A stretch of 64,000 nt of DNA from an uncultured Gemmatimonadales bacterium (GTDB lineage Bacteria > Gemmatimonadota > Gemmatimonadetes > Gemmatimonadales > Gemmatimonadaceae), in the NCBI GenBank assembly GCA_963851265.1, contig CAWKNZ010000007.1, positions 576,001-640,000 on the forward strand, given 5' to 3'. This document shows, in pieces, positions 1 to 64,000 of this stretch (position 1 is the stretch's first letter; each line of letters begins with the position of its first letter). The position numbers and the translations under genes are program-made. The notes below the pieces were generated by a model. That model was not told the origin of the DNA and searched no databases. It saw nothing but the letters and a program-made list of their open reading frames with translations.

Positions 1-77
1 GTACGACGGACCAGCGTCGCGCGCTCCGCGCCCGTGCGGACGGAAGTCGTGGGCGCGTAGAGCCGAGAGACACCCAT
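1..77 (-). CDS. N-terminus of a gene running off the window; probably Bax inhibitor-1/YccA family membrane protein (partial)
   Basis: ATG at 77 preceded by GGAG RBS; reads MGVSRLYAPTTSVRTGAERATLVRRT, which resembles the 'ERxxxxRRTY' start of BI-1/YccA proteins. Confidence 0.45.
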   Translation of the reverse strand, partial: MGVSRLYAPTTSVRTGAERATLVRR

Positions 78-173
78 ACTGCGAAACTCCGGGGAAAGAG
101 GACGGAGGATGATACCCGGAGGTGCCCGCAGCGTGCCAACGCCGAACCGTCGTCGGGGTGCGCCGCGGCGGCG

Positions 174-989
174 TCAGGACGCGCGGCGCAGGTCGACGCT
201 CCCGTTGACGGTGCGCAGGCGCACGTGGCGCGAGCCGTCGCCGATGGTCGCGCGGAGCCGGCGCGGGTCGATGCGCCCGCTCAACGTCACCGGGAACTCG
301 GTTCCGACGCGCCCGTTGACGGTCGACAGCTCGACCTCGGCCCCGAGGGACGACGGCATCTCGACGGTCACCGAGCCGTTAGTCGTCGCGAAATCGAGGT
401 CGTGCGCGCTCCCGGCGTCCGACATCCGCGCCCACACCGAACCGTTCACGGTACGCGCGCTCACCGGACCGCCGTCGGTCTCCGCGCGCACGCTGCCGTT
501 CACGGTGTTCGCGACCACCTCGGCGGTCGCGCCGCGCACGTCGAGGCCGCCGTTCACGGTCGCGACGTCGAGCTTGACGCCCGTGGGCACGCGCACGGTG
601 AACGCCGCGCTGACCCAGCCCTGCCGGTTGCCCTCCCACCCGTTCGAGTTCCGTTCGTTGTGGTAGCCGCGCTCGTCGCAGGTGGACTGCGCGTTCCAGA
701 GCGCGCAGAGCACCATCCCCTGGCCGTCGTCGGCCTTCTGCACGACGAACCGCACCTGCCGCGGGTCGGCGTCGCCGTGCGTGACCCGGTCGGCGGTGAC
801 GAGCACCTGGTCGCCCGACGTCGACTCGACGCGGATGGGGCCGTTGAGGTTCCTGACGTAGAGCCAGCGTCCGGCGGGCACGCGACCCTGCCACGAGAAC
901 GCGTTGTGTTCGACGCGGTCGGCGCCGTCGTACTGCGCGGAAGCGAGCGCGGGGAGCGACACCGCGGCGAGGGCGAAAACGAGGCGCAC
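174..989 (-). CDS. DUF4097 family beta-strand repeat protein, secreted
   Basis: Signal peptide (ALASA-Q); repeated TVNGSV/TVNGGL/TTNGSV motifs. Confidence 0.85.
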   Translation of the reverse strand: MRLVFALAAVSLPALASAQYDGADRVEHNAFSWQGRVPAGRWLYVRNLNGPIRVESTSGDQVLVTADRVTHGDADPRQVRFVVQKADDGQGMVLCALWNAQSTCDERGYHNERNSNGWEGNRQGWVSAAFTVRVPTGVKLDVATVNGGLDVRGATAEVVANTVNGSVRAETDGGPVSARTVNGSVWARMSDAGSAHDLDFATTNGSVTVEMPSSLGAEVELSTVNGRVGTEFPVTLSGRIDPRRLRATIGDGSRHVRLRTVNGSVDLRRAS

Positions 990-998
990 GAGAGGGGC

Positions 999-2246
999 TC
1001 AGTTCCGGGGGGTGGTCGCGCGGGCGATGACGATCGTGCCGCTGAAGCTCTGCGCGGTGATCCGCGCGCCGCCGCCGCCGATGGTGAACTCCATCCGGCG
1101 CGCGCTGCGCAGAGGGGAGCCGTCGCCGCCGCGCGCGCTCGGTTGCATGGTGAGCGGGATGCTGGTGTCGATGGACCCGCTGAACGTCTGCAGGCTGAGT
1201 GCGGCCCCGGCGTCGGGCGGCAGCACGAGCCGCACCTCGCCCGACTGTGTGCCGAGGTCGTAGCGCCCGTCGCGAGCGAAGGTCCCGTCGTACGCGATGT
1301 CGCCGCTGGTGGTCTGGGCGCGGAGGCGGCCGAGCTGCCCGGCGCGCACCTCCACGTTCCCACTCACGCTTCCGACGTCGGCCTCGCCGCGCACGTTCGC
1401 GATGCGCACGTCGCCCGACACGCTGCGCGCCCGGACCTCGCCATCGAGGCTCTGGCCGTGCACGGAGCCGCTCACGCTGGTCACCGAGACGCGCCGCGTC
1501 GCGTCCTGGACGTCGACGTCACCGCTCACCGTCTCGGCGTCGAGCTCGCCGTGGACGCCGCGCACGCGCACGTCGCCGGACACCGAGTTCGCGATCACGC
1601 GCGTGCCGACGGGCACGACGACGTCGAGCTGCTGGTCGCCGCTCGAGCGGTTGCGTCCGCGGACGGTGTAGACGCGCACGCTGCCGCCGTTGGGCCCGTC
1701 GCTCCGCTCGAACCGGAAGGGCAGTCGATCGCTCCGACCCCGCACGCGCACCTCGGCCCGGTCCCACGCGGTGACCGTGACGGGCCCGCTGACGAGCGAG
1801 AGATCGACCGCGCCGCCGCGGGTGAAGCTGACGGTGGTGTCGAGCCGCGTCGGGCCGTGCAGGTCGCGTGGGTCGGGCTCGTAGTCACGCCCGAAGTCGA
1901 GGTTGCGGAGCTCGACCGCCGCGCGCCGCATGCCTTCCGCGGCTCCGCGGACGCCCGCGGCCGCGGCCTCACCGACCGCGCGGCCGAGGTCGTGGAACGC
2001 CGAAGAGTCGGGGTCGGGTGCGTCGGTGTCGCACCCGCCACCGCATGCGGCTCTCAGCCGCGCGATCTGCGACCGTAGCGAGTCGCGCCGCGACTGCGCA
2101 CGGCGCCGCGCCTGCGCGCGGGTCGAGTCGTCGGACGGGGTGGTGTCGAGCACGGCAGCTGCGACGGGACCCGCTACGCGCGACGGGCCGGGCGCGGGCG
2201 GGCGGGCGACGGTCGTGATCGCGACGACGAGAAGGGGGAGGGACAT
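999..2246 (-). CDS. DUF4097 family beta-strand repeat protein
   Basis: Repeated SVSGDV/TVSGDV/SFSGTI motifs; same operon as the neighbouring DUF4097 gene. Confidence 0.85.
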   Translation of the reverse strand: MSLPLLVVAITTVARPPAPGPSRVAGPVAAAVLDTTPSDDSTRAQARRRAQSRRDSLRSQIARLRAACGGGCDTDAPDPDSSAFHDLGRAVGEAAAAGVRGAAEGMRRAAVELRNLDFGRDYEPDPRDLHGPTRLDTTVSFTRGGAVDLSLVSGPVTVTAWDRAEVRVRGRSDRLPFRFERSDGPNGGSVRVYTVRGRNRSSGDQQLDVVVPVGTRVIANSVSGDVRVRGVHGELDAETVSGDVDVQDATRRVSVTSVSGSVHGQSLDGEVRARSVSGDVRIANVRGEADVGSVSGNVEVRAGQLGRLRAQTTSGDIAYDGTFARDGRYDLGTQSGEVRLVLPPDAGAALSLQTFSGSIDTSIPLTMQPSARGGDGSPLRSARRMEFTIGGGGARITAQSFSGTIVIARATTPRN

Positions 2247-2249
2247 GGG

Positions 2250-3080
2250 TCAGGTGTGCGACAGGAGTGCGGCGGTTCGAAGCAGCTCGACCTTCTGCCC
2301 CAGCGCGCGCGTGAGCTGCTCGCCGAGGAACGGGCTGCGTGGGTCGTGGGCGAGGGCGGCCCGACTCGCCGCGATGGCCGCGTCGATGATGCGGAGGTTG
2401 CGCGTGAGGACGTCGACGGTCGCGGAATCCAGCTCGCCGCGCCGGTCGCTGACGACGACGCGGAGGTCGGCGATCTCGCGGTCGTAGTCGACGGCGCCGG
2501 GGACGCCGCGATCGACGGGGCCGGCGGACCAACGAGCAGCCGAGCGTGCCTCGGTGCGCGCCTCGCCGCGGTCGGCGGCTCGCTCGCGCGGCTCGGGGCG
2601 GGACGGGACGGCCTCGGTCGATCCCGGCTCGTCGGGTGCGCGCTGCGTGTCGCGTCGGGCGGCCGCGACGGTCACCGACGGCACGGCGAACGCCGACCCC
2701 GCGACGGCGTTCGGCTCGGCTGCCGGTCGCCGGAGGGCGAGGTAGGTCGCGCCGGAACTCACGGCCATGAGCGTGACAGCGGCGGCGGCGAGCCACGGCG
2801 CGCGCTCGGAGCGGGCGACGCGCGGGACACGGAACGGCAGCACGCGCGCGCCGGCCAGCTCGGGGCCGGCGGGCGCGCGCGGAACCGGGTCGAGGTGCGC
2901 GGCGCGTGCGGACGCCGGGGCGGCGTCGAGCCGCGCGGCGATTTCGGGCCAGAGGTCGCGCGAAGGGCGCAACGTGGGGAGGGACCCCGCACGCGCGACG
3001 AGGGTGCGGAGCGTCTCGTCTTGCGGGTCGTCGGGCGAGCCGTCGTCCGGGACGTGGTCGTGGTGTGTCGGGTGCGTCAT
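2250..3080 (-). CDS. Putative single-pass anti-sigma factor
   Basis: ATG overlaps the ECF sigma stop (ATGA at 3077-3080); 'PSRDLWPEIAARL' motif, one TM segment (WLAAAAVTLMAVSSGATYL), helical C-terminus. Confidence 0.7.
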   Translation of the reverse strand: MTHPTHHDHVPDDGSPDDPQDETLRTLVARAGSLPTLRPSRDLWPEIAARLDAAPASARAAHLDPVPRAPAGPELAGARVLPFRVPRVARSERAPWLAAAAVTLMAVSSGATYLALRRPAAEPNAVAGSAFAVPSVTVAAARRDTQRAPDEPGSTEAVPSRPEPRERAADRGEARTEARSAARWSAGPVDRGVPGAVDYDREIADLRVVVSDRRGELDSATVDVLTRNLRIIDAAIAASRAALAHDPRSPFLGEQLTRALGQKVELLRTAALLSHT

Positions 3081-3637
3081 GCTTGCAGGACCTCGCGGAG
3101 GAGGACGCGCGCGCGGTGCAGTTGAGCCTTGCTGCCGCCGGCGGTGATGCCGAGGAGCGTGCCGATCTCCTCGTGCTTGTAGCCTTCGACGTCGTGGAGG
3201 ACGAACACGCGCCGGGCGCCCGGTGGCAGCTGCGCGATCGCGTACTCGAGGTCCATGCGGTCGCCGGGCGCGACGGCGCGCGCCGGGATGCGGGCTCCGA
3301 CGTCGTCGTCCTCGTCGCTGGCGAGGTGCCGGCGGCGCCGGCCGTCGGCCTCGCGCCGGTTGAGGACGACGTTGACGGTGAGGCGGTGGAGCCACGTGCT
3401 GAAACTGCTCTCGCCGCGAAAGAGCGAGAGCTTCTCCCACGCGCGAACGAACACGTCCTGCGTCAGCTCTTCGGCGAGCGCACGGTCGGCGGTCATGCGC
3501 GCACACAGCGTGAACACGCGGTCGACGTGGTCGCGGTACAGGCGCTCGAACGCCCGCCGGTCGCCGGCCGCCGCGCGCGCGGGGTCGCCGGGACCGTCGA
3601 GTGCGGTGCGGGCCGAAAGTGCGTCCAGTGCAGTCAC
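3077..3637 (-). CDS. ECF-family RNA polymerase sigma factor
   Basis: Region 2 (AFERLYRDH...AEELTQDVFVRAWEKL...FSTWLHRL) and region 4 (LPPGARRVFVLHDVEGYKHEEIG...SKAQLHRAR); GTG start chosen. Confidence 0.93.
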   Translation of the reverse strand: MTALDALSARTALDGPGDPARAAAGDRRAFERLYRDHVDRVFTLCARMTADRALAEELTQDVFVRAWEKLSLFRGESSFSTWLHRLTVNVVLNRREADGRRRRHLASDEDDDVGARIPARAVAPGDRMDLEYAIAQLPPGARRVFVLHDVEGYKHEEIGTLLGITAGGSKAQLHRARVLLREVLQA

Positions 3638-3670
3638 CGAGGGGAACGTGGCGGGAGTTCGCGCACAGGG

Positions 3671-3699
3671 TAAGACCGACTGATCGCGCGTATGGTTTG
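3671..3699 (-). promoter_or_regulatory. Possible ECF-type autoregulatory promoter (CAAACC-N16-GGTCTTA)
   Basis: AAC-containing -35 and GTC-containing -10 in the 80-bp gap upstream of the ECF gene. Confidence 0.35.
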
Positions 3700-3716
3700 G
3701 ACGTCGGGCCGCGCCG

Positions 3717-6089
3717 TCATGGCGTGAGCAGGACGAGCGCGCGGAGCGTGGCTCGCGCGGCCGTCCGATCTCCCTCGTTGCCGGACCCAGCCGCCGCGGC
3801 GAGTCGGACAGCGGCCGCCAGCCATTCGGCGTCGCTGGTCGCGCTGCGTCCGGCATCGTCTCGGGCGTCGCGCGCCACGTTCCGGAGGGCGGCCTCACGC
3901 TCGGCGCTCAGCGGTCGGGCGAGAGCGGCACGTAGGGCGCCCGCGGCGGTGGACGTGAGCGCGCGCTGGTCGGGCGCCGCGGTCTGGAGCGCACGGGTGG
4001 CGCGGGCGAGGATCGCGGCGCGCGGGTCGCGCCCGGCGTCGCGGGTACGATCGGCACTACGGACCGCGGCGCGCGACGGCGCGATCGCGCCATGCACGAG
4101 TTGGTGCCGCGCCCAGCGAGCGAGTGCGCGGCGGGCCGCTGCCACGTGGTGCGGCGACGGCGTGACCGACGCGTCCGCGCGCGCGAGGGCCGCGAGGGCG
4201 CGGCGCACCGTGTGAGGCGCGCTCGTCGGGCCGCGAGTACGCAGGGCAGCGACGAGAGTGGGCACGTGAAGCGCGCCCAGTCGTGTCGGAAGGGCGACGA
4301 CGGCGAGGTAGCCCGACGCACCGCAACGGACTGCCGCAATCACGCGCGCGTTCGACGTCGGTCGCCCTTCGCACCGCGTCGCGCTCGGCGGCTCCTGCCA
4401 CGCGCTCCAGCGTTCGAGCAGGCGGTCGCGGGCGAGTTCGGCGACGGCGGCGGTGGTGACCGACGTGAGCGTGGCGCCATGACTGGCGCGGCGACTGTAC
4501 GGCGCGACGCCGCGCTCGAGCGCGCTCGCCCCGACGGTCTGGTCGGCGGCGCGGCACTTGCCGCGGGCGTGGGCGGCCAGGCGGAGTTCGCGCGCGAGGG
4601 CGGGCGGGGGGCGGAACGCGTGCACGTAGACCGTGGCGGCGGGCGCGCCTGGGCGGACGGCGCGACCGGTGCGCTGGGCGAGGCGGGCGGGGGTCCACGG
4701 GAGGTCGAGGTGGACGACGACCGACGCGTCGCGGAGGTCGAGCCCTTCGGAGAGCACGTCGGTGGTGAGCAGCAGGTCGATGCGCTCGATGTCGGCCGGC
4801 GGCGCGCAAGCCTGGCCTAACGGGGCGAAGCGCGCGAGCACGTCGGCCCGTGACAGTCGGCCCGAGGCGATACGGCCGCCGCCGGCGGTGAGCATCGCGA
4901 CCCGGCCGTCGGGGGCGAGGGCCGCGTACAGCGCGCGGACGGTGTTGGCCGAGTGGCTGAATGCGACGATGCGCGTGCCCGGGTGGCGGGCGCGGATCGC
5001 GCGCAGGTGGGCGACTCGCTGCGCGTCTCCGGCGGCGCGCGCGAGCAGGGCCACGACGCGGCGCAGGGCGGCGACATGCGCGCCGATCTGCGCGCGGGCG
5101 ACCTCCGGTGCTGGGCCGTCCAGCGCGGCGGGGACGAGTGAGAGTTGGACGGTGGATGCGTCGGTGTCGAGGGTGCGGGTGAGCGCGTGCAGATCGGCAC
5201 GCGTCGGGTGGTGGCCCGCGTCGAGTGCGTCGCTGACGGCGAGGGCGCGCGCGAGTCGGCGGCGCACGGCCCTGCGGAGCGCGGCGTCGCTCGACGCCCA
5301 GAGCCGGACGAGCGTGTAGCGGTCGAGGTCGGGTGTCGGCGAACCGTCGGCGGGTACGACGGCAGGTGGGAGGGTGCGGAGCGCGTCGAGCACGTCTGGC
5401 GCCTCGTCGAGGTCGATCCACGACGTTGGCGCGACGATCGGGCGGTCGGCGGGCGGTTCGCCGCCCGTGCCGTCGCGTACGTCGGCGGCCGAGCGACGGA
5501 CGACGAGGCGGGCGAGGGTGGAAGCGTCGAGGGTGCGGCCGCGCGCACCGAGTGTGAGGGCGAACAGCGCGGCGAGGTCCTCGGCACGGTTGTGGACCGG
5601 CGTCGCGGTGAGGAGCAGCAATCGACCGTTGGCGACGAGTGCGGCGAGCGCCTGCCAGCGCCGGGTTCGCGGGTTGCGGAAGTGGTGCGCCTCGTCGACG
5701 ATGACGAGCGGTGGCGTAGCGGGGCCGCGCGGCGGGTCGCGGCCGAGTGCTTCCGTGGAGACGAGATCGCGGGCGAGTCCGGCGGCGTGGAGCGCGGCCG
5801 CCCAGTGGGCCCGGAGCGCGGCGGGCGCAACGATCACCGCGTCGGCCGCGTCGCGGGCGAGGGCGAGCGCGACCGCGGTCTTCCCGAGTCCGACGTCATC
5901 GGCGAGGAGGGCCACGCCGTAGTGGCCGAGGGCGTAGCGGAGGCGTGCGGCGGCGTGGCGTTGGTGCGGTCGGAGCGTGAGCGGTCCTACCTGCACGTCT
6001 GCCGCGCGTGGGGCGAGGCCGAGTGCTGCGCGGGCGAGGCGGGCGCGGATGGCTGCGGGCGGGGGTGGAGCATCGCCGGCGTGCGTCAT
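3717..6089 (-). CDS. SNF2-type superfamily 2 helicase/translocase
   Basis: Motifs LADDVGLGKT, DEAHHFRN, LLTATP, TTDVLSEGLDL, QRTGRAVR; ATG at 6089 overlaps the MTase stop (ATGA), so the 1413-aa ORF call is over-extended. Confidence 0.88.
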   Translation of the reverse strand: MTHAGDAPPPPAAIRARLARAALGLAPRAADVQVGPLTLRPHQRHAAARLRYALGHYGVALLADDVGLGKTAVALALARDAADAVIVAPAALRAHWAAALHAAGLARDLVSTEALGRDPPRGPATPPLVIVDEAHHFRNPRTRRWQALAALVANGRLLLLTATPVHNRAEDLAALFALTLGARGRTLDASTLARLVVRRSAADVRDGTGGEPPADRPIVAPTSWIDLDEAPDVLDALRTLPPAVVPADGSPTPDLDRYTLVRLWASSDAALRRAVRRRLARALAVSDALDAGHHPTRADLHALTRTLDTDASTVQLSLVPAALDGPAPEVARAQIGAHVAALRRVVALLARAAGDAQRVAHLRAIRARHPGTRIVAFSHSANTVRALYAALAPDGRVAMLTAGGGRIASGRLSRADVLARFAPLGQACAPPADIERIDLLLTTDVLSEGLDLRDASVVVHLDLPWTPARLAQRTGRAVRPGAPAATVYVHAFRPPPALARELRLAAHARGKCRAADQTVGASALERGVAPYSRRASHGATLTSVTTAAVAELARDRLLERWSAWQEPPSATRCEGRPTSNARVIAAVRCGASGYLAVVALPTRLGALHVPTLVAALRTRGPTSAPHTVRRALAALARADASVTPSPHHVAAARRALARWARHQLVHGAIAPSRAAVRSADRTRDAGRDPRAAILARATRALQTAAPDQRALTSTAAGALRAALARPLSAEREAALRNVARDARDDAGRSATSDAEWLAAAVRLAAAAGSGNEGDRTAARATLRALVLLTP

Positions 6090-9000
6090 GCGGCCGGCGA
6101 GTGGGCGTCGGTTGCGGGGCGAGTGTCGCGGCGCGGATGCGGCCGGCGCGCCCACGCCGGGGCGGCGGGTTCGGCGATGGCGGCGCGCAGTGGCCGTGGG
6201 GCGAGCGCGGGGGTGGGGATCGGCGTTGGCGCCGCGAGCCCGGCCCAGGCGACGAGCGGCGCGAGTGCGTCGGATGAAAGTCCGTACGCTGCGGCGACCA
6301 CGCGCGACAGTTCGTCGGCTGGCGCGGAGGGCGGGACGGCGGCGAGGACGGCGCGCGCGGAGGGCCAGTCTGCCGGGAGTGGGAGCGTGGCGACCGTCCA
6401 CGCGAGGAAGCGTCGGTATCGACCGCGAGCCGGTTCCGCGAGGGCGGCCAGCCACGCCGCGATCGGCGGGGAGCGGAGCAGGGTCGCGAAGGCGCGTGCG
6501 TCGTCGAGCGCGTGCACGGGGTCGCCAAAACGTGCCGAGTAGCACGTATTCAACGGGACGTGTGGGTCGCCTATGGGGAGGAGCCGGGGGTGGGGGAAGC
6601 GGGCGAGGTCCGGCCAGACCACGCGCGGCGCGTGGGGATCGGCTGCTTCGGTGCGAAAGAGGGCCCACCACGGCGTGCTGCCGCGGGCGTCGCTGCGGGC
6701 CGCGAGTGCTGTGCGCGCTGGTGCGAGCCAGCGTGCCGCGCATGGCGGGAGCGAGCGCAGCAGGCGTCCACGCGCGTCGTAGGGCCAGATGATGTGCGTT
6801 CGGGAGGCTGCGTCTACGTGGGCGAGGTATTCGCCACGGAGAACCGGGCGGAGCAGATCGCGTTCGATCGTGCCGTGTCGGCCGTTCGCTTGGACAAACG
6901 CGTCGGGGCCGTCGACGTGGTCGATCTCGACGAGGAAGGCGGCGTTGTGGCCGGACTTGACGCCGAGTGTCGGGCGGGTGAGCGAGGTCGTGGCCAGCGC
7001 GGGTCCGGCGGTGCGGAGGAGGTCGAAGGCGCGTCGGGCGGCGGCGGGGAGCAAGAGCCAGGGACTGGCCGAGTCGTCCGGGTCGAAGGGAGCGGGTAGC
7101 GAGGCGGGCATGACGGGGCGCGCGTGGGGCGCGGAGGAGTTTGCCACGGGTGTCGCGGTGCGGCGCGCGACCAAGAGCGACGGGTAGGTGACCGCGTCGA
7201 AGGCGGCTGGGGCGTCGGACCAGTCGTCGAGCGACGTGACGTCGGCGGTGCGAGCGACGAGCGCGCGAAGGCCGCCGCCGGCGAGGGTGCGCCAGAGTTT
7301 GGTGGGGAGGAGCAGTGCGACGACCCCGTCCGTGCGGGTGAGGGCGAGTGCGCGTTCGGTGAACGGAGCGGCGAGGTCGGTCTGGGCGGCGAAGCCCTGG
7401 CCGGCGCGGGCGAACGCCGCGCCGGCTCGCCACGCCGCATCGCGCGCCGAGGCGTAGTGCGTGCGCAGGGCATCGCGTGCATCGGGGGCGAGGGCGTGGG
7501 GGCGGACCCACGGTGGATTCCCGAGGACCACGTCGAAGCCACCCGCCGCGGCGGCGTCGGGAAAGTGCCACGCGAAGCCGAACGGGAGTGCGCCGCCCGC
7601 GGCGAGTGTGGCGCGCCGGCGCGCGAGCGTGCGAACGTCGGCGCGGAGCGTCTCGAGGCGGGCCGCGGTCGCGCGGTCCGGTGGCTGGCGGGCGCCGAAC
7701 AGGTCGCGGGTTCGCACTGCGGCGAGCAGATCGTGTCGCGCGTGTCGCAGGTGGGCGAGGGTGCGGTCGAACGTGGCGATCGCGTGGGCGCGTTCGAGCG
7801 CGTCGAGCCGGCGTGCCGCGGCGAGTTTGCGCGGTCCGGCAAGGGCGGCGTAGCGGGCGCGGAGGGCGGAGAACGGTGCGGAGGCCGAATCGACGTCCGC
7901 GCCTCGGGTGATCGCGATGCCTGGCGTGGAGCGCGTGCCCCAGGGTGCGCCGCCCCACGTGTGGCGGGTGAGCGACGCGAGTGCTGGCGGCACGGCGAGC
8001 GCGTCGCCGACGCGGATATTGTGGTCGAGGTTAGGGAGTGGCGGCACGCGGTACGGGTCCGACTCCTCGTGTTCGATCACCACGGACAGCCAGAGGCGCA
8101 GTTCGCACAGCCACACGGCGGTCGGGTTGATGTCGACGCCGAAGATCGAGGTGGCGCAGACCGCGCGCCGAAGCTCGGACGTCGGGCGAGGGTCGCCGGC
8201 AAGGGTGTGGAGCGTGGCGAGTCGCTCGAGGGTGTGGACGAGGAACGCGCCGGAGCCGCAGGCCGGATCGAGGACGCGGAGGCTCGTCAGGCGCGGGCGG
8301 AGGCGCGCGGCATCGGAGGGATCGATCGGCCGGCCGGCGAGGGCCTCATCGATCGCGCGGTCGATGGCATCCCGGTCGACGGCGTCGCCGGGGCGGGCGA
8401 GGGCGGCGCGGAGCGCGGCGGTTGTGGCGTGGTGGACGAGCGCGTGCGGCGTGTAGAAGGCGCCGGACGCGCGACGGTCGTCGGGGCGCATCAGACATTC
8501 GAACGCTCGACCGAGCATCTCGGGGTCGACCGCGGCCTCGGACCACGCGGTCGAGTCTTCGCGGGCGGTGAAGCGGTGGCGGCCGAGCAAGGTGACGACG
8601 AGCGCGCCGAGTGCGGCGTCGCCGAAGCGGGCGGAGCGGTGGCGTCGTTCGAGGGCGGTGGGGGCGAAGAGGCCGCCGTTGAGGAAGGGGATCCGGCCGA
8701 AGGCGCGGGCCGCGGGGGCGCGGTGGCGGCGCGGGGTGTTCAGCGTTCCGAAGAAGAGGGGGCGGAGGACGCGGTCGTGGTATCGACCGCCGGCCGTCAT
8801 GCACGCGTCGAAGCGTCTGGTGAGGAAGGCCGGATCGCCATCGAGCCAGTGTTTCGCCTGGAGAAAGGCGAGAAACAGGAGTCGCGTCGTGTAGAGCAGG
8901 GCGAGCTCTCGCGCGGGCGCCGGGTCGGTGAGGGTCGTCGAGTCGGCGAGCGCGTCGACCGTGCGTTCGAGGGCCTGGTAGAAGCGGGTGCCGAGCGCGT

Positions 9001-9511
9001 CGCGGCCCAACGCGTCGAGCCAGCCGGCGTGCGTACGGAGGTCGGCGCCGCCGGCTGCAGGCGGCGCGGCCGGATCGGCGGCGGCCGCGAGCGCGCGCAG
9101 CGTGTCGGCATCGCTGTCGAGGACGCGGCCCGGGTTGGTGGTCAGGGCGACTACGCGCGGGCCGCGCGCCGCGCGCGACCAGGCCGCGATCGCGACGGTG
9201 CCGTCGCGCGCGTCGCGGAGGATCAGGAGCCAGAGGAGTTCCGGCGACTGCCGCGCGAGGGTGGTGGCGAGCGCGCGCGCGGCGTCGCGGAGCGGGCGGT
9301 CGCCGACGTCGGCGAGGAGGGCGCGGAGCGCACCGGGGCCCGACGCGACGCGGGCGCGGGTGACGCCCGCGTCGCTGAGCCCTGCGCCGGCGCGCGTGGC
9401 GCGGGCGAGGGCGACCGGCGTGCCGTCGACACCGGCGGCGGCGGCGAGGGGGGCGAGCGCGGCGAGCGACTGCGCGCTGGCGAGGAGGCGGGCGGCGTGG
9501 GTGAGCTGCAC
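6086..9511 (-). CDS. Large gamma-class N6-adenine DNA methyltransferase (Eco57I/Type IIG-like architecture with TaqI-C-like C-terminal target-recognition region)
   Basis: AFYTP, VLDPACGSGAFL, IFGVDINP, NIRVGDAL, GFDVVLGNPPW motifs; PFLNGGLF and EMLGRAFE helical region. Confidence 0.9.
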   Translation of the reverse strand: MQLTHAARLLASAQSLAALAPLAAAAGVDGTPVALARATRAGAGLSDAGVTRARVASGPGALRALLADVGDRPLRDAARALATTLARQSPELLWLLILRDARDGTVAIAAWSRAARGPRVVALTTNPGRVLDSDADTLRALAAAADPAAPPAAGGADLRTHAGWLDALGRDALGTRFYQALERTVDALADSTTLTDPAPARELALLYTTRLLFLAFLQAKHWLDGDPAFLTRRFDACMTAGGRYHDRVLRPLFFGTLNTPRRHRAPAARAFGRIPFLNGGLFAPTALERRHRSARFGDAALGALVVTLLGRHRFTAREDSTAWSEAAVDPEMLGRAFECLMRPDDRRASGAFYTPHALVHHATTAALRAALARPGDAVDRDAIDRAIDEALAGRPIDPSDAARLRPRLTSLRVLDPACGSGAFLVHTLERLATLHTLAGDPRPTSELRRAVCATSIFGVDINPTAVWLCELRLWLSVVIEHEESDPYRVPPLPNLDHNIRVGDALAVPPALASLTRHTWGGAPWGTRSTPGIAITRGADVDSASAPFSALRARYAALAGPRKLAAARRLDALERAHAIATFDRTLAHLRHARHDLLAAVRTRDLFGARQPPDRATAARLETLRADVRTLARRRATLAAGGALPFGFAWHFPDAAAAGGFDVVLGNPPWVRPHALAPDARDALRTHYASARDAAWRAGAAFARAGQGFAAQTDLAAPFTERALALTRTDGVVALLLPTKLWRTLAGGGLRALVARTADVTSLDDWSDAPAAFDAVTYPSLLVARRTATPVANSSAPHARPVMPASLPAPFDPDDSASPWLLLPAAARRAFDLLRTAGPALATTSLTRPTLGVKSGHNAAFLVEIDHVDGPDAFVQANGRHGTIERDLLRPVLRGEYLAHVDAASRTHIIWPYDARGRLLRSLPPCAARWLAPARTALAARSDARGSTPWWALFRTEAADPHAPRVVWPDLARFPHPRLLPIGDPHVPLNTCYSARFGDPVHALDDARAFATLLRSPPIAAWLAALAEPARGRYRRFLAWTVATLPLPADWPSARAVLAAVPPSAPADELSRVVAAAYGLSSDALAPLVAWAGLAAPTPIPTPALAPRPLRAAIAEPAAPAWARRPHPRRDTRPATDAHSPAA

Positions 9512-9646
9512 GCCGCGACGGTAGGGCGCGCGCCGCGGAGCGAGGAGGGCGGAACGTTGCGCCGTGGGCCAGAATTTCGCGCGGACGTGCGGGCGGGCCC
9601 GCGGCGGTCCCGTTAGGCGCTACCGGCGGGCGTCAGCCCGCCGCCC

Positions 9647-10861
9647 TCACGCCGCGCCGACCGCGGAATGGTACTCGCGCCCGCGCCACTCCACCCGCTG
9701 GCCGCGCGCGACGGCCTGCAGCGCGATCACGAGGTAGAGCACGGCTCCCGCGGGGAAGGCGAGTGCCCAGAGCGGGGACAGCTTCACGCGCACGTACGCC
9801 GCGGCCCAGAAGGCGAGCGTCGCCGCGAGCGCGATCGCCATCCCGAAGGCCTCGCCGGTGCCGACGCGTTCGGGCGCGACGGCGTACTCGGCGAGCCGGA
9901 AGATCGGGTAGAGCTGCGCCACCGCGGGGAAGACGAGCAGGAACGGGAAGATGAGCTGCCCGAGGCGGCCGAACGGCATCGCCTCCCGACCGCCGGCGAA
10001 CACGTTCTTGCGCCACCCCGCGACGAGTTCGTGGAGCGAGGTGTACATGCGCGTGCTGAGCTGCGCCTCGCCGCGGACGAGGTGCACCGGGAGGCCGATG
10101 GCGCACGTGCGCTGGGCGAGCTTGAGGTCCTCGACGACGACGTCGCGCACGGCCGCGTGCGTGCCGACGCGCGCGTACGCGTCGCGCGTCATCATCAGGC
10201 ACTGCCCGTTGGCGATCTTGTCGACCGCGTGCCGGGCGCGTGAGACGCGGTCGGCACCGCCGTACCGGCCCGCGATCACGGCGAACACCTGCGGCTGCAC
10301 GAGCTTCTCCCACGCGGTCCCCATCTCCTGCGTGCCCGCGACCGAAAGGAGCGCGGCGCCGCGCGCCGTGAGCGCGCTCACCATGCGTGGCACGAGGTCG
10401 GGCGCGTGTGTGGTGTCGGCGTCGGCGAAGAGGATGATGTCGCCGGTGGCGCCGTCGTCGTCCGACGTGCGCACGGCCGCACCCTGCGCGCACGCCCACT
10501 GTTTGCCCATCCAGCCGGCCGGAAGCGGCGGGGGAACTATGATCCGACACCGCGGATCGTCGGCGGCGGCCGCGGCCGCGCGTGCGCCGGTGTCGTCGTC
10601 GCTGTGATCGTCGACGACGACGAGTTCGAGCCGCGGGTACGACGTCGCGAGCACCGACCCGACGCAGCGCGCGATGTTGCGCGCCTCGTTGCGCGCGGGC
10701 ACGACGACACGCACGCTGGGCGCGTCGCGCCGCAGCGCGGGCGCGTAGTCGTCGAGCGTGAGGCGGTCGCGCGAACGCCACCACACGTACACGGGCGCGA
10801 ACAGCCACGGCAACGCGTGGCGGAGCGCGACGATCCACACGGGCATTGCCGACACGGGCAT
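9647..10861 (-). CDS. Glycosyltransferase family 2 with C-terminal TM helices (carotenoid/hopanoid-type GT2)
   Basis: VVVPARNEA, VVVDDHSDDDT, GWMGKQWAC, FADAD, NGQCL, VEDL, VEWRGREY. Confidence 0.85.
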   Translation of the reverse strand: MPVSAMPVWIVALRHALPWLFAPVYVWWRSRDRLTLDDYAPALRRDAPSVRVVVPARNEARNIARCVGSVLATSYPRLELVVVDDHSDDDTGARAAAAAADDPRCRIIVPPPLPAGWMGKQWACAQGAAVRTSDDDGATGDIILFADADTTHAPDLVPRMVSALTARGAALLSVAGTQEMGTAWEKLVQPQVFAVIAGRYGGADRVSRARHAVDKIANGQCLMMTRDAYARVGTHAAVRDVVVEDLKLAQRTCAIGLPVHLVRGEAQLSTRMYTSLHELVAGWRKNVFAGGREAMPFGRLGQLIFPFLLVFPAVAQLYPIFRLAEYAVAPERVGTGEAFGMAIALAATLAFWAAAYVRVKLSPLWALAFPAGAVLYLVIALQAVARGQRVEWRGREYHSAVGAA

Positions 10862-10933
10862 CGCGACCGCGGCCCTACCAGCCCGCTCGGCTCGTCACGC
10901 CTCCGCCCGCGACGTCGCGGCTCATCACGCCGC

Positions 10934-11218
10934 TCACGACGCCTCGGGCCGCTTCGTGTCGCGGTACGTGTCGCTCGCCTGCTGCTCGCGCGCCGAGAGG
11001 CCGCCCGCGTCGGCGCTCTCGTCCTCGTCGTCGCGCGGGGCCACGCTGCCCGTCGCGAAACCCGTATCGTTGCCGTACCCGCCCTCGCCGCGACGCTCGT
11101 CCTCACCCTCGCGCGCGACGCCGCTCGCGGGTGCCTGGTTGTCGGGCATCGGGGCCCCCGTACTCTGGGTGCCAGCCTGCGACGTGCCAGCCTGCGACGG
11201 ATGTTGCTCTTGGGCCAT
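10934..11218 (-). CDS. Small acidic hydrophilic hypothetical protein (hydrophilin-like)
   Basis: ATG at 11218 with GAGGG RBS; Gly/Glu/Asp/Gln-rich; sigma54-type motif upstream. Confidence 0.6.
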   Translation of the reverse strand: MAQEQHPSQAGTSQAGTQSTGAPMPDNQAPASGVAREGEDERRGEGGYGNDTGFATGSVAPRDDEDESADAGGLSAREQQASDTYRDTKRPEAS

Positions 11219-11268
11219 CGGAATCCCTCTCGCTCGGGGTGAACATCGGGGTGACGGATCACCGCGGG

Positions 11269-11284
11269 GGCAACGCGCGTGCCC
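11269..11284 (-). promoter_or_regulatory. sigma54 (-24/-12) promoter candidate GGGCACGCGCGTTGCC
   Basis: GGCACG-N4-TTGC with exact GG-N10-GC spacing, about 50 bp upstream of the 11218 start. Confidence 0.7.
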
Positions 11285-11313
11285 GCCGCCCATGCGGCTC
11301 TAGTTTCCAGGCG

Positions 11314-12285
11314 ATGCCCGACGTCGCCACGCCCGCGCTCGCCGCGCCACCGCTTGCCCCGCCACCGCTCGCACCCGGCGCCCGCGTCGCGCTCGTCGCG
11401 CCGTCGGGGCCGCTCACCGGCGCCGACCTGGCCCGCGCCGTCGCGACTGTGGAGTCGTTCGGCTGGACGCCGTCGGTCGGCGCGCACGCGCTCGATCGCG
11501 ACGCCTACTTCGCCGGAGAGGACGCCGAGCGGCTGGCCGACCTCAACGACGCGCTTCGCGATCCGCGGGTCGACGCGCTCTGGTGCCTCCGCGGCGGCTA
11601 CGGCGCGATGCGCCTGCTCGACGGCATCGACTTCTCCACGCTCGCCGAGCGCCCGCGCGCACTGATCGGCTACTCCGACATCACCGCGCTGCACTGCGCG
11701 GCCGCAGCGCGCGTGCCGGGGCTGGTGACGTTCCACGGGCCCACCGCGCGCGCGACGCTCCCGTCCTTCTCGCGCACGTCGCTGCTGCGCGCGGTCGGCC
11801 CCGAACGCGGCGACCCGTGCGGCACGGCCCCGCACGCGCGCGTCCTGCGCGCGGGGCGCGCGCGCGGCCGGCTCGCGGGCGGCAACCTCGCCCTGCTCGC
11901 CGCGCTCGCGGGCACGCCATACGCGCCGCGGTTCGACGGCGCGGTGGTCGTGCTCGAAGACGTGAACGAGGCCGTCTACCGCGTCGACCGCATGCTGCGG
12001 CAACTCTGGCTCGCCGGCGCGTTCGCGGGATGCCGTGCGATCCTCTTCGGGCACTGCACCAACTGCCCCGAACCGTGCGACGACGACGGGCGCCGCACGC
12101 TCGCCGACGTGGTCGGCGAGGTCGCCGATGCGTTCGGCGTGCCCGCGGCTCTCGGCATCCCGGTCGGACACGTCGACGAGCAGTGGACCCTCCCGCTCGG
12201 CGCGCCCGCCGACGTCGTCGTGGACGCGGGCGCGTGCGCGGTGCAGGTCGAGTGGCCCGCGCCGGGCCCGCGCCGCGCCAGCTAG
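11314..12285 (+). CDS. LD-carboxypeptidase (peptidase S66)
   Basis: VALVAPSG, LRGGYG, IGYSDITALH, GGNL, LEDVNE, PVGH motifs. Confidence 0.92.
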   Translation: MPDVATPALAAPPLAPPPLAPGARVALVAPSGPLTGADLARAVATVESFGWTPSVGAHALDRDAYFAGEDAERLADLNDALRDPRVDALWCLRGGYGAMRLLDGIDFSTLAERPRALIGYSDITALHCAAAARVPGLVTFHGPTARATLPSFSRTSLLRAVGPERGDPCGTAPHARVLRAGRARGRLAGGNLALLAALAGTPYAPRFDGAVVVLEDVNEAVYRVDRMLRQLWLAGAFAGCRAILFGHCTNCPEPCDDDGRRTLADVVGEVADAFGVPAALGIPVGHVDEQWTLPLGAPADVVVDAGACAVQVEWPAPGPRRAS

Positions 12286-12310
12286 CACCCACCCACCACC
12301 TATTCGAGAC

Positions 12311-12667
12311 ATGAAGACCGCCGCCGACCTCATCACCGAAGCCAGGTCCCGAATCCGCGAAGTGTCGCCAGCCGACGTGCAGGCGATGCGCGACCGGGGC
12401 GAGCCCGTCACGCTGCTCGACGTGCGCGAGCCTAACGAATGGGCGATGGGGCGCGTGCCCGGCGCGCTCACCATCGCGCGCGGCCTGCTCGAGTTCTCGG
12501 TCGAGGCGCGCGTGCCGCGCGACGCGCGCGTGGTGGTCTTCTGCGCCAGCGGCGGCCGCTCGGCCCTCGCCGCCGAAACGCTCGCGCAGATGGGTTACAC
12601 GGACGTGGCCTCGATGCGCGACGGGATCCGCGGGTGGGCCGACACGGGGGGCGAGATCGCGACGTGA
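12311..12667 (+). CDS. Rhodanese-like domain protein
   Basis: LLDVREPNEW, GRVPGA, FCASGGRS, GIRGW. Confidence 0.9.
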   Translation: MKTAADLITEARSRIREVSPADVQAMRDRGEPVTLLDVREPNEWAMGRVPGALTIARGLLEFSVEARVPRDARVVVFCASGGRSALAAETLAQMGYTDVASMRDGIRGWADTGGEIAT

Positions 12668-13317
12668 GCGCGCCGGGCAGCGGGCCCGCGAGCGCTCGCG
12701 CGAGCGCGCTCGACGCCGCGCTCGCGCACCCGACCGTCCGCACGCTCGCGGCCGCCCTCGCCGAGCACCCGGGGGCGGTGGCCACCGTGGCGCCCGGTGA
12801 TCCAGCGCCGCGCCGGGCGGCGGTGGCCGCAGTGCTGCGGCTCGCCGCCGGCGACCCCGGGCCGTCGCTGCTGTTCGTCACGCGCGCCGAGTACCCGGGC
12901 GATCCCTGGAGCGGGCACGTCGCCTTCCCCGGCGGACGCGCCGAGCCCGACGACGCGACCCTGTGGGATACCGCCGCCCGCGAGACGTGGGAGGAGACCG
13001 CGCTCGACCTGCGCCGCGACGCGCGCCTGCTCGGCAGTCTGGACGAGATCTACCCGCGCACGCCATCACTCCCGCCGATCATCGTCCGGCCGTACGTGGT
13101 CGTGACCGGCGCGGCCGGTCCACTCCGCCTCAGCGCCGAGTTGGCCGCGGCCCACTGGGTCCCGCTCGCGGCGCTGCAGGCCCCTGCGGCCGACCGCACG
13201 TCGACCGTGGTCGTGCGCGGGCGTTCGCTCGACGTGCCCAGCCTCGTCCACGGCGAGCTGACCGTCTGGGGGATGACGGAGCGCGTGGTCCGGCAGCTGG
13301 TCGGGTTGCTCGACTGA
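12664..13317 (+). CDS. Nudix hydrolase, CoA pyrophosphatase subfamily
   Basis: WSGHVAFPGGRAEPDD...TAARETWEET Nudix box; VWGMT; GTGA overlap with the rhodanese gene. Confidence 0.88.
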   Translation: MSAPGSGPASARASALDAALAHPTVRTLAAALAEHPGAVATVAPGDPAPRRAAVAAVLRLAAGDPGPSLLFVTRAEYPGDPWSGHVAFPGGRAEPDDATLWDTAARETWEETALDLRRDARLLGSLDEIYPRTPSLPPIIVRPYVVVTGAAGPLRLSAELAAAHWVPLAALQAPAADRTSTVVVRGRSLDVPSLVHGELTVWGMTERVVRQLVGLLD

Positions 13318-13504
13318 ACGCACGTTCCCGAGCGGCACGTCACGGTGCGCGGCCGATCCGCCGGTTCCGTCGCGCGGCGGGCGACGCGTGACGCGCGTCG
13401 CACGAATTGCGCGGATCCGATGTGGTCCGTGCGCGACATTATAGGGGTCGGACTCCGGTCGTTCCGCACCCCGCCGAGCCCGCGCCCGCCTCCCGGAGTA
13501 TCCC

Positions 13505-15346
13505 ATGCCGTTCCGCTCGGACCTGCTCCACCGCGCGCGCGCCTTGCGCGCGCGGCTCCTTCGCGCGCGCCCTGCCGGCGCACACGTCCGGCGCGCCGCC
13601 ACGATCGCCGCCGGCGCGGCCCTGCTCGCGGCCGCGTGCTCCGACCACACGACGGGGCTCGCGCCCGCCACGCCGACCGGCGCGGGCACGGGCGCCCCCG
13701 ACGCGACCGCGGGCGGCACGAGCGTCGTCGCCGTGCAGGTGCCGGCCTCGATGCGGTCGGCGCCGTTCGACGTGGCTCGCACGCTCGCGGTGCCCAACGG
13801 GTACACCGTCGCGGTCTACGCACGCGTGGGCGGCGCGCGCTTCATGGCGACGGCGCCTAACGGTGACCTGCTCGTCTCGAATCCCGGCGCGGGCAACGTC
13901 TACCGCGTGCGGCCCGGCGTGAACGGCGCCGACCCGACCGTCGCCGCGTGGGCGTCGGGACTCAACCAGCCGCACGACATCGTCTTCCACGGGATCGGCG
14001 GGACGATGTACGTCTACGTCGCCGAGACCGACAGGATCGCCCGGTACACGTGGGACGCGGCGAGCGCGACCGCGCAGAACCGCCAGGTGCTGATCACCGG
14101 CCTGCCGAGCGTGAGCGACACGGCACTGCACGGCGCCTACGCGCACCAGCTCAAGAACATCGCGCTCGGCCCCGACGACAAGCTGTACGTGTCCATCGCG
14201 TCGTCGTGCAACGCGTGCGTCGAGGACACGCGAAGCAATCCCGTGCGCGGCGCGATCTACGTGTACAACGCCGACGGGACCAACGGGCAGATCTTCGCGC
14301 GCGGCATCCGCAACGCCGAGGGCCTCGCCTTCGTGCCGGGCACGAACACGCTGTGGGCCGTGGTGAACAACCGCGACAACACCGCCTACCCGTTCCACCA
14401 GGACTTCGACGGCGACGGCCGCGACGACTACGGCAAGGTGATGCCCGCGTACGTCGACAACCACCCGCCCGACGAGTTCCTCCACGTCACGAACGGGGCC
14501 AACTTCGGCTGGCCCTTCTGCAATCCCGACCCCGACGCGGGAGTCGACAACATGCCGTTCGACCGCGACGTGCAGCTCAACGCCGACGGCAGTCAGCTCG
14601 ACTGCGCCAACGTCGCCACGCGCGTTAACAAGGGGATCCAGGCCCACTCGGCGGCGCTCGGTCTCACCTTCTTCTCGGGCACCCGAGCGCCGGCCGCGCT
14701 GCAGGGCGGGGCGGCGGTGGCACTGCACGGTTCGTGGAACCGGTCCACGCCGACCGGCTACAAGGTGGTGTGGTTCCCGACCGACCCGGGCACGGGAACG
14801 CCCGGCGTGCAGGAGGATCTCGTGAGCGGGTGGCTCGTGGGCGGGTCGGCGTGGGGGCGCCCCGTCGACGTCGCGGTCGATGCCACGGGCGGCGTGCTCA
14901 TCTCCGACGACCAGAGCGGGACCATCTACAGACTCGCGCCGCAGGCCGCGGCCGCGAAGGCGCTCGCCGGCCGCCAGTCGGGGCTGTGCCTCGACGTGAG
15001 CGGCGCGTCGCAGACCAACGGCTCGCGGACGATTCTCTGGACGTGCTACCCGGGCTCCAGTCAGCAGTGGGTGTTCCCGGCGGTCGGGACCACGGGCACC
15101 ATCCGCGTGTACGGCGCCAAGTGCCTCGACGCGCTGTGGGGCGGCACGCACGACGGCGAACCCGTCGGCATCTGGGACTGCTGGGGGGGAGTCAACCAGC
15201 AGTGGACGGTCAGCGCGGCGGGAGACGTGATCAACGCCGCGACCGGGCGCTGCCTCGACGCCACGGACTTCGGGACGCGCGCGGGGACGGTGCTGCAGCT
15301 GTGGACGTGCTACGGCTCGCTCAACCAGCGGTGGGACGAGGAGTGA
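13505..15346 (+). CDS. Lipoprotein: PQQ-dependent sugar/sorbosone dehydrogenase beta-propeller fused to a C-terminal ricin-B lectin domain
   Basis: Lipobox LAAAC; GLNQPHDI, GIRNAEGLAF, QAHSAALG, LHGSWNR, GRPVDV, ISDD; three CLD...QxW ricin repeats. Confidence 0.85.
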   Translation: MPFRSDLLHRARALRARLLRARPAGAHVRRAATIAAGAALLAAACSDHTTGLAPATPTGAGTGAPDATAGGTSVVAVQVPASMRSAPFDVARTLAVPNGYTVAVYARVGGARFMATAPNGDLLVSNPGAGNVYRVRPGVNGADPTVAAWASGLNQPHDIVFHGIGGTMYVYVAETDRIARYTWDAASATAQNRQVLITGLPSVSDTALHGAYAHQLKNIALGPDDKLYVSIASSCNACVEDTRSNPVRGAIYVYNADGTNGQIFARGIRNAEGLAFVPGTNTLWAVVNNRDNTAYPFHQDFDGDGRDDYGKVMPAYVDNHPPDEFLHVTNGANFGWPFCNPDPDAGVDNMPFDRDVQLNADGSQLDCANVATRVNKGIQAHSAALGLTFFSGTRAPAALQGGAAVALHGSWNRSTPTGYKVVWFPTDPGTGTPGVQEDLVSGWLVGGSAWGRPVDVAVDATGGVLISDDQSGTIYRLAPQAAAAKALAGRQSGLCLDVSGASQTNGSRTILWTCYPGSSQQWVFPAVGTTGTIRVYGAKCLDALWGGTHDGEPVGIWDCWGGVNQQWTVSAAGDVINAATGRCLDATDFGTRAGTVLQLWTCYGSLNQRWDEE

Positions 15347-15457
15347 GGCTGGCGGTGGGGCGACGGGTGCGCTGAGGGACCGGGTCGGCACCCGGCCGGC
15401 CGGCGCCGCCGTGCGTCGGCACATCCGGCGCACGAGAACGCGTACCTTACGCGGGCG

Positions 15458-16915
15458 ATGCCTACGCCCGTCCACGACGTACCCCCGTCCGAGTCCGGCG
15501 CGCCGGGCGTCGACGCGACTGACTCGCCCGACGCCCGGGCGCTCGACCCCGACGCGCCCGACCCCGACGCGCCCGACCCCGACGCGGCGACCGAGTCGGG
15601 GTGGCGGCGCGCGCGCCTCACGCCGTCGCTCGAGGAGGCGTACCGCACCGTACCGGTCGTCGGCACGACGTGGTTCCGCAAGCTGCTCGCCTTCGCGGGC
15701 CCCGGCTACCTGGTCGCCGTCGGCTACATGGACCCGGGCAACTGGGCGACCGACCTCGCGGGCGGCTCGCGCTTCGGCTACACGCTGCTCTCGGTCGTGC
15801 TGCTGTCGAATCTGATGGCGGTGCTGCTCCAGGGGCTCGCCTCCAAGCTCGGCATCGTCACCGGGCGCGACCTCGCGCAGGCGTGCCGCGACCACTACTC
15901 GCGGCCGACGTCGATCACGCTCTGGGTGCTGGCCGAGATCGCCATCGCCGCGTGCGACCTGGCGGAGGTGATCGGGTCGGCGATCGCGCTCAACCTGCTG
16001 TTCCACCTCCCGATCACGTTAGGCATCCTCGTCACGGCGGGCGACGTGCTGCTCGTGCTCGGGCTGCAGCACCGCGGGTTCCGCTGGCTCGAGGCGGTGG
16101 TGGTCGCGCTCGTCGCGACGGTGGGGGTGTGCTTCGTCTACGTGCTCGTGGCCAGCCGCCCCGACTACGCGGGCGTGCTGCGCGGGTTCGTGCCGTCGCC
16201 CGCGATCCTGCGCAACCCCGAGATGCTCTACATCGCGGTGGGCATCCTCGGCGCGACGGTGATGCCCCACAACCTGTACCTGCACTCGAGCATCGTGCAG
16301 ACGCGCAAGTACGCGCAGACGGCCGCGGGGCGGCACGAGGCGGTGCGGTACGCCTTCCTCGACTCGACCATCGCGCTCTCCGCGGCGCTGTTCATCAACG
16401 CGGCCATCCTGATCGTCGCCGCGGCGACGTTCCACCGCGCGGGCTACACGCAGGTGGCCGAGATCCAGGACGCGCACCGGCTGCTCACCCCGCTGCTCGG
16501 CGCGTCGGGGGCGAGCGTCGCGTTCGCGCTCGCGCTCCTCGCCAGCGGGCAGAACTCGACCCTCACCGGGACCCTGGCCGGGCAGATCGTGATGGAAGGG
16601 TTCCTCGACGTGCGACTACGCCCGTGGGTGCGGCGCCTCATCACGCGGGGACTCGCGATCGTGCCCGCGGTCGCGGTGAGCATCGTCGCGGGCGAACGCG
16701 GCACCGCCCAGCTCCTCGTGCTGAGCCAGGTCGTGCTCTCGCTGCAGCTGTCGTTCGCCGTGGTGCCGCTCGTGCGGTTCACGAGCGACCGCGCCAAGAT
16801 GGGCCGGTTCGTCAACGCGCCGTGGCTCACGGCGACGGCGTGGGTCACGGCGTTCGTGATCGCGGCGCTCAACGCGTGGCTGCTGCTGCAGACGGCGCGC
16901 GGGTGGTTCGCGTGA
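15458..16915 (+). CDS. mntH: Nramp-family divalent metal (Mn2+) transporter
   Basis: [16 protein letters not shown] and [13 protein letters not shown] signatures. Confidence 0.95.
15544..15586 (+). repeat. 15-bp tandem repeat (about 3 copies, encodes DPDAP) in the MntH N-terminal extension
   Basis: cgaccccgacgcgcc repeated. Confidence 0.7.
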
Positions 16916-16966
16916 TGCGGGCGTTGCCGCGCCCGGTTCCGGGCCCCTTCTGACCGCGGGGGCACC

Positions 16967-17410
16967 GTGTACGAGCGCATCCTGATCCCGCTCGAACATT
17001 CGTACGCCGACGAGGCGATCCTCCGGCACGTGCGGCCCCTGGCGCGCCTGTGCGGGGCCTCGCTCATCCTCATGCACGTGGCGGACGGCTGGGCGGCGCG
17101 GCACCTGAAGACGCTCGCGCTCGCCGAGAGCGAAGAGCTGCGCGCCGACCGCGAGTACCTCGAATCGCTGTGCACCGCGCTCGCCCGCGAGGGGTTCGAC
17201 GCGGAGGCCCTCCTCGGCGCGGGCGATCCCGCGGGCGAGATCGTCGCGGCCGCCGAGCGCGAGCACTGTGACCTGATCGCGATGGCGACGCACGGACACC
17301 GGTTCCTCGCCGACGTGGTGTACGGCAGCGTGGCCGACGAGGTGCGCCACCAGAGCCGCGTGCCGGTCCTCCTCGTGCGCGGCGAACGGCGGGCGGAGCC
17401 GCGGGCCTGA
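16967..17410 (+). CDS. Universal stress protein (USP)
   Basis: YERILIPL, GDPAGEIV, DLIAMATHG, GSVADEV, PVLLVR. Confidence 0.92.
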   Translation: MYERILIPLEHSYADEAILRHVRPLARLCGASLILMHVADGWAARHLKTLALAESEELRADREYLESLCTALAREGFDAEALLGAGDPAGEIVAAAEREHCDLIAMATHGHRFLADVVYGSVADEVRHQSRVPVLLVRGERRAEPRA

Positions 17411-17441
17411 GAGGCCGGCGGGCGAGCCCCGCCGCTACACT

Positions 17442-17457
17442 CGGAACGGTCTTTGCC
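17442..17457 (+). promoter_or_regulatory. sigma54 promoter candidate CGGAACGGTCTTTGCC
   Basis: GG-N8-TTGC about 50 bp upstream of the 17510 start. Confidence 0.6.
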
Positions 17458-17509
17458 CTCCGACGGTTTGTCACCCGCGCCTGCCCCGTTCGGAACCGCC
17501 GAGGATTTT

Positions 17510-18094
17510 GTGGCCACCCGCTCTTCCGTAGTGATTGACCCTGACGCCGGGATTCCCGACCTCATCCGCCGCCTGGTCGACGACTCCAAGCGGCTTGCCC
17601 AGGACGAGGTCCAGCTCGCGCGCCTCGAGATCCGCGAGCGCGCGCGCGACGCGACGCGCGGCGGCATCTGGCTCGGGATCGCGTTCGGCGCCGGTGTGGT
17701 CGCGCTCATCGCGTTCACGGTGTTCGTCGCGGCGCTGATCGGGCGCGCGCTCAATCATCACTACTGGGCCGGCACGCTGATCACCGCCGTGCTCGAGCTG
17801 GGTGTCGGGGCGTTCCTCCTGATGCGCGGCTTCGGCATCCTGAAGAAGCAGCCGTTCACGCTCCCCGAGACCCGGAAGGAAGCGTCTGCCACGGCCAAGT
17901 GGGCGAAGACCACCGGCGCGGCAGTCGCGGCCGACGTGCGCGACCCGGAGCGCGTGCTCGCGGGCGAGCCGGGCGGCGCGGTCGCGGCCGCGGTGGGCGC
18001 CGGCGGGAGCGGAACGGGGCGGCTGCCGGCAGCGGGCCCGCAGGCGGGTCCGACGCGCGCGCGCGCCGAGATCCCGGTCGCGCGGCGCGACTGA
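17510..18094 (+). CDS. YqjE/phage-holin-superfamily-III-like two-TM membrane protein
   Basis: GAGGA RBS + GTG; 'LVDDSKRLAQDEVQLARLEI' then two TM helices and 'LPET'. Confidence 0.75.
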   Translation: MATRSSVVIDPDAGIPDLIRRLVDDSKRLAQDEVQLARLEIRERARDATRGGIWLGIAFGAGVVALIAFTVFVAALIGRALNHHYWAGTLITAVLELGVGAFLLMRGFGILKKQPFTLPETRKEASATAKWAKTTGAAVAADVRDPERVLAGEPGGAVAAAVGAGGSGTGRLPAAGPQAGPTRARAEIPVARRD

Positions 18095-18153
18095 TCCGGC
18101 CGCACCGCCGCGCCGCCCGGCCGACCGTCGCGCGCCTAACGGCAGCGGCGGTC

Positions 18154-18990
18154 GTGCCCCTGGCCGCCCTCGCTGCCGCGGCGGCTCCGGCGCGGGCGCA
18201 GATCGACACCGCGGCACCGCCCCAGCCGGTCCGCACGATCGCGGCCGACGAACGGCTGCGCACCGACGCGGGACTGCGAGTGGGCGACACCGTCCTCCTC
18301 ACAGCGCGCGCGGGGGACACGGCCCGCGCGACGCGCGCGGTCGTCTCCGCGTTCGTCGAGCGAGGCGCCGACCCCAGCGAGATCGCCCGCAGCGAGTACC
18401 GCGTACGTCTCCACCTCGACGTGCTGCAACAGGTGGGCGCCTACGCGGACCGGGTGGACCGCTTCGCGGTCGGGACGCGCCCGGGTCGAACGGACGCCGC
18501 CGTCGCCGCGATCAACGAGCCCGCGTTCGGGTTCCGCGCCTACCGCTCGGCCGACGTCGCGGTGGGCACGTCGCGCACCTTCGAGGTCGTGCGCCGCTTC
18601 CACCGCGCCATCGGCGTGATCACGGTCGTGGCGAGCGCGATGTTCCTGCTGTGCATCCTCGTGCTCAAGGTCGAGGAGCGTCGGCGCGACGTGGCCGCGC
18701 TCCGGCTGATGGGCCTGTCGCGGCGCACGGTCGTCGGCGCGCTCGTGCTCGAGGCCGCACTCGTCGCGCTGCTGGGCTCCGCCGCGGGGCTGGTCGTCGG
18801 GTCGATCGCGGCGCGCTTGGTCAACTGGCACTACCAGGCCGCGTTCCGCACGCCGCTGGTGTTCGTGCTCGTCACACCCGGCGTCGCGCTCTTCGCCACG
18901 AGCCTCTCCGTCGCGCTCGGCGTCGGCGCCGGCTTCCTCGCCGCGCGGCGCCTCGCCAACGCGGCCCCGCTCGCCCTGCTCGGGCGTTAG
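18154..18990 (+). CDS. ABC transporter permease, FtsX/MacB C-terminal half with a signal peptide (lacks TM1)
   Basis: Signal-like APARA-Q; GLRVGDTV periplasmic motif; VEERRRDVAALRLMG...LEAALV FtsX motif; start uncertain. Confidence 0.8.
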   Translation: MPLAALAAAAAPARAQIDTAAPPQPVRTIAADERLRTDAGLRVGDTVLLTARAGDTARATRAVVSAFVERGADPSEIARSEYRVRLHLDVLQQVGAYADRVDRFAVGTRPGRTDAAVAAINEPAFGFRAYRSADVAVGTSRTFEVVRRFHRAIGVITVVASAMFLLCILVLKVEERRRDVAALRLMGLSRRTVVGALVLEAALVALLGSAAGLVVGSIAARLVNWHYQAAFRTPLVFVLVTPGVALFATSLSVALGVGAGFLAARRLANAAPLALLGR

Positions 18991-19007
18991 GCAGGCGGCG
19001 GGCGACC

Positions 19008-20222
19008 GTGCGACTCCTCCTCGCCTGGGCCACGCTCGTGCGCAGCCGCACGCGCACCGCGCTCGCCGTGGCCGGCGTGGCGGTCGCGGCCGCGCTCCTG
19101 CTCGACATGGTCATGCTCGCCGGCGGCATGCAGGACAGCTTCCGCGACCTGCTCCTCGTGCGCGGCTACCAGCTGCGTCTCGCGCCCAAGGGCACGCTGC
19201 CCTTCGACAGCGAGGCGACGGTGGACAGCGCGTCGAGCGTGATCGCGGCCCTGCGCGCCGACCCGCGCGTCGTCGAGGTCAGTCCCGTGCTCGGCGGGCA
19301 GCTCACCGTGATCGGCGGGCGCGGCACCGGCGACGCCACCCCGGCCGCATCGCACCCCACGGCGATCGCGCTCGGCCTGCTGCCGAGCGTGCAGGGCGAC
19401 TACGAGCGGCGGACCGGGGCCGACCCCGCGCGCCCCGACCAGTTCCTCGCCAACGACGCGTTCCTCCGCACGACCGGCGCCCACGTCGGCGACACGCTCG
19501 AGGTCGCGGCGGGCTACGACCCGCAGCTCCGCCAGTACGCGGCCCGCCGCCGACTCGCGCTCGTCGGCACGGGACGCTTCTTCTACACCGTCGCCGACCG
19601 CGCCGTGGTCGCGCTCCCCCTCGGCACGCTGCAGGCCATGCGCGGCGCCGAGGGCGCGGACCGCGTGAGCGCGTTCATGGCGCGCGTCGCCGACGGGGCA
19701 GACGTCGAGGCCGTGCGGGCGAGCATCGAACGGCGCGTGCCGCGCGTGAGCGCGATCTCGACGGCCACCGCGCTCGTCCAGGTCGAGCAGCGCCTCTCCT
19801 ACTTCCGCCAGCTCGCCCTCATCCTGGGCTCGATCGCGCTCGTCGTGGGGTTCCTCCTCGTCAGCACGCTCGTCACGGTCAGCGTGAACGAGCGCGTCGG
19901 CGAGATCGCCGTGCTTCGCGCGGTCGGCGTGAGTCGCCTTCACGTCGTCGAGCAGGTCGTGCTCGAGGGACTCGCGCTCACCGTCGCGGGCACGCTCCTC
20001 GGCCTCGCCCTCGGCCTCGTCACCGCACGCTACTTGAACGCCATCCTGTCGGACTTTCCAGGGCTGCCCGCGTCGTTCTCGTTCTTCGTCTTCCGGGCGC
20101 GCGACGCGTGGCGCGCGCTCGGCCTGCTCGTCGCGTCGGGCGTGCTCGCCGGCGTGTTCCCCTCGTGGCGCGCCGCGTCGCTGCCGGTGGCGACGACGCT
20201 CCGCGAGGAGGCGATCGGGTGA
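19008..20222 (+). CDS. ABC transporter permease, MacB/LolE type (full length)
   Basis: RTRTALAVAGV TM1, periplasmic domain, SVNERVGEIAVLRAVG, PSWRAASL. Confidence 0.9.
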   Translation: MRLLLAWATLVRSRTRTALAVAGVAVAAALLLDMVMLAGGMQDSFRDLLLVRGYQLRLAPKGTLPFDSEATVDSASSVIAALRADPRVVEVSPVLGGQLTVIGGRGTGDATPAASHPTAIALGLLPSVQGDYERRTGADPARPDQFLANDAFLRTTGAHVGDTLEVAAGYDPQLRQYAARRRLALVGTGRFFYTVADRAVVALPLGTLQAMRGAEGADRVSAFMARVADGADVEAVRASIERRVPRVSAISTATALVQVEQRLSYFRQLALILGSIALVVGFLLVSTLVTVSVNERVGEIAVLRAVGVSRLHVVEQVVLEGLALTVAGTLLGLALGLVTARYLNAILSDFPGLPASFSFFVFRARDAWRALGLLVASGVLAGVFPSWRAASLPVATTLREEAIG

Positions 20223-20911
20223 CGGACCTCGTGCTCGACGTGCGGGACGCCCGCCGCGACTACACCGTCGGCTCGGAGCCGGTGCACGCGCTGCGCGGCG
20301 TGACGTTCGGCGTGGCGCGCGGCGAGTGGGTGGCGGTGGTCGGCCCGTCGGGGTGCGGCAAGTCGACGCTGCTGCACCTCATGGGCGCGGTCGACCGCGC
20401 CACCGGCGGCCGCGTGGTGATCGACGGGCGCGACGTCGGCGCGTTAGGCGACCGCGACGCGACGGCGTTCCGCCTGGGGCACGTCGGCTTCGTCTTCCAG
20501 CGGTTCTACCTGCTGCCGATGCTCACCGCGCGCGAGAACGTCGAGCTGCCGATGGCCGAGGCGGGGGTGAAGGCGGCGGAGCGGCGGGCGCGGGCGCGCG
20601 ACCTGCTCGGCTACGTCGGGCTCGCCGGCCGCGAGGGGCACCGCCCGTCGCAGCTGTCGGGCGGCGAGCAGCAGCGGGTCGCGATCGCGCGCGCCCTCGC
20701 CAACCGCCCCGCACTCCTCCTCGCCGACGAGCCCACCGGAGAGCTCGACGCGCGCACGGGGCGCGAGATCATCGACCTGTTAGGCCGGCTGAACGCGGAC
20801 GGCACCACGATCGTGGTCGTCACGCACGACGACACGCTGGCGCGCGCGGCGCGGCGGCGGATCCACATGCGCGACGGGGTCGTGGAGCAGGACGAGGCGG
20901 CGCCGTCGTGA
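20219..20911 (+). CDS. ABC transporter ATP-binding protein (LolD/MacB type)
   Basis: [39 protein letters not shown]. Confidence 0.95.
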
Positions 20912-22452
20912 TCGCGCTCCTCGCCTTCCGCAACCTCCTGCACCGGCCCTGGCGCTCGGCGCTACTCTTCGTGGGCTACGGCCTCGGCGTGGGCGTGATG
21001 GTCGTCCTGCTCGCCATCGGCGAGGCCCTCATCGCGCAGGCCTCGCGCGAGCAGCTGGTCGGCGGCGGGCAGATCACCGTCCTGCCCGAGGGCGTCGACG
21101 TGGAGGTGCTCAAGACCGGCGGCCTCGGCGGCATGTACTTCTCGATCCCCAACGCGCGCTTCGTCCAGCTGCAGCTGCTCGGCGCGCCGCGCCTCGCGCC
21201 CGATGTGGCTGCGGTCGCGCCGCAGATCGACGGCAAGCTGCTCTACCTCGAGACGCCGGCGCGTGCGGGGCGGCCCGGCCGCGAGGTGCCCGTGCGCGCC
21301 GCGGGCGAGATCCCGTCGGCCACGCGCGCGGTCGGCGGGCTGCCCGTCATCGACGGCGCGTGGCAGGACGACGACGGCGACCGGCGCTGGGCGGCGCCCT
21401 CGCCCTTCGAGCTGCGCAACGCGATCGACCACTTCCACCTGCCGCCCGCGGGGCTCGCCGCCCGCGCGAGTTGGGCCGAGTGGCACTACTTCAACGTGCT
21501 CTCGGACGACGGCGCGCGCTGGGCGTTCGTGACGCTCATGGTCGCGGGCGACGTGGGCGCCCCCGACAGCGCCGGGCGGCCGCGGTGGGGCGGCCAGGTG
21601 CTCGTCACCGTCCATTCGGCGGGCGGCGCGGCACGCCGCTTCTCCGCGCGATTGCCGCCCGGCGTGGTGCGATTTTCCACGCACGACGCCGACCTCAGGA
21701 TCGGCGACGCAGGGGTTCGCGTGCTGCCGGACGGCCGCTACGCCGTGCGGGCACGCGCCGTCGCTGAGGACGGCTCGGGCCGGGCGGCGACCGTGGACCT
21801 CGTCGTCGCGCCGGCTCCCCGCGCGTACTTCCCGGGCGCGACGCTCGAGAGCGGCGATTTCAGCTCCGGCTACGCCGTCGCGGGGCTGCGTGCCGACGCC
21901 TCGGGCGCGATCTGCGCGGCGGGATGGGGACGCGCCTCCGGCGGTTGCGAGACGTACGCGGGCGCGCAGAGCTACCACGACCACAACTGGGGCGTGTGGC
22001 GCGGCGTCACGTGGGAGTGGGGGGCCGGCCGCGGCGGCGCGTACACGCTCCTCTACGGCCGCGTGCAGCCGCCGGACTCGTTGGGCACCACCGCGCCACT
22101 CTTTCTCTACCTCGTCGACTCACTCGGCTTTCGCGCGCTGTTCCGGCCGCGCACCATCGCGTACGAGGACGGGCGTACGGTGACCGTCGATGGGCGCACC
22201 GTGCGCGTGCCGTCCCGCGGCGTCCTGGAGGACGCACGCGGCGCGGACACGCTGCGCGTCGAGCTCACCGTCGAGGACGCGACCGCGACGGACACGCGAC
22301 GCGGCCTGGTCGACCGCGGCGAGGCGGAGTATGCACGCCGCCTCGCGCATCCGTACTTCGTGCAGATGAAAGGACGCCTCCGCATCACCGGCCGCGCGGG
22401 CGGGCGGCCGGTGGCGGGGGAAGGGCGGGGATTCTTCGAGACGTACCGATAA
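20908..22452 (+). CDS. MacB-type permease N-terminal half fused to a lipocalin-like AttH/CrtC-type domain
   Basis: [12 protein letters not shown] + TM1 + partial periplasmic domain, then AEWHYFN and YHDHNWG motifs; no FtsX C-terminal helices. Confidence 0.75.
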
Positions 22453-22454
22453 CG

Positions 22455-22492
22455 CCGCGGGGGCAGCCGGCTGGTGCCGGCTGCCCCCGCGG
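22455..22492. terminator. 17-bp-stem GC hairpin between convergent genes
   Basis: ccgcgggggcagccggc-tggt-gccggctgcccccgcgg. Confidence 0.75.
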
Positions 22493-22510
22493 TCGAGCCC
22501 GTGGCTCCGA

Positions 22511-23545
22511 TCAGATCCGGTCGCGGCCGGTGACGTCGTCCTTCAGGTTGCGCGCCGCGTCCTTGGTCTTGTCGAGCAGCGACTCGTGCGAGCGCGCGTT
22601 ACCGAGCGTGTCGCTCGTGTTCATCGTGCCGCCGGAGCCGGCCGCGTAGCCCGCCTGCTGGTCGAGCCCTTCGGTGACGAGGCGCTCCTTACGCAGATCC
22701 GCCTCGACCGTCTGGTTGTCGGAGACCTCACGCGTGCGCACGAGAACCTCCTCGGTCGGCACCACGCGCTTGTCGATGACCGCCTCCTCGCGCGTGAGCG
22801 GCACGCGAATGGTCTCCTCGCCGATCCTCAGGTCGCCCGTCGCATCGGCCGCGGAGAGCGGGCGGCGCTCGATGGTGACCTCGTCGCGCATGAGGCCGAC
22901 CTGCTGCTGCACGTGCTCGGTCTCGACGGTCTTGCGCAGGTTGACCTCGCCCGCCTGCACCTGACGCTTGCCTACGGCGAGCTGCTCCTCGCTCAGCGTG
23001 AGGCGGCGCTCCTGGCCCCGGCCGTACGCGTCACGGGCGTAGTCGCGCACGTCGTCCCACTTGTGGCCCGTGTTGCCCTGGGATTCCCATCCGCTGCGCA
23101 GGTGCGGCTCGACGTCGTCGAAGTGCCGGCCGGCGTAGTCCGGGTTCATTCCGGCCACGTGGCCGAGCTGGTACGCCGGGCGGGCCTGGTCGTAGTTGCT
23201 GGACGACGCGGACGACGCGGACGACGTGCCGCCCAGGCCGCGGCCCGAGCGCGACGAGTACTGGTCGCGGTAGTACGTGTCGTCGTTGTCGAACGAGCTC
23301 GCCGCCTCGGATACGGCGCGCCCCGTCCACCAGCCGCCCGCCGCGCCGGCGATGCCGCCGATGATCGTGCCGAGCGGGCCGCCTAACGAGCCGAGCGCGG
23401 CGCCCGTCGCGGCGCCGGCGAGACCGCCCGTCGACTCGCCGACGACGTCGCCGGTCGTCGAGGGGCCGTCGTGCGGGCCGAGGGCCCGGTCGGCCGCGTT
23501 CGCCGTCTTGTTGCGGAGCGAGTTGTCGTTGTAGTTGTCAGCCAT
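22511..23545 (-). CDS. Glycine-zipper + YsnF/AvaK (DUF2382) domain stress protein
   Basis: GAATGAALGSLGGPLG zipper; LSEEQLAVGKRQVQAGEV...IRVPLTREEAVIDKR...VEADLRKE. Confidence 0.88.
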   Translation of the reverse strand: MADNYNDNSLRNKTANAADRALGPHDGPSTTGDVVGESTGGLAGAATGAALGSLGGPLGTIIGGIAGAAGGWWTGRAVSEAASSFDNDDTYYRDQYSSRSGRGLGGTSSASSASSSNYDQARPAYQLGHVAGMNPDYAGRHFDDVEPHLRSGWESQGNTGHKWDDVRDYARDAYGRGQERRLTLSEEQLAVGKRQVQAGEVNLRKTVETEHVQQQVGLMRDEVTIERRPLSAADATGDLRIGEETIRVPLTREEAVIDKRVVPTEEVLVRTREVSDNQTVEADLRKERLVTEGLDQQAGYAAGSGGTMNTSDTLGNARSHESLLDKTKDAARNLKDDVTGRDRI

Positions 23546-23575
23546 GGTCGTGATCCTCTCTGGTTGAACGGTGAG

Positions 23576-24658
23576 TTAACGATCCCTGGTCGAGCGGGTG
23601 GTACCTGTGGCAGCAGTCGTACCAGCGTCGCGCACGAGCCCGGCGGCGCGGGCGCTCGCGTCGTCGATCTCCACCCGTTCGCGCCGCACGTCGCCCGCGA
23701 CGGTCTGCTGCTCCGTCACGGCGTGCTTGCGGATGATGATCTGCTCGACCGGGACGAGGCGCTTCTCGACGACGAGCCGCTCCTCCATCACGGGGATGCG
23801 GATCTCGCCCTCGCGGGCCGGCTCGGCGTCGAGCTGCGCCGCGTCGGTGATCGGGCGCCGCTCGACCGTGACCTCGTCGCGGGTCGTCGCGACCTGCCCC
23901 TCGACGTGGCGCGTCTCGACGCTCTTGTGCAGCGCGACCTCGCCGGCCGGGACGACGCGCTTGCCGACGGTCAGCTCTTCCTCGGCCAGCGTGATCCGCT
24001 GCGCGCCGCGGTCGGCCGGCGCACCGCCCTGCGCGCGACCCTGCGCGCGCCGCGGCGCGTAGAGACGCTGGTCGTCGTAGTCCGCGTGCTCGTAGTGATC
24101 GGCGTGATCGTGTTCGGCGTGATCGGCGGCGGCCGCGCCAGCCGCCGAGGTGGCCGCCGAGGTGGCGGCTAGGCCGCCCGCCGCGGCGCCCGTCGCCGCC
24201 GCGCCACGCAGGCCGCGGTCGCGATGGCGGTCGCGGAGCGTGCGCTCGTACTCTCGCGAGATCGACTGACCGCCGTAGCGCGGCAGCCCGGCGATCTGCT
24301 CCAGCGTGTAGCCGTCGACGAGCACGCGGTCGTCCTTCTCGTCGAGCTGGACGTTGCCGATCGGCAACAACGTATGCCGGTCGTTGTCGACCGTCGTGCC
24401 GGCGCCGTGGCCGCGGCGGGCCGCCCCGGCGACGGCGCGGTCGACTTCGACGTCGAGGTAGCGCACGCGCAGCGCCGTCGTGTCGACGATCAGATCGCCG
24501 ACCGTGCCGACGGACTGCCCGTCGGTCGTGCGGACGTCCCAGCCGCGGATGTCCGGGTAGCCGTCGGCCACCTTGAACTCATCCAGGTCGTTGAGCCGGC
24601 CCAGATGCGACGCGTCGCCGGTCGCGCCGGTCGTGCCCCTCATGTGCGATGAAGCCAT
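23576..24658 (-). CDS. PRC-barrel + YsnF/AvaK (DUF2382) domain protein
   Basis: DFKVADGYPDIRGWDV-like PRC start (EFKVADGYPDIRGWDV) and VRYLDV; LAEEELTVGKR...IRIPVMEERLVVEKR. Confidence 0.88.
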   Translation of the reverse strand: MASSHMRGTTGATGDASHLGRLNDLDEFKVADGYPDIRGWDVRTTDGQSVGTVGDLIVDTTALRVRYLDVEVDRAVAGAARRGHGAGTTVDNDRHTLLPIGNVQLDEKDDRVLVDGYTLEQIAGLPRYGGQSISREYERTLRDRHRDRGLRGAAATGAAAGGLAATSAATSAAGAAAADHAEHDHADHYEHADYDDQRLYAPRRAQGRAQGGAPADRGAQRITLAEEELTVGKRVVPAGEVALHKSVETRHVEGQVATTRDEVTVERRPITDAAQLDAEPAREGEIRIPVMEERLVVEKRLVPVEQIIIRKHAVTEQQTVAGDVRRERVEIDDASARAAGLVRDAGTTAATGTTRSTRDR

Positions 24659-24932
24659 GCGGATCGTCCTCCGTGGGGAATCAGCGTTACTGCCCGGATC
24701 CGGTCCTCGCGCGGGCCGCGTGCGCGGCGCGCACTTGCATCACCAGCGGCGCGGTACCCGCGGCCGTGAAGCACTCCTGCACGGTCCCACGCTGCGGGAT
24801 GTGCGACCGCGACGACTCGCGGCGGTTGCAGATCGCCCGCGTCGGCGCCACGTGCGCGCTGTCGAACGGACCGCGCGACGGCGCTCGAACCGCCACCCGC
24901 GGCGGTGTCGGCGATCGCCGCGCCAGGCCCCG

Positions 24933-25109
24933 TCACGGGCGGCCCGTCGCGGCCGGCGCTGTCACCGTCGAATCGGCCGTCCCCGCCGCGCTCGCCAACG
25001 GTCGCGGGCGCAGGACGAGGTAGGCAAGTACGCCCGCCGCCAACAACACGAGCAGCAGGAGTAGCGCCCAATTCCGACGTTGCTTGCGTTCGATCCGGAT
25101 CTCGGCCAT
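24933..25109 (-). CDS. Small single-pass membrane protein (58 aa)
   Basis: MAEIRIERKQRRNWALLLLLVLLAAGVLAYLVL...; GAGGG RBS; sigma54 motif upstream. Confidence 0.7.
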   Translation of the reverse strand: MAEIRIERKQRRNWALLLLLVLLAAGVLAYLVLRPRPLASAAGTADSTVTAPAATGRP

Positions 25110-25149
25110 CGGGCCCTCGCGCGCGTTGGGGGTGGGAGGCTCGCCGGCT

Positions 25150-25165
25150 TGCAAGGACTCTGCCG
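25150..25165 (-). promoter_or_regulatory. sigma54 promoter candidate CGGCAGAGTCCTTGCA
   Basis: GGCA-N6-TTGCA with exact spacing, 40 bp upstream of 25109. Confidence 0.7.
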
Positions 25166-25240
25166 GGAAGAGGCCGCGGTGCGCTCGGATTGGTAACGAT
25201 CCGAGATCTTCGCGACGGCGTGGGCCGCTGTGGCACACGG

Positions 25241-25278
25241 GCTACGTTAGGCGGCCCGCTTGGAACGCCTAACGTAGC
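25241..25278. repeat. 13-bp perfect inverted repeat built from two GTTAGGC motif copies (possible terminator)
   Basis: gctacgttaggcg-12 nt-cgcctaacgtagc, about 50 bp downstream of the 25330 stop. Confidence 0.8.
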
Positions 25279-25329
25279 TCACGCGCTACGGCCTGGTGCG
25301 GCCGCCCGCGCGCCCGAACGAATTGCCGG

Positions 25330-26106
25330 CTACGCGGCGCTGCCGCCGCCGCTCCCGCCGAGTGCGCGACCCGTGAGGTCCTCCGCGCCGCCCACCGCCC
25401 GACCGCCCATCGTGCGGCTGCGGTCGTACGCGCTCCGCGCGTAGTCCCGGATCTCGTCCCACTCGCCGTGGCGCGAGCTCACGTCGGACGTCCAGCCGCG
25501 CCGCAGGTCGGGCTCGATCTCGTCGAAGCTCCGCCCCGAGTAGTCCGGGTTGCGGCCCGCGAGGTGGCCGATCTGGTACGCCGGGCGCACGTCGTCGTAG
25601 TTCCGCGTCGTGCCACTCATTCCGCTCGACGCGCCGGTTGCCTGCCCGGCACCCGGGCCGGCCGCGCTCAGATCACCCGGCATGCTCAGGTCGCCCGAGG
25701 CCCCGGCACCGGCATGCACCCCCATCACGCCCGACGCACCGGCGGCCGCGTCACGCGTACGCGACGACGCCGCGCCGGTGTAGTGGGAGCGGTAGTACGC
25801 CTCGTCCTCGTCGGTGGCGTGGCTGGCGGCGTCCGAGATCGCCCGGCCCGCCCACCAACCGCTCACCGCGCCCGCGATCCCGCCGATGATGGTTCCCACC
25901 GGCCCGCCGAGCGAACCGAGCGCCGCGCCGGTGAGCACGCCCGAGATGCCGCCCACAGCCTCCCCGACCTCGTCGCCGGGGTTGCCCGCGCCCACGTCGC
26001 GGTCAGTGCCGAGATCCGTCCCGGCGGTCGTGCGCGGCGTCGCGGCGGTGTCCCGCCCGCTGAGCCGGTCGTTGAGGCGGTCGTCCATGCGATCGTTTGC
26101 GTCCAT
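25330..26106 (-). CDS. Glycine-zipper hypothetical protein, paralog of the N-terminal half of 22511..23545
   Basis: GAALGSLGGPVG zipper; RPAYQIGHLAGRNPDYSGRSFDEIEPDLRRGW; AGGAG RBS. Confidence 0.8.
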   Translation of the reverse strand: MDANDRMDDRLNDRLSGRDTAATPRTTAGTDLGTDRDVGAGNPGDEVGEAVGGISGVLTGAALGSLGGPVGTIIGGIAGAVSGWWAGRAISDAASHATDEDEAYYRSHYTGAASSRTRDAAAGASGVMGVHAGAGASGDLSMPGDLSAAGPGAGQATGASSGMSGTTRNYDDVRPAYQIGHLAGRNPDYSGRSFDEIEPDLRRGWTSDVSSRHGEWDEIRDYARSAYDRSRTMGGRAVGGAEDLTGRALGGSGGGSAA

Positions 26107-26188
26107 TGGTGTCTCCTCGAGAGGATGTCAGCTGCGAAATGAGACGGGTCCCCGCACGCGAACGGTTCGCGCGGCGTGGGCCCGCGTA

Positions 26189-26992
26189 CTACGCGCGCTC
26201 GACGCGGTCGGCGACGGCCGTCCGCACGCCCGCGTGTGCTGCGTCGGCGCCCGACGCGCCCGCACTCGGCCCGTCGGCGCTCGGCGCGTCGTCCGGAACG
26301 CTCGCGAGGCCGTGGCGCGCGCGGTCGAGCTCCACGGGGTCGACCGCGCTCCCGCCACTCCCCACCACCGAGTAGTCGCGGCGCTCGCCCGCGCCCTCGG
26401 CACGGGCGTGCCCGTAGGCGTCGTGCACGTATTGGCGCACCTGGTCCCACGAGCCCATCCCGGAGTCCACGTCGCGCCACCCCTCGCGCAGCGCGGGCTC
26501 GGCTTCCGCGAACGATTGCCCGGCCAGCCCCGGCTCCGACGCCGCGACGTGGCCGAACACGTACGCCGCGCGCACCTCGGCGTAGGAGCGCCCAGACGTG
26601 GGCGCGGCCTCGTACAGCGCGCGGTAATGCTCGTCGACCTCGGTGGTGAACCGTCCCCGCTGCGCGTCCTCGCCGAGCGCGGCACCGGCCGCCGCCCCCA
26701 GCGCGGCGCCGGCGACGGCGCCGACGCCCAACGTGACGGCGCCCGCGAGCGCGCCGGCCTGCAGTCCTGCCATCGTGCCGGCCGCCGCACCCGCGACGGC
26801 GGTGCCGGCCTTACCGCCGGTGGCACGCACGCCGCCGTCCGACGGGGCGCCGGCCGCGCTCGCGGTGCTAGCCTCCGCAGCACCCGTGCTCCCTGCGGCG
26901 GCCGCGCGGGCCGCGTCGTGCGCGCCCGCCGTCTGCGACGCGGAGGCGCCGGGTTCTGTGGGGCCGAATCGTGGATCAGAGCTGGCAACCAT
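26189..26992 (-). CDS. Glycine-zipper hypothetical protein, third paralog
   Basis: GAVAGAALGAAAG zipper; RAAYVFGHVAASEPGLAGQSFAEAEPALREGW; GAGGAGG RBS. Confidence 0.8.
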   Translation of the reverse strand: MVASSDPRFGPTEPGASASQTAGAHDAARAAAAGSTGAAEASTASAAGAPSDGGVRATGGKAGTAVAGAAAGTMAGLQAGALAGAVTLGVGAVAGAALGAAAGAALGEDAQRGRFTTEVDEHYRALYEAAPTSGRSYAEVRAAYVFGHVAASEPGLAGQSFAEAEPALREGWRDVDSGMGSWDQVRQYVHDAYGHARAEGAGERRDYSVVGSGGSAVDPVELDRARHGLASVPDDAPSADGPSAGASGADAAHAGVRTAVADRVERA

Positions 26993-27082
26993 GAAGCCTC
27001 CTCAGAAGCGCGTGGGGACCGACGCGCGTGCGGGCGAACGAGGCCGCCCCGTCGAGAACGCCTGTCGGGGCGCGCGACGGGG

Positions 27083-27098
27083 CGCAATTTCAGGGCCC
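27083..27098 (-). promoter_or_regulatory. sigma54 promoter candidate GGGCCCTGAAATTGCG
   Basis: GGC-N7-TTGC, 90 bp upstream of 26992. Confidence 0.6.
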
Positions 27099-27176
27099 AT
27101 CGACGCAGCGGGTCGGGATTACCACGCATTCGCTTCGACTTGACAGCGTGTGCGTCGCCGCCCCATTTGGTCGCGT

Positions 27177-28082
27177 ATGCACCCAACTCCGCCGCCGTCG
27201 CCGGCGAGCACCTCCGCGTCGTCGCCGCCGACCGCGCCCGCCCTCGCGCGCGTGCGACTCGGCACGCAGGGCTGGAACTACGACGCGTGGACCGGTGTGT
27301 TCTACCCGACGGGTACGCGCGCCGCCGACTACCTCGGGGTTTACGCGCGCGCCTTCGATGCCGTCGAAGTCGACTCGACGTTCTACGCCGTCCCGTCCGA
27401 GAAGACGGTGCTGGGCTGGGCCGCGCGCACGCCGCCCAGCTTCCGCTTCGCACTCAAGCTGCCGCAGGAACTCACGCACGAACGTCGTCTCCGCGGAGGC
27501 GACGACGTGCTCGAGACCTTCCTCGCGCGCGCGCGACTCCTCGGACCCAAGCTCGGGCCGGTGCTCGTCCAACTCGGCCCCGACTTCGGGCCCGCCGAGC
27601 TGCCCGCGCTCGCGCGCTTCCTCCCCAAGCTGCCCGCCGACGTCCGATTCGCCGTCGAGTTCCGCGACCGCGCGTGGCTCGCCGACGGCGCGCTCGCGAC
27701 GAGCGTGCTCGCGCTGCTCGTCGATCACGGCGTCACGCCCGCGCTCTCCGACGGGCGGTGGATCCCGCGGCGCTGGGTGCTCCGCCTCGCCGAACGCATC
27801 GTCGAGCGCGGGGCGGGTGCGGCCGGCGTCGCGTACGTCCGGTGGATGGGGGCCAACCGCGACCTCGTCGACTATTCGCGCATCCAGATCGACCGCACGC
27901 GTGAGCTGGACGCGTGGGCCGACGTCCTGCGCGCGCTCGCGCCGGCGACGGAGGGGGTGTACGGGTTCGTGAACAACCACTTCGCCGGCCACAGTCCGCA
28001 GAGCGTGCGCGACCTGCAGCGTCGGCTCGGGCTGCGCAGCGTGCGGCCGGAGGAGCTGGGCGAGCAGCTCACCCTGCTCTGA
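27177..28082 (+). CDS. DUF72 family protein
   Basis: LGTQGWNY..W.GVFYP, VEVDSTFY, FALKLPQELTH, LVQL, AVEFR, FVNNHFAG. Confidence 0.92.
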   Translation: MHPTPPPSPASTSASSPPTAPALARVRLGTQGWNYDAWTGVFYPTGTRAADYLGVYARAFDAVEVDSTFYAVPSEKTVLGWAARTPPSFRFALKLPQELTHERRLRGGDDVLETFLARARLLGPKLGPVLVQLGPDFGPAELPALARFLPKLPADVRFAVEFRDRAWLADGALATSVLALLVDHGVTPALSDGRWIPRRWVLRLAERIVERGAGAAGVAYVRWMGANRDLVDYSRIQIDRTRELDAWADVLRALAPATEGVYGFVNNHFAGHSPQSVRDLQRRLGLRSVRPEELGEQLTLL

Positions 28083-28142
28083 ACGCGAACGGGGCGGGGG
28101 AGGGGACGGCGTAGATTGCCGCGCGACCCTCGCCCCGCGCCC

Positions 28143-28892
28143 GTGTCCCGCCGCCTGCTCGTCTTCGTCCTCATCTCGATCGCGGCCGCCGCCGTCTGCG
28201 TGCGGCTCGGCATCTGGCAGCTCTCACGCCTCGCCGAGCGCCGCGCGCACAACGCCGCGCTCGCGGCGCACCTCACGATGGCGCCGGTGGGTTACGCCGC
28301 GCTCCCGCGCGACTCGGCCGGGCGCCACTACCGCCGCGTCACGGTCGCCGGGCGCCCGGATTACGCGCGCGAGTTCGTCCTCGCCAACCGCACGCGCGAC
28401 GGCGCCCCGGGCGTGCACGTGATCACCCCGGTGCGCGTCGGCGTCGGAGGGCCCGCGGGCGACACGCTCGTCCTCGTGGATCGCGGCTGGTTCTACTCGC
28501 CTAACGGCACCGACGCCGACCTCGCGCGCACGCGAGAGGGCGACTCGCTCGCCGTCACGGGCTACGTCGAGCTGCCGTCGCGGCGCCCGGGACCCGCCGG
28601 CCTGACCGGCGCGGGCGGCGCGGCGCGCGCCTACCGGGCGTACCGCTACCTCGACCCCGCCGCCGTCGCGCGCGACATCGGCGAGCCGGTGACCCGCGAC
28701 TACGTCGTGGCCGAACCACTCGCCGACCAGACCCGCCCGCCGTACGACCGGCTCAAGCGGCTCCCCACGCCCGAGGTCACCGACGAGGGGCCGCATTTCA
28801 GCTACGCGGTCCAGTGGTTCTCGTTCGCGACCGTGTCGCTCGTCGGCGCGGCGGCGTTCGTCCGGGCCGAGCGGCGTAAGGGCCGGGGCTGA
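28143..28892 (+). CDS. SURF1 family protein
   Basis: LGIWQLSR, GVHVITP, LVDRGW, HFSYAVQWF. Confidence 0.9.
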   Translation: MSRRLLVFVLISIAAAAVCVRLGIWQLSRLAERRAHNAALAAHLTMAPVGYAALPRDSAGRHYRRVTVAGRPDYAREFVLANRTRDGAPGVHVITPVRVGVGGPAGDTLVLVDRGWFYSPNGTDADLARTREGDSLAVTGYVELPSRRPGPAGLTGAGGAARAYRAYRYLDPAAVARDIGEPVTRDYVVAEPLADQTRPPYDRLKRLPTPEVTDEGPHFSYAVQWFSFATVSLVGAAAFVRAERRKGRG

Positions 28893-28912
28893 CGCCGCCG
28901 CGCGGCCCCAAC

Positions 28913-29314
28913 TCAGACGGCGGCTTTCGTCACCGGCTCGCGCCCGGTGATCATCCCCGACAGTAGCAGGCCGAGGCCGAGGAACAGGTGCAGCCCGACG
29001 TCGTTGCCGCCCAGCGGGACGAGCCCGAGTCCGTCGGGCAGGACGACGCCGAGCGCCGCCAGCACGAGGTAGACGAGCCCCGCGCCTAACAGGAAGGTGC
29101 GCGACCCGCCCATCCCGCGCGCCGCCAGCAGCCCCCACGCGCCGAAGACGAGGTGCACGCAGTTGTGCACCACGTTCACCGGAAAGAGGCCGAAGAGGTG
29201 CGGCGCGGTAATGTAGCTCGGGTCCATGCTGCCCCCCGTCGCGGCGAACCCGGACAGGCCGACGAGGACGAACGCCCATCCGAACAACTGCGAGATCCGC
29301 TGTGCTGCGCGCAT
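28913..29314 (-). CDS. DUF4383 family membrane protein
   Basis: LFGLFPVNVVHNCVHLVFG...LHLFLG; four TM helices. Confidence 0.85.
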   Translation of the reverse strand: MRAAQRISQLFGWAFVLVGLSGFAATGGSMDPSYITAPHLFGLFPVNVVHNCVHLVFGAWGLLAARGMGGSRTFLLGAGLVYLVLAALGVVLPDGLGLVPLGGNDVGLHLFLGLGLLLSGMITGREPVTKAAV

Positions 29315-29370
29315 CCGGGATACCTGTGTGACGCTGCGTGAATCGTGGCGAGGGAACGCGAGCTGTCTGG

Positions 29371-29386
29371 TGCAAACGGCTTGCCC
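29371..29386 (-). promoter_or_regulatory. sigma54 promoter candidate GGGCAAGCCGTTTGCA
   Basis: GGCA-N6-TTGCA, about 57 bp upstream of the DUF4383 start. Confidence 0.7.
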
Positions 29387-29408
29387 GCCCGGCCCATCGC
29401 GGCGCCGG

Positions 29409-30377
29409 TCAGGCCGTCGGTCCCCGTGAACGCACGGCGAGCAAGCCCACGGCGAGCGCGATCAGCACCCCACCCGCGAACGTTCCCGCGCCCACCGGCT
29501 GGCCGAGGGCCACGGCGCCGAGCATGGCCGTGAAGAACGGCTCGACCGTCGACACGATGGCCGACCGCACTGGCCCCAAGCGGGCGAGCCCGGTCAGGAA
29601 CGCGATGAACGCGAGCACGGTGCACAGGAGCGCGAGCACGCCGATCGCGAGCCACGCCGCAATCGGCAGCGCGACCAGCGGCGCCCCGCCCGCCGCGGCA
29701 GGCCCCGCGAACAGCAGCGCCGCCCCGGCGCAGACGAGCGCCGACGCCCCGATCGGGGTCAGCCGCGCCTGCAGCGCGCCCAGGTATGGGATGTAGAGCG
29801 CGTAGACGACGGCCCCGGCCAGCGCGAGCAGGATCCCGGGAAGCACGCCGCCGACCGCGCCAGTGCCGGAGCCGGCTCCCGCGGCTGTACCGGGCAGCCC
29901 GATGGTGCACGCGATCCCGACAAGGGCGAGTGCGAGGGCGGCCAGCTTGCGCCCGTCGAGCCGCTCGGTCCCCCGCACCGCGGCAACGAGCGCGACCCAC
30001 GCCGGATACGTGTAGAAGACGAAGCCGAGCGTGCCGACGGTGATCCAGTGCAGCGCCGACAGCGAGAGAAACGCGACGCCCGCCTGCCCGAGTCCGCCCA
30101 CGGCCACCGCCGCGAACTTCGCCCTGGCGGTCGCGGCGCGCGGAGCGCCCGCGGCGCGCGCACTCAGCGCGCCGAGGCCCACGGCGGCGATGGCGTAGCG
30201 CCAGAACAGCACGCCGGCGAGGGACGCGCCCGGGTGCCCCGGCGTGCCGCGCGTCGCGACGACGATGAGCGTGCTGATCGACCCGAAACAGCAGGCCGCC
30301 GCCGCGACGCGCACGGCGCCGCCGGCGAGCCCCGCCCGCGCCGTGCCGGCCGGCTCCGGGGCCGCCGCGGCGCTCAC
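29409..30377 (-). CDS. EamA/DMT family transporter
   Basis: About 10 TM helices; FYTYPAWV, GPVRSAIVSTVEP. Confidence 0.88.
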   Translation of the reverse strand: MSAAAAPEPAGTARAGLAGGAVRVAAAACCFGSISTLIVVATRGTPGHPGASLAGVLFWRYAIAAVGLGALSARAAGAPRAATARAKFAAVAVGGLGQAGVAFLSLSALHWITVGTLGFVFYTYPAWVALVAAVRGTERLDGRKLAALALALVGIACTIGLPGTAAGAGSGTGAVGGVLPGILLALAGAVVYALYIPYLGALQARLTPIGASALVCAGAALLFAGPAAAGGAPLVALPIAAWLAIGVLALLCTVLAFIAFLTGLARLGPVRSAIVSTVEPFFTAMLGAVALGQPVGAGTFAGGVLIALAVGLLAVRSRGPTA

Positions 30378-30384
30378 GCGCGCG

Positions 30385-31827
30385 TCACAGCAGCGTGCCG
30401 TGCAGGATCAGGTAGGCGACCGAGAAGTAGATGCTGAGCCCCGTCACGTCGACGAGCGTCGCGACGAACGGCGCGGACGCGCTCGCCGGGTCGAAGCCGA
30501 GGCGCCGCAGCAGGAAGGGCAGCATGCTCCCGGCGAGCGAGCCGAACGTGACGATGCCGACGAGGGCGCACCCGACCGTCGCCGCGACGAGCGCCCAGTG
30601 CGGCCCGTAGCTGAACAGCCCGAGGTGCTGCCAGATCGTGATGCGCAGGACGCCGATCACGCCCAGGATCGCGCCTAACGTGAGCCCCGCGGGCAGCTCG
30701 CGTATCGCGACCCGCCACCAGTCGCGCAGCGCGACCTCCTTGAGCGCCATCGCGCGCGTGATGAGCGACGTCGCCTGCGACCCCGAGTTGCCGCCGCTCG
30801 ACATCACGAGCGGGATGAACAGCGTGAGCACGACGGCCTTCTCGAGCTCCCCCTCGAAGCGCTGCATCGCGCTCGCCGTGAGCATCTCGGACAGGAACAG
30901 GGCGGACAGCCACCCCGCGCGCTTCTTGATCATCGCGCCGAGCCCGATCTGCATGTACGGCTCGTCGAGCGCCTCCATGCCGCCGAGCTTCTGCACGTCC
31001 TCGGTCTGCTCCTCCTGGATCACGTCGATCACGTCGTCGACCGTGACCACGCCCAACACGCGGCCGTCGGCGTCGACCACGGGCAGCGCGACGAGGTCGT
31101 AGTCCGAGATCAGCCGCGCCACCTCCTCCTGCGTCGCTTCGGCGCGCACGCTGCGCACGTCGGTCCACGCGACGTCGGCGAGCTTCGCGCCCTCCGGCGC
31201 GGCGAGCAGCTCGCGCAGCGACAGCACCCCCGCGAGCCGGCCCGCCGGGTCGGTGGTGTAGATGGCGTACATCGCCTCCTTCCGCCCCGTGCGCGCCACG
31301 CTCCGCACCCCGCGCAGCGCGTCCTCCACCGGCAGCGTCTCGGGCGCGTACACGAACTCCGTCGTCATCAGCCCGCCCGCCGTCGACGGGTCGTAGGCGA
31401 GCAGCCGCTCCGTCTCCTCGCGCTCCGCCGTCGGGATCTCCGCGAGGATCTCGTCGGCTCGCTCCTCGTTCTCCTGCGACAGCTCCTCCAGCAGGTCCGC
31501 GCGGTCGTCGGGCGACATCTCGGTGACGAGCGCGGCGGCCTGCCGCGTCGTCATCGCTTCGAGCGCGAGCGCGCGGCGGTCCTCGTCCAGGTACTCGAGC
31601 ACGTCGGCCGCCCGCGACGGCGACAGCGCGGTCAGGAACGCCACGACCCGCTCCTCCGGGATCGCCTCGGCCACGTCGGCGAGGTCGGCCGGGTGCAACT
31701 CCTCGGTCTCGAGCGCGACGCTCGCCGGGTCCTCGTCGAGGAGCGCGAGGATGTCGGGGGCGAGCAGCGCCCCGACGGGGCGATCGTCCGGCGTCCGGGT
31801 GCTGTCCGAAGCGTGGGGTGGCGTCAT
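30385..31827 (-). CDS. mgtE: Magnesium transporter MgtE
   Basis: LHPADLA, TAGGLMTTEF, CBS pair, GGNSGSQA, DPASASAPFVATLVDVTG. Confidence 0.95.
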   Translation of the reverse strand: MTPPHASDSTRTPDDRPVGALLAPDILALLDEDPASVALETEELHPADLADVAEAIPEERVVAFLTALSPSRAADVLEYLDEDRRALALEAMTTRQAAALVTEMSPDDRADLLEELSQENEERADEILAEIPTAEREETERLLAYDPSTAGGLMTTEFVYAPETLPVEDALRGVRSVARTGRKEAMYAIYTTDPAGRLAGVLSLRELLAAPEGAKLADVAWTDVRSVRAEATQEEVARLISDYDLVALPVVDADGRVLGVVTVDDVIDVIQEEQTEDVQKLGGMEALDEPYMQIGLGAMIKKRAGWLSALFLSEMLTASAMQRFEGELEKAVVLTLFIPLVMSSGGNSGSQATSLITRAMALKEVALRDWWRVAIRELPAGLTLGAILGVIGVLRITIWQHLGLFSYGPHWALVAATVGCALVGIVTFGSLAGSMLPFLLRRLGFDPASASAPFVATLVDVTGLSIYFSVAYLILHGTLL

Positions 31828-31905
31828 GCGGGCCGTCCGGGCCGAAAGGGCGAGGGAGCGTCGGGCGGGAATGTAAGAGCGCCCGTCGTCGGTACCCACG
31901 TCCGG

Positions 31906-32136
31906 CTACAACGTGCGCAGCCGCCGCTCCTCGCGCGCGCCGACCACCGCGCAGCCAGCCACCGACACCGCGGCCTCGAGCATCGCGCGCGTCACGGTCC
32001 CATCATGGTCGACCGCCGCCCCGCCCATCCACACCTCCGCGCCCGCCACCCCGGGCACGCCGGCGAACGCAGTCTCGACCGCGCGCACCGCGTGCACGGC
32101 GGGCATGTCGGCAATGGTCAGGATCCAGCGTCTCAC
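31906..32136 (-). CDS. HMA/ferredoxin-fold-like small protein lacking CxxC
   Basis: LTIADMPAVHAVRAVETAFAGVPGV...LEAAVSVAG follows the HMA pattern. Confidence 0.6.
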   Translation of the reverse strand: MRRWILTIADMPAVHAVRAVETAFAGVPGVAGAEVWMGGAAVDHDGTVTRAMLEAAVSVAGCAVVGAREERRLRTL

Positions 32137-32185
32137 GCCGCTAAACTACCCCGGCGCCAAGCCGTCTCACCATCTCAGCCTCCGC

Positions 32186-33160
32186 ATGAACGTCGCATTC
32201 CTCGGCCTCGGCGACATCGGCGCGCCGATGGCTCGCCACCTCGCCACGCCGCCCTTCTCGCTCGCCGTCTGGAACCGCACGCGCGAGCGCGCCGACCGGT
32301 TCGCCGCGGCGCTCCCCGCGGGCGCGTCCGCGCGCGTCGCCGCCACGCCGGCCGACGCGGCGCGCGGCGCGAGCATCGTGATCACCTGCCTTCCCACCTC
32401 GCGCGAGGTCGAGGCGCTGCTCGACGGCCCCGACGGGCTGCTTGCCGGGCTCGCGCCCGGCGCGGTGCTCGCCGACTGCACGTCGGGCGACCCGGACGGC
32501 TCGCGCCGGATCGCCGCCCGGCTCGCCGACCGCGGCGTCGCCTTCGTCGACGCGCCGGTGAGCGGGGGAACGATCGGCGCCGAGAAGGGCACGCTCACGA
32601 TCATGGTCGGCGGTGAGGCCGCCGCGCTCGAACAGGCGCGCCCCGCGCTCGCCGCGTTCGGGCAGAAGATCGTGCACGCGGGTCCCGTGGGGGCGGGCGA
32701 CGCGCTCAAGGCGGTCAACAACGCGCTGCTCGCCGTCAACGTGTGGAGCACCGGCGAGGGGCTCGCCGCGCTCGAGAAGGCGGGGGTGCGCGCGGAGGTC
32801 GCCCTCGACGTGATCAACGCGTCGAGCGGGCGCTCCAACGCGTCGATGAATCTCTTCCCCGAGCGCGTCCTGACGCGCGCCTTCCCGCGCAACTTCCGCC
32901 TCGCGCTACTCGCGAAGGACGCGGGGATCGCGGCCGACTTCATCCGCGCGCAGGGCGTCGACGCCCCGCTCATCTCGCGCGCCGCCGAGCTGTTTCGCGG
33001 CGCGCGCGAAACGTTAGGCGAGTCGGCCGACCACGTCGAGGCCGTGCGCGTGATCGAAGCGCAGGCCGGCGTCGAGATCGGCGGCCCGGCCACCAGTGCG
33101 GGGGGCCACGAGGAGACGCCGGAGGAGCGGGCGACCGACGTGCTCGAGCAGCCCCTGTGA
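32186..33160 (+). CDS. 3-hydroxyisobutyrate dehydrogenase family NAD(P)-dependent oxidoreductase
   Basis: VAFLGLGDIG, VWNRT, DAPVSGG, LTIMVGG, LKAVNN, KDA. Confidence 0.92.
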   Translation: MNVAFLGLGDIGAPMARHLATPPFSLAVWNRTRERADRFAAALPAGASARVAATPADAARGASIVITCLPTSREVEALLDGPDGLLAGLAPGAVLADCTSGDPDGSRRIAARLADRGVAFVDAPVSGGTIGAEKGTLTIMVGGEAAALEQARPALAAFGQKIVHAGPVGAGDALKAVNNALLAVNVWSTGEGLAALEKAGVRAEVALDVINASSGRSNASMNLFPERVLTRAFPRNFRLALLAKDAGIAADFIRAQGVDAPLISRAAELFRGARETLGESADHVEAVRVIEAQAGVEIGGPATSAGGHEETPEERATDVLEQPL

Positions 33161-34488
33161 GTGCGGGGCTGGCGCGCGACGCCTTCCCGGCGCTCGCGCG
33201 CGTGCACAACGGCCACCCGGTCGCGTACTTCGACGGGCCCGGGGGCACGCAGGTGCCCCGCGCGGTGGCCGACGCCGTCGCCGACTACCTGCTGCACCAC
33301 AACGCCACCGCGCGCTGGGCCACGCCGACCAGTCGCGAGACGGACGACGTGATCGCCGCGGCGCGCGCGGCCGCGGCCGACCTGTTGGGCGCGCGCCCCG
33401 ACGAGGTCGCGTTCGGCCACAACATGACGACGCTCGCCTTCCACCTCTCGCGCGCGCTCGGCCGCGTGCTGCCCGCGGGCCCGGGCGAGGGCGCGCCGGT
33501 GCAGCCCGGCGACGAGATCGTCGTCACCGAGCTCGACCACCACGCCAACGTCGCCCCGTGGCAGGCGCTCGCCGACGAGCGGGGCGCGGTGATCCGCACG
33601 GCGCGCCTCGACGCCGCCACGGGCACGCTCGACTGGGCGCACTTCGCCTCGCTCCTCGGCCCGCGCACGCGCCTCGTCGCGGTGAACGCCGCGTGCAATG
33701 CGTTGGGCACGCTGACGGACGTCGCGCGGGCCGCCGGGCTCGCGCGCCACGTCGACGCGCTCGTCTTCGTCGACGCCGTGCACTGGGCGCCGCACGCGTC
33801 CATCGACGTCGCGGCACTCGCGAGGGCCGGCGTCGACTTCCTCGCGTGCTCGCCGTACAAGTTCTACGGCCCGCACGCCGGCATCCTCTGGGGCCGGGCC
33901 GAGCTGCTGGCCGCGCTCGACGTGCCGCGCGTCGCGCCGTCGCCGGACACCGTGCCCGAGCGGATCGAGACGGGCACGCGCAACCACGAGGCGCTCGCCG
34001 GCACCGCGGCCGCGGTCGACTTCCTCGCGTCGTTAGGCGACGCGCCGGAGGGCGGCGGGGCGCCGGGGCCCGCGGGACCGCGCCGCCCGCGCCTCGCCCG
34101 CGCCTACACGCGCATCCGCGCCGCCGAGCAGGCGCTCGTCGAGCGGATGTGGGAGGGGCTTACCGGCCTCGACGGCGTCACGGTGTACGGCCCGCCCCCC
34201 GACCTGCCGCGCACGCCGACGGTGAGCTTCACCGTGCGCGGCGTGCACCCGCGCGACGTCACGGCCGCGGCGTCGGAGGAGGGCGTCTTCCTCTCACACG
34301 GCAACTTCTACGCGGCCACGGTCGCCGAGCGCTACGGCGTGGAAGGGCGGGGCGGGTTCGTGCGCGCGGGGGCCGCATGCTACACGACCGCGGACGAGGT
34401 GGACCGGCTCGTGGCGGCCGTGCGCGACGCGGCGCGCGGCGCCCCGCGGCCCTCGCCCGGCGCCGCCGCCATCACGGGGCCGGCATGA
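33157..34488 (+). CDS. Cysteine desulfurase-like aminotransferase class V (VC1184-like subfamily)
   Basis: YFDGPGGTQVP, LDHHANVAPW, VDAVH, CSPYKFYGPH, ETGT, GNFYA. Confidence 0.9.
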   Translation: MSAGLARDAFPALARVHNGHPVAYFDGPGGTQVPRAVADAVADYLLHHNATARWATPTSRETDDVIAAARAAAADLLGARPDEVAFGHNMTTLAFHLSRALGRVLPAGPGEGAPVQPGDEIVVTELDHHANVAPWQALADERGAVIRTARLDAATGTLDWAHFASLLGPRTRLVAVNAACNALGTLTDVARAAGLARHVDALVFVDAVHWAPHASIDVAALARAGVDFLACSPYKFYGPHAGILWGRAELLAALDVPRVAPSPDTVPERIETGTRNHEALAGTAAAVDFLASLGDAPEGGGAPGPAGPRRPRLARAYTRIRAAEQALVERMWEGLTGLDGVTVYGPPPDLPRTPTVSFTVRGVHPRDVTAAASEEGVFLSHGNFYAATVAERYGVEGRGGFVRAGAACYTTADEVDRLVAAVRDAARGAPRPSPGAAAITGPA

Positions 34489-34539
34489 CCTGCACGAGCG
34501 CGACGCCGTCGTAAGCGGTCGCACCAGGGCTGTCGGGCG

Positions 34540-35910
34540 TCATCCGGCTCGCCGTGCGGCGGGGGCGGTCGGCGGCGCACCCAGCGGACCCGGGCCGGTG
34601 ACGCCCGGCACCATCGCCCCCGGCGCGGTCGCCACCTGCGCCGCGGCGGCCGCGTCCACGTCGGTGCGCACGACCTCCGCGGCCGGCCGGCGCGCGACGA
34701 CCAGCTCGCGCACGAGCACCATCACGGCCGCGAGCAGCGGGACCGCGACGAGCAGGCCTAACGGCCCGAAGAGCAGGGTCATCACCCCCTGCGCGAGCAG
34801 CGTGAGCGCCGGCGGCAGGTCGATCCGCTGCATCAGCACCGGCACCAGCAGGTGGTTCTCGAGAAACTGGAGCAGCACGAACGCGACCGCGACGAGCACC
34901 GCGGTGTGCGGGCTCGTGAGGAACGCCATCGCGACCGCGGGTACGCCGCTGAGGAACGCCCCGACGGTGGGGATGAACTTCGTCAGCGCCGTGAGGACCC
35001 CGAGCGCGAGCGCCGCGCGCACGTGCAGGCCGAGCAGGATCGCCGTCGTCGCGACGCCGAGCACCGCCATCGTCAGCAGCTGGGCGACGAGCCAGCGCCG
35101 GAGCGCGATCGCGACCTCCGAGAGTACGGTCGCGCCGCGCTCGCGGCGCAGCGCCGGCAGCAGGGCGAGCACGCCGCGCGCGTACTGCGAGGGGTCGACG
35201 GCGAAGTAGAGGGCGAGGAAGATCGCGAGCAGCAGCCCCGTCGCCGCGGCGACGGTCGCGCGCACCACGCGCAGAGGGTCGCTGTGGCCGGCGCCCGCCG
35301 TGCGAATCCGCTCGACGAGCCGCGCGCGGAGCGCCGCACCGACCACGGACGGCGCCCGGCCGCCGGCGCGTCCGTCGGGCGCGCCGGCAGCCGCGGCGGC
35401 CCCCGCGGGGGCTGGCGCCGCTGCGGCGGTCGTCGCGGGCGAGCCGAGCGAGTCGACCCGCTCACCCGATCCAGCGGGCGCCGCAGACGCCGCGGACGCT
35501 GCAGGTGCGCCGAGCACGAACCGGAGCGGCCCGGTGTCGTGCGACGCGAGCCACGAGTCCAGCTCGGACAGCGCGTCGGGCACGCGCGTCTCGATCTCGG
35601 CCGACTGCCGGCGCAGCGTCGGCGCGAGCCAGGCCCCCACGCCGCCGAGGACCGCGCAGGCGCCCACCACGATGAGCGCCGCGCCGACCGCGCGCGGCAC
35701 CCCGAAGCGCGCGAGCCGCTCCGCACCCGCGGCGGCCGGCAGGCCGAACAGCACGCCGAGGAACGCGATGAAGAGCAGGTCGCGCACCGCCCACAGGCCG
35801 AGCCCGAGGGCGACCACGCCGAGCGCGGCGGCCGTCGCGGCCGCGGCGAGCTTGGCGATGCGGAGTGTGCTCGTCGGCGCGTCGGGGGGCGTGAGGTCGC
35901 CCGCGCTCAC
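34540..35910 (-). CDS. AI-2E (PerM) family transporter
   Basis: LRRWLVAQ, FIPTVGAFLSGVP, QFLENHLLVP, FGPLGLLVAVPL; GTG start overlapping the DUF1345 stop. Confidence 0.88.
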   Translation of the reverse strand: MSAGDLTPPDAPTSTLRIAKLAAAATAAALGVVALGLGLWAVRDLLFIAFLGVLFGLPAAAGAERLARFGVPRAVGAALIVVGACAVLGGVGAWLAPTLRRQSAEIETRVPDALSELDSWLASHDTGPLRFVLGAPAASAASAAPAGSGERVDSLGSPATTAAAAPAPAGAAAAAGAPDGRAGGRAPSVVGAALRARLVERIRTAGAGHSDPLRVVRATVAAATGLLLAIFLALYFAVDPSQYARGVLALLPALRRERGATVLSEVAIALRRWLVAQLLTMAVLGVATTAILLGLHVRAALALGVLTALTKFIPTVGAFLSGVPAVAMAFLTSPHTAVLVAVAFVLLQFLENHLLVPVLMQRIDLPPALTLLAQGVMTLLFGPLGLLVAVPLLAAVMVLVRELVVARRPAAEVVRTDVDAAAAAQVATAPGAMVPGVTGPGPLGAPPTAPAARRAG

Positions 35911-36638
35911 AGGATGTTGACGGCGCGCGCGGCGAGCACCGCGACGGTGGCGAACGAGATCAGCGATTGGATCATCATCAGCAGCTTCGCCCACCGCGAG
36001 AGGACGGGGGCGTCGGTTGGCGAGAACGCGGTGCTCGTGTTGAAGGCGAGGAACAGATAGTCGACGAACTCGGGTCGCCAGTGCAGCGCGTGCGCGCCGC
36101 CCCCGTCGTCGGAGTCGACCGTCTGTTGCGGGAAGAGGAACGCGCCCGTCCACGCCGCGTCGCGCGGGTGTGTACGCGAGCGCGCGTGCGGCCCGCCCGC
36201 GTCCACGCGCCAGTACCACGACGCGAACACGAGAATGTTCGTGAGCCACAGCGCCGCGGCCGAGCGCAGCAGTGTCTGGGGCGCCTCCGCCTTGGACGGT
36301 AACGCCGCGACGAGGCGGATCAGCCCGGCGACGAGCGCGGCCGTCATCACGCCGAGCAGCGCGACCCCGAACGCGTGGTTCAGCGTGTCGCGCCCGAGGC
36401 GGTGCGCCATGATGGTCGGCACGAGGAGCACCGACACCACCACGAGCAGCAGCCACGGCGGCCCGATCGTGAGCGAGCCGGGGAGCGCGAGCGAGAGCAG
36501 CCCGACGCCGAGCACGGCGAGAATCGCCGGCCACCGTGGCTCGTGCACGGTGACCGGCGGCTCCGGGTGTGTGATGCGCGATGCGGCGTGCATCGGCGAG
36601 TGCGGCGCCGCGTGTGGCGGGCGCGAGGACGCGGACAT
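35907..36638 (-). CDS. DUF1345-like membrane protein
   Basis: EPRWP, WYWRVDAGGP, FLFPQ, WRPEFVDYLFLAFNTSTAFSPTD, LAARAVNIL; start could be a later Met. Confidence 0.85.
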   Translation of the reverse strand: MSASSRPPHAAPHSPMHAASRITHPEPPVTVHEPRWPAILAVLGVGLLSLALPGSLTIGPPWLLLVVVSVLLVPTIMAHRLGRDTLNHAFGVALLGVMTAALVAGLIRLVAALPSKAEAPQTLLRSAAALWLTNILVFASWYWRVDAGGPHARSRTHPRDAAWTGAFLFPQQTVDSDDGGGAHALHWRPEFVDYLFLAFNTSTAFSPTDAPVLSRWAKLLMMIQSLISFATVAVLAARAVNIL

Positions 36639-36652
36639 GGTGTTGGTCGCTG

Positions 36653-36668
36653 CGCAAGGATGACACCG
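36653..36668 (-). promoter_or_regulatory. sigma54 promoter candidate CGGTGTCATCCTTGCG
   Basis: GG-N8-TTGC directly upstream of the DUF1345 gene. Confidence 0.5.
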
Positions 36669-36705
36669 TCGGGGCGCTCCCCGAGACGCCTATATTCACG
36701 CCCCT

Positions 36706-37851
36706 ATGTTCGCGTCTCGCCGCCGCCCGGCCCGTCGCGCCCGTGCGGGCGCCGCGGGCGCCGCCGTTCTCGGTGCGGTCGCCGCGCTGGCGTCGGCGTC
36801 CTGCGCGCGCGACCGGCCGGGGCGGGGGGGGCGGGGCGAGCCGTCGACCGAGTTCCTCGCGGTCGCGGGCGACTCGACGTACTGGGTGACGAGCGGGCCG
36901 GCCGGTGTCCACGTCCGGAGCGCGCCCCTGTTTCTCACGCGGTGGGACGGCCGCCTCGCCGACGTCTACGTGGTCGACGACGGCGTGCGGTTCGACGGGG
37001 CGGAGTTCTCGACCGTACGGGTGTACCGGCGCGACCTGCTGACCGGCGACAGCACGCTCGTCGCCGCCGACGACGAGGTGCCGCACCTCGCGGCGCGCTA
37101 CGCGGCCGCGCACCCCGACGCGCGTCCACTGGACGACGGGGACGACTCCGAAGCCGACCCGTCGTTCGTCGCCGAACACGGGGTCGGACTGGTGGCCGTC
37201 CACGGGCCGTACCTCACGCTCGACCTGCGCACCTTCGTCGACGGCTCCTATGCGGAGCACCTCGCGGCGCGGCGCGAGACGCTGCGGCGCCGCGTCGTCG
37301 ACCTGCGTACGGGCCGCGCCGCGTCGCTCGCCGTGCTCTTCGGTCCGACCGCGCCGGCCGCGCTCGCGGACGCCGGGCGGCGCGCCTTCGCGCGTGCGCG
37401 CGCGACGCTCGACACCCTTGCCGTGCCCGCCGCGGACGACAGCACGCGCGAGCGGGCCCGCGCCGCGCTCGCCACGCTCCGCTTCGATCCCGACAACTTC
37501 GGGCTCGCGATCGCTGCAGACGGCGGGCCCGCCGTGCAGTTCGTCGCCCTCGGTGGCGATGAGGACGGGGCCGTCACGCTCGCCCTGCCGCCGGTCGCGC
37601 TCTCGGAGGCTGGCGTGCAGGCGAGCCCCGAGCCCGCGTGGTGGACCGCCGAGGTGCGCCCGCTCTCGCCCGCGACCGCGCCCGACGCCGCGCGGCTGCT
37701 CGCCAATGTGCCGGGCCCGGCCGAGCAACTCGTCCGCCTCGACCGCCCGCCCGCCGACGCGGCACTCCGCCGGGCGCTTCGCCGCGCCTTCGACCAGAGC
37801 GCGCTCGACGACGCCGTCACGACGAGCGTCGCCTTCCGACACCGCCCGTAG
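36706..37851 (+). CDS. Hypothetical lipoprotein
   Basis: Basic N-region, hydrophobic stretch, lipobox-like ASASC; coding-like codon usage. Confidence 0.65.
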   Translation: MFASRRRPARRARAGAAGAAVLGAVAALASASCARDRPGRGGRGEPSTEFLAVAGDSTYWVTSGPAGVHVRSAPLFLTRWDGRLADVYVVDDGVRFDGAEFSTVRVYRRDLLTGDSTLVAADDEVPHLAARYAAAHPDARPLDDGDDSEADPSFVAEHGVGLVAVHGPYLTLDLRTFVDGSYAEHLAARRETLRRRVVDLRTGRAASLAVLFGPTAPAALADAGRRAFARARATLDTLAVPAADDSTRERARAALATLRFDPDNFGLAIAADGGPAVQFVALGGDEDGAVTLALPPVALSEAGVQASPEPAWWTAEVRPLSPATAPDAARLLANVPGPAEQLVRLDRPPADAALRRALRRAFDQSALDDAVTTSVAFRHRP

Positions 37852-37885
37852 CCCGCGCCGCGCTCGGCCCCGTACCCCGCCCGTC

Positions 37886-38467
37886 ATGTCCCTGTACGCC
37901 GCGCGCACGCCGCGCGAAAGTCAGCACGAGACCTCCGAGCTCATGATGCCCCAGCACGCCAACAACCTGGGGCACGTGTTTGGGGGGGTCATCCTGTCGA
38001 TGATGGACAAGGCCGCCGCCGTCGCGGCCTTCCGGCACGCGCGCGCGGCGTGCGTGACCGTCAGCATCGACCGCGTCGACTTCCGCGAGCCGATCCACGT
38101 CGGCGACCTCGTCGTGATGAAGGCGAGCGTGAACCACGTCGGCCGCACCTCGGTCGAGGTGGGCGTGCGCGTGGAGGCCGAGGAGCTGACGAGCGGCCGC
38201 CGGCGTCACACGAACTCGTGCTATCTCACGTTCGTCGCCGTCGACCGCAACGGCCGGCCGATCGACGTGCCCCCGCTCGCGCCCGAGACGCCCGACGAAC
38301 GGCGTCGCGCCGAAGCCGCGGCCGCGCGCCGCCGCCGCCGGCTCGAAGAGCGCGACGCCGAAGCCCGCCGCCAGGGTGGCGACGCGGCGTCCGACGCGGA
38401 AGACGGGCATGCCGCCGGCGCGACGGACGCACCCGCCGGGCTCGACGCGCGGCCCACGCCCGCCTAA
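37886..38467 (+). CDS. Acyl-CoA thioesterase (hotdog fold, YciA-like)
   Basis: MPQHANNLGHVFGG, MDKAA, VTVSID.VDF, GRTSVEV, YLTFVAVD. Confidence 0.92.
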   Translation: MSLYAARTPRESQHETSELMMPQHANNLGHVFGGVILSMMDKAAAVAAFRHARAACVTVSIDRVDFREPIHVGDLVVMKASVNHVGRTSVEVGVRVEAEELTSGRRRHTNSCYLTFVAVDRNGRPIDVPPLAPETPDERRRAEAAAARRRRRLEERDAEARRQGGDAASDAEDGHAAGATDAPAGLDARPTPA

Positions 38468-38482
38468 CGTTCCCGGACGCCC

Positions 38483-38935
38483 ATGCCCCCGACCTACACG
38501 CCCGCGTCGGCCAACGCCGCGCTCCCGTACGTCCGGCGGATCGTCGCCGACCTCGTCCGCGATCACGCCGACTGGCGCGCGAGTGTGGCCGCGCTCGCCA
38601 CCCTCGACGCGCCCGGCGCCACCCCGAGCAGTGCCGAACCGGCGTCCGGGCCGCACCCCGACACGCCCGCGCTCCGCCGCCGCGCCGCCGCGCTCGCCGA
38701 CGACGTGCGCGCCGCGCTCGCCGACCTCGCCACGCTCGGCGTCGAGTGCAAGGGCATCGACGTGGGGCTCGTCGACTTCCCGGCCGTGGTCGATGGCGTG
38801 CCCGCGTGCCTCTGCTGGAAACTCGGCGAGCCCACGGTGGCGTGGTGGCACCGGCGCGACGCCGGCTTCGCCGGGCGGCGGCTCATCGGCGGCGCGTCGG
38901 CCTCCGCATTGGCCGCTCCCGAGGTCCCGGCGTGA
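38483..38935 (+). CDS. DUF2203 family protein
   Basis: YTPASANAALP, KGIDVGLVDFP, LCWKLGEP, WWH...GFAGRR. Confidence 0.88.
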   Translation: MPPTYTPASANAALPYVRRIVADLVRDHADWRASVAALATLDAPGATPSSAEPASGPHPDTPALRRRAAALADDVRAALADLATLGVECKGIDVGLVDFPAVVDGVPACLCWKLGEPTVAWWHRRDAGFAGRRLIGGASASALAAPEVPA

Positions 38936-39237
38936 TCCGCGGGGCGAAGCGGGTGCGATCTCGCGCGTTCCGGGCGACCGACGGGGTATCGTGGACCGTG
39001 ACCGCGCGGGCTCCGGGCGCGAGCAACGTGATGATCGTCTTTCTCCACCCCGACCGGTCGACGACCGCGCGTGACCGCTACGCGTGGTGGGTGAGCTCCG
39101 GTCCCGAGGCCCGCGACGTGACCGCCCGACTCGGCGCCGCGGAGGTCCTGGCCGCGCTCGGGGACGCCGACATCGGCGACCTCTTCCGGCGCTCGATGCC
39201 GATCGACAGCAACGTTCCGCGGTTCGAATCGGGCTGA
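38932..39237 (+). CDS. Hypothetical protein
   Basis: GTGA-coupled to DUF2203; VFLHPD...DRYAWW...LFRRSMPI; globular composition. Confidence 0.6.
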   Translation: MIRGAKRVRSRAFRATDGVSWTVTARAPGASNVMIVFLHPDRSTTARDRYAWWVSSGPEARDVTARLGAAEVLAALGDADIGDLFRRSMPIDSNVPRFESG

Positions 39238-39272
39238 CGGGACGCGGGTACGTCCAGCGCCTCAGGCGCGTC

Positions 39273-40223
39273 TCAGGCAGCTTCGCCGTCGATCTCGTCG
39301 GCGAATCGCACGTCGATCTCCGTGCCGTCGCGTGCCGCGGTCGTGGCCGGGAATACCGAGCGCGCCTCGCCTTCCAGCTCGCGCGCGTCGCGCGAGTAGC
39401 GGGCCGAGATGTGGGTGAGCACGAGCTGCCGGACGCCGGCCACGCGGGCGACCGTGGCCGCCTCGCGCGCAGTCGAGTGGCCGGTTTCGATCGCGCGTGG
39501 CCCTTCGTCGTCGGCGAAGGTCGCTTCGTGCACGAGTACGTCTGCGCCCTGGGCCGCGTCGACCGTCGCGGCCGACGGGCGCGTGTCGCCCGTGATCACC
39601 ACGGTGCGTCCTGGACGCGTCGGTCCGACGAGCGTGGCCGGGTCGATTGTCCGGCCATCGTCGAGCGTCACCGTCTCGCCGCGGTGGAGGCGCCCCCACG
39701 CCGGTCCTTCGGGGACGCCGAGTTCGCGCGCCAGGTCGGGATTGAAGCGGCCGCGGCGGATCTCCTCGACGATGGCGTAGCCGACGGCCGACGCGCCCGC
39801 ATGCTCGGCCGCGAACGGGACGATCGCGTAACCCTTACGCGCGACCGCCGTGCCGGGCTCGACCTCGAAGAACTCGATTGGAAAGCCCAGCCGGTCGACG
39901 CTGCCTCCGCCGAGCGCGACCACCTGGCGAAGCGTGCGGGCGGAGCCGCGGGGACCCCAGAGGCGGAGCGGCTCCGTGCGCCCGCCGAGTTGGAGCGTGC
40001 GGGTCAGGCCGATCACGCCGAGCAGGTGATCGGCGTGGGTGTGCGTGAAGAAGATGTCGCCGAGGCCGAAGGACGTGCCGTAGCGCATCATCTGGCGTTG
40101 TGTGCCCTCGCCGCAGTCGACGAGGAACGTCTCGCCCTCTCGCGTGACCGCGACCGAGGCGACGTTCCGCTCGACCGTTGGTCGACTCGCGGCGGTGCCG
40201 AGGAAACGGAGGGTGAGCGACAT
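39273..40223 (-). CDS. rnz: Ribonuclease Z
   Basis: FLGT, DCGEGTQRQ, THTHADH, exosite LGVPEGP, TGDTRP, HEATF, GHST, THISARY. Confidence 0.95.
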   Translation of the reverse strand: MSLTLRFLGTAASRPTVERNVASVAVTREGETFLVDCGEGTQRQMMRYGTSFGLGDIFFTHTHADHLLGVIGLTRTLQLGGRTEPLRLWGPRGSARTLRQVVALGGGSVDRLGFPIEFFEVEPGTAVARKGYAIVPFAAEHAGASAVGYAIVEEIRRGRFNPDLARELGVPEGPAWGRLHRGETVTLDDGRTIDPATLVGPTRPGRTVVITGDTRPSAATVDAAQGADVLVHEATFADDEGPRAIETGHSTAREAATVARVAGVRQLVLTHISARYSRDARELEGEARSVFPATTAARDGTEIDVRFADEIDGEAA

Positions 40224-40244
40224 GGGCGGGCAATGTAGGCGCGC

Positions 40245-40260
40245 CGGCCCGGGCCCTGCA
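40245..40260 (+). promoter_or_regulatory. Weaker sigma54 promoter candidate CGGCCCGGGCCCTGCA
   Basis: GG-N10-GC with CTGCA at -12, 40 bp upstream of the SDR gene. Confidence 0.4.
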
Positions 40261-40299
40261 CCGCGGACGGCCGACCTTCTCACCTACAAACATCCGGTT

Positions 40300-41205
40300 A
40301 TGGACGCTTCGTCTCATTCGCCGACTGACCCGCAGGCACACGTCGATCAATATCCGACCAGGATGCCCGCGCAGCACATGGCCGAGCCCGGGCAGGAGCG
40401 CGACTTGGCGCTCAAGCCGCAGTTCGAGGCGCCGACGTACAAGGCGGCGGGCAAGCTGGCCGACAAGGCCGCGCTCATCACCGGCGGCGACAGTGGGATC
40501 GGGCGGGCGGTCGCGGTGCTGTTCGCCCGCGAGGGGGCCGACGTCGCGATCGTCTACAAGCCCGAAGAGCAGGGCGACGCGGACGAGACCCGGCGGCACG
40601 TGGAGGGGGCGGGGCGGCGCTGCGTGCAGATCCCGGGCGACGTGACCGACGTGACGTTCGTGGACGCGGCCGTGGAGCGGACCGTGCGCGAGTTGGGCAA
40701 GCTGGACATCCTCGTGAACAACGCGGCGCACCAGAAGGACAAGAAGTCGCTGGAGGAGATCACGGACGAGGAGTGGGACAAGACGTTCCACACCAACATC
40801 TATGCGTACTTCCGCTTCGCGCGCGCCGCGCTCCGGCACATGCGGGAGGGTGCGGCGATCGTGAACACGGGGTCCGAAACGGGGCTGATGGGGAGCAAGG
40901 AGTTGCTCGACTATTCGGCAACCAAGGGCGCGATTCACGCGTTCACGAAGGCGCTCGCGCAGAACCTCGTGGAGCGGAAGATCCGGGTGAACTGCGTCGC
41001 GCCGGGCCCGGTGTGGACGCCGCTCAACCCCCAGAGCAGCGATGCGGAGAAGGTGGCCCAGTTCGGCCAGAAGACGCCGATGCAGCGTCCCGCGCAGCCC
41101 GAGGAGATGGCGCCGGCGTACGTGTATTTCGCGTCGACGGCCGACTCGAGCTACGTCACCGGCGAGGTGCTTGCGCTGATGGGAGGCCAGACGACCGCGG
41201 GCTGA
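40300..41205 (+). CDS. SDR oxidoreductase, general stress protein 39 / YghA-like
   Basis: KAALITGGDSGIGRA, LVNNAA, YSATKGA, VAPGPVWTP, RPAQPEE. Confidence 0.92.
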   Translation: MDASSHSPTDPQAHVDQYPTRMPAQHMAEPGQERDLALKPQFEAPTYKAAGKLADKAALITGGDSGIGRAVAVLFAREGADVAIVYKPEEQGDADETRRHVEGAGRRCVQIPGDVTDVTFVDAAVERTVRELGKLDILVNNAAHQKDKKSLEEITDEEWDKTFHTNIYAYFRFARAALRHMREGAAIVNTGSETGLMGSKELLDYSATKGAIHAFTKALAQNLVERKIRVNCVAPGPVWTPLNPQSSDAEKVAQFGQKTPMQRPAQPEEMAPAYVYFASTADSSYVTGEVLALMGGQTTAG

Positions 41206-41255
41206 GGGCGGTGTTGGCGGATGTCAGTGGCCCGTGTGCCGGTCGAGACCGGCAA

Positions 41256-41271
41256 CGGCCCATAGTTTGCT
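41256..41271 (+). promoter_or_regulatory. sigma54 promoter candidate CGGCCCATAGTTTGCT
   Basis: GGC-N7-TTGCT, about 105 bp upstream of the KGG gene. Confidence 0.6.
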
Positions 41272-41375
41272 ACGCAATCAATTGCGGCGGGCTTGCTACA
41301 TCCGTCGAGTCGGAGGTCGGTGGGGCGCTGACGGCCGGCTGTGCATCTCTCTCTTGGGCCCAGAGGATCACGACG

Positions 41376-41735
41376 ATGAGCGAATTGATGACGGTAGACG
41401 GGAGCGCGGAGCGGGGCGAGGCGAGCGGCGCCGGGAAGAGCCGGCGAGGGTTTGCCTCGATGGATCGGGCGCGTCAGCGCGAGATCGCGAGCAAGGGGGG
41501 CCGGGCAGCGCACGCCAAGGGCACCGCGCACGAGTGGAGCTCGGACGAGGCGCGTACGGCGGGGCAGAAGGGCGGCATCGTCGTGAGCCGCGACCGGACG
41601 CACATGGCGACCATCGGTCGCGAGGGCGGCGAGTCGCGGAGCCGGGCGAGCCGGGCGGCGCGCAACGGCGATCATCACGCCGGGAATGGAAGCGAGCGCG
41701 AGATGACGCGCGTGGTCGCGCGCGAGCAGGCGTGA
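41376..41735 (+). CDS. KGG-repeat stress-induced protein (YciG/GsiB-like)
   Basis: RGFASMD...EIASKGG...AHEW...AGQKGG...IGREGG; GAGGA RBS. Confidence 0.9.
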   Translation: MSELMTVDGSAERGEASGAGKSRRGFASMDRARQREIASKGGRAAHAKGTAHEWSSDEARTAGQKGGIVVSRDRTHMATIGREGGESRSRASRAARNGDHHAGNGSEREMTRVVAREQA

Positions 41736-41763
41736 CGTCGGCCTCGGCCCGTTGGCGCTGAGG

Positions 41764-41791
41764 CCGAGGGCCGGCGATCGGCGGCCCTCGG
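41764..41791. terminator. GC hairpin after the KGG gene
   Basis: ccgagggccg...cggccctcgg 10-bp stem; no strong U tract. Confidence 0.45.
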
Positions 41792-41794
41792 TGC

Positions 41795-41822
41795 TTGACG
41801 CGCGGGCCGAACGTGCTAAGTT
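41795..41822 (+). promoter_or_regulatory. sigma70 promoter for tRNA-Ala (TTGACG-N16-TAAGTT, extended -10 TG)
   Basis: Near-consensus hexamers about 60 bp upstream of the tRNA. Confidence 0.6.
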
Positions 41823-41880
41823 CATCCAGGTCACGACGGCTGCTCCGGCGCCAATCGGCCGGAGCAGCCGTCGTGCTCGC

Positions 41881-41953
41881 GGGGCTGTAGCTCAGCTGGG
41901 AGAGCGCTGCAATCGCACTGCAGAGGTCAGGGGTTCGATCCCCCTCAGCTCCA
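41881..41953 (+). tRNA. tRNA-Ala(CGC)
   Basis: GGGGCTG/CAGCTCC acceptor with G3:U70, anticodon arm CTGCA-AT CGC AC-TGCAG, TTCGATC T loop; CCA not encoded. Confidence 0.95.
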
Positions 41954-42129
41954 TCCGCGCGTCTGGTTCGTCTGTGACGAACGCGGTCGATGATCGTTCT
42001 TGTTCGTTGCCCGCCGCCGTTCGGTAGGACGGAGAGTTCCAATGACGGCGCGCGCGGCACGAACGCACGCGGAAACGACGGCCCGCGCTCTTTCGAGAGC
42101 GCGGGCCGTCGCGCGTTGTGGGGGCGTGC

Positions 42130-43446
42130 TCAGCGCGTGTATGCGGCTTCGACGTCGGCCCGCAGGGCGCGGAAGATGTCGGCGAACGCCCGGTCCTCCT
42201 CGGTCTCGACCCGACTGTCGAGGTCGGACATCGCCCGCGCGCCGATGCCGCCGAACCAGCGGACGAGGGCGCTCTCCTGGACCGACACGTCGAACTGCCG
42301 CACGAGCAGCGTGCGCGCGCCCGCGTTTCCGCCCGTCGCGCCTCCCGACGGGTCGCGTAGCACGATCTCCGTGCGCATCCCGGCGCCAGTGAACGGCCGG
42401 TCGAGCGCGCCGGTAATGAGATGCCGCATGCCGAGCGGGATGTGCCAGTGCGGTGGCTGGCGCCAGCGGATCGACCAGCCACGCTCGGACGGCACCCGCA
42501 CGAACGTGAGATTCCCGACGAGTTGCTCGGCCCCCACGTCGAACATGAGGACGTGCGTGTACGTGTCCGTGCGCAAGAGCACGTTGTCGGGCAGCGGGCG
42601 CGCGACGCCTTCGAGCGTCTGCAGCTGCCCGTCGCGGAGCCGCAGCTGGAGCTGCATTTTGCCCCCGGCCGAGCGAAGGTCGGCCCAGCGCGCGCCGCGC
42701 CCGTCGTCGAGCGCCATGCTCCACCGGGTGCCACCGACATACTTGTCGACGTAGCCGGCGAACGCGGCGAGCCCGGCGGCGCGGAGTCGGTCGGGCCGCA
42801 CGGTCATCCGCAAGTCCACACGCGTGGTGCCGTCGCCCGCGGGCGCGGTCTGTACCTCGTCGAGCGAAACGAGCCGGCCGAGCGCGGCGCCGGTGCGCGG
42901 AAAGGTGCTCTGAAGCTCGGCGCGGACCGCGGGGGCGGGTTGCTCTAGTCTGGCGAGCGCGGCGGTCGTCAGTTCGGGCCCGGCTGCGGCGCGAAAGCGG
43001 CCGATATCCTGCTCGACGCTCGTGGCCCACTCGTAGGAGCCGTCGGCCGCGCGCGCGAGCCGGACGATGTGGCGGCCGTCGCCGAGGCGCTCGGGTGCCG
43101 GCGGGGCGGAGCGGGGGGTGAAGCGGTACGTGCCGTTCGGCGCCGCCGACGCGTCGACTTCGAGGGCGCGGGTACCGTCAGGAGCGATCGAGGTCCAGAC
43201 GGAGGCGTCGTCGAAGATGCCGGACGGAGAGAGGGCGTACCGGCTAAGCTTCTTGCGTGCGGCGTCGAACTTGGGCGCGCGGTCGACGTTGGTGAAGCGG
43301 GCGGCGAAGGCGGAGAAGAGGTCGGTGGTCGCGGCGCGCGCCGCGGGCGGGGTGGGGAGGCTCGGCGGGAGGGCTCCCGCGCACGCGGCCGCGGTGAGCG
43401 TGGCGGCGAAAAGGGCGAGGCGGCGCGCGGGCGACGGCAGGGGCAC
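42130..43446 (-). CDS. Hypothetical lipoprotein
   Basis: RRLALFAATLTAAAC lipobox; long ORF with coding-like composition between the two tRNAs. Confidence 0.7.
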   Translation of the reverse strand: MPLPSPARRLALFAATLTAAACAGALPPSLPTPPAARAATTDLFSAFAARFTNVDRAPKFDAARKKLSRYALSPSGIFDDASVWTSIAPDGTRALEVDASAAPNGTYRFTPRSAPPAPERLGDGRHIVRLARAADGSYEWATSVEQDIGRFRAAAGPELTTAALARLEQPAPAVRAELQSTFPRTGAALGRLVSLDEVQTAPAGDGTTRVDLRMTVRPDRLRAAGLAAFAGYVDKYVGGTRWSMALDDGRGARWADLRSAGGKMQLQLRLRDGQLQTLEGVARPLPDNVLLRTDTYTHVLMFDVGAEQLVGNLTFVRVPSERGWSIRWRQPPHWHIPLGMRHLITGALDRPFTGAGMRTEIVLRDPSGGATGGNAGARTLLVRQFDVSVQESALVRWFGGIGARAMSDLDSRVETEEDRAFADIFRALRADVEAAYTR

Positions 43447-43456
43447 GACCGAGGGG

Positions 43457-43485
43457 TTGCGAGGGCGGTGGGGCGCCGGTAGAAT
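43457..43485 (+). promoter_or_regulatory. sigma70 promoter for tRNA-Gln (TTGCGA-N17-TAGAAT)
   Basis: Near-consensus hexamers with a 17-bp spacer. Confidence 0.65.
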
Positions 43486-43518
43486 AATCGGCCGCGGCGG
43501 TTAGGCGTGCCGTGGTGA

Positions 43519-43591
43519 TGCCCCTTGGTGTAACTGGCAACACGTCTGACTCTGGATCAGAAGAGTCCTGGTTCGAGCCCAGGAGGGGCAA
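43519..43591 (+). tRNA. tRNA-Gln(CTG)
   Basis: TGCCCCT/AGGGGCA acceptor (U1-A72), anticodon arm TCTGA-CT CTG GA-TCAGA, TTCGAGC T loop; CCA not encoded. Confidence 0.95.
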
Positions 43592-43592
43592 T

Positions 43593-43638
43593 GCGAAGGG
43601 CCGCAAGCACTTACGGTGCTGCGGCCCTTCGCCGTTTC
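43593..43638 (+). terminator. Intrinsic terminator after tRNA-Gln
   Basis: gcgaagggccgca...tgcggcccttcgc stem followed by cgttt. Confidence 0.7.
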
Positions 43639-43934
43639 ACTACGATCCGTCCGGTTCTTGATTCGCTTCGGGCCGCAACCGCATGGGTCGAGGCGCGCTG
43701 AAGTTCCCGCACGGGCGCCCGCGTCCCCTCGTCCCTGTCCTCGCTCGCCACCGTCGCCGCCGACGTGGCCCGACCTCGATCGTAGCCGGTGGTGGCGTCA
43801 GCGCCGACAACTCCGATGCTCGTGCCGCACGTCGACCGTCGGCCCGACCTCGCGGACAACAATCGCGCGCAGGACGTAGACCGCGGAACACAGCACGGCG
43901 TATGTGGTCGCCGCCCCAGCATCGATTCCGCCGA

Positions 43935-45113
43935 TCAAGGTGCGTCGCCGAGCGCGTCAACTGGCACCGACTGCGGATGCATACGCGGCAGCGACGCCGA
44001 GCGACGCGCGTTCCACCACGCCATCAGCTTGGTCCGCACACTGAGCAACGGCTGTTCGACGCCGTAGTACGACGCCACCGCGAGCGCGAGCGCGAGCAGG
44101 TAGCATCCCGGCAAGGTTGCGAGAACGCGCGGGACGAAAGGGATGAACACGTCGGGTGCGTGCGCCGGCACCAAGCGCAAGGCGATCTGCTGCCAGAGGT
44201 AGAGCGAATAGCTCACGCGTCCGACGAAGCGAACCGGGGCAACGTTGAGCACTCGTCCCGCGGCCGTCTCGGGCCGGCGGATGGTCCAATCGACGAGAAG
44301 CGCGAGGGCGACGTTCGCGATCGGGATCCCGAGGAGCGCGTGTGGTTTCGCGTGCCACGTCCAGTTCCCCCAGAGAGCGAGATACGGCACGGGTACGAGG
44401 AGCCACGGTGCGGGCGACGCGAGCCAGCGCCGATACCACGCCTGCTCCGCGAGCCAGTCGCTCGTGTACGCGAGGAGCACGCCGGTCGCGAGCGCGTCCG
44501 CGACGTTCTCGAAGTGCGAGTCCAGGGGCCACGCATTGGCCCACCCGTAGTGATGGAGTTCCGCAACGCGGATCAGCGGGACGAGTGCGAGCGCCACCAA
44601 CGGCGCGCCCCACGCGCCCCGGCGGGCACGCGTCGCGAGCGCGAGGATGCCGGGCCAGAGCAAGTAGAACTGCTCTTCGACGGCGAGCGACCAGAGATGC
44701 CACGTATACCAGGACCCGTCCGCGTAGTCGCGGAGATACAGCGCGGACGTCAACAAATCGCGCCCCGACACCGGCACCCACCCCGCCCACGTCATCGCTC
44801 CCAGGACGGCCAGGAACACGAAGAGCGCGGGCGCGATGCGGAAGGTCCGCCGAAAGTAGAACGCACCGAGCGCGATGCGACCGGTCTTCGCGCGCTCAGC
44901 GAGCAGGAGTTTCGTGATCAGGAATCCCGACAGGACGAAGAAGACGCGCACGCCGAGCACGCCCACCCCGACCGGGTCGAACACCCACCCGCCCCAACCG
45001 TGCCCCGCGTCCCAGAGGTGGCCCGTTTCGCATTGACTTGCATGTGCGACGAGGACGAGGCCGACCGCGAGGGCGCGCCAGCCGTCCAGCGACGGGATCT
45101 CACGGCGAATCAC
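43935..45113 (-). CDS. Acyltransferase family 3 (OafA-like O-acyltransferase)
   Basis: IPSLDGWRA, GVRVFFVLSGFLIT, FYFRRTFRI, HLWSLAVEEQFY, VSYSLYLWQ, SYYGVEQP. Confidence 0.92.
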   Translation of the reverse strand: MIRREIPSLDGWRALAVGLVLVAHASQCETGHLWDAGHGWGGWVFDPVGVGVLGVRVFFVLSGFLITKLLLAERAKTGRIALGAFYFRRTFRIAPALFVFLAVLGAMTWAGWVPVSGRDLLTSALYLRDYADGSWYTWHLWSLAVEEQFYLLWPGILALATRARRGAWGAPLVALALVPLIRVAELHHYGWANAWPLDSHFENVADALATGVLLAYTSDWLAEQAWYRRWLASPAPWLLVPVPYLALWGNWTWHAKPHALLGIPIANVALALLVDWTIRRPETAAGRVLNVAPVRFVGRVSYSLYLWQQIALRLVPAHAPDVFIPFVPRVLATLPGCYLLALALAVASYYGVEQPLLSVRTKLMAWWNARRSASLPRMHPQSVPVDALGDAP

Positions 45114-46201
45114 GCGTCCTCAGCGCCGTAAGTCAGATTGGCCCAGAATGCGCGTTCGGGGGAAACATCGGACGGCATGAGGTCAGGGAGAGGAGATCAT
45201 GGAGGCCGTGCGGGACCGGCCGTATTCGCAATGCCTAACGGAGATGCTCTCGCAGCCGTGTGCGGCGTGACCGGCACGCGCGATCGCGCCGCGCCTGCGC
45301 AGGTGCGCGATGAGCGCGGCGAGATGGCAGCACGGGGTGAACGGATCGGCGCACTCCGCGAGACCTCGAATGCGCCTGAGTGCCGGGACGCACGAGGGTG
45401 CGACCGAGCACGTGACGAGCAAAGGGACCCCGCAGGCACAATCGCCGAGTCCCGGCTGCGCGGTGCGCGGGGGCAGGCGCCGCCCATGGGCCGGGACTCC
45501 GGCCCTGGCAACCGCGACCGCGCATTCCTACGCGCTGACAGCGCGCCTGAGCATTCACCGGCCTCGCCAAGGGATGAGAGTGGCGAAACGCTGCCGTCCC
45601 TGACGTCCCTCGATCGGCACCGTGGCCACCACCGGTCGCGTCGCACGGCCAGTGCGGGACACGCCGGCCCGCAGTGTTCGAATGCACTCGCGACGGCTAT
45701 ACGCTCCGCGCTGGCGCCGCCGGGCCCCACACGCCCCACACGGACAACGGGCTGCGCCGCCGGGCGTCATACACCCGCATCGACGCCGCCGGACGGCTCG
45801 GCGTCACATCGCGCGGTGGCGAGACGCAGATCGCGGTCGTCGAGCGCCCCGGGCTCACGCTGGTATTCGTCAGGCTCGACAAAACGGGGAAGGTCGAGGT
45901 GCGTCGGTAAGAGGACGCGTTCCTCGCGCCCGATCGCGTCCGTCGCAGAGCCAGAACCGCACGACACGCGCGCGCGACGTCCAGCAGAGCATCGCGCACA
46001 GCGCCAACTCGCGGCCGGCCGCGCCCCGGTTCATCTACGCGATCGCCATGCGTACGGGCTGGCCGGAGCCGCCGACGTACTGCGTGACGCTCGCATTCGA
46101 GCGGTGGGAGCGCGACGCGCGATCATCGGATGCCGGCGGCTCGCGGTACCGGTACCCGCGGCGCGATGGCCGCCGTCGCGGATTCCCAGCCGTGCGCCGC
46201 A

Positions 46202-47032
46202 CTATGATCGTCGCGTGTCGTCAGCTGACGCGCTCGCCCGACCACCCGTGAGCACGTACCGCGCGCGGAACGCCGTGATCACGGCGCCGAGTTCGTGCGG
46301 AACCCGGGCGAACACCTCGGCCACGACCGCGTCCGGCACACCCCATCGCGCCTCGGCGAGCGCACCGGCGATACAGGCCTGCGTGTCGGCGTCGCCGCCT
46401 AACGAAACGGCGAGGCGCGCCGCGTCTTCCCAGCCCTGTGCTTCGAGGAAACAGAGAATCGCCTCGGGCACGGAGCCCTGGCACGTCACGTCGAAGTGGT
46501 AGGCGGGCCGGATGTCGTCGACCGTGCGCGCGAGATCGTACCCGAATCGGCGCGAGAGCTCGCCCCGGATCGTGGCGTTGTCGGCGCCCGTGCGCGCGAG
46601 CAGCACGCCGAGCGCGACGGATTGGGCGCCCTTGATGCCCTCGGGGTGATCGTGCGAGACGGCGGCGGAGCGTTCCGCCTCCCGCAGCACGTCGTCCACA
46701 CGATCCCACGCCCACCCGATCGGGCTCGCGCGCATCGCGGAGCCGTTGCCGAAGCTGCCGTAAGGCCGCGGATCATCGCCGCGGAACCAGCGACCGAAGT
46801 TGCCGCCGTACCCCGCATGCGGCCAGCGACGCGCGAAGGTGAGGATCGCCGCCCCGTAGTCGGGGCGTTCACCGTCCGCCGTCGCCTGCAGTATCGCGGC
46901 GGCCACCGCGCAGGTCAGCACGCTGTCGTCCGTCACCCGCGACCCGGGCGAGAACAGCGGAAAGTCGACGGCCTTCGTCGGGTGGTGCTCGAACGGGGAG
47001 CCGATCAGGTCGCCCGCGATGGCGCCGAGCAT
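46202..47032 (-). CDS. ADP-ribosylglycohydrolase family protein
   Basis: MLGAIAGDLIGS, TDDS, SFGNGSAMR, SHDHP, GGDADT. Confidence 0.93.
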   Translation of the reverse strand: MLGAIAGDLIGSPFEHHPTKAVDFPLFSPGSRVTDDSVLTCAVAAAILQATADGERPDYGAAILTFARRWPHAGYGGNFGRWFRGDDPRPYGSFGNGSAMRASPIGWAWDRVDDVLREAERSAAVSHDHPEGIKGAQSVALGVLLARTGADNATIRGELSRRFGYDLARTVDDIRPAYHFDVTCQGSVPEAILCFLEAQGWEDAARLAVSLGGDADTQACIAGALAEARWGVPDAVVAEVFARVPHELGAVITAFRARYVLTGGRASASADDTRRS

Positions 47033-47091
47033 GGAGTCGTTGGGACGAGGTACGGCAGCGGCAGATGAGGTTCCCACTCGGAGCCGGCGGC

Positions 47092-48121
47092 TCAGAACAC
47101 GGCGTGCTCGCCGAGGTCCGCCGTCGCCGTGCCCTGCAACAGCGCGCGGTAGTGGTCCGCGAGCGTCTCGCGTCCGACCGACGGCGTAGCGTCCGCGTCG
47201 TAGCGCCCGGCGCGCTCGTCCCACACCAGCATCGACTCGGTCGCATAGTAGCGTCCAATGCGCGCCATCTCCGCCTTCGCCGCCAACGGTCGCGCCACCC
47301 GCCCCAACGCGCCGAACGTTCCTACGATCCCGTCGAGCAACCGTACCGGCACGTGCGTGAACCGCGGCGGCCGGCCGAGGAGCGCGAACAGCAGCTCCCC
47401 CTGCTGCCGGGGCGTGATCGCGTCCCCCGGCCCGCCGATCGGCAGCACCCGCTGCCACCGGTCCGCATGACCGAGACAGCCGACGAGATACTCGGCGACG
47501 TCGTTCGCGGAGATCGGTTTGCAAGCCGTCCCCGTACCGTCGCCGAACACGAGGAACGGTTTGCCCTGCCGCACACGCGCGACCTGCCCCGAGAGCGACT
47601 TGAAGAAGGCCGTCGGCCGGACGATCGAGTAGCGGAGGCCCGAGGCAACGAGCTGCCGCTCGAAGGCGAGCTTCGCGTGCTGGAAGGCGAGCCGGGGCTT
47701 CTGCACGCAGATTGCCGAGAGGAGCACGAACTGCCCAACGCCGGCCCGCTCGGCCGCCTCCAGCAGGTGGACGTGCGCGCGGTGGTCGACGGCCCACGCG
47801 TCCGCCGGCGCGCCGGTGCGTGAGGCGAGGCACGAGATCACCGCGTCGAACCGCTCGCCCCGAAAACCGTCCCGCGCGAGCGACCCGGGGTCGCCGAGGT
47901 CGCCCGCGCGCACGCTGACTCCGTCAGGAAAGCCGCTGAGGAGGAGCGACGCGTCCGCGCTCCGTTGACCGCCGGGCGAAGCACACGACCTCGTGGCCGT
48001 GGCGCGCGAGCGCGCGCACCGTCGCACCACCGATCGTGCCGGTCGCCCCGGTCACGAACACGCGGCGACGCGCCGACGGGGTGAGCATGAGGGTCGGGGC
48101 GGTCGGCAGCATGCTCGTCAT
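47092..48121 (-). pseudogene. bciA: Divinyl (proto)chlorophyllide 8-vinyl reductase BciA-like NAD(P)H-binding protein, frameshifted near 47960-47980
   Basis: Rossmann start VFVTGATGTIG...HEVVCFAR is in one frame and stops at 47924; the body (SCLASRTG, LLSAICVQKP, RPTAFFKSLSGQ, FGDG..ACKPIS, IGRYYATESML, GEHAVF) is in another frame. Confidence 0.8.
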
Positions 48122-48572
48122 ACGAGGTGGTTGTACGGGACCCGTGCGCGCCAGCGACGCGCGTGCCGGAAGCGACGAGCGGACGCGCCGCCCGCAGGCA
48201 CGGTACGCCGGCCCTCGCACCGACTCGTCACCGGCGCAGCTGATCCGGGCGCATGTCCGCCCGAACGGGAGCGCCCGTCACATGACGGAGTCCACATGAA
48301 GCTACCGCGCGCGCGCGGCCGAAGCCCGAAGCGGTACCACGGGCGCACCGGCCGACCGTGTGGTCACCTCTCGCGACGGGCTACGTCGCCGTCCCGCCGG
48401 ACGACGGGGAGGTGGCTGCCGAGTGGCCGGATCAGACCGGCATGGCCGGCTTCGTAGTATTGAGCAATCCCGCGATCGGCCTTCGCGTCGACCTACTCGC
48501 GTGAGGCCGCGTCGCGCACGTACAGGACCGACGCGCGCACCCCAACGTCACCCCCGCGCATCATCCCAGCCT

Positions 48573-50729
48573 ATGCCGCGTTTCAACATGTTCCGCCGCC
48601 GCGCCGCCGCGCCACACGCCGCCCTCACCGTGTGGGCCGACGGCGCGATCGGCAAGGTCCACCGGCACGACCTGCGAAAGAGCCACGTCGGCGTCCCGGG
48701 CGCGCAGCCATTCGCCAACGTCGTGTGGAACGACGCTACCGGTCGCGTAACGACCCACGGCGCACGCAACGAATACGGCGCGCTATTCAGTCTGCACATC
48801 GAGAACGCGACGACCACGGACGTCGCAGGCGTGAGCGTGACGATGACGCCACTCGTCGGGCCGAACGGGGCGGCGTTGCGCGGTACACCGGCGACGATGT
48901 CGGGGTTAGGCACCGACCCCGCGTCACAGCGCGAGCGCGGGCGTCGGCTCATGTTCTATACCGACCGCGACGTCGAACTCTTCGTGGTGCGCTACCTGCC
49001 CGTGCGCGGGCTCTCGATGTTCGGAACGGGCGACGTCGGCAAGCCGCCCGAGATCGTCGGGAGCCGATTCCGCCGGCGTCCGCCCGGCAACGACTGGTTC
49101 TCGCGCCCCGACCACGACACGTGGTACCCGGAGCCGTGCATCCCGCACGAACTCGTCCCGACGTTCACGGTCGCCGCCGGCACGCAGCAGGAGGTCCTCG
49201 TCGCGGCCTACGTGGGCGCGGACCAACCGGCCGGCGTGTACAGCGGCGCGGCCGAGGTTCGCGTCAACGGTGCCGTCGTGCGCACGATCCCCGTGTCGCA
49301 CACCGTCCACGCGCTCACGCTTCCCGACACGCCGCACCTCGGCACGATGCTCTCGGTGTCGAGCGCGCAGATCTCGGGCCGCATCGGCGGCGCGTTCTAC
49401 GCGGGCGATCCGGGGGTCATCAGCGACACGCTTTTCCGCGCTGGCACGCTGCTCCACCGGCACAAACTCACCGCGACGCTCGACACCGGCGGCTACAACG
49501 ACACGCCCACCGGCGTCAATGGCGACGCGCAGTGGGGCCCGGCGCAGGCGCTACTCCTGTCCGGGAACGGCTGGCGGACCGGTGATCCCGTCCACGGCTA
49601 CCGGGGGCCCGGCGCGGGGTTAGGCACCGGTCTGTTCGTCGACGGACACTGGCACCAGTCCGCGGGCGTGTCGCAGACCGGCCCGTACTCGGCGGCCGAC
49701 CAGGCCAAGCTCCAGGCGTACGCGACGCGCACCGTGCACGCGGTCGAGCTGCACGCCGGGCGTACGCCGACCACGTGCGTGGCCTACATGTACGATGAAC
49801 CGCCGGACTCGGCGATCGCGGGCATCCAGGCCGCGAGCGCGGCGTTCCACGCCGTCACCGGGCCGGGACGGCGGTTCAAGACGTTCTGTACCACGTGGGT
49901 GTGGCGCGTCGGCGCGTTGCCCGACCTCGACGTGTTCGCGACGAGCGGCTTCTTCAACTGGTCGATGGACGGTAAGAACCCCTACACGAACCACGTCGCG
50001 TGGATGCGCGGGAACGGACACCAGGTCTGGACCTACGACGGCCCGCGCCCCGAAGGTGGCGACTGGCACCTCGAAAGCCCCGGCGTCGATCCGTTGGTCA
50101 TGATGTTGAACTGCGGGCGGATCGGCGTCGAGCGGCACTTCTTCTACGAGGCGACGTACTATTTCGACTTCCAGAACTACGGGTCGGGCCCGTACGCGGT
50201 GGGACGACCGCACCTCGCCATCACCCAGCTCTGGGACGACGCGCAAAACTTCCAGGGCGGCAACGTCAGGTTCAACAGGTCGGTCGGGATGTCGGCCAAC
50301 GCCGCGAACCCGGGGTTCGCGAACACGTCGAATCTGGACGGAATCCTGATCTGGCCGGGGATCGACGTGCACGCGCACGACCAGGCGCGCGACAACTACC
50401 AGGCCGCCACGGTGTTCCCGGGCAAGCGCCTGTTCGCGATCAGTCGGGGCGTGCAGCTCGTCGATTACTGGCAGGCCGCGCGCGCGGTCGACGCCCCTGC
50501 GGCCGATGCCGTGCTCGACACCGTCGCGCCGGGCGGCTGGTACCAGCACTGGGAGCACTTCCACCGGTGGGGCGCGCAGGCGTCCAACAACGACCCGTTC
50601 GCGTTCCCGGGCGCGTACGGCTTCGACCCCGTGACACACCAGAGCCCGTTCGCCGCCCGCTGGAGCGAGGACCCGGACGTCGCCGAAGCCGCGCGCCGCC
50701 GTTGGGCCGCGATTGCGACGCGACGGTAG
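48573..50729 (+). CDS. DUF4091/GH123-like putative glycoside hydrolase
   Basis: GARNE N-terminal motif, PAGVYSG, YMYDEP acidic pair, DGILIWPG...KRLFAISRGVQLVDY C-terminal motif. Confidence 0.6.
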   Translation: MPRFNMFRRRAAAPHAALTVWADGAIGKVHRHDLRKSHVGVPGAQPFANVVWNDATGRVTTHGARNEYGALFSLHIENATTTDVAGVSVTMTPLVGPNGAALRGTPATMSGLGTDPASQRERGRRLMFYTDRDVELFVVRYLPVRGLSMFGTGDVGKPPEIVGSRFRRRPPGNDWFSRPDHDTWYPEPCIPHELVPTFTVAAGTQQEVLVAAYVGADQPAGVYSGAAEVRVNGAVVRTIPVSHTVHALTLPDTPHLGTMLSVSSAQISGRIGGAFYAGDPGVISDTLFRAGTLLHRHKLTATLDTGGYNDTPTGVNGDAQWGPAQALLLSGNGWRTGDPVHGYRGPGAGLGTGLFVDGHWHQSAGVSQTGPYSAADQAKLQAYATRTVHAVELHAGRTPTTCVAYMYDEPPDSAIAGIQAASAAFHAVTGPGRRFKTFCTTWVWRVGALPDLDVFATSGFFNWSMDGKNPYTNHVAWMRGNGHQVWTYDGPRPEGGDWHLESPGVDPLVMMLNCGRIGVERHFFYEATYYFDFQNYGSGPYAVGRPHLAITQLWDDAQNFQGGNVRFNRSVGMSANAANPGFANTSNLDGILIWPGIDVHAHDQARDNYQAATVFPGKRLFAISRGVQLVDYWQAARAVDAPAADAVLDTVAPGGWYQHWEHFHRWGAQASNNDPFAFPGAYGFDPVTHQSPFAARWSEDPDVAEAARRRWAAIATRR

Positions 50730-50823
50730 GCACCGCGCCCCGGTCGCCCGCCGCCTCGTCGCGTCCGCATGGTAGCTTCACTGCTCCCCTGGCATCCCCC
50801 GCCCTCACCCGACCGGCACCCGC

Positions 50824-52515
50824 ATGCGGCCCGCCCAGCTCGCGCGCCACTTCACCGCCTCGCTCGCGCTGTACGCGGGCGCTGCCGGCGCGCAGCGCCG
50901 CGACCACACCCAACACGAAGCCGTGGTGGCCGCGCAGGCGATTACCGGCGACGCCATGCTGCGCGACATCCGCGCGCTCGCCTCGGATGCGTTCGAAGGG
51001 CGCGCGCCCGGAACCCGCGGCGAGGATTCCGCGGTCGCCTACATCGCCGCGCGGTTCCGGGCGATCGGCCTCGAGCCCGGCGCCGCCGACGGCACCTTCT
51101 TCCAGGCCGTCCCGCTCGTCGGGACGACGTCGACCGTGCGCGCGTCGGCGAAGGTCGCCGGCCAGACGACGGTGCTCCGCCCGCTCGACGACGTCGTCGC
51201 CTGGTCCATGCGCCCAGACACGCTCGTCACCGTGCCCGCCTCGGATCTGGTCTTCGTCGGGTACGGCGTCGTCGCGCCCGAGTACAACTGGGACGACTTC
51301 AAGGGCGTCGACGTGCGCGGGAAGACGGTCGTGATGCTCGTCGGCGACCCGCCCGTGCCCGATCCGCGCGACAGCACGCGACTCGACCCGCGCGTCTTCC
51401 GCGGCGCGGCGATGACGTACTACGGGCGCTGGACCTACAAGTACGAGACCGCCGCCGCGCGCGGGGCTGCGGCCGTGCTGCTCGTTCACCAGACCGGACC
51501 GGCCGGCTACGGCTGGGGCGTCGTGCAGAGCAACGCACACGAGAAGTTCGAGGTCGAGGGGGGCCCGGCGCACGCCGCGGTCGAGGGGTGGTTGCAACTC
51601 GACGTCGCCCGCCGCCTGTTCGCTGCCGGCAGCCACGACTTTCGCGCCCTCGAGCGCCTCGCGCGCACCCGCGAGTTCCGCCCCGTCCCCCTCGGTGGCA
51701 CCGCCGAGTTCCGCGTGCAGAACGCGGTGCGGCGCGTGCGGTCGCGCAACGTCGTCGCGCGGCTCGACGGGGGCGACCCGGCGGTACGCGACCAGTACGT
51801 GCTGTACTCCGCGCACTGGGACGGCTACGGCGTCGGGCGCCCCGTCCGCGGCGACTCGATCTACAACGGCGCGCTCGACGACGCGTCGGGCGTCGCGTGG
51901 GCGCTCGCCACGGCGCGCGCCTTCCGCGCGCTCCCCCGCCCGCCGCGGCGCACGGTCGTCTTCGCGGCGTTCACCGCCGAAGAGCAGGGGTTGTTAGGCG
52001 CACGCTACTACGCGCAGCACCCGCCGTACCCGCTCGCGCGCACGCTCGCCGACGTGAACATGGACATCATGAACCCGTGGGGGCGCACGCACGCGCTCGT
52101 CAGCATCGGGTACGGCCTGAGCACGCTCGAAGACCTGCTCGCGCGCGAGGCCCGCGACGACGACCGTACGGTGCGCCCCGACCCCGAGCCCGAGAAGGGC
52201 TACTTCTACCGCGGCGACCACTTCGAGCTCGCCCGCCACGGCGTGCCGGCGCTCGCGTTCCTCTTTCCGGGGGCCGAGTACGTCGGGAAGACCACGGCGT
52301 ACGGGCCGCGCGTGCGCGCCGCCTACGTCGCCAACGACTACCACAAGCCGTCGGACGAGGTGAAGCCCGACTGGGACACCTCGGGCTTGGTCGACGACAC
52401 GCGGCTCCTCTTCCGCGTCGGGCTGGACGTGGCCGACGGAGAGGTATGGCCGAACTGGAAGCCCGGAACCGAATTTCGTGCGACGCGCGATGCGATGCTG
52501 CGCCGCCGACCATAG
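50824..52515 (+). CDS. M28 family metallopeptidase with PA domain
   Basis: LASDAFEGR, VFVGYG, SAHWD, NGALDDASG, AEEQGLLG, NMD, GDH, YHKPSD. Confidence 0.93.
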   Translation: MRPAQLARHFTASLALYAGAAGAQRRDHTQHEAVVAAQAITGDAMLRDIRALASDAFEGRAPGTRGEDSAVAYIAARFRAIGLEPGAADGTFFQAVPLVGTTSTVRASAKVAGQTTVLRPLDDVVAWSMRPDTLVTVPASDLVFVGYGVVAPEYNWDDFKGVDVRGKTVVMLVGDPPVPDPRDSTRLDPRVFRGAAMTYYGRWTYKYETAAARGAAAVLLVHQTGPAGYGWGVVQSNAHEKFEVEGGPAHAAVEGWLQLDVARRLFAAGSHDFRALERLARTREFRPVPLGGTAEFRVQNAVRRVRSRNVVARLDGGDPAVRDQYVLYSAHWDGYGVGRPVRGDSIYNGALDDASGVAWALATARAFRALPRPPRRTVVFAAFTAEEQGLLGARYYAQHPPYPLARTLADVNMDIMNPWGRTHALVSIGYGLSTLEDLLAREARDDDRTVRPDPEPEKGYFYRGDHFELARHGVPALAFLFPGAEYVGKTTAYGPRVRAAYVANDYHKPSDEVKPDWDTSGLVDDTRLLFRVGLDVADGEVWPNWKPGTEFRATRDAMLRRRP

Positions 52516-52859
52516 GCACGTGGTCACACGCCGCGGCCGACGCGCTCGCGACCGTTCCGGCCGCGTGTGGCGCGTGTGGCGCGCGCGCCACGGAGTGGCA
52601 ATCCTGCTCGCCGTCCGCTCGGCGGCCGGTGACGCCCAGACCGGCCGAGGCGTCTGCTGCCGGACGCCGGGCACTCGCGCGACGCACGTCGGGCCGACAC
52701 GAACGACGTCGCCGACGTCGCGTAAACATATGATGCGGCCGGCGCGGAACGTCGCGGCAACCGTCCGCTCGGTGGCCTCCCGCACCCGGGCGCGGGAGCG
52801 CGCGGAGTGCCGGACGGGGCACGCGGCGCGGTCTCGCGGCGAGCATCGGGCCCCTCGTT

Positions 52860-52891
52860 TGGCAGACAAAATGCGCACGTTGCCGTATAAT
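52860..52891 (+). promoter_or_regulatory. Overlapping sigma54-like (TGGCAGACAAAATGC) and sigma70-like (CAGACA-N17-TATAAT) motifs
   Basis: AT-rich patch about 100 bp upstream of the PEP-CTERM gene. Confidence 0.5.
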
Positions 52892-52994
52892 CGTCCTCGG
52901 GCCTCACGCGAGCCGGACGGCTCCCCGGACGCGCGGCGCCTCGGCGCAGGTGGCGACGCCTGCGCTGGCATCTTCCTTGACTGAGTTAGCTGAC

Positions 52995-53867
52995 ATGAAG
53001 CAGGTGCTAACGTGGCTTGCTGGGGTCGGCGTGTTGGTCGGTGCGGCGCCCGCACCCGCGCAGCCGGGCGCGCGCCCGGTCGCGCGCCCGGTCGGCACGC
53101 CCGCGCCGCAAGCCGTCGCGCAAACGACGCCGCAGGCGTGCGACTCGCTCGGCGCCGCGCGCGTCCTGGCGCACCCGTTCACCGCGGCGCGCCACCAGGT
53201 GCTCGCGCCTCGAGACTCCTCGCTGGGCCGTCCGCGCCTCACGACGCGTCGCGTGCGCCTCGCCGACGGCAGCATCCACGTCAGCAAGTACACGACGTCT
53301 GGCGTGCACGTCACGAAGGGCGGCCCGCCGGTCGCGACCACGCAGCCGGTCGCCTGTCCCGCGATTGCCGAGACGCCCGCCCCCGCGTCCGGCACATCGG
53401 TCGGCGACGTCACCCCCGCGCCGGTCACGGCACCCGGCGAAGTCGTGCCACCGCTCGTCCCGACCGTCGGCAGCCGCATCGGCCTGCCACTCCTCGGCGG
53501 GCTCCTCCTTGGTGGGACCGCCTTCGCCGTCGGCTCGCACCACCCAGGGACGCCCGCGGCCGTAGCGACCGCTGACTCCCTCCCCACCACACCCGGCAGT
53601 GGCGGCGGCACCGGTGGGGGTGGCACCGGTGGGGGTGGCACCGGTGGGGGTGGCACCGGCGGTGGGGGCACCAGCGGTGGGGGCACCGGCGGTGGGGGCA
53701 CCGGCGGTGGGGGCACCGGCGGTGGAGGCGGCGGCGGTGGAGGCGGCGGGACAGGAGGTGGCCCGACCGGGGCCCCGGGCACGGTGGTGCCGGAACCGAC
53801 GACCATCGCGCTCACCGCGGTCGGCGTGTTGATGCTGACCGGGTACACGCGCCGGCGTCGGCGCTGA
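52995..53867 (+). CDS. PEP-CTERM sorting domain protein with a Gly-rich linker
   Basis: Signal peptide MKQVLTWLAGVGVLVGAAPAPA; C-terminal VPEPTT + TM + RRRRR. Confidence 0.88.
   Translation: MKQVLTWLAGVGVLVGAAPAPAQPGARPVARPVGTPAPQAVAQTTPQACDSLGAARVLAHPFTAARHQVLAPRDSSLGRPRLTTRRVRLADGSIHVSKYTTSGVHVTKGGPPVATTQPVACPAIAETPAPASGTSVGDVTPAPVTAPGEVVPPLVPTVGSRIGLPLLGGLLLGGTAFAVGSHHPGTPAAVATADSLPTTPGSGGGTGGGGTGGGGTGGGGTGGGGTSGGGTGGGGTGGGGTGGGGGGGGGGGTGGGPTGAPGTVVPEPTTIALTAVGVLMLTGYTRRRRR
53601..53762 (+). repeat. 15-bp tandem repeat encoding (GGGGT)n
   Basis: ggcaccggtgggggt / ggcaccggcggtggg units, about 8-9 copies. Confidence 0.85.
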
Positions 53868-53880
53868 CCGCGGAAGGCAT

Positions 53881-53922
53881 AGCGAGGGGGGCGGCATCGG
53901 TGCCGATGCCGCCCCCCTCGCT
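53881..53922. terminator. Long perfect hairpin after the PEP-CTERM gene
   Basis: agcgaggggggcggcatcgg-tg-ccgatgccgcccccctcgct. Confidence 0.75.
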
Positions 53923-54082
53923 CACGCCGCACACCGGCGGGCGACGCCGACCAGGCGCTCGCCTACCCGCTGAGAGCTGATCAGGGACCCACGGTCACGA
54001 ATCCGGGTCGGGCGACGGTCCGTAGAACACCGGGACGGCGCGACGCGCCTCCCCGTCTCCTCACACGGCATCTCTCCGCCCG

Positions 54083-54439
54083 ATGACGAACCCTTCGATC
54101 GAATCCCGTGCCGACGAGCCGGCCGCGATGTGGCTTGCGCTCGCCGACGCCGGCGACGGCACCGGCAGTTGGGCCGCTGCCGGCACGGTGTTCCGCACGG
54201 CCATTACCGCCGAAGACTGGACCGCCCAACTGCGGGCCGCCCGCTCTCCACTCGGCCCACTCACGTCTCGCGTCCTCGCGGTCGCGCAGGCCTTCGACGG
54301 GCTCCCGAGCGCCCCGCCGGGTGAGTACGTCGTTCGGCAGTACCACAGCGTCTACGACGCGCGGAAGGCCGTGGTCGAGACCCTGACACTGCGGCGCGAG
54401 GACGGCGAGTGGCGCGTCGTCGGGTACTTCATTCGCTGA
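54083..54439 (+). CDS. DUF4019 family protein
   Basis: WLALAD, RSPLG, PPGEYV, ETLTL..EDGEWRVVGYFIR. Confidence 0.88.
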   Translation: MTNPSIESRADEPAAMWLALADAGDGTGSWAAAGTVFRTAITAEDWTAQLRAARSPLGPLTSRVLAVAQAFDGLPSAPPGEYVVRQYHSVYDARKAVVETLTLRREDGEWRVVGYFIR

Positions 54440-54468
54440 CGACGGACCGCCGCCCGCCGCGCTCGGCG

Positions 54469-55551
54469 TCAGAGCGCGTGCGCCCGGAACAGCGCCACGC
54501 GCAGCGCGCCGCGGTCGGCCGCGCGCGCCGCGTCCCAGTCGCCGGCGATCGCCGCCCCGTGGCGCGCCGCGTCCGCCGCGAGCGCGTGCCAGCCGAGCCG
54601 GCCGCGGCGCCGCGCGTCGCTGAGCTGCCAGAAGGGGACGAGATCGGCGAGTGCGACGAGGTCGGCGAGCCGGGCCGGCGCGTCGGGCGCGGGGGAGGGA
54701 AGGGGCGCGCCTTCGCCCGCGTGCCCGGCGAGCAGGTGTGCGAGCGCGACGCGCGTCGTGAGGCGCCGCTGGTCTTCGGTCGCGCCGCCCGCGCGCAACA
54801 GCCGGTGGCGACCGACGAGCGGCGGCGTGAGCATCATGCGCGTGCCCGCCGGCACACCGGGCACCGCATGGACCGCGACGCCGTGGCGGCGCAGAAGGTC
54901 GTCGGCGCCCGCGTCGTCGAGCGGGGCGAACAGGCCGTCGTAGCGGGGCGCGGCCGTCTGCAGCTCGCGCACGAGCTCGGCGGCGTGCGCGACCAGCGCC
55001 GCGTCGTCCGTGGCGTGCGCCGGGACGTCGGACGGCACGTCGGGGGCGCCCACGGCAATCGGCCTGTCGAACTCGCCGCGGGCGGCGCGCGCACGGAGAT
55101 CGTGCGCGCCCGGGGGGAGCACGCGCCCGCCCTCGCGCGCGGCGGCGGCCGCGACGTCGAGCACCGCGCGGCGGAGCGCCGCGGCCGTGGCGTCATCGCC
55201 CGCGACGGCGCGCATCGTCGCTTCGAGCAGGGCGACGACGGTCGGCGCGGGGTCGGCGGCCGACTCGGTGCGCGCTGGCGAGGGCCCGCCTGCGGCCCCG
55301 GCCGCCGACGTGCGTCGGAGCGCCCGCACCGTTCCCGCGTCGAGCCCGAGCGCGGCCGCGAGCACGGGCACGTGCTCCGCGGCGAGCAGGGCGGGGCGCG
55401 CGAGCGCGGCCCGGAGGCCGGCGACCGTTAGGCCGAGCGCGTCGGCGAGCTGGCGCGCGTCGAGGTCGCCGAGCTCGGCCGCGGCGTCCAGCCGTTCGAC
55501 GAGCGACGGGGCGGCGGGGAAGGAGCGGCTGGCGGCTGAAGGCGCGGACAC
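54469..55551 (-). CDS. Hypothetical protein with an N-terminal HTH-like region and a degenerate ImmA/IrrE-like C-terminus
   Basis: RQLADALGLTVAGL...LAAALGLD; QRRLTTRVALAHLLAGH; start uncertain. Confidence 0.5.
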   Translation of the reverse strand: MSAPSAASRSFPAAPSLVERLDAAAELGDLDARQLADALGLTVAGLRAALARPALLAAEHVPVLAAALGLDAGTVRALRRTSAAGAAGGPSPARTESAADPAPTVVALLEATMRAVAGDDATAAALRRAVLDVAAAAAREGGRVLPPGAHDLRARAARGEFDRPIAVGAPDVPSDVPAHATDDAALVAHAAELVRELQTAAPRYDGLFAPLDDAGADDLLRRHGVAVHAVPGVPAGTRMMLTPPLVGRHRLLRAGGATEDQRRLTTRVALAHLLAGHAGEGAPLPSPAPDAPARLADLVALADLVPFWQLSDARRRGRLGWHALAADAARHGAAIAGDWDAARAADRGALRVALFRAHAL

Positions 55552-55663
55552 GGCGGCTGCAGAATGTAGCGCGCGCGGCCGGGCTTTGTTCGGGAGCGGC
55601 GGGGCCGGGGCCGCGCGGAACCGCGCGTCCGAACGAACACGCGGCCCGCCGCTCGCCCGCCCG

Positions 55664-56467
55664 TCAGGCGCGCGTCCGCTCCGCGACGGCCGCGCCCATC
55701 CGCGGCACCACCGCACCCGCCCCGGCGCCGTCGGCGTCCTCGACCCCGCGCTGGCCTAACGCACGGATCGCCTCGCGGTACCCGCCCAGCGTGCCCACGT
55801 CGACGTACGTCTCACCGGCGCGCACCCCGACCGCGCTCCCGCCGCGCGCGAGCCAGGCGTTGACGAGAGTCCCGAAGTACTCGTCCGCCTGCTCGCGCGC
55901 GAGCCACAGGTCGTGCAGCTCGCGCAGGATCGCGCCCGTGAGCTTGAACGCCCCCCACACCCACGGCGTGCTCGCCCCGGGCTGCTTGACCTGGATTTCG
56001 ACCACGGCGCCACCCGCGTCGGTGACCACGGCGTCGAACACCTCGGGGCGTTCGACGGGGAAGAGCAGGAATGAGAGCCGGTCGTCGGGGAGCGCGCGGA
56101 AGCCGTCGACCGGGAACCACACCGTGTCGGGGAGCCCCACGAGCACCTGGTCCTCGGGCGGGATCATCGGCAGCGCGCGGAAGAGCGCGTCGCAGAGCCC
56201 GGCCGGCTGCGGCTGCACGGTGAACGACACGTGCGCCTGGCACGCAGACCCGCCGTAATACGCGAGGATGTCGGCCTTGCCCGGCGAGACGACGAAGCAG
56301 ATGCGCGTGGCCCCGCCGCGCACCATCCGTTCGACGAGGTACTCGCTCACCGCGCGCGGCCGCTCGACGCCGTGGTCGACGCGGCTGCCCACGGGGAGCA
56401 GTTCCTTGGAAAAGGCGAGCGGCTGGATGCGCGTCCCCGCACCGGCCGCGGGAATGATGCCCCACAC
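55664..56467 (-). CDS. Sugar-phosphate nucleotidyltransferase
   Basis: GIIPAAGAGTRIQP...SKELLP, QPAGLCDA, YVDVGT. Confidence 0.9.
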   Translation of the reverse strand: MWGIIPAAGAGTRIQPLAFSKELLPVGSRVDHGVERPRAVSEYLVERMVRGGATRICFVVSPGKADILAYYGGSACQAHVSFTVQPQPAGLCDALFRALPMIPPEDQVLVGLPDTVWFPVDGFRALPDDRLSFLLFPVERPEVFDAVVTDAGGAVVEIQVKQPGASTPWVWGAFKLTGAILRELHDLWLAREQADEYFGTLVNAWLARGGSAVGVRAGETYVDVGTLGGYREAIRALGQRGVEDADGAGAGAVVPRMGAAVAERTRA

Positions 56468-56471
56468 GGGG

Positions 56472-57614
56472 TCAGCCCCCCCCGGCGACCGCCGCGGCGA
56501 GCGCGCCCGCGGGCGGGTCGCCTAACGGAACGCCGCCGGCCGCGGACTCGATCGCCGCCACGAGCTCTCGCGCGCGCCGGTCGGCGGTGTGCTCGTCGAG
56601 GGTGCGCTCGCGGGCGCGCCGCGCGATCTCGCGCAATTCGGCGTCGGGCCGGGCGAGCGCGGCCATCGCGTCGTCGGCCGTGCGGGCGAGGAGGATTTCG
56701 TCACCGGGGGTGAAGAAGGCGTCGAGCCCGTCCCACGTGTCGGTGAGGATCGGCACGCCGCACGCCGCCGCCTCGAACAGCCGCCCCGACGGGCACCAGC
56801 CCATCGCCGCCATCGCGCCGCGCGTGGTGTTGAGCGTGAGGCGGCTGGAGGCGTAGAACGCGGGGTGGTCGGCGGGCGGCAGGTGCGCCAGGTACCACGT
56901 GTTGGGCGTCCACGCGAAGTCGGCCGGGTACTGCGAGCCCGCGAGCATGAACCGCGTGTCGGGGCGCCGGCGCGCGGGCTCCAGAAAGAGCGCGTCGACC
57001 GCGGCCTGGCGGTCGGCCGCGTAGGTACCGATGTACGACAGGTCGCACCGCCACGCGTCGCGCGGCGCGGCGGGACGGTGCACCGCCGGATCGACCGACC
57101 CGTACAGCGGGGCCACGCGCCGCGCGCCGAGTCGCGTGCGGAGTGCGTCGAGCGCGCGGCCACCGGTGTAGCTGAGCACGAGGTCGAACGCGCCCAGTCC
57201 GTCGGTCGGCAGATAGGGCACGCGCTCGCCCGCGTCGAGCCGCGCGAAGGTGACCGGCGTGTCGAGGTCGTAGAAGGTGGCCAGCGGAGCGCCGCGGTTC
57301 GCCTCGCGCGCGTGAAGCATGAGCGCCGCGGCCTCGGTCGCGTCGGGGCAGTACGACGTGGTCATCGCCACGTCCGCGTCGTCGAGCGCGCGGCGCGCGC
57401 GATCGCGCACCGCCTCCCACGACGGATACAGCACGAGTTCGCCGCGCGGAAGTTCGGTGACGTCGCGGTGGGCCGCGTAGTACGACACGTCGCGTTCGAA
57501 GAACGTGACCGAATGTCCCTGACGGGCGAGCGCGTGGATCAGCGCGCGCCAGAGCGTGGCGTGCCCGTTGCCCCACGACGAACTGACCGTGAGTCCAAAG
57601 ACTACGAGTCGCAT
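56472..57614 (-). CDS. CgeB-family glycosyltransferase (GT-B)
   Basis: FGLTVSSSWGNGHATLWR, FYDLDTP, YIGTYAADR, SGRLFEAAACG, EHT..RA. Confidence 0.9.
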   Translation of the reverse strand: MRLVVFGLTVSSSWGNGHATLWRALIHALARQGHSVTFFERDVSYYAAHRDVTELPRGELVLYPSWEAVRDRARRALDDADVAMTTSYCPDATEAAALMLHAREANRGAPLATFYDLDTPVTFARLDAGERVPYLPTDGLGAFDLVLSYTGGRALDALRTRLGARRVAPLYGSVDPAVHRPAAPRDAWRCDLSYIGTYAADRQAAVDALFLEPARRRPDTRFMLAGSQYPADFAWTPNTWYLAHLPPADHPAFYASSRLTLNTTRGAMAAMGWCPSGRLFEAAACGVPILTDTWDGLDAFFTPGDEILLARTADDAMAALARPDAELREIARRARERTLDEHTADRRARELVAAIESAAGGVPLGDPPAGALAAAVAGGG

Positions 57615-57693
57615 GGCGGGGGAAAGTGCAAGGTTTGTACGCGCCACGCACCCCCCGCGCGCGCTCCCACATGGCGAAAGTGCCTCGATTAGG

Positions 57694-57727
57694 CTACTTA
57701 CCAAAGCATCTACAAAGCTGTAAGTAG
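57694..57727. promoter_or_regulatory. AT-rich inverted repeat CTACTTAC-N18-GTAAGTAG in a divergent promoter region
   Basis: Perfect 8-bp arms; the spacer holds two CAAAGC copies. Confidence 0.5.
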
Positions 57728-57797
57728 GGAACGGTCTCGCGTCGCCGCGGCGCGTCGGGATCCGGGCGGCTCCTTCTCACCCTCAACACCCACGTTC

Positions 57798-58937
57798 ATG
57801 GGGCAATCGATCCTGATCACGGGGGGGGCGGGCTTCATCGGCTCGCACCTCGCCGACGAGTTGTTGCGTGCGGGGCATCACGTCCGCGCCCTCGACAACC
57901 TCGCGCCCCAGGTGCACGGTGCGGCCGCGGCCGCGGAAGGACGCCGCCCCGACTACCTCGACGCCGACGTCGAACTCGTCGTCGGCGACGTGCGTGACGC
58001 CGGCGCTGTGCGCCGCGCGCTCGACGGGATCGACGCGGTCTACCACCTCGCGGCCGCCGTCGGGGTGGGGCAGAGCATGTACGAGATCGCCCACTACACG
58101 GGCGTCAACAACATGGGCACCGCCGTGCTGCTCGAAGGCATGGTCGCGCGGCAGTCGGCGCGCCCGTTCACGCGCCTCGTCGTCGCGTCCAGCATGTCGC
58201 TCTACGGCGAGGGGCTGTACGCGGGCCCCGACGGGCGGCACGCCGAGCCGGTGGAGCGCACGCGCGAGCAGATGGCCGCCGGCGACTTCGCCACGCGCGA
58301 CGCGGACGGCCACGTGCTCACGCCGCTGCCCACCCCCGAGACCAAGGCGCCGTCGCTCGCCTCGGTGTACGCGCTCTCCAAGTACGACCAGGAGCGCCTC
58401 TGCCTCATCACGGGGCGCGCCTACGGCATCCCGACCGCCGCGATGCGCTTCTTCAACGTGTACGGCACGCGCCAGGCGCTCTCCAACCCGTACACGGGCG
58501 TGCTCGCGATCTTCGCCTCGCGCCTGCTCAACGACCGCGCGCCGATGATCTTCGAGGACGGCCGGCAGCAGCGCGATTTCGTCTCGGTCTACGACGTCGC
58601 GCGCGCGTGCCGCCTCGCGCTCGAGGCGCCGGTCGACGGCGAGACGATCAACGTCGGGTCGGGCCACCGCTACACGGTGCGCGAGATCGCCGAGCGCCTG
58701 GCCGAGGTGATGGGCAAGGCCTACCTCGCCCCGGAAGTGACGGGCAAGTACCGCGTCGGCGACATCCGCCACTGCGTCGCCGACGTCACGCGCGCCCGCG
58801 ACCTGCTCGGCTACGCGCCGCAGGTCGACTTCGACGACGGGCTGCGCGAGCTCGCACAGTGGCTCGACGGCCAGACCGCGGAGGACAAGGTCGCGGAGGC
58901 GAGCGCGGAACTCGCGGCGCGGGGGCTCACGGTATGA
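57798..58937 (+). CDS. NAD-dependent epimerase/dehydratase
   Basis: ITGGAGFIGSH, HLAAAVGV, YALSK, RFFNVYG, RDFV. Confidence 0.93.
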   Translation: MGQSILITGGAGFIGSHLADELLRAGHHVRALDNLAPQVHGAAAAAEGRRPDYLDADVELVVGDVRDAGAVRRALDGIDAVYHLAAAVGVGQSMYEIAHYTGVNNMGTAVLLEGMVARQSARPFTRLVVASSMSLYGEGLYAGPDGRHAEPVERTREQMAAGDFATRDADGHVLTPLPTPETKAPSLASVYALSKYDQERLCLITGRAYGIPTAAMRFFNVYGTRQALSNPYTGVLAIFASRLLNDRAPMIFEDGRQQRDFVSVYDVARACRLALEAPVDGETINVGSGHRYTVREIAERLAEVMGKAYLAPEVTGKYRVGDIRHCVADVTRARDLLGYAPQVDFDDGLRELAQWLDGQTAEDKVAEASAELAARGLTV

Positions 58938-60052
58938 GCGCGCGCAGCGCGGACCGCCCAACGCTCATCACCGGCGGCGCCGGCTTCGTCGGCTGCAACC
59001 TCGCCGACCGACTGCTGCGCGACGGACGGCGGGTGGTGGTCTTCGACAACCTCTCGCGCGCCGGCGTCGAGCGGAACCTCGCCTGGCTGCGCGCCACGCA
59101 CGGCGAGCGCGTGGGCTTCATCGACGGGGACGTGCGCGACCGCGCGGCCGTCGCGCGCGCGGTGCGCGCACCGCACGGCGGCGCGCCCGCGGCCGACGTC
59201 TTCCACTTCGCCGCGCAGGTGGCCGTGACCACGTCGCTGGTCGACCCGGTCGCCGACTTCGAGGTAAACGCCCGCGGCACGCTCAACCTGCTCGAGGCCG
59301 TGCGCGCCGCGGGCGACGCGGCCGGCGCGCCGATCCCGGTGCTGTTCACCAGCACCAACAAGGTCTACGGCGAGCTGGCCGACGTCGCCGCGGCGACGGG
59401 CGCGGACGGCGCGCCGCGATATGCGCCGGCCGACGCCGGGCTGGCCGCGCATGGCATCGGCGAGGGGCGCCCGCTCGACTTCCACTCGCCCTACGGCTGC
59501 TCCAAGGGCACGGCCGACCAGTACGTGTGCGACTATTCGCGCTCGTTCGGGATTCCGGCCGTGGTCTTCCGCATGAGCTGCATCTACGGCCCGCGGCAGT
59601 TCGGCACCGAGGATCAGGGGTGGGTCGCGCACTTCCTCATCCGCGCGCTCCGCGGCGAGCCGATCACGCTCTACGGCGACGGCCTGCAGGTGCGCGACGT
59701 CCTGTTCGTCGGCGACCTCGTGGAGGCGTTCCTGCTGGCACGCGCCAACGTCGAGCGGCTCGCGGGGCGCGCGTTCAACATCGGCGGAGGCCCCACGAAC
59801 ACGACGTCGCTGCTCGAACTCGTCGAGCGGTTGGGCACGCTCGCCGGCCGCAAGCCCGCGGTGTCGTTCGAGGGGTGGCGCACGGGCGACCAGAAGTGGT
59901 ACGTGAGCGACGTGCGCGCGTTCGGCGCGGCCACGGGGTGGGCCCCGCGCACCTCGCTCGACGCGGGGCTCGCGCGGCTGCACGCGTGGCTCGGCAGCGC
60001 CGAGTCGGGCGTCGCGGAGCCCGAGGCCGAACTCGCGGGAGTGCAGGCGTGA
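58934..60052 (+). CDS. NAD-dependent epimerase (CDP-paratose 2-epimerase-like)
   Basis: ITGGAGFVG, HFAAQVAVTTS, STNKVYG, HSPYGCSKG, RMSCIYG.RQFGTEDQGW. Confidence 0.92.
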   Translation: MSARSADRPTLITGGAGFVGCNLADRLLRDGRRVVVFDNLSRAGVERNLAWLRATHGERVGFIDGDVRDRAAVARAVRAPHGGAPAADVFHFAAQVAVTTSLVDPVADFEVNARGTLNLLEAVRAAGDAAGAPIPVLFTSTNKVYGELADVAAATGADGAPRYAPADAGLAAHGIGEGRPLDFHSPYGCSKGTADQYVCDYSRSFGIPAVVFRMSCIYGPRQFGTEDQGWVAHFLIRALRGEPITLYGDGLQVRDVLFVGDLVEAFLLARANVERLAGRAFNIGGGPTNTTSLLELVERLGTLAGRKPAVSFEGWRTGDQKWYVSDVRAFGAATGWAPRTSLDAGLARLHAWLGSAESGVAEPEAELAGVQA

Positions 60053-61035
60053 CGGCAGGCGGGCGCGCGGCGGCCGCGACCGAGGCCGCCGTCCTCGCCG
60101 CGCCCGGCGTGGTGCGCGTCGAGGCGCAGGCGCTCCGCGAGCCCGGGCCGGGCGAGGTGCGCCTGCGCCTCGAAGGGAGCGGCGTGTGCGCGTCCAACCT
60201 GCCGATGTGGGAAGGGCGCGAGTGGTTCACCTACCCCGCGCCTCCGGGGAACCCCGGACACGAGGGGTGGGGCACGGTCGACGCGTTAGGCGATGGCGTC
60301 GCGGGCGTGGCGCCGGGGCAGCGCGTCGCGGCGCTCTCGTACGCGGCGTACGCCACGCACGACGTCGCGAAGGCCGACGCGGTCGTGCCGCTCCCCGCCG
60401 CCCTCGACGGACACGCCTTCCCCGGCGAGCCGCTCGGCTGCGCGCTCAACATCTTCGCGCGGGCCGACGTGCGCCCCGGGCAGGACGTCGCCGTGGTCGG
60501 CGTCGGCTTCCTCGGCGCCCTCCTCTGCCGCCTCGCGGCCAACGCGGGCGCGCGCGTGATCGCGGTGTCGCGGCGCGCGTTCTCGCTCGACGTGGCCCGC
60601 CAGTTCGGCGCGCACGACGTGGTGCCGATGGACGACCACGGCCGCATCGTCGGGCGCGTCAAGCAGCTGACGGGCGGGAAGTTCTGCGAGCGCGCGTTCG
60701 AGTGCGTCGGCCTGCAGTGGCCGCTCGACCTCGCCGGCGAGCTCACGGCGGAGCGCGGGCGGCTCGTCGTCGCGGGCTTCCACCAGGACGGGCCGCGGCA
60801 GGTGAACATGTTCCTCTGGAACTGGCGCGGGCTCGACGTGATCAACGCGCACGAGCGCGACCCGGCGGTCTACGTCGCGGGCATCCGCGCCGCGGTCGAG
60901 GCGGTGGCGTCGGGCGCGCTCGACCCCGCGCCGCTCTACACGCACCGGTTCCCGCTCGACCGGTTAGGCGAGGCGCTGGAGGCGACGCGCACGCGGCCCG
61001 ACGGGTTCCTCAAGGCGCTGGTGACGACGGGGTGA
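60049..61035 (+). CDS. Zn-dependent medium-chain dehydrogenase
   Basis: GVCASN, GHEGWG, EPLGC, VVGVGFLG. Confidence 0.9.
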   Translation: MTAGGRAAAATEAAVLAAPGVVRVEAQALREPGPGEVRLRLEGSGVCASNLPMWEGREWFTYPAPPGNPGHEGWGTVDALGDGVAGVAPGQRVAALSYAAYATHDVAKADAVVPLPAALDGHAFPGEPLGCALNIFARADVRPGQDVAVVGVGFLGALLCRLAANAGARVIAVSRRAFSLDVARQFGAHDVVPMDDHGRIVGRVKQLTGGKFCERAFECVGLQWPLDLAGELTAERGRLVVAGFHQDGPRQVNMFLWNWRGLDVINAHERDPAVYVAGIRAAVEAVASGALDPAPLYTHRFPLDRLGEALEATRTRPDGFLKALVTTG

Positions 61036-62633
61036 GGCTGCGCGCGGCGCTGTGCGCTGCGGCGTGCGCCGCGGTGGGGGCGACGGCGAGCGCGCCGGCG
61101 CGGGCACAGGCGCCGGCCGCCAGCACGGCGGTCACGGTCGCCCGCGTGCGCGCCTGGCGCGCCGGGCACGACCACGAGGTGCTGCGCGAGTTCGCCGACC
61201 TGCTCGCGATCCCCGACCTCGCCAGCGACTCGGTCGGGATCCGCCGCAACGCGGCCGCGATCGTCGCCGCGCTCGGGCGGCGCGGTGTCGCGGCCCGCCT
61301 GCTCGAGAGTCCGACCGGCGGCCCGCCCGCGATCCTCGGCGAGCTCCGCACGCCCGGCGCGCGCCGCACGGTGGTGCTCTACGCGCACTACGACGGACAG
61401 CCCGTCACCCCGGCCGACTGGGCCACCCCGCCGTGGACGCCGACGCTGCGCGACGGCCCGCTCGACCAGGGCGGGCGCGTCGTGCCGCTCCCCGACCGCG
61501 CGGGCGCGACGGGCCCCGAGTGGCGCCTGTACGCGCGCGGCGCGGGCGACGACAAGGCGCCGATCGTGGCCGCGCTCGCGGCGCTCGACGCGCTGCGCGC
61601 GTCGGGCGTGCGCCCGTCCGTCAACCTCAAGTTCTACTTCGACGGCGAGGAGGAGGCGGGTTCGCCGCACCTCGCGCCGCTGCTCGCCCGGTACCACGAC
61701 GCGCTCGCGGCCGACGCGTGGCTGTTCGCCGACGGGCCCGTACACCAGTCGCGTCGCCAGCAGGTGCTGTTCGGCGCGCGCGGCGTGACAGGGTTCGAGC
61801 TGACCACCTACGGGCCGCTCCGCGCGCTGCACTCGGGGCATTACGGCAACTGGGCGCCCAACCCGATCGCCGAGCTGGTGGCGCTGCTGGCCGGCATGCG
61901 CGACGCCGACGGACGCATCCTCATCGCGGGGTTCGCCGAGGCGACGCGGCCCGCGACGGCCGCCGAACGCGCCGCGCTGGCCGCGGCGCCGAGCCCGGAC
62001 TCGGCCCTGCGCGACCAACTCGCGCTCGGGCGCACCGAAGGCGGCGAGACGTTAGGCGAGTCGCTCCTCCGGCCGGCGTTCAACCTCCGCGGCATCCGCG
62101 GCGGGGCGGTGGGCGCGGCGGCCGCCAACGTGGTGCCGACCGAGGCGACCGCGAGCGTGGACCTGCGGCTGGTCCCCGACCTCACCCCCGCGCGCGCGGA
62201 GAGCCTCGTCGTCGCGCACCTGCGGACGAAGGGGTACCGGGTGGTGCGCGAGGCGCCCGACGCCGCGACGCGCCGCCGCGAGCCGCATCTCGTGCGCCTC
62301 GCCTGGGAGCGGAGCGGCTACGCGGCCTACCGCACGGCGATGGACGCGCCGGCGGGGCGCGCCGTGCTCCGCGTGCTCGCCGACGCGCAGGGGCGCCCCC
62401 CGATCGCCGTGCCCTCGTTAGGCGGGAGCCTCCCGCTCGCGGTCTTCGGCGACGCGTTCGGGGCGCCGGTGGTGGTGCTGCCGATCGCGAACCACGACGA
62501 CAACCAGCACGCGGCCAACGAGAACCTGCGCCTGCAGAACCTCTGGGACGGGATCGACGCGCTCGCCGCCCTGTTCGCGGGGCTCGGGACGGCGTGGCCG
62601 TCGACGGTCGAGCCGTCCGCGGTCCGGCCATGA
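61032..62633 (+). CDS. M20/M25/M40 family metallohydrolase with a signal peptide
   Basis: APARA-Q signal; YAHYDGQP, ARGAGDDK, GEEEAGS, LHSGHYG, NQHAANEN. Confidence 0.92.
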   Translation: MRLRAALCAAACAAVGATASAPARAQAPAASTAVTVARVRAWRAGHDHEVLREFADLLAIPDLASDSVGIRRNAAAIVAALGRRGVAARLLESPTGGPPAILGELRTPGARRTVVLYAHYDGQPVTPADWATPPWTPTLRDGPLDQGGRVVPLPDRAGATGPEWRLYARGAGDDKAPIVAALAALDALRASGVRPSVNLKFYFDGEEEAGSPHLAPLLARYHDALAADAWLFADGPVHQSRRQQVLFGARGVTGFELTTYGPLRALHSGHYGNWAPNPIAELVALLAGMRDADGRILIAGFAEATRPATAAERAALAAAPSPDSALRDQLALGRTEGGETLGESLLRPAFNLRGIRGGAVGAAAANVVPTEATASVDLRLVPDLTPARAESLVVAHLRTKGYRVVREAPDAATRRREPHLVRLAWERSGYAAYRTAMDAPAGRAVLRVLADAQGRPPIAVPSLGGSLPLAVFGDAFGAPVVVLPIANHDDNQHAANENLRLQNLWDGIDALAALFAGLGTAWPSTVEPSAVRP

Positions 62634-63721
62634 GCCGCACCCCCGGCGATCTCACGACCGGCGCCGCGAACGGGTCGCGGCCGCGCCTCGGCTTCCTCGG
62701 CACGGGGTGGATCGGGCGCAACCGGCTGGAGGCGATCGCGGGCGACGGCGCGGCAGTGATCGCCGCGGTGAGCGACCCATCGGCCGAGGCCGCCGCGCAG
62801 GCCGCCGCCGTCGCGCCGGGCGCGGTGGTGGTGGATTCGCTCGACGCGCTGCTCGACGCGGGGATCGACGGGCTCGTGATCGCGACGCCGAGCGCGCTGC
62901 ACGCGCAGCAGGCCGTGGCCGCGCTCGAGCGCGGCGTGGCGGTGTTCTGCCAGAAGCCGCTCGCCCGCACCGCGGCCGAAACGCGGCGCGTCGTGCGCGC
63001 GGCGCGGGCGGCGGACCGGCTGCTCGGCGTCGACCTCTCGTACCGCGAGACGGCCGCGATGCGGGCGGTGCGCGGGGTGATCGACGGCGGCGAGATCGGG
63101 CGGGTCTACGCGGTCGACCTCACCTTCCACAACGCGTACGGGCCCGACAAGGGGTGGTTCTACGACCCGCGGCTCTCGGGCGGCGGGTGCGTGATCGACC
63201 TCGGCATCCACCTCGTCGACCTCGCGCTGTGGACGTTGGGCTGGCCGGCCGTGCGCGGCGCGTCGGCGCGGCTCTTCAGCAAGGGGGCGCCGCTCGCGGA
63301 CGCTTCGCGGGCAGTCGAAGACTACGCGGTGGCGACGCTCGACCTCGCGGGGCCGGACGGTGCGCCCGTCGCGGTTCGGCTCGCCTGCTCGTGGCACCTG
63401 AGCGCGGGGCGGGACGCGGTGATCGAGGCCGCGTTCTACGGCGAGCGCGGCGGCGCGGCGATGCGGAACGTGGGCGGGAGCTTCTACGATTTCATCGCCG
63501 AGCGTTACGAAGGCACGCGCCGCGACGTGCTCGCGGAGCCGCCGGACGCGTGGGGCGGGCGGGCGGCGGTGCTGTGGGCGCGGCGGCTCGCGGAAGGCGC
63601 GCGCTTCGACCCGGAGGCCGAGCGCCTCGTGGAGGTCGCGGCGGCGTTGGACGCGGTGTACGGGCGGGCCCCCGAGGCGGAGGGCGGCGCTGAAGTTGGC
63701 GCGGCGGTGGGGATTCACTGA
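62630..63721 (+). CDS. Gfo/Idh/MocA family oxidoreductase
   Basis: GFLGTGWIG, IATPSALH, CQKP, GGGCVIDLGIH. Confidence 0.92.
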   Translation: MSRTPGDLTTGAANGSRPRLGFLGTGWIGRNRLEAIAGDGAAVIAAVSDPSAEAAAQAAAVAPGAVVVDSLDALLDAGIDGLVIATPSALHAQQAVAALERGVAVFCQKPLARTAAETRRVVRAARAADRLLGVDLSYRETAAMRAVRGVIDGGEIGRVYAVDLTFHNAYGPDKGWFYDPRLSGGGCVIDLGIHLVDLALWTLGWPAVRGASARLFSKGAPLADASRAVEDYAVATLDLAGPDGAPVAVRLACSWHLSAGRDAVIEAAFYGERGGAAMRNVGGSFYDFIAERYEGTRRDVLAEPPDAWGGRAAVLWARRLAEGARFDPEAERLVEVAAALDAVYGRAPEAEGGAEVGAAVGIH

Positions 63722-63808
63722 TGGGCGCCGCGGGTCAGCGCGTCGCAGCATGCCGGGCGCCCGCGAAGCGGTCGCGCGCGGCCGCACCACGCCGGATCGC
63801 GTAACCCC

Positions 63809-64000
63809 GTGCGCCTCCTCCTCACCGCCGACGCCGTGGGCGGCGTGTGGCCCTACGCGCTCGAACTCGCCCGCGCGCTCGCCCCGCGCGGGGTCGAGGC
63901 GCACGTGGCCGTGATGGGGCCGCCGCCTAACGCCGAGCGGCGGGCGGACGCCGCGCAAGCTGGCGTCGCGCTGCACGCGGGCGAGTTCGCGCTGGAGTGG
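63809..64000 (+). CDS. Glycosyltransferase family 4, N-terminus (partial)
   Basis: RLLLTADAVGGVWPYALELARAL...VMGP; runs off the window. Confidence 0.8.
   Translation, partial: MRLLLTADAVGGVWPYALELARALAPRGVEAHVAVMGPPPNAERRADAAQAGVALHAGEFALEW

What the first reader, a model, noticed from the sequence alone, without database searches (positions are those of the whole stretch)
4815..63931. Highly over-represented asymmetric heptamer GTTAGGC/GCCTAAC written through genes and intergenic DNA
Seen (manual count, 33 exact copies, about 1 per 1.9 kb). GTTAGGC on + at 9612, 16018, 18986, 20443, 20779, 25246, 33013, 34032, 43500, 48905, 49619, 51993, 55427, 60285, 60963, 62051, 62417. GCCTAAC on + at 4815, 12430, 13855, 18134, 23381, 25267, 28499, 29084, 30673, 34756, 38462, 45233, 46397, 55754, 56520, 63925. 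At about 75% GC a mononucleotide model expects only about 5. In genes it is read in several frames: mostly x-TTA-GGC (Leu-Gly using the otherwise rare TTA codon), also CCT-AAC (Pro-Asn), GGC-CTA-ACG, and stop codons (18990 TAG, 38467 TAA). It is therefore a DNA-level signal rather than a protein motif. The strand split is 17:16, and most copies extend to CGTTAGGC. Known analogies: DNA uptake sequences of Neisseriaceae/Pasteurellaceae and cyanobacterial HIP1. Inference: a lineage-specific uptake, methylation-linked or nucleoid-protein binding motif; I do not know of a description for this group.
Basis: partly seen in the sequence, partly recalled or inferred. Interest (0 to 1): 0.88.

Follow-up and report, generated by a model that had tools for sequence, protein, structure and literature searches.

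The report
Genome-wide DNA word matching integron core
This soil bacterium and a scattered set of its relatives have written the exact DNA word (C/T)GTTAGGC thousands of times into genes, stop codons and spacers against their own codon habits, much like the self-tags that Neisseria and Haemophilus use for DNA uptake, and the word is spelled exactly like the recombination core of the integron gene cassettes these bacteria carry.

Summary
GTTAGGC occurs 33 times in the window, against 1.9 expected. It occurs 1,762 times in the 4.6-Mb genome (885 forward, 877 reverse). That is 11-18 times a Markov expectation and 17 times a codon-shuffle null.

It is a DNA-level signal:
- The flanks are the same in every class of site.
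- Occupancy is similar for sense Leu-Gly sites (7.7%) and antisense Pro-Asn sites (10.6%).
- 28% of TAA stop codons lie inside the word.

Copies are spaced more evenly than chance and show no replication polarity. They turn over between species, and they are seven times more frequent in the genes with the highest GC3.

Enrichment is patchy: 27 of 151 family genomes, with one genus holding both about 6,000 and 99 copies.

The word equals the attC R-box of this order's integrons. However, integrase presence, integrity and phylogeny do not track enrichment. Neither do ComEC, ComEA, PilQ, a FimT-like pilin or an Eco57I-like methylase encoded in the window. Vsr, C5 methylase and RecC were not found.

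Best reading (about 0.45): an uptake-sequence-like self-tag kept up by a recombination-linked drive, with an unknown reader. The scan had already reported this word from other windows of this genome.

The parts
4815..4821 (-). copy; sense xxG-TTA-GGC (Leu-Gly) in the SNF2-helicase-like gene
9612..9618 (+). copy; intergenic
12430..12436 (-). copy; antisense xxG-CCT-AAC (Pro-Asn)
13855..13861 (-). copy; antisense Pro-Asn
16018..16024 (+). copy; sense Leu-Gly
18134..18140 (-). copy; intergenic
18986..18992 (+). copy; supplies the TAG stop of the + gene 18154-18990 (GT-TAG-GC)
20443..20449 (+). copy; sense Leu-Gly
20779..20785 (+). copy; sense Leu-Gly (T at -1)
23381..23387 (-). copy; sense Leu-Gly
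25242..25277 (.). intergenic inverted pair of copies (25246 + and 25267 -): two perfect 12-bp arms (25242-25253 and 25266-25277) around a 12-nt spacer; one of only 9 opposite-orientation pairs within 100 bp in the genome
   Evidence: read from sequence; not folded
28499..28505 (-). copy; antisense Pro-Asn
29084..29090 (-). copy; sense Leu-Gly (T at -1)
30673..30679 (-). copy; sense Leu-Gly
33013..33019 (+). copy; sense Leu-Gly
34032..34038 (+). copy; sense Leu-Gly
34756..34762 (-). copy; sense Leu-Gly
38462..38468 (-). copy; supplies the TAA stop of the + gene 37886-38467 (GCC-TAA-C)
43500..43506 (+). copy; intergenic (G at -1)
45233..45239 (-). copy; intergenic
46397..46403 (-). copy; sense Leu-Gly
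48905..48911 (+). copy; sense Leu-Gly (G at -1)
49619..49625 (+). copy; sense Leu-Gly (G at -1)
51993..51999 (+). copy; sense Leu-Gly (T at -1)
55427..55433 (+). copy; antisense xGC-CTA-ACx; kept in G001, GTGAGAC in G004
55754..55760 (-). copy; sense Leu-Gly; kept in G001 and G004
56520..56526 (-). copy; sense Leu-Gly; the site is gapped in G001 and G004
60285..60291 (+). copy; sense Leu-Gly; kept in G004, GTTGGGC in G001
60963..60969 (+). copy; sense Leu-Gly; kept in G001 and G004
62051..62057 (+). copy; sense Leu-Gly; GCTCGCC in G001
62417..62423 (+). copy; sense Leu-Gly; kept in G001
63925..63931 (-). copy; antisense Pro-Asn; kept in G001, GGTCGGG in G004

Best explanation
(C/T)GTTAGGC(G/A) is a DNA-level self-tag. 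Some protein reads this exact double-stranded word during gene exchange between members of the lineage, most likely at DNA uptake for natural transformation. DNA that carries the word is passed on more often, and homologous recombination then installs it in the recipient. Over time this drive writes the word wherever coding allows it without changing the protein: Leu-Gly, Pro-Asn, x-Leu-Thr, TAA/TAG stop codons and spacers after genes. It works against the genome's strong pressure for G or C at third codon positions.

Shown:
- the DNA-level nature of the signal
- strand symmetry
- even spacing
- turnover between species
- patchy lineage distribution
- the link with GC3

Inferred: that the drive acts through uptake or transfer, and that a dedicated reader protein exists.
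For: DNA-level signal:
- The flank preferences are the same in intergenic, sense and antisense copies: C at -1 in 77-85%, and G 52-56%, A 22-24%, T 4-5% at +7.
- Occupancy of sites where the word is synonymous is 991/12,799 for x-Leu-Gly (sense), 200/1,895 for x-Pro-Asn (antisense) and 75/1,911 for [CRSG]-Leu-Thr. The 79% sense bias is therefore dipeptide supply.
- 1,000 of 1,307 TTA codons precede GGC.
- 130/459 TAA stops and 83/778 TAG stops lie in the word.
- The codon-shuffle null gives 73.9 copies against 1,290 observed.

Resemblance to uptake sequences:
- Strands are balanced at 885:877.
- There is no link to GC skew (rho 0.007). Strand bias follows gene strand only (rho 0.56), and intergenic copies follow neither.
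- A 5.3-Mb contig of G059 sampled at 23 places gives 156:144 with no switch.
- Spacings under 400 bp number 133 against 250 expected.
- Density is 1.23/kb between convergent genes, 0.56 tandem, 0.33 divergent and 0.31 in genes.

Link with recombination or residence time:
- Occupancy rises from 3.5% to 24.9% (Leu-Gly) and from 5.1% to 15.3% (Pro-Asn) from the lowest to the highest GC3 genes.

Turnover:
- G068 sites are kept in G168 at 12/16 and in non-enriched G126 at 0/12. G126 has ordinary CTG/CTC-GGx there.
- Within the genus, 2 of 14 sites are shared by three species, and 11 of 13 non-word states differ by two or more bases.

Distribution and machinery:
- The same core occurs with shifted flank preferences in other genera.
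- ComEC, a ComEA-like protein and a PilQ-like secretin are present in G000.
Against: - No reader was found. ComEC (32/32), ComEA-like (31/33) and PilQ-like (33/33) are equally present in enriched and depleted genomes.
- The ComP_DUS family gives only weak generic pilin hits: 1 of 33 genomes over the cut-off, and that genome is depleted.
- A FimT-like minor pilin has full-length orthologs in 7/17 enriched and 7/16 depleted genomes.
- One-mismatch variants of CGTTAGGC are not enriched (0.1-2.3 times expectation). A stepwise uptake drive might be expected to leave more of them.
- Inverted pairs are rare, 9 opposite-orientation pairs within 100 bp, unlike Neisseria terminators (recalled).
- The word uses the rarest Leu codon. 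In known uptake sequences, frame choice correlated with preferred codons (PMC2817400, abstract).
- Competence has not been shown for this group in the papers I could search.
- A plain uptake model does not explain why the word equals the integron core.
Confidence: 0.45

Rival explanations
1. Integron-linked sites. The solitary words are read by the integron integrase IntI, or by another integron component, as R-box or attG-type secondary sites, and are kept or spread because of that interaction.
For: - The word is an exact instance of the core site GTTRRRY, and its complement an exact instance of RYYYAAC (PMC12901181, passages).
- G000's own attC sites (12 found on C10 and C6) carry it in 14 of 24 boxes, with C at -1.
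- attCs of non-enriched relatives carry it too.
- In depleted genomes many of the few copies lie in cassette arrays (G027).
- IntI can insert cassettes at short genomic GWT sites called attG (bioRxiv 10.1101/2022.09.11.507474, passages).
- A reader conserved across the order would explain why distant genera enriched the same word.
Against: - An IntI that scores over the cut-off and is uninterrupted is found in 15/29 enriched and 26/39 depleted genomes (p 0.32, not corrected for kinship). An earlier partial tally that gave p 0.04 is superseded.
- G000's intI is split by a serine-recombinase insertion. G001 and G012 have only fragments.
- On an IntI tree of 35 sequences the enriched and depleted labels are interspersed: 11 changes against a shuffled mean of 11.9.
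- G000's attCs also use GTTGGGC, GTTAGGT, ACCTAAC and GCCCAAC. Genome-wide, only GTTAGGC of the 16 GTTRRRY variants is strongly enriched (18 times; the others 0.4-2.2).
- Only about 14 of 1,762 copies lie in recognisable attCs.
- The known IntI reaction gives no route that would write a lone word into a gene (inference).
Confidence: 0.12
2. Cis-acting chromosomal site. The word is the binding site of a nucleoid-associated or chromosome-organising protein, and each copy is kept by selection.
For: - Seven positions are specified very sharply.
- Spacing is more even than Poisson.
- The longest word-free stretch in G000 (45 kb) covers gidA-parA-parB-mnmE, and dnaA lies in another 15-kb gap.
Against: - A within-genus contrast of about 6,000 copies against 99 (G068 and G168 against G126) is hard to square with an essential architecture.
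- Sites turn over quickly between species.
- The parB-region gap is not conserved: G059 has 51 copies in 80 kb, G138 32 and G125 35. G001 and G004 have about half their genome mean.
- The seven-fold GC3 gradient has no obvious architectural reason.
Confidence: 0.12
3. Methylation-linked word. An asymmetric-site methyltransferase marks the word, and a repair bias or a methyl-dependent process, possibly methyl-dependent uptake, keeps it abundant, as proposed for cyanobacterial HIP1.
For: - The window itself encodes a 1,141-aa Eco57I/MmeI-type N6-adenine methylase (6086-9511, - strand) followed by an SNF2-type helicase ORF. Enzymes of this type read asymmetric 6-7 bp sites (recalled).
- The sharp specificity of the word resembles a methylase target.
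Against: - That methylase is present in 33 of 33 genomes, enriched or not.
- G000 has no Vsr, no C5 methylase and no PF01555 methylase. Its two other N6_Mtase loci are in frame-shifted pieces.
- Making the word from the usual codons needs GC-to-AT changes, including transversions. That is the opposite of T:G-to-C:G patch repair.
Confidence: 0.1
4. Chi- or KOPS-like signal. The word is read by a helicase-nuclease or by FtsK, perhaps protecting incoming linear DNA from degradation.
For: - G000 has an AddAB-like pair of PD-(D/E)XK ORFs.
- A Chi that protects incoming fragments would also create a transmission bias (inference).
Against: - There is no replication polarity in G000 or G059.
- An apparent all-plus run in genus g58 was only the order of the listing. 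G067:C2 has 27 forward and 20 reverse copies in 100 kb.
- RecC was not found.
- The enrichment far exceeds what I recall for Chi.
Confidence: 0.07
5. Translation-level signal. TTA-GGC is a selected codon pair.
For: 991 of 1,762 copies are in-frame TTA-GGC.
Against: - Antisense Pro-Asn occupancy is as high or higher.
- 27% of copies are intergenic or at gene edges, which make up 10.6% of the DNA.
- The flanks are identical in every class.
- tRNA-Leu(UAA) is an ordinary single copy.
Confidence: 0.01

Closest known systems
DNA uptake sequences: USS of Pasteurellaceae and DUS of Neisseriaceae
   Same: - A short asymmetric word, hundreds to thousands of copies, on both strands equally.
- Written into genes where coding tolerates it and enriched after genes.
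- Rare in atypical genes, with lineage-specific variants.
- Copy numbers are comparable: 1,471, 765 and 1,892 per genome, with 65%, 49% and 34.5% in ORFs (PMC2817400, headings seen). Here there are 1,762 copies, 73% inside genes.
   Different: - A different phylum and a 73% GC soil genome.
- A 7-9 bp word built on the rarest codon.
- Few inverted pairs.
- One-mismatch variants are not enriched.
- No ComP-type receptor was found.
- Uptake bias is untested.
- The word is identical to the integron core site.
Integron attC/attI core site (R' GTTRRRY, R'' RYYYAAC) and genomic attG sites
   Same: - The spelling is exact, including pyrimidine at -1 in this clade's attCs.
- Integrons are present in G000 and in most relatives.
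   Different: - The copies are solitary, with no L boxes or hairpin, and lie inside ordinary genes.
- Enrichment does not follow IntI.
- attG sites need only GWT.
HIP1 of cyanobacteria (recalled, not read here)
   Same: A hyper-abundant short word written through genes, with a reader and function that remain debated.
   Different: - HIP1 is a palindrome linked to methylases.
- This word is asymmetric, and no matching methylase pattern was found.
Chi and KOPS polar motifs (recalled)
   Same: Over-represented oligomers read on DNA by repair or segregation motors.
   Different: Those are skewed with replication direction. This word is not.

Membership tests
DNA uptake sequences (USS/DUS) | One short word is far over-represented genome-wide | tested here: met
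   1,762 copies; 11-18 times Markov orders 1-3 and 17 times the codon shuffle
DNA uptake sequences (USS/DUS) | Both orientations are equally frequent, with no replication polarity | tested here: met
   885:877
DNA uptake sequences (USS/DUS) | Competent cells take up DNA with the word in preference | not testable with these tools
   Needs an uptake or transformation assay
DNA uptake sequences (USS/DUS) | A dedicated receptor is present (ComP-type minor pilin in Neisseria) | tested here: not met
   ComP_DUS gives only weak pilin N-terminal hits, over the cut-off in 1 of 33 genomes, and that one is depleted. The receptor of Pasteurellaceae is itself unknown (recalled), so this does not exclude the kind.
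DNA uptake sequences (USS/DUS) | Transformation machinery is present | tested here: met
   ComEC, ComEA-like and PilQ-like in G000, but equally present in depleted genomes
DNA uptake sequences (USS/DUS) | The word is scarce in recently acquired or atypical genes | tested here: met
   Density is 0.086/kb in the lowest GC3 genes against 0.486/kb in the highest; occupancy 3.5% against 24.9%. GC3 is only a proxy for foreignness.
Integron recombination sites (attC/attI) | Core GTTRRRY / RYYYAAC | tested here: met
   Exact match (for the consensus)
Integron recombination sites (attC/attI) | Paired R''-L''...L'-R' imperfect hairpin of 50-150 bp, or an attI next to intI | tested here: not met
   Only 12 attCs were found in G000. 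There are 6 '-+' pairs within 100 bp, and no conservation beyond -1 and +7.
Integron recombination sites (attC/attI) | Depends on an integron integrase | tested here: not met
   15/29 against 26/39, p 0.32; tree labels interspersed; G000 intI is split
Chi / KOPS | Orientation skew with replication direction | tested here: not met
HIP1-type methylase-linked words | A palindromic word with a cognate methylase, with or without Vsr | tested here: not met
   The word is asymmetric; no Vsr, C5 or PF01555 methylase found; the Eco57I-like methylase is universal. The methylation state itself is not testable here.

The most novel reading that the evidence does not exclude
The self-tag was borrowed from the integron. 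In this order the word is otherwise almost confined to attC sites: depleted genomes hold 10-100 copies, many of them in cassette arrays. A DNA-uptake or transfer receptor that reads it would therefore selectively harvest gene-cassette DNA from the environment. In lineages where that receptor is active, the same bias acting on DNA of the cell's own kind has, as a by-product, written the integron core thousands of times into ordinary genes. This would tie natural transformation to integron cassette capture through one shared DNA word. Cassette capture from transforming DNA is already shown experimentally in Vibrio cholerae (PMC12614218, abstract). It would also explain why distant genera enriched the identical word.
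Probability: 0.2. Interest if true: 0.92.

Novelty: new variant of a known kind. Interest (0 to 1): 0.8.

Why it matters
Sequence-specific DNA uptake is known from only two proteobacterial families. A third case, in an abundant but little-cultivated soil phylum, would give a direct handle on gene exchange in soil. The word has three useful properties:
- It is sharp.
- It is switched on and off between close relatives.
- It is identical to the integron core.

Together these make two open questions testable: what reads uptake-type words, and how integrons obtain cassette DNA. In practice the word is also a strong lineage marker for binning and for spotting foreign DNA in these genomes.

Tried and rejected
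**Polarity**
- In one search, genus g58 seemed to have every copy on the + strand. Fetching 100 kb of G067:C2 showed 27 forward and 20 reverse copies. The run was only the order of the listing.
- G059 also shows no polarity.

**Other hyper-abundant words in non-enriched relatives ("dialects")**
- None turned up in 40-100 kb samples of G009, G014 and G126.
- G005 has only a weak candidate, 14 copies against 1.4 expected.

**Gene-to-trait association, 17 enriched against 16 depleted genomes chosen by copy count**
- ComEC, ComEA-like, PilQ-like, ComP_DUS, the window's Eco57I-like methylase and a FimT-like minor pilin: none discriminates.
- IntI presence, integrity and phylogeny: no association. 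My first partial tally gave p 0.04 and is superseded by the full tally, p 0.32.

**Finding methylases and pilins in G000 by regular expressions**
- This gave mostly unrelated proteins and was dropped in favour of family searches.

**A word-free zone around the origin and parB as a conserved feature**
- It is not conserved outside the genus.

**Solitary copies inside cassette ORFs**
- Unclear, because my attC finder probably misses sites in the array.

**DnaA-box and parS scans**
- Consensus patterns found nothing.

**Earlier scan notes**
- They reached the same uptake-like reading. They add no independent evidence.
Full report
**Observation**

The heptamer GTTAGGC occurs 33 times in the 64-kb window, at exactly the coordinates listed, 17 on the + strand and 16 on the - strand. 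Dinucleotide-preserving shuffles give 1.87 +/- 1.27, and none of 100 reaches 33.

The window is C7:576001-640000 of a 4.60-Mb, 73% GC assembly in 12 contigs. Genome-wide there are 1,762 copies, 885 forward and 877 reverse. It is the most over-represented 7-mer under Markov models of order 1, 2 and 3, with expectations of 160, 96 and 127. 1,762 of the 2,470 TTAG tetramers in the genome lie inside the word.

It does. Permuting synonymous codons within each gene keeps the protein and the gene's own codon counts, including its TTA codons. This leaves 73.9 +/- 6.9 copies against 1,290 observed in called CDS. In the window it leaves 1.08 +/- 1.09 against 24. Gene calls are my own: a codon-usage log-odds caller that gave 3,833 genes and 89.4% coding.

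**The signal is on the DNA, not in the protein or the codons**

Within genes, 991 copies read xxG-TTA-GGC (sense), 200 xxG-CCT-AAC (antisense), 75 xGC-CTA-ACx (antisense) and 24 GTT-AGG-C (sense). The two frames that would create stop codons are empty. 472 copies are intergenic or at gene edges, which together make up 10.6% of the DNA.

The 79% sense bias disappears once opportunity is counted:

| Site type | Copies / sites | Occupancy |
|---|---|---|
| x-Leu-Gly (sense) | 991 / 12,799 | 7.7% |
| x-Pro-Asn (antisense) | 200 / 1,895 | 10.6% |
| [CRSG]-Leu-Thr (antisense) | 75 / 1,911 | 3.9% |
| Val-Arg-x (sense) | 24 / 3,550 | 0.7% |

For [Ala/Pro/Thr/Ser]-Leu-Gly, which also supplies the preferred C at -1, occupancy is 16.4% (778/4,756).

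1,000 of 1,307 TTA codons are followed by GGC. tRNA-Leu(UAA) is present once. Stop codons are used too: 130 of 459 TAA stops are GCC-TAA-C, and 83 of 778 TAG stops are GT-TAG-GC.

The flanks are the same in intergenic, sense and antisense copies. At -1, C is 77-85% and T 7-17%. At +7, G is 52-56%, A 22-24%, C 18-21% and T 4-5%.

The word is very sharp:
- Of the 16 GTTRRRY variants, only GTTAGGC is strongly enriched (18 times; the others 0.4-2.2).
- One-mismatch variants of CGTTAGGC score 0.1-2.3 times expectation.
- The exception is position -1, where C and T are equally enriched (28 and 26 times).

**Distribution along the chromosome**

- Strand bias of the word in 50-kb bins follows gene-strand bias (rho 0.56) but not GC skew (rho 0.007). 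Intergenic copies follow neither.
- In G059, an enriched relative with a 5.3-Mb contig, 23 samples of 20 kb give 156 forward and 144 reverse with no replichore-scale switch.
- Short spacings are depleted: 133 gaps of 400 bp or less against 250 expected, and 26 against 66 within 100 bp. Middle distances are in excess.
- Inverted pairs are rare, 9 within 100 bp. One is the 12-bp-arm pair at window 25242-25277.
- Intergenic density is 1.23/kb between convergent genes, 0.56 in tandem spacers and 0.33 between divergent genes, against 0.31 inside genes.
- Occupancy rises steeply with GC3, even though the word itself puts A or T at third positions. With the motif-type sites excluded from the GC3 measure, it goes from 3.5% to 24.9% for Leu-Gly and from 5.1% to 15.3% for Pro-Asn, between the lowest and highest GC3 classes (Spearman 0.38).

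**Relatives**

- All five genomes of the genus are enriched: 977-3,304 copies, against 187-365 for the reversed-word control.
- Across 151 genomes of the family, 27 have at least twice the control (my count from the table). Several reach 5,000-7,800 copies. Most others are strongly depleted, at 10-100 copies against 200-1,200 for the control.
- One genus holds both states: G068 has 5,926 copies, G168 6,209 and G126 99. Samples confirm this: 48 copies in 43 kb against 2 in 61 kb, at equal GC.
- In a 201-genome sample of the phylum, the 8-mer exceeds twice the control in 5 of 39 genomes of this family (G000 included), in 2 of 96 of a sister family (one genus) and in 0 of 66 from ten other families.
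- One genome of a third family of the order (G040) is enriched.
- Enriched genera share the core, with slightly different flank preferences.
- Genomes flagged as unpublished enter these tallies only as non-enriched rows.
The family name Gemmatimonadaceae comes from the scan's earlier notes and not from my own tests.

**Evolutionary dynamics**

At 82-87% DNA identity, G168 keeps the word at 12 of 16 aligned G068 sites. G126, at 70-77% identity, has it at 0 of 12 and shows ordinary CTG/CTC-GGx codons there.

Within the genus, at about 84% identity, only 2 of 14 aligned sites carry the word in all three species (two of the 14 could not be aligned in G004). Of the 13 readable non-word states, 2 differ by one base and 11 by two or more.

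Sites therefore flip between two states, the full word and GC-optimal codons, with few intermediates. I read this as two opposed pressures. This is inference.

**The integron connection**

A full-text search for the word led to an integron paper. Its text gives the attC consensus R'' RYYYAAC and R' GTTRRRY, with the crossover after the first G (PMC12901181, passages). The word is an exact instance of that consensus.

What G000 carries:
- An integron integrase gene on C6. Its N part scores 311 bits against TIGR02249.
- That gene is split by a roughly 2-kb insertion encoding a large serine recombinase.
- 12 recognisable attC sites on C10:193.8-212.1 kb and at C6:925 and C6:1592. Their boxes read GCCTAACGCC ... 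CGTTAGGC. 14 of the 24 boxes are the exact word.

Non-enriched relatives have attCs with the same boxes. In G027 many of its 151 copies sit in such arrays. Integrons have been reported from this phylum (PMC8618304, one passage).

Even so, the integrase does not explain the enrichment:
- An uninterrupted IntI over the cut-off is found in 15 of 29 enriched and 26 of 39 depleted genomes (p 0.32, kinship not corrected).
- On a tree of 35 IntI sequences the two labels are interspersed.
- G000's own attCs tolerate variants that are not enriched genome-wide.
- IntI can insert cassettes at genomic GWT sites (bioRxiv 10.1101/2022.09.11.507474, passages), but I see no way that reaction could write a lone word into a gene.

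**Search for a reader**

In G000 I found:
- ComEC, a ComEA-like protein, a PilQ-like secretin, pilin genes and an AddAB-like pair.
- No RecC, no Vsr, no C5 methylase and no PF01555 methylase.
- Two N6_Mtase loci that are in frame-shifted pieces.

The window itself encodes an Eco57I/MmeI-type methylase of 1,141 aa (6086-9511, - strand), followed by an SNF2-type helicase ORF. This is an attractive candidate for reading an asymmetric word. However, it is conserved in 33 of 33 genomes regardless of enrichment.

The other candidates also fail to discriminate:

| Candidate | Result |
|---|---|
| ComEC | 32/32 genomes |
| ComEA-like | 31/33 genomes |
| PilQ-like | 33/33 genomes |
| FimT-like pilin, full-length | 7/17 enriched, 7/16 depleted |
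| ComP_DUS | weak generic pilin hits only |

So the transformation machinery is present, but nothing I tested tracks the trait. Differences in specificity within conserved proteins could not be assessed.

**Interpretation**

The pattern is the one known from the uptake sequences of Pasteurellaceae and Neisseriaceae:
- one exact asymmetric word
- equal frequency on both strands
- placement where coding allows
- more frequent after genes
- rare in atypical genes
- variants specific to each lineage

For known uptake sequences, I saw only the abstract and headings of PMC2817400. The ComP receptor and the even spacing of USS are recalled, not read.

The rise of occupancy with GC3 fits a process coupled to homologous recombination or to long residence. 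Soil populations that include this phylum do recombine, and natural competence was suggested as the route (PMC7305173, passages).

My best reading, at about 0.45, is an uptake-sequence-like self-tag maintained by a transfer-and-recombination drive, with an unknown reader.

The rivals are:
- direct reading by the integron machinery (0.12)
- a chromosomal binding site (0.12)
- a methylation-linked word (0.10)
- an unskewed Chi-like protector (0.07)
- a codon-pair effect (0.01)

The boldest reading not excluded, at about 0.2, is that the tag was borrowed from the integron core. A receptor that reads the word would harvest cassette DNA, and the genome-wide spread would be a by-product. Cassette recruitment from transforming DNA has been shown in Vibrio cholerae (PMC12614218, abstract).

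**Novelty**

- No paper in the searchable library combines this phylum with 'uptake sequence' (0 hits).
- The word and its 7-mer relatives appear in 3 papers. Two are unrelated; the third is the integron paper, which gives GCCTAAC as the R'' of an attC site.
- Searches on the phylum with integron and attC gave 6 papers. Searches with natural transformation and competence gave 9. I read a passage in one paper of each set, and neither describes the word.
- The library covers open-access papers only.
- The scan itself had already reported this word from at least six other windows of this genome and from another genome, with the same reading.

Noticed in passing
window 3717-9511 (- strand): An Eco57I/MmeI-type N6-adenine methylase of 1,141 aa (6086-9511) is followed by an SNF2-type helicase ORF (helicase domains in the frame ending at 3717). 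The methylase is conserved in 33 of 33 family genomes at 46-78% identity. In many genomes the match is broken near residues 507-545 or contains one in-frame stop. In this genus it is one open frame.
   Followed up: partly
G000 contig C6:2951-6230 (loci L021, L022, L026): The integron integrase gene is split by a roughly 2-kb insertion carrying a large serine recombinase (Resolvase + Recombinase + Zn-ribbon). Small same-strand ORFs lie beyond the integrase's 3' end, including a BrnT-type toxin, with attC sites between them.
   Followed up: partly
G000 contig C1:182876-227962 and C1:2107-17073: The longest word-free stretch (45 kb; chance about 6e-5 for the genome) covers gidA-parA-parB-mnmE, and dnaA lies in another 15-kb gap. 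The parB region has about half the mean density in G001 and G004 and near-normal density in G059, G138 and G125. The reason for the gap in G000 is unexplained.
   Followed up: partly
L060:15589-15713 (G068) and many contigs of G168: A repeat of about 125 bp with inverted halves matches dozens of places in G168 at 85-98% identity. It looks like a small mobile element family.
   Followed up: no
G005 sample, loci L006-L010: A different word (an 8-mer containing GATAGACG) occurs 14 times in 100 kb against 1.4 expected. It may be a weak second over-represented word in a genome that lacks GTTAGGC.
   Followed up: no
G000 C7:771474-772495 and C9:923-1858: Two N6_Mtase (type I-like) loci near contig ends match the family only in pieces lying in different frames. 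They are probably pseudogenes.
   Followed up: no
G000 genome-wide codon pairs: CTG-GGC is four-fold rarer relative to CTC-GGC (909 against 6,515) than CTG is to CTC overall (44,399 against 76,988). TTG-GGC has 484 copies. This is consistent with the route CTG-GGC to TTG-GGC to TTA-GGC feeding the word.
   Followed up: partly
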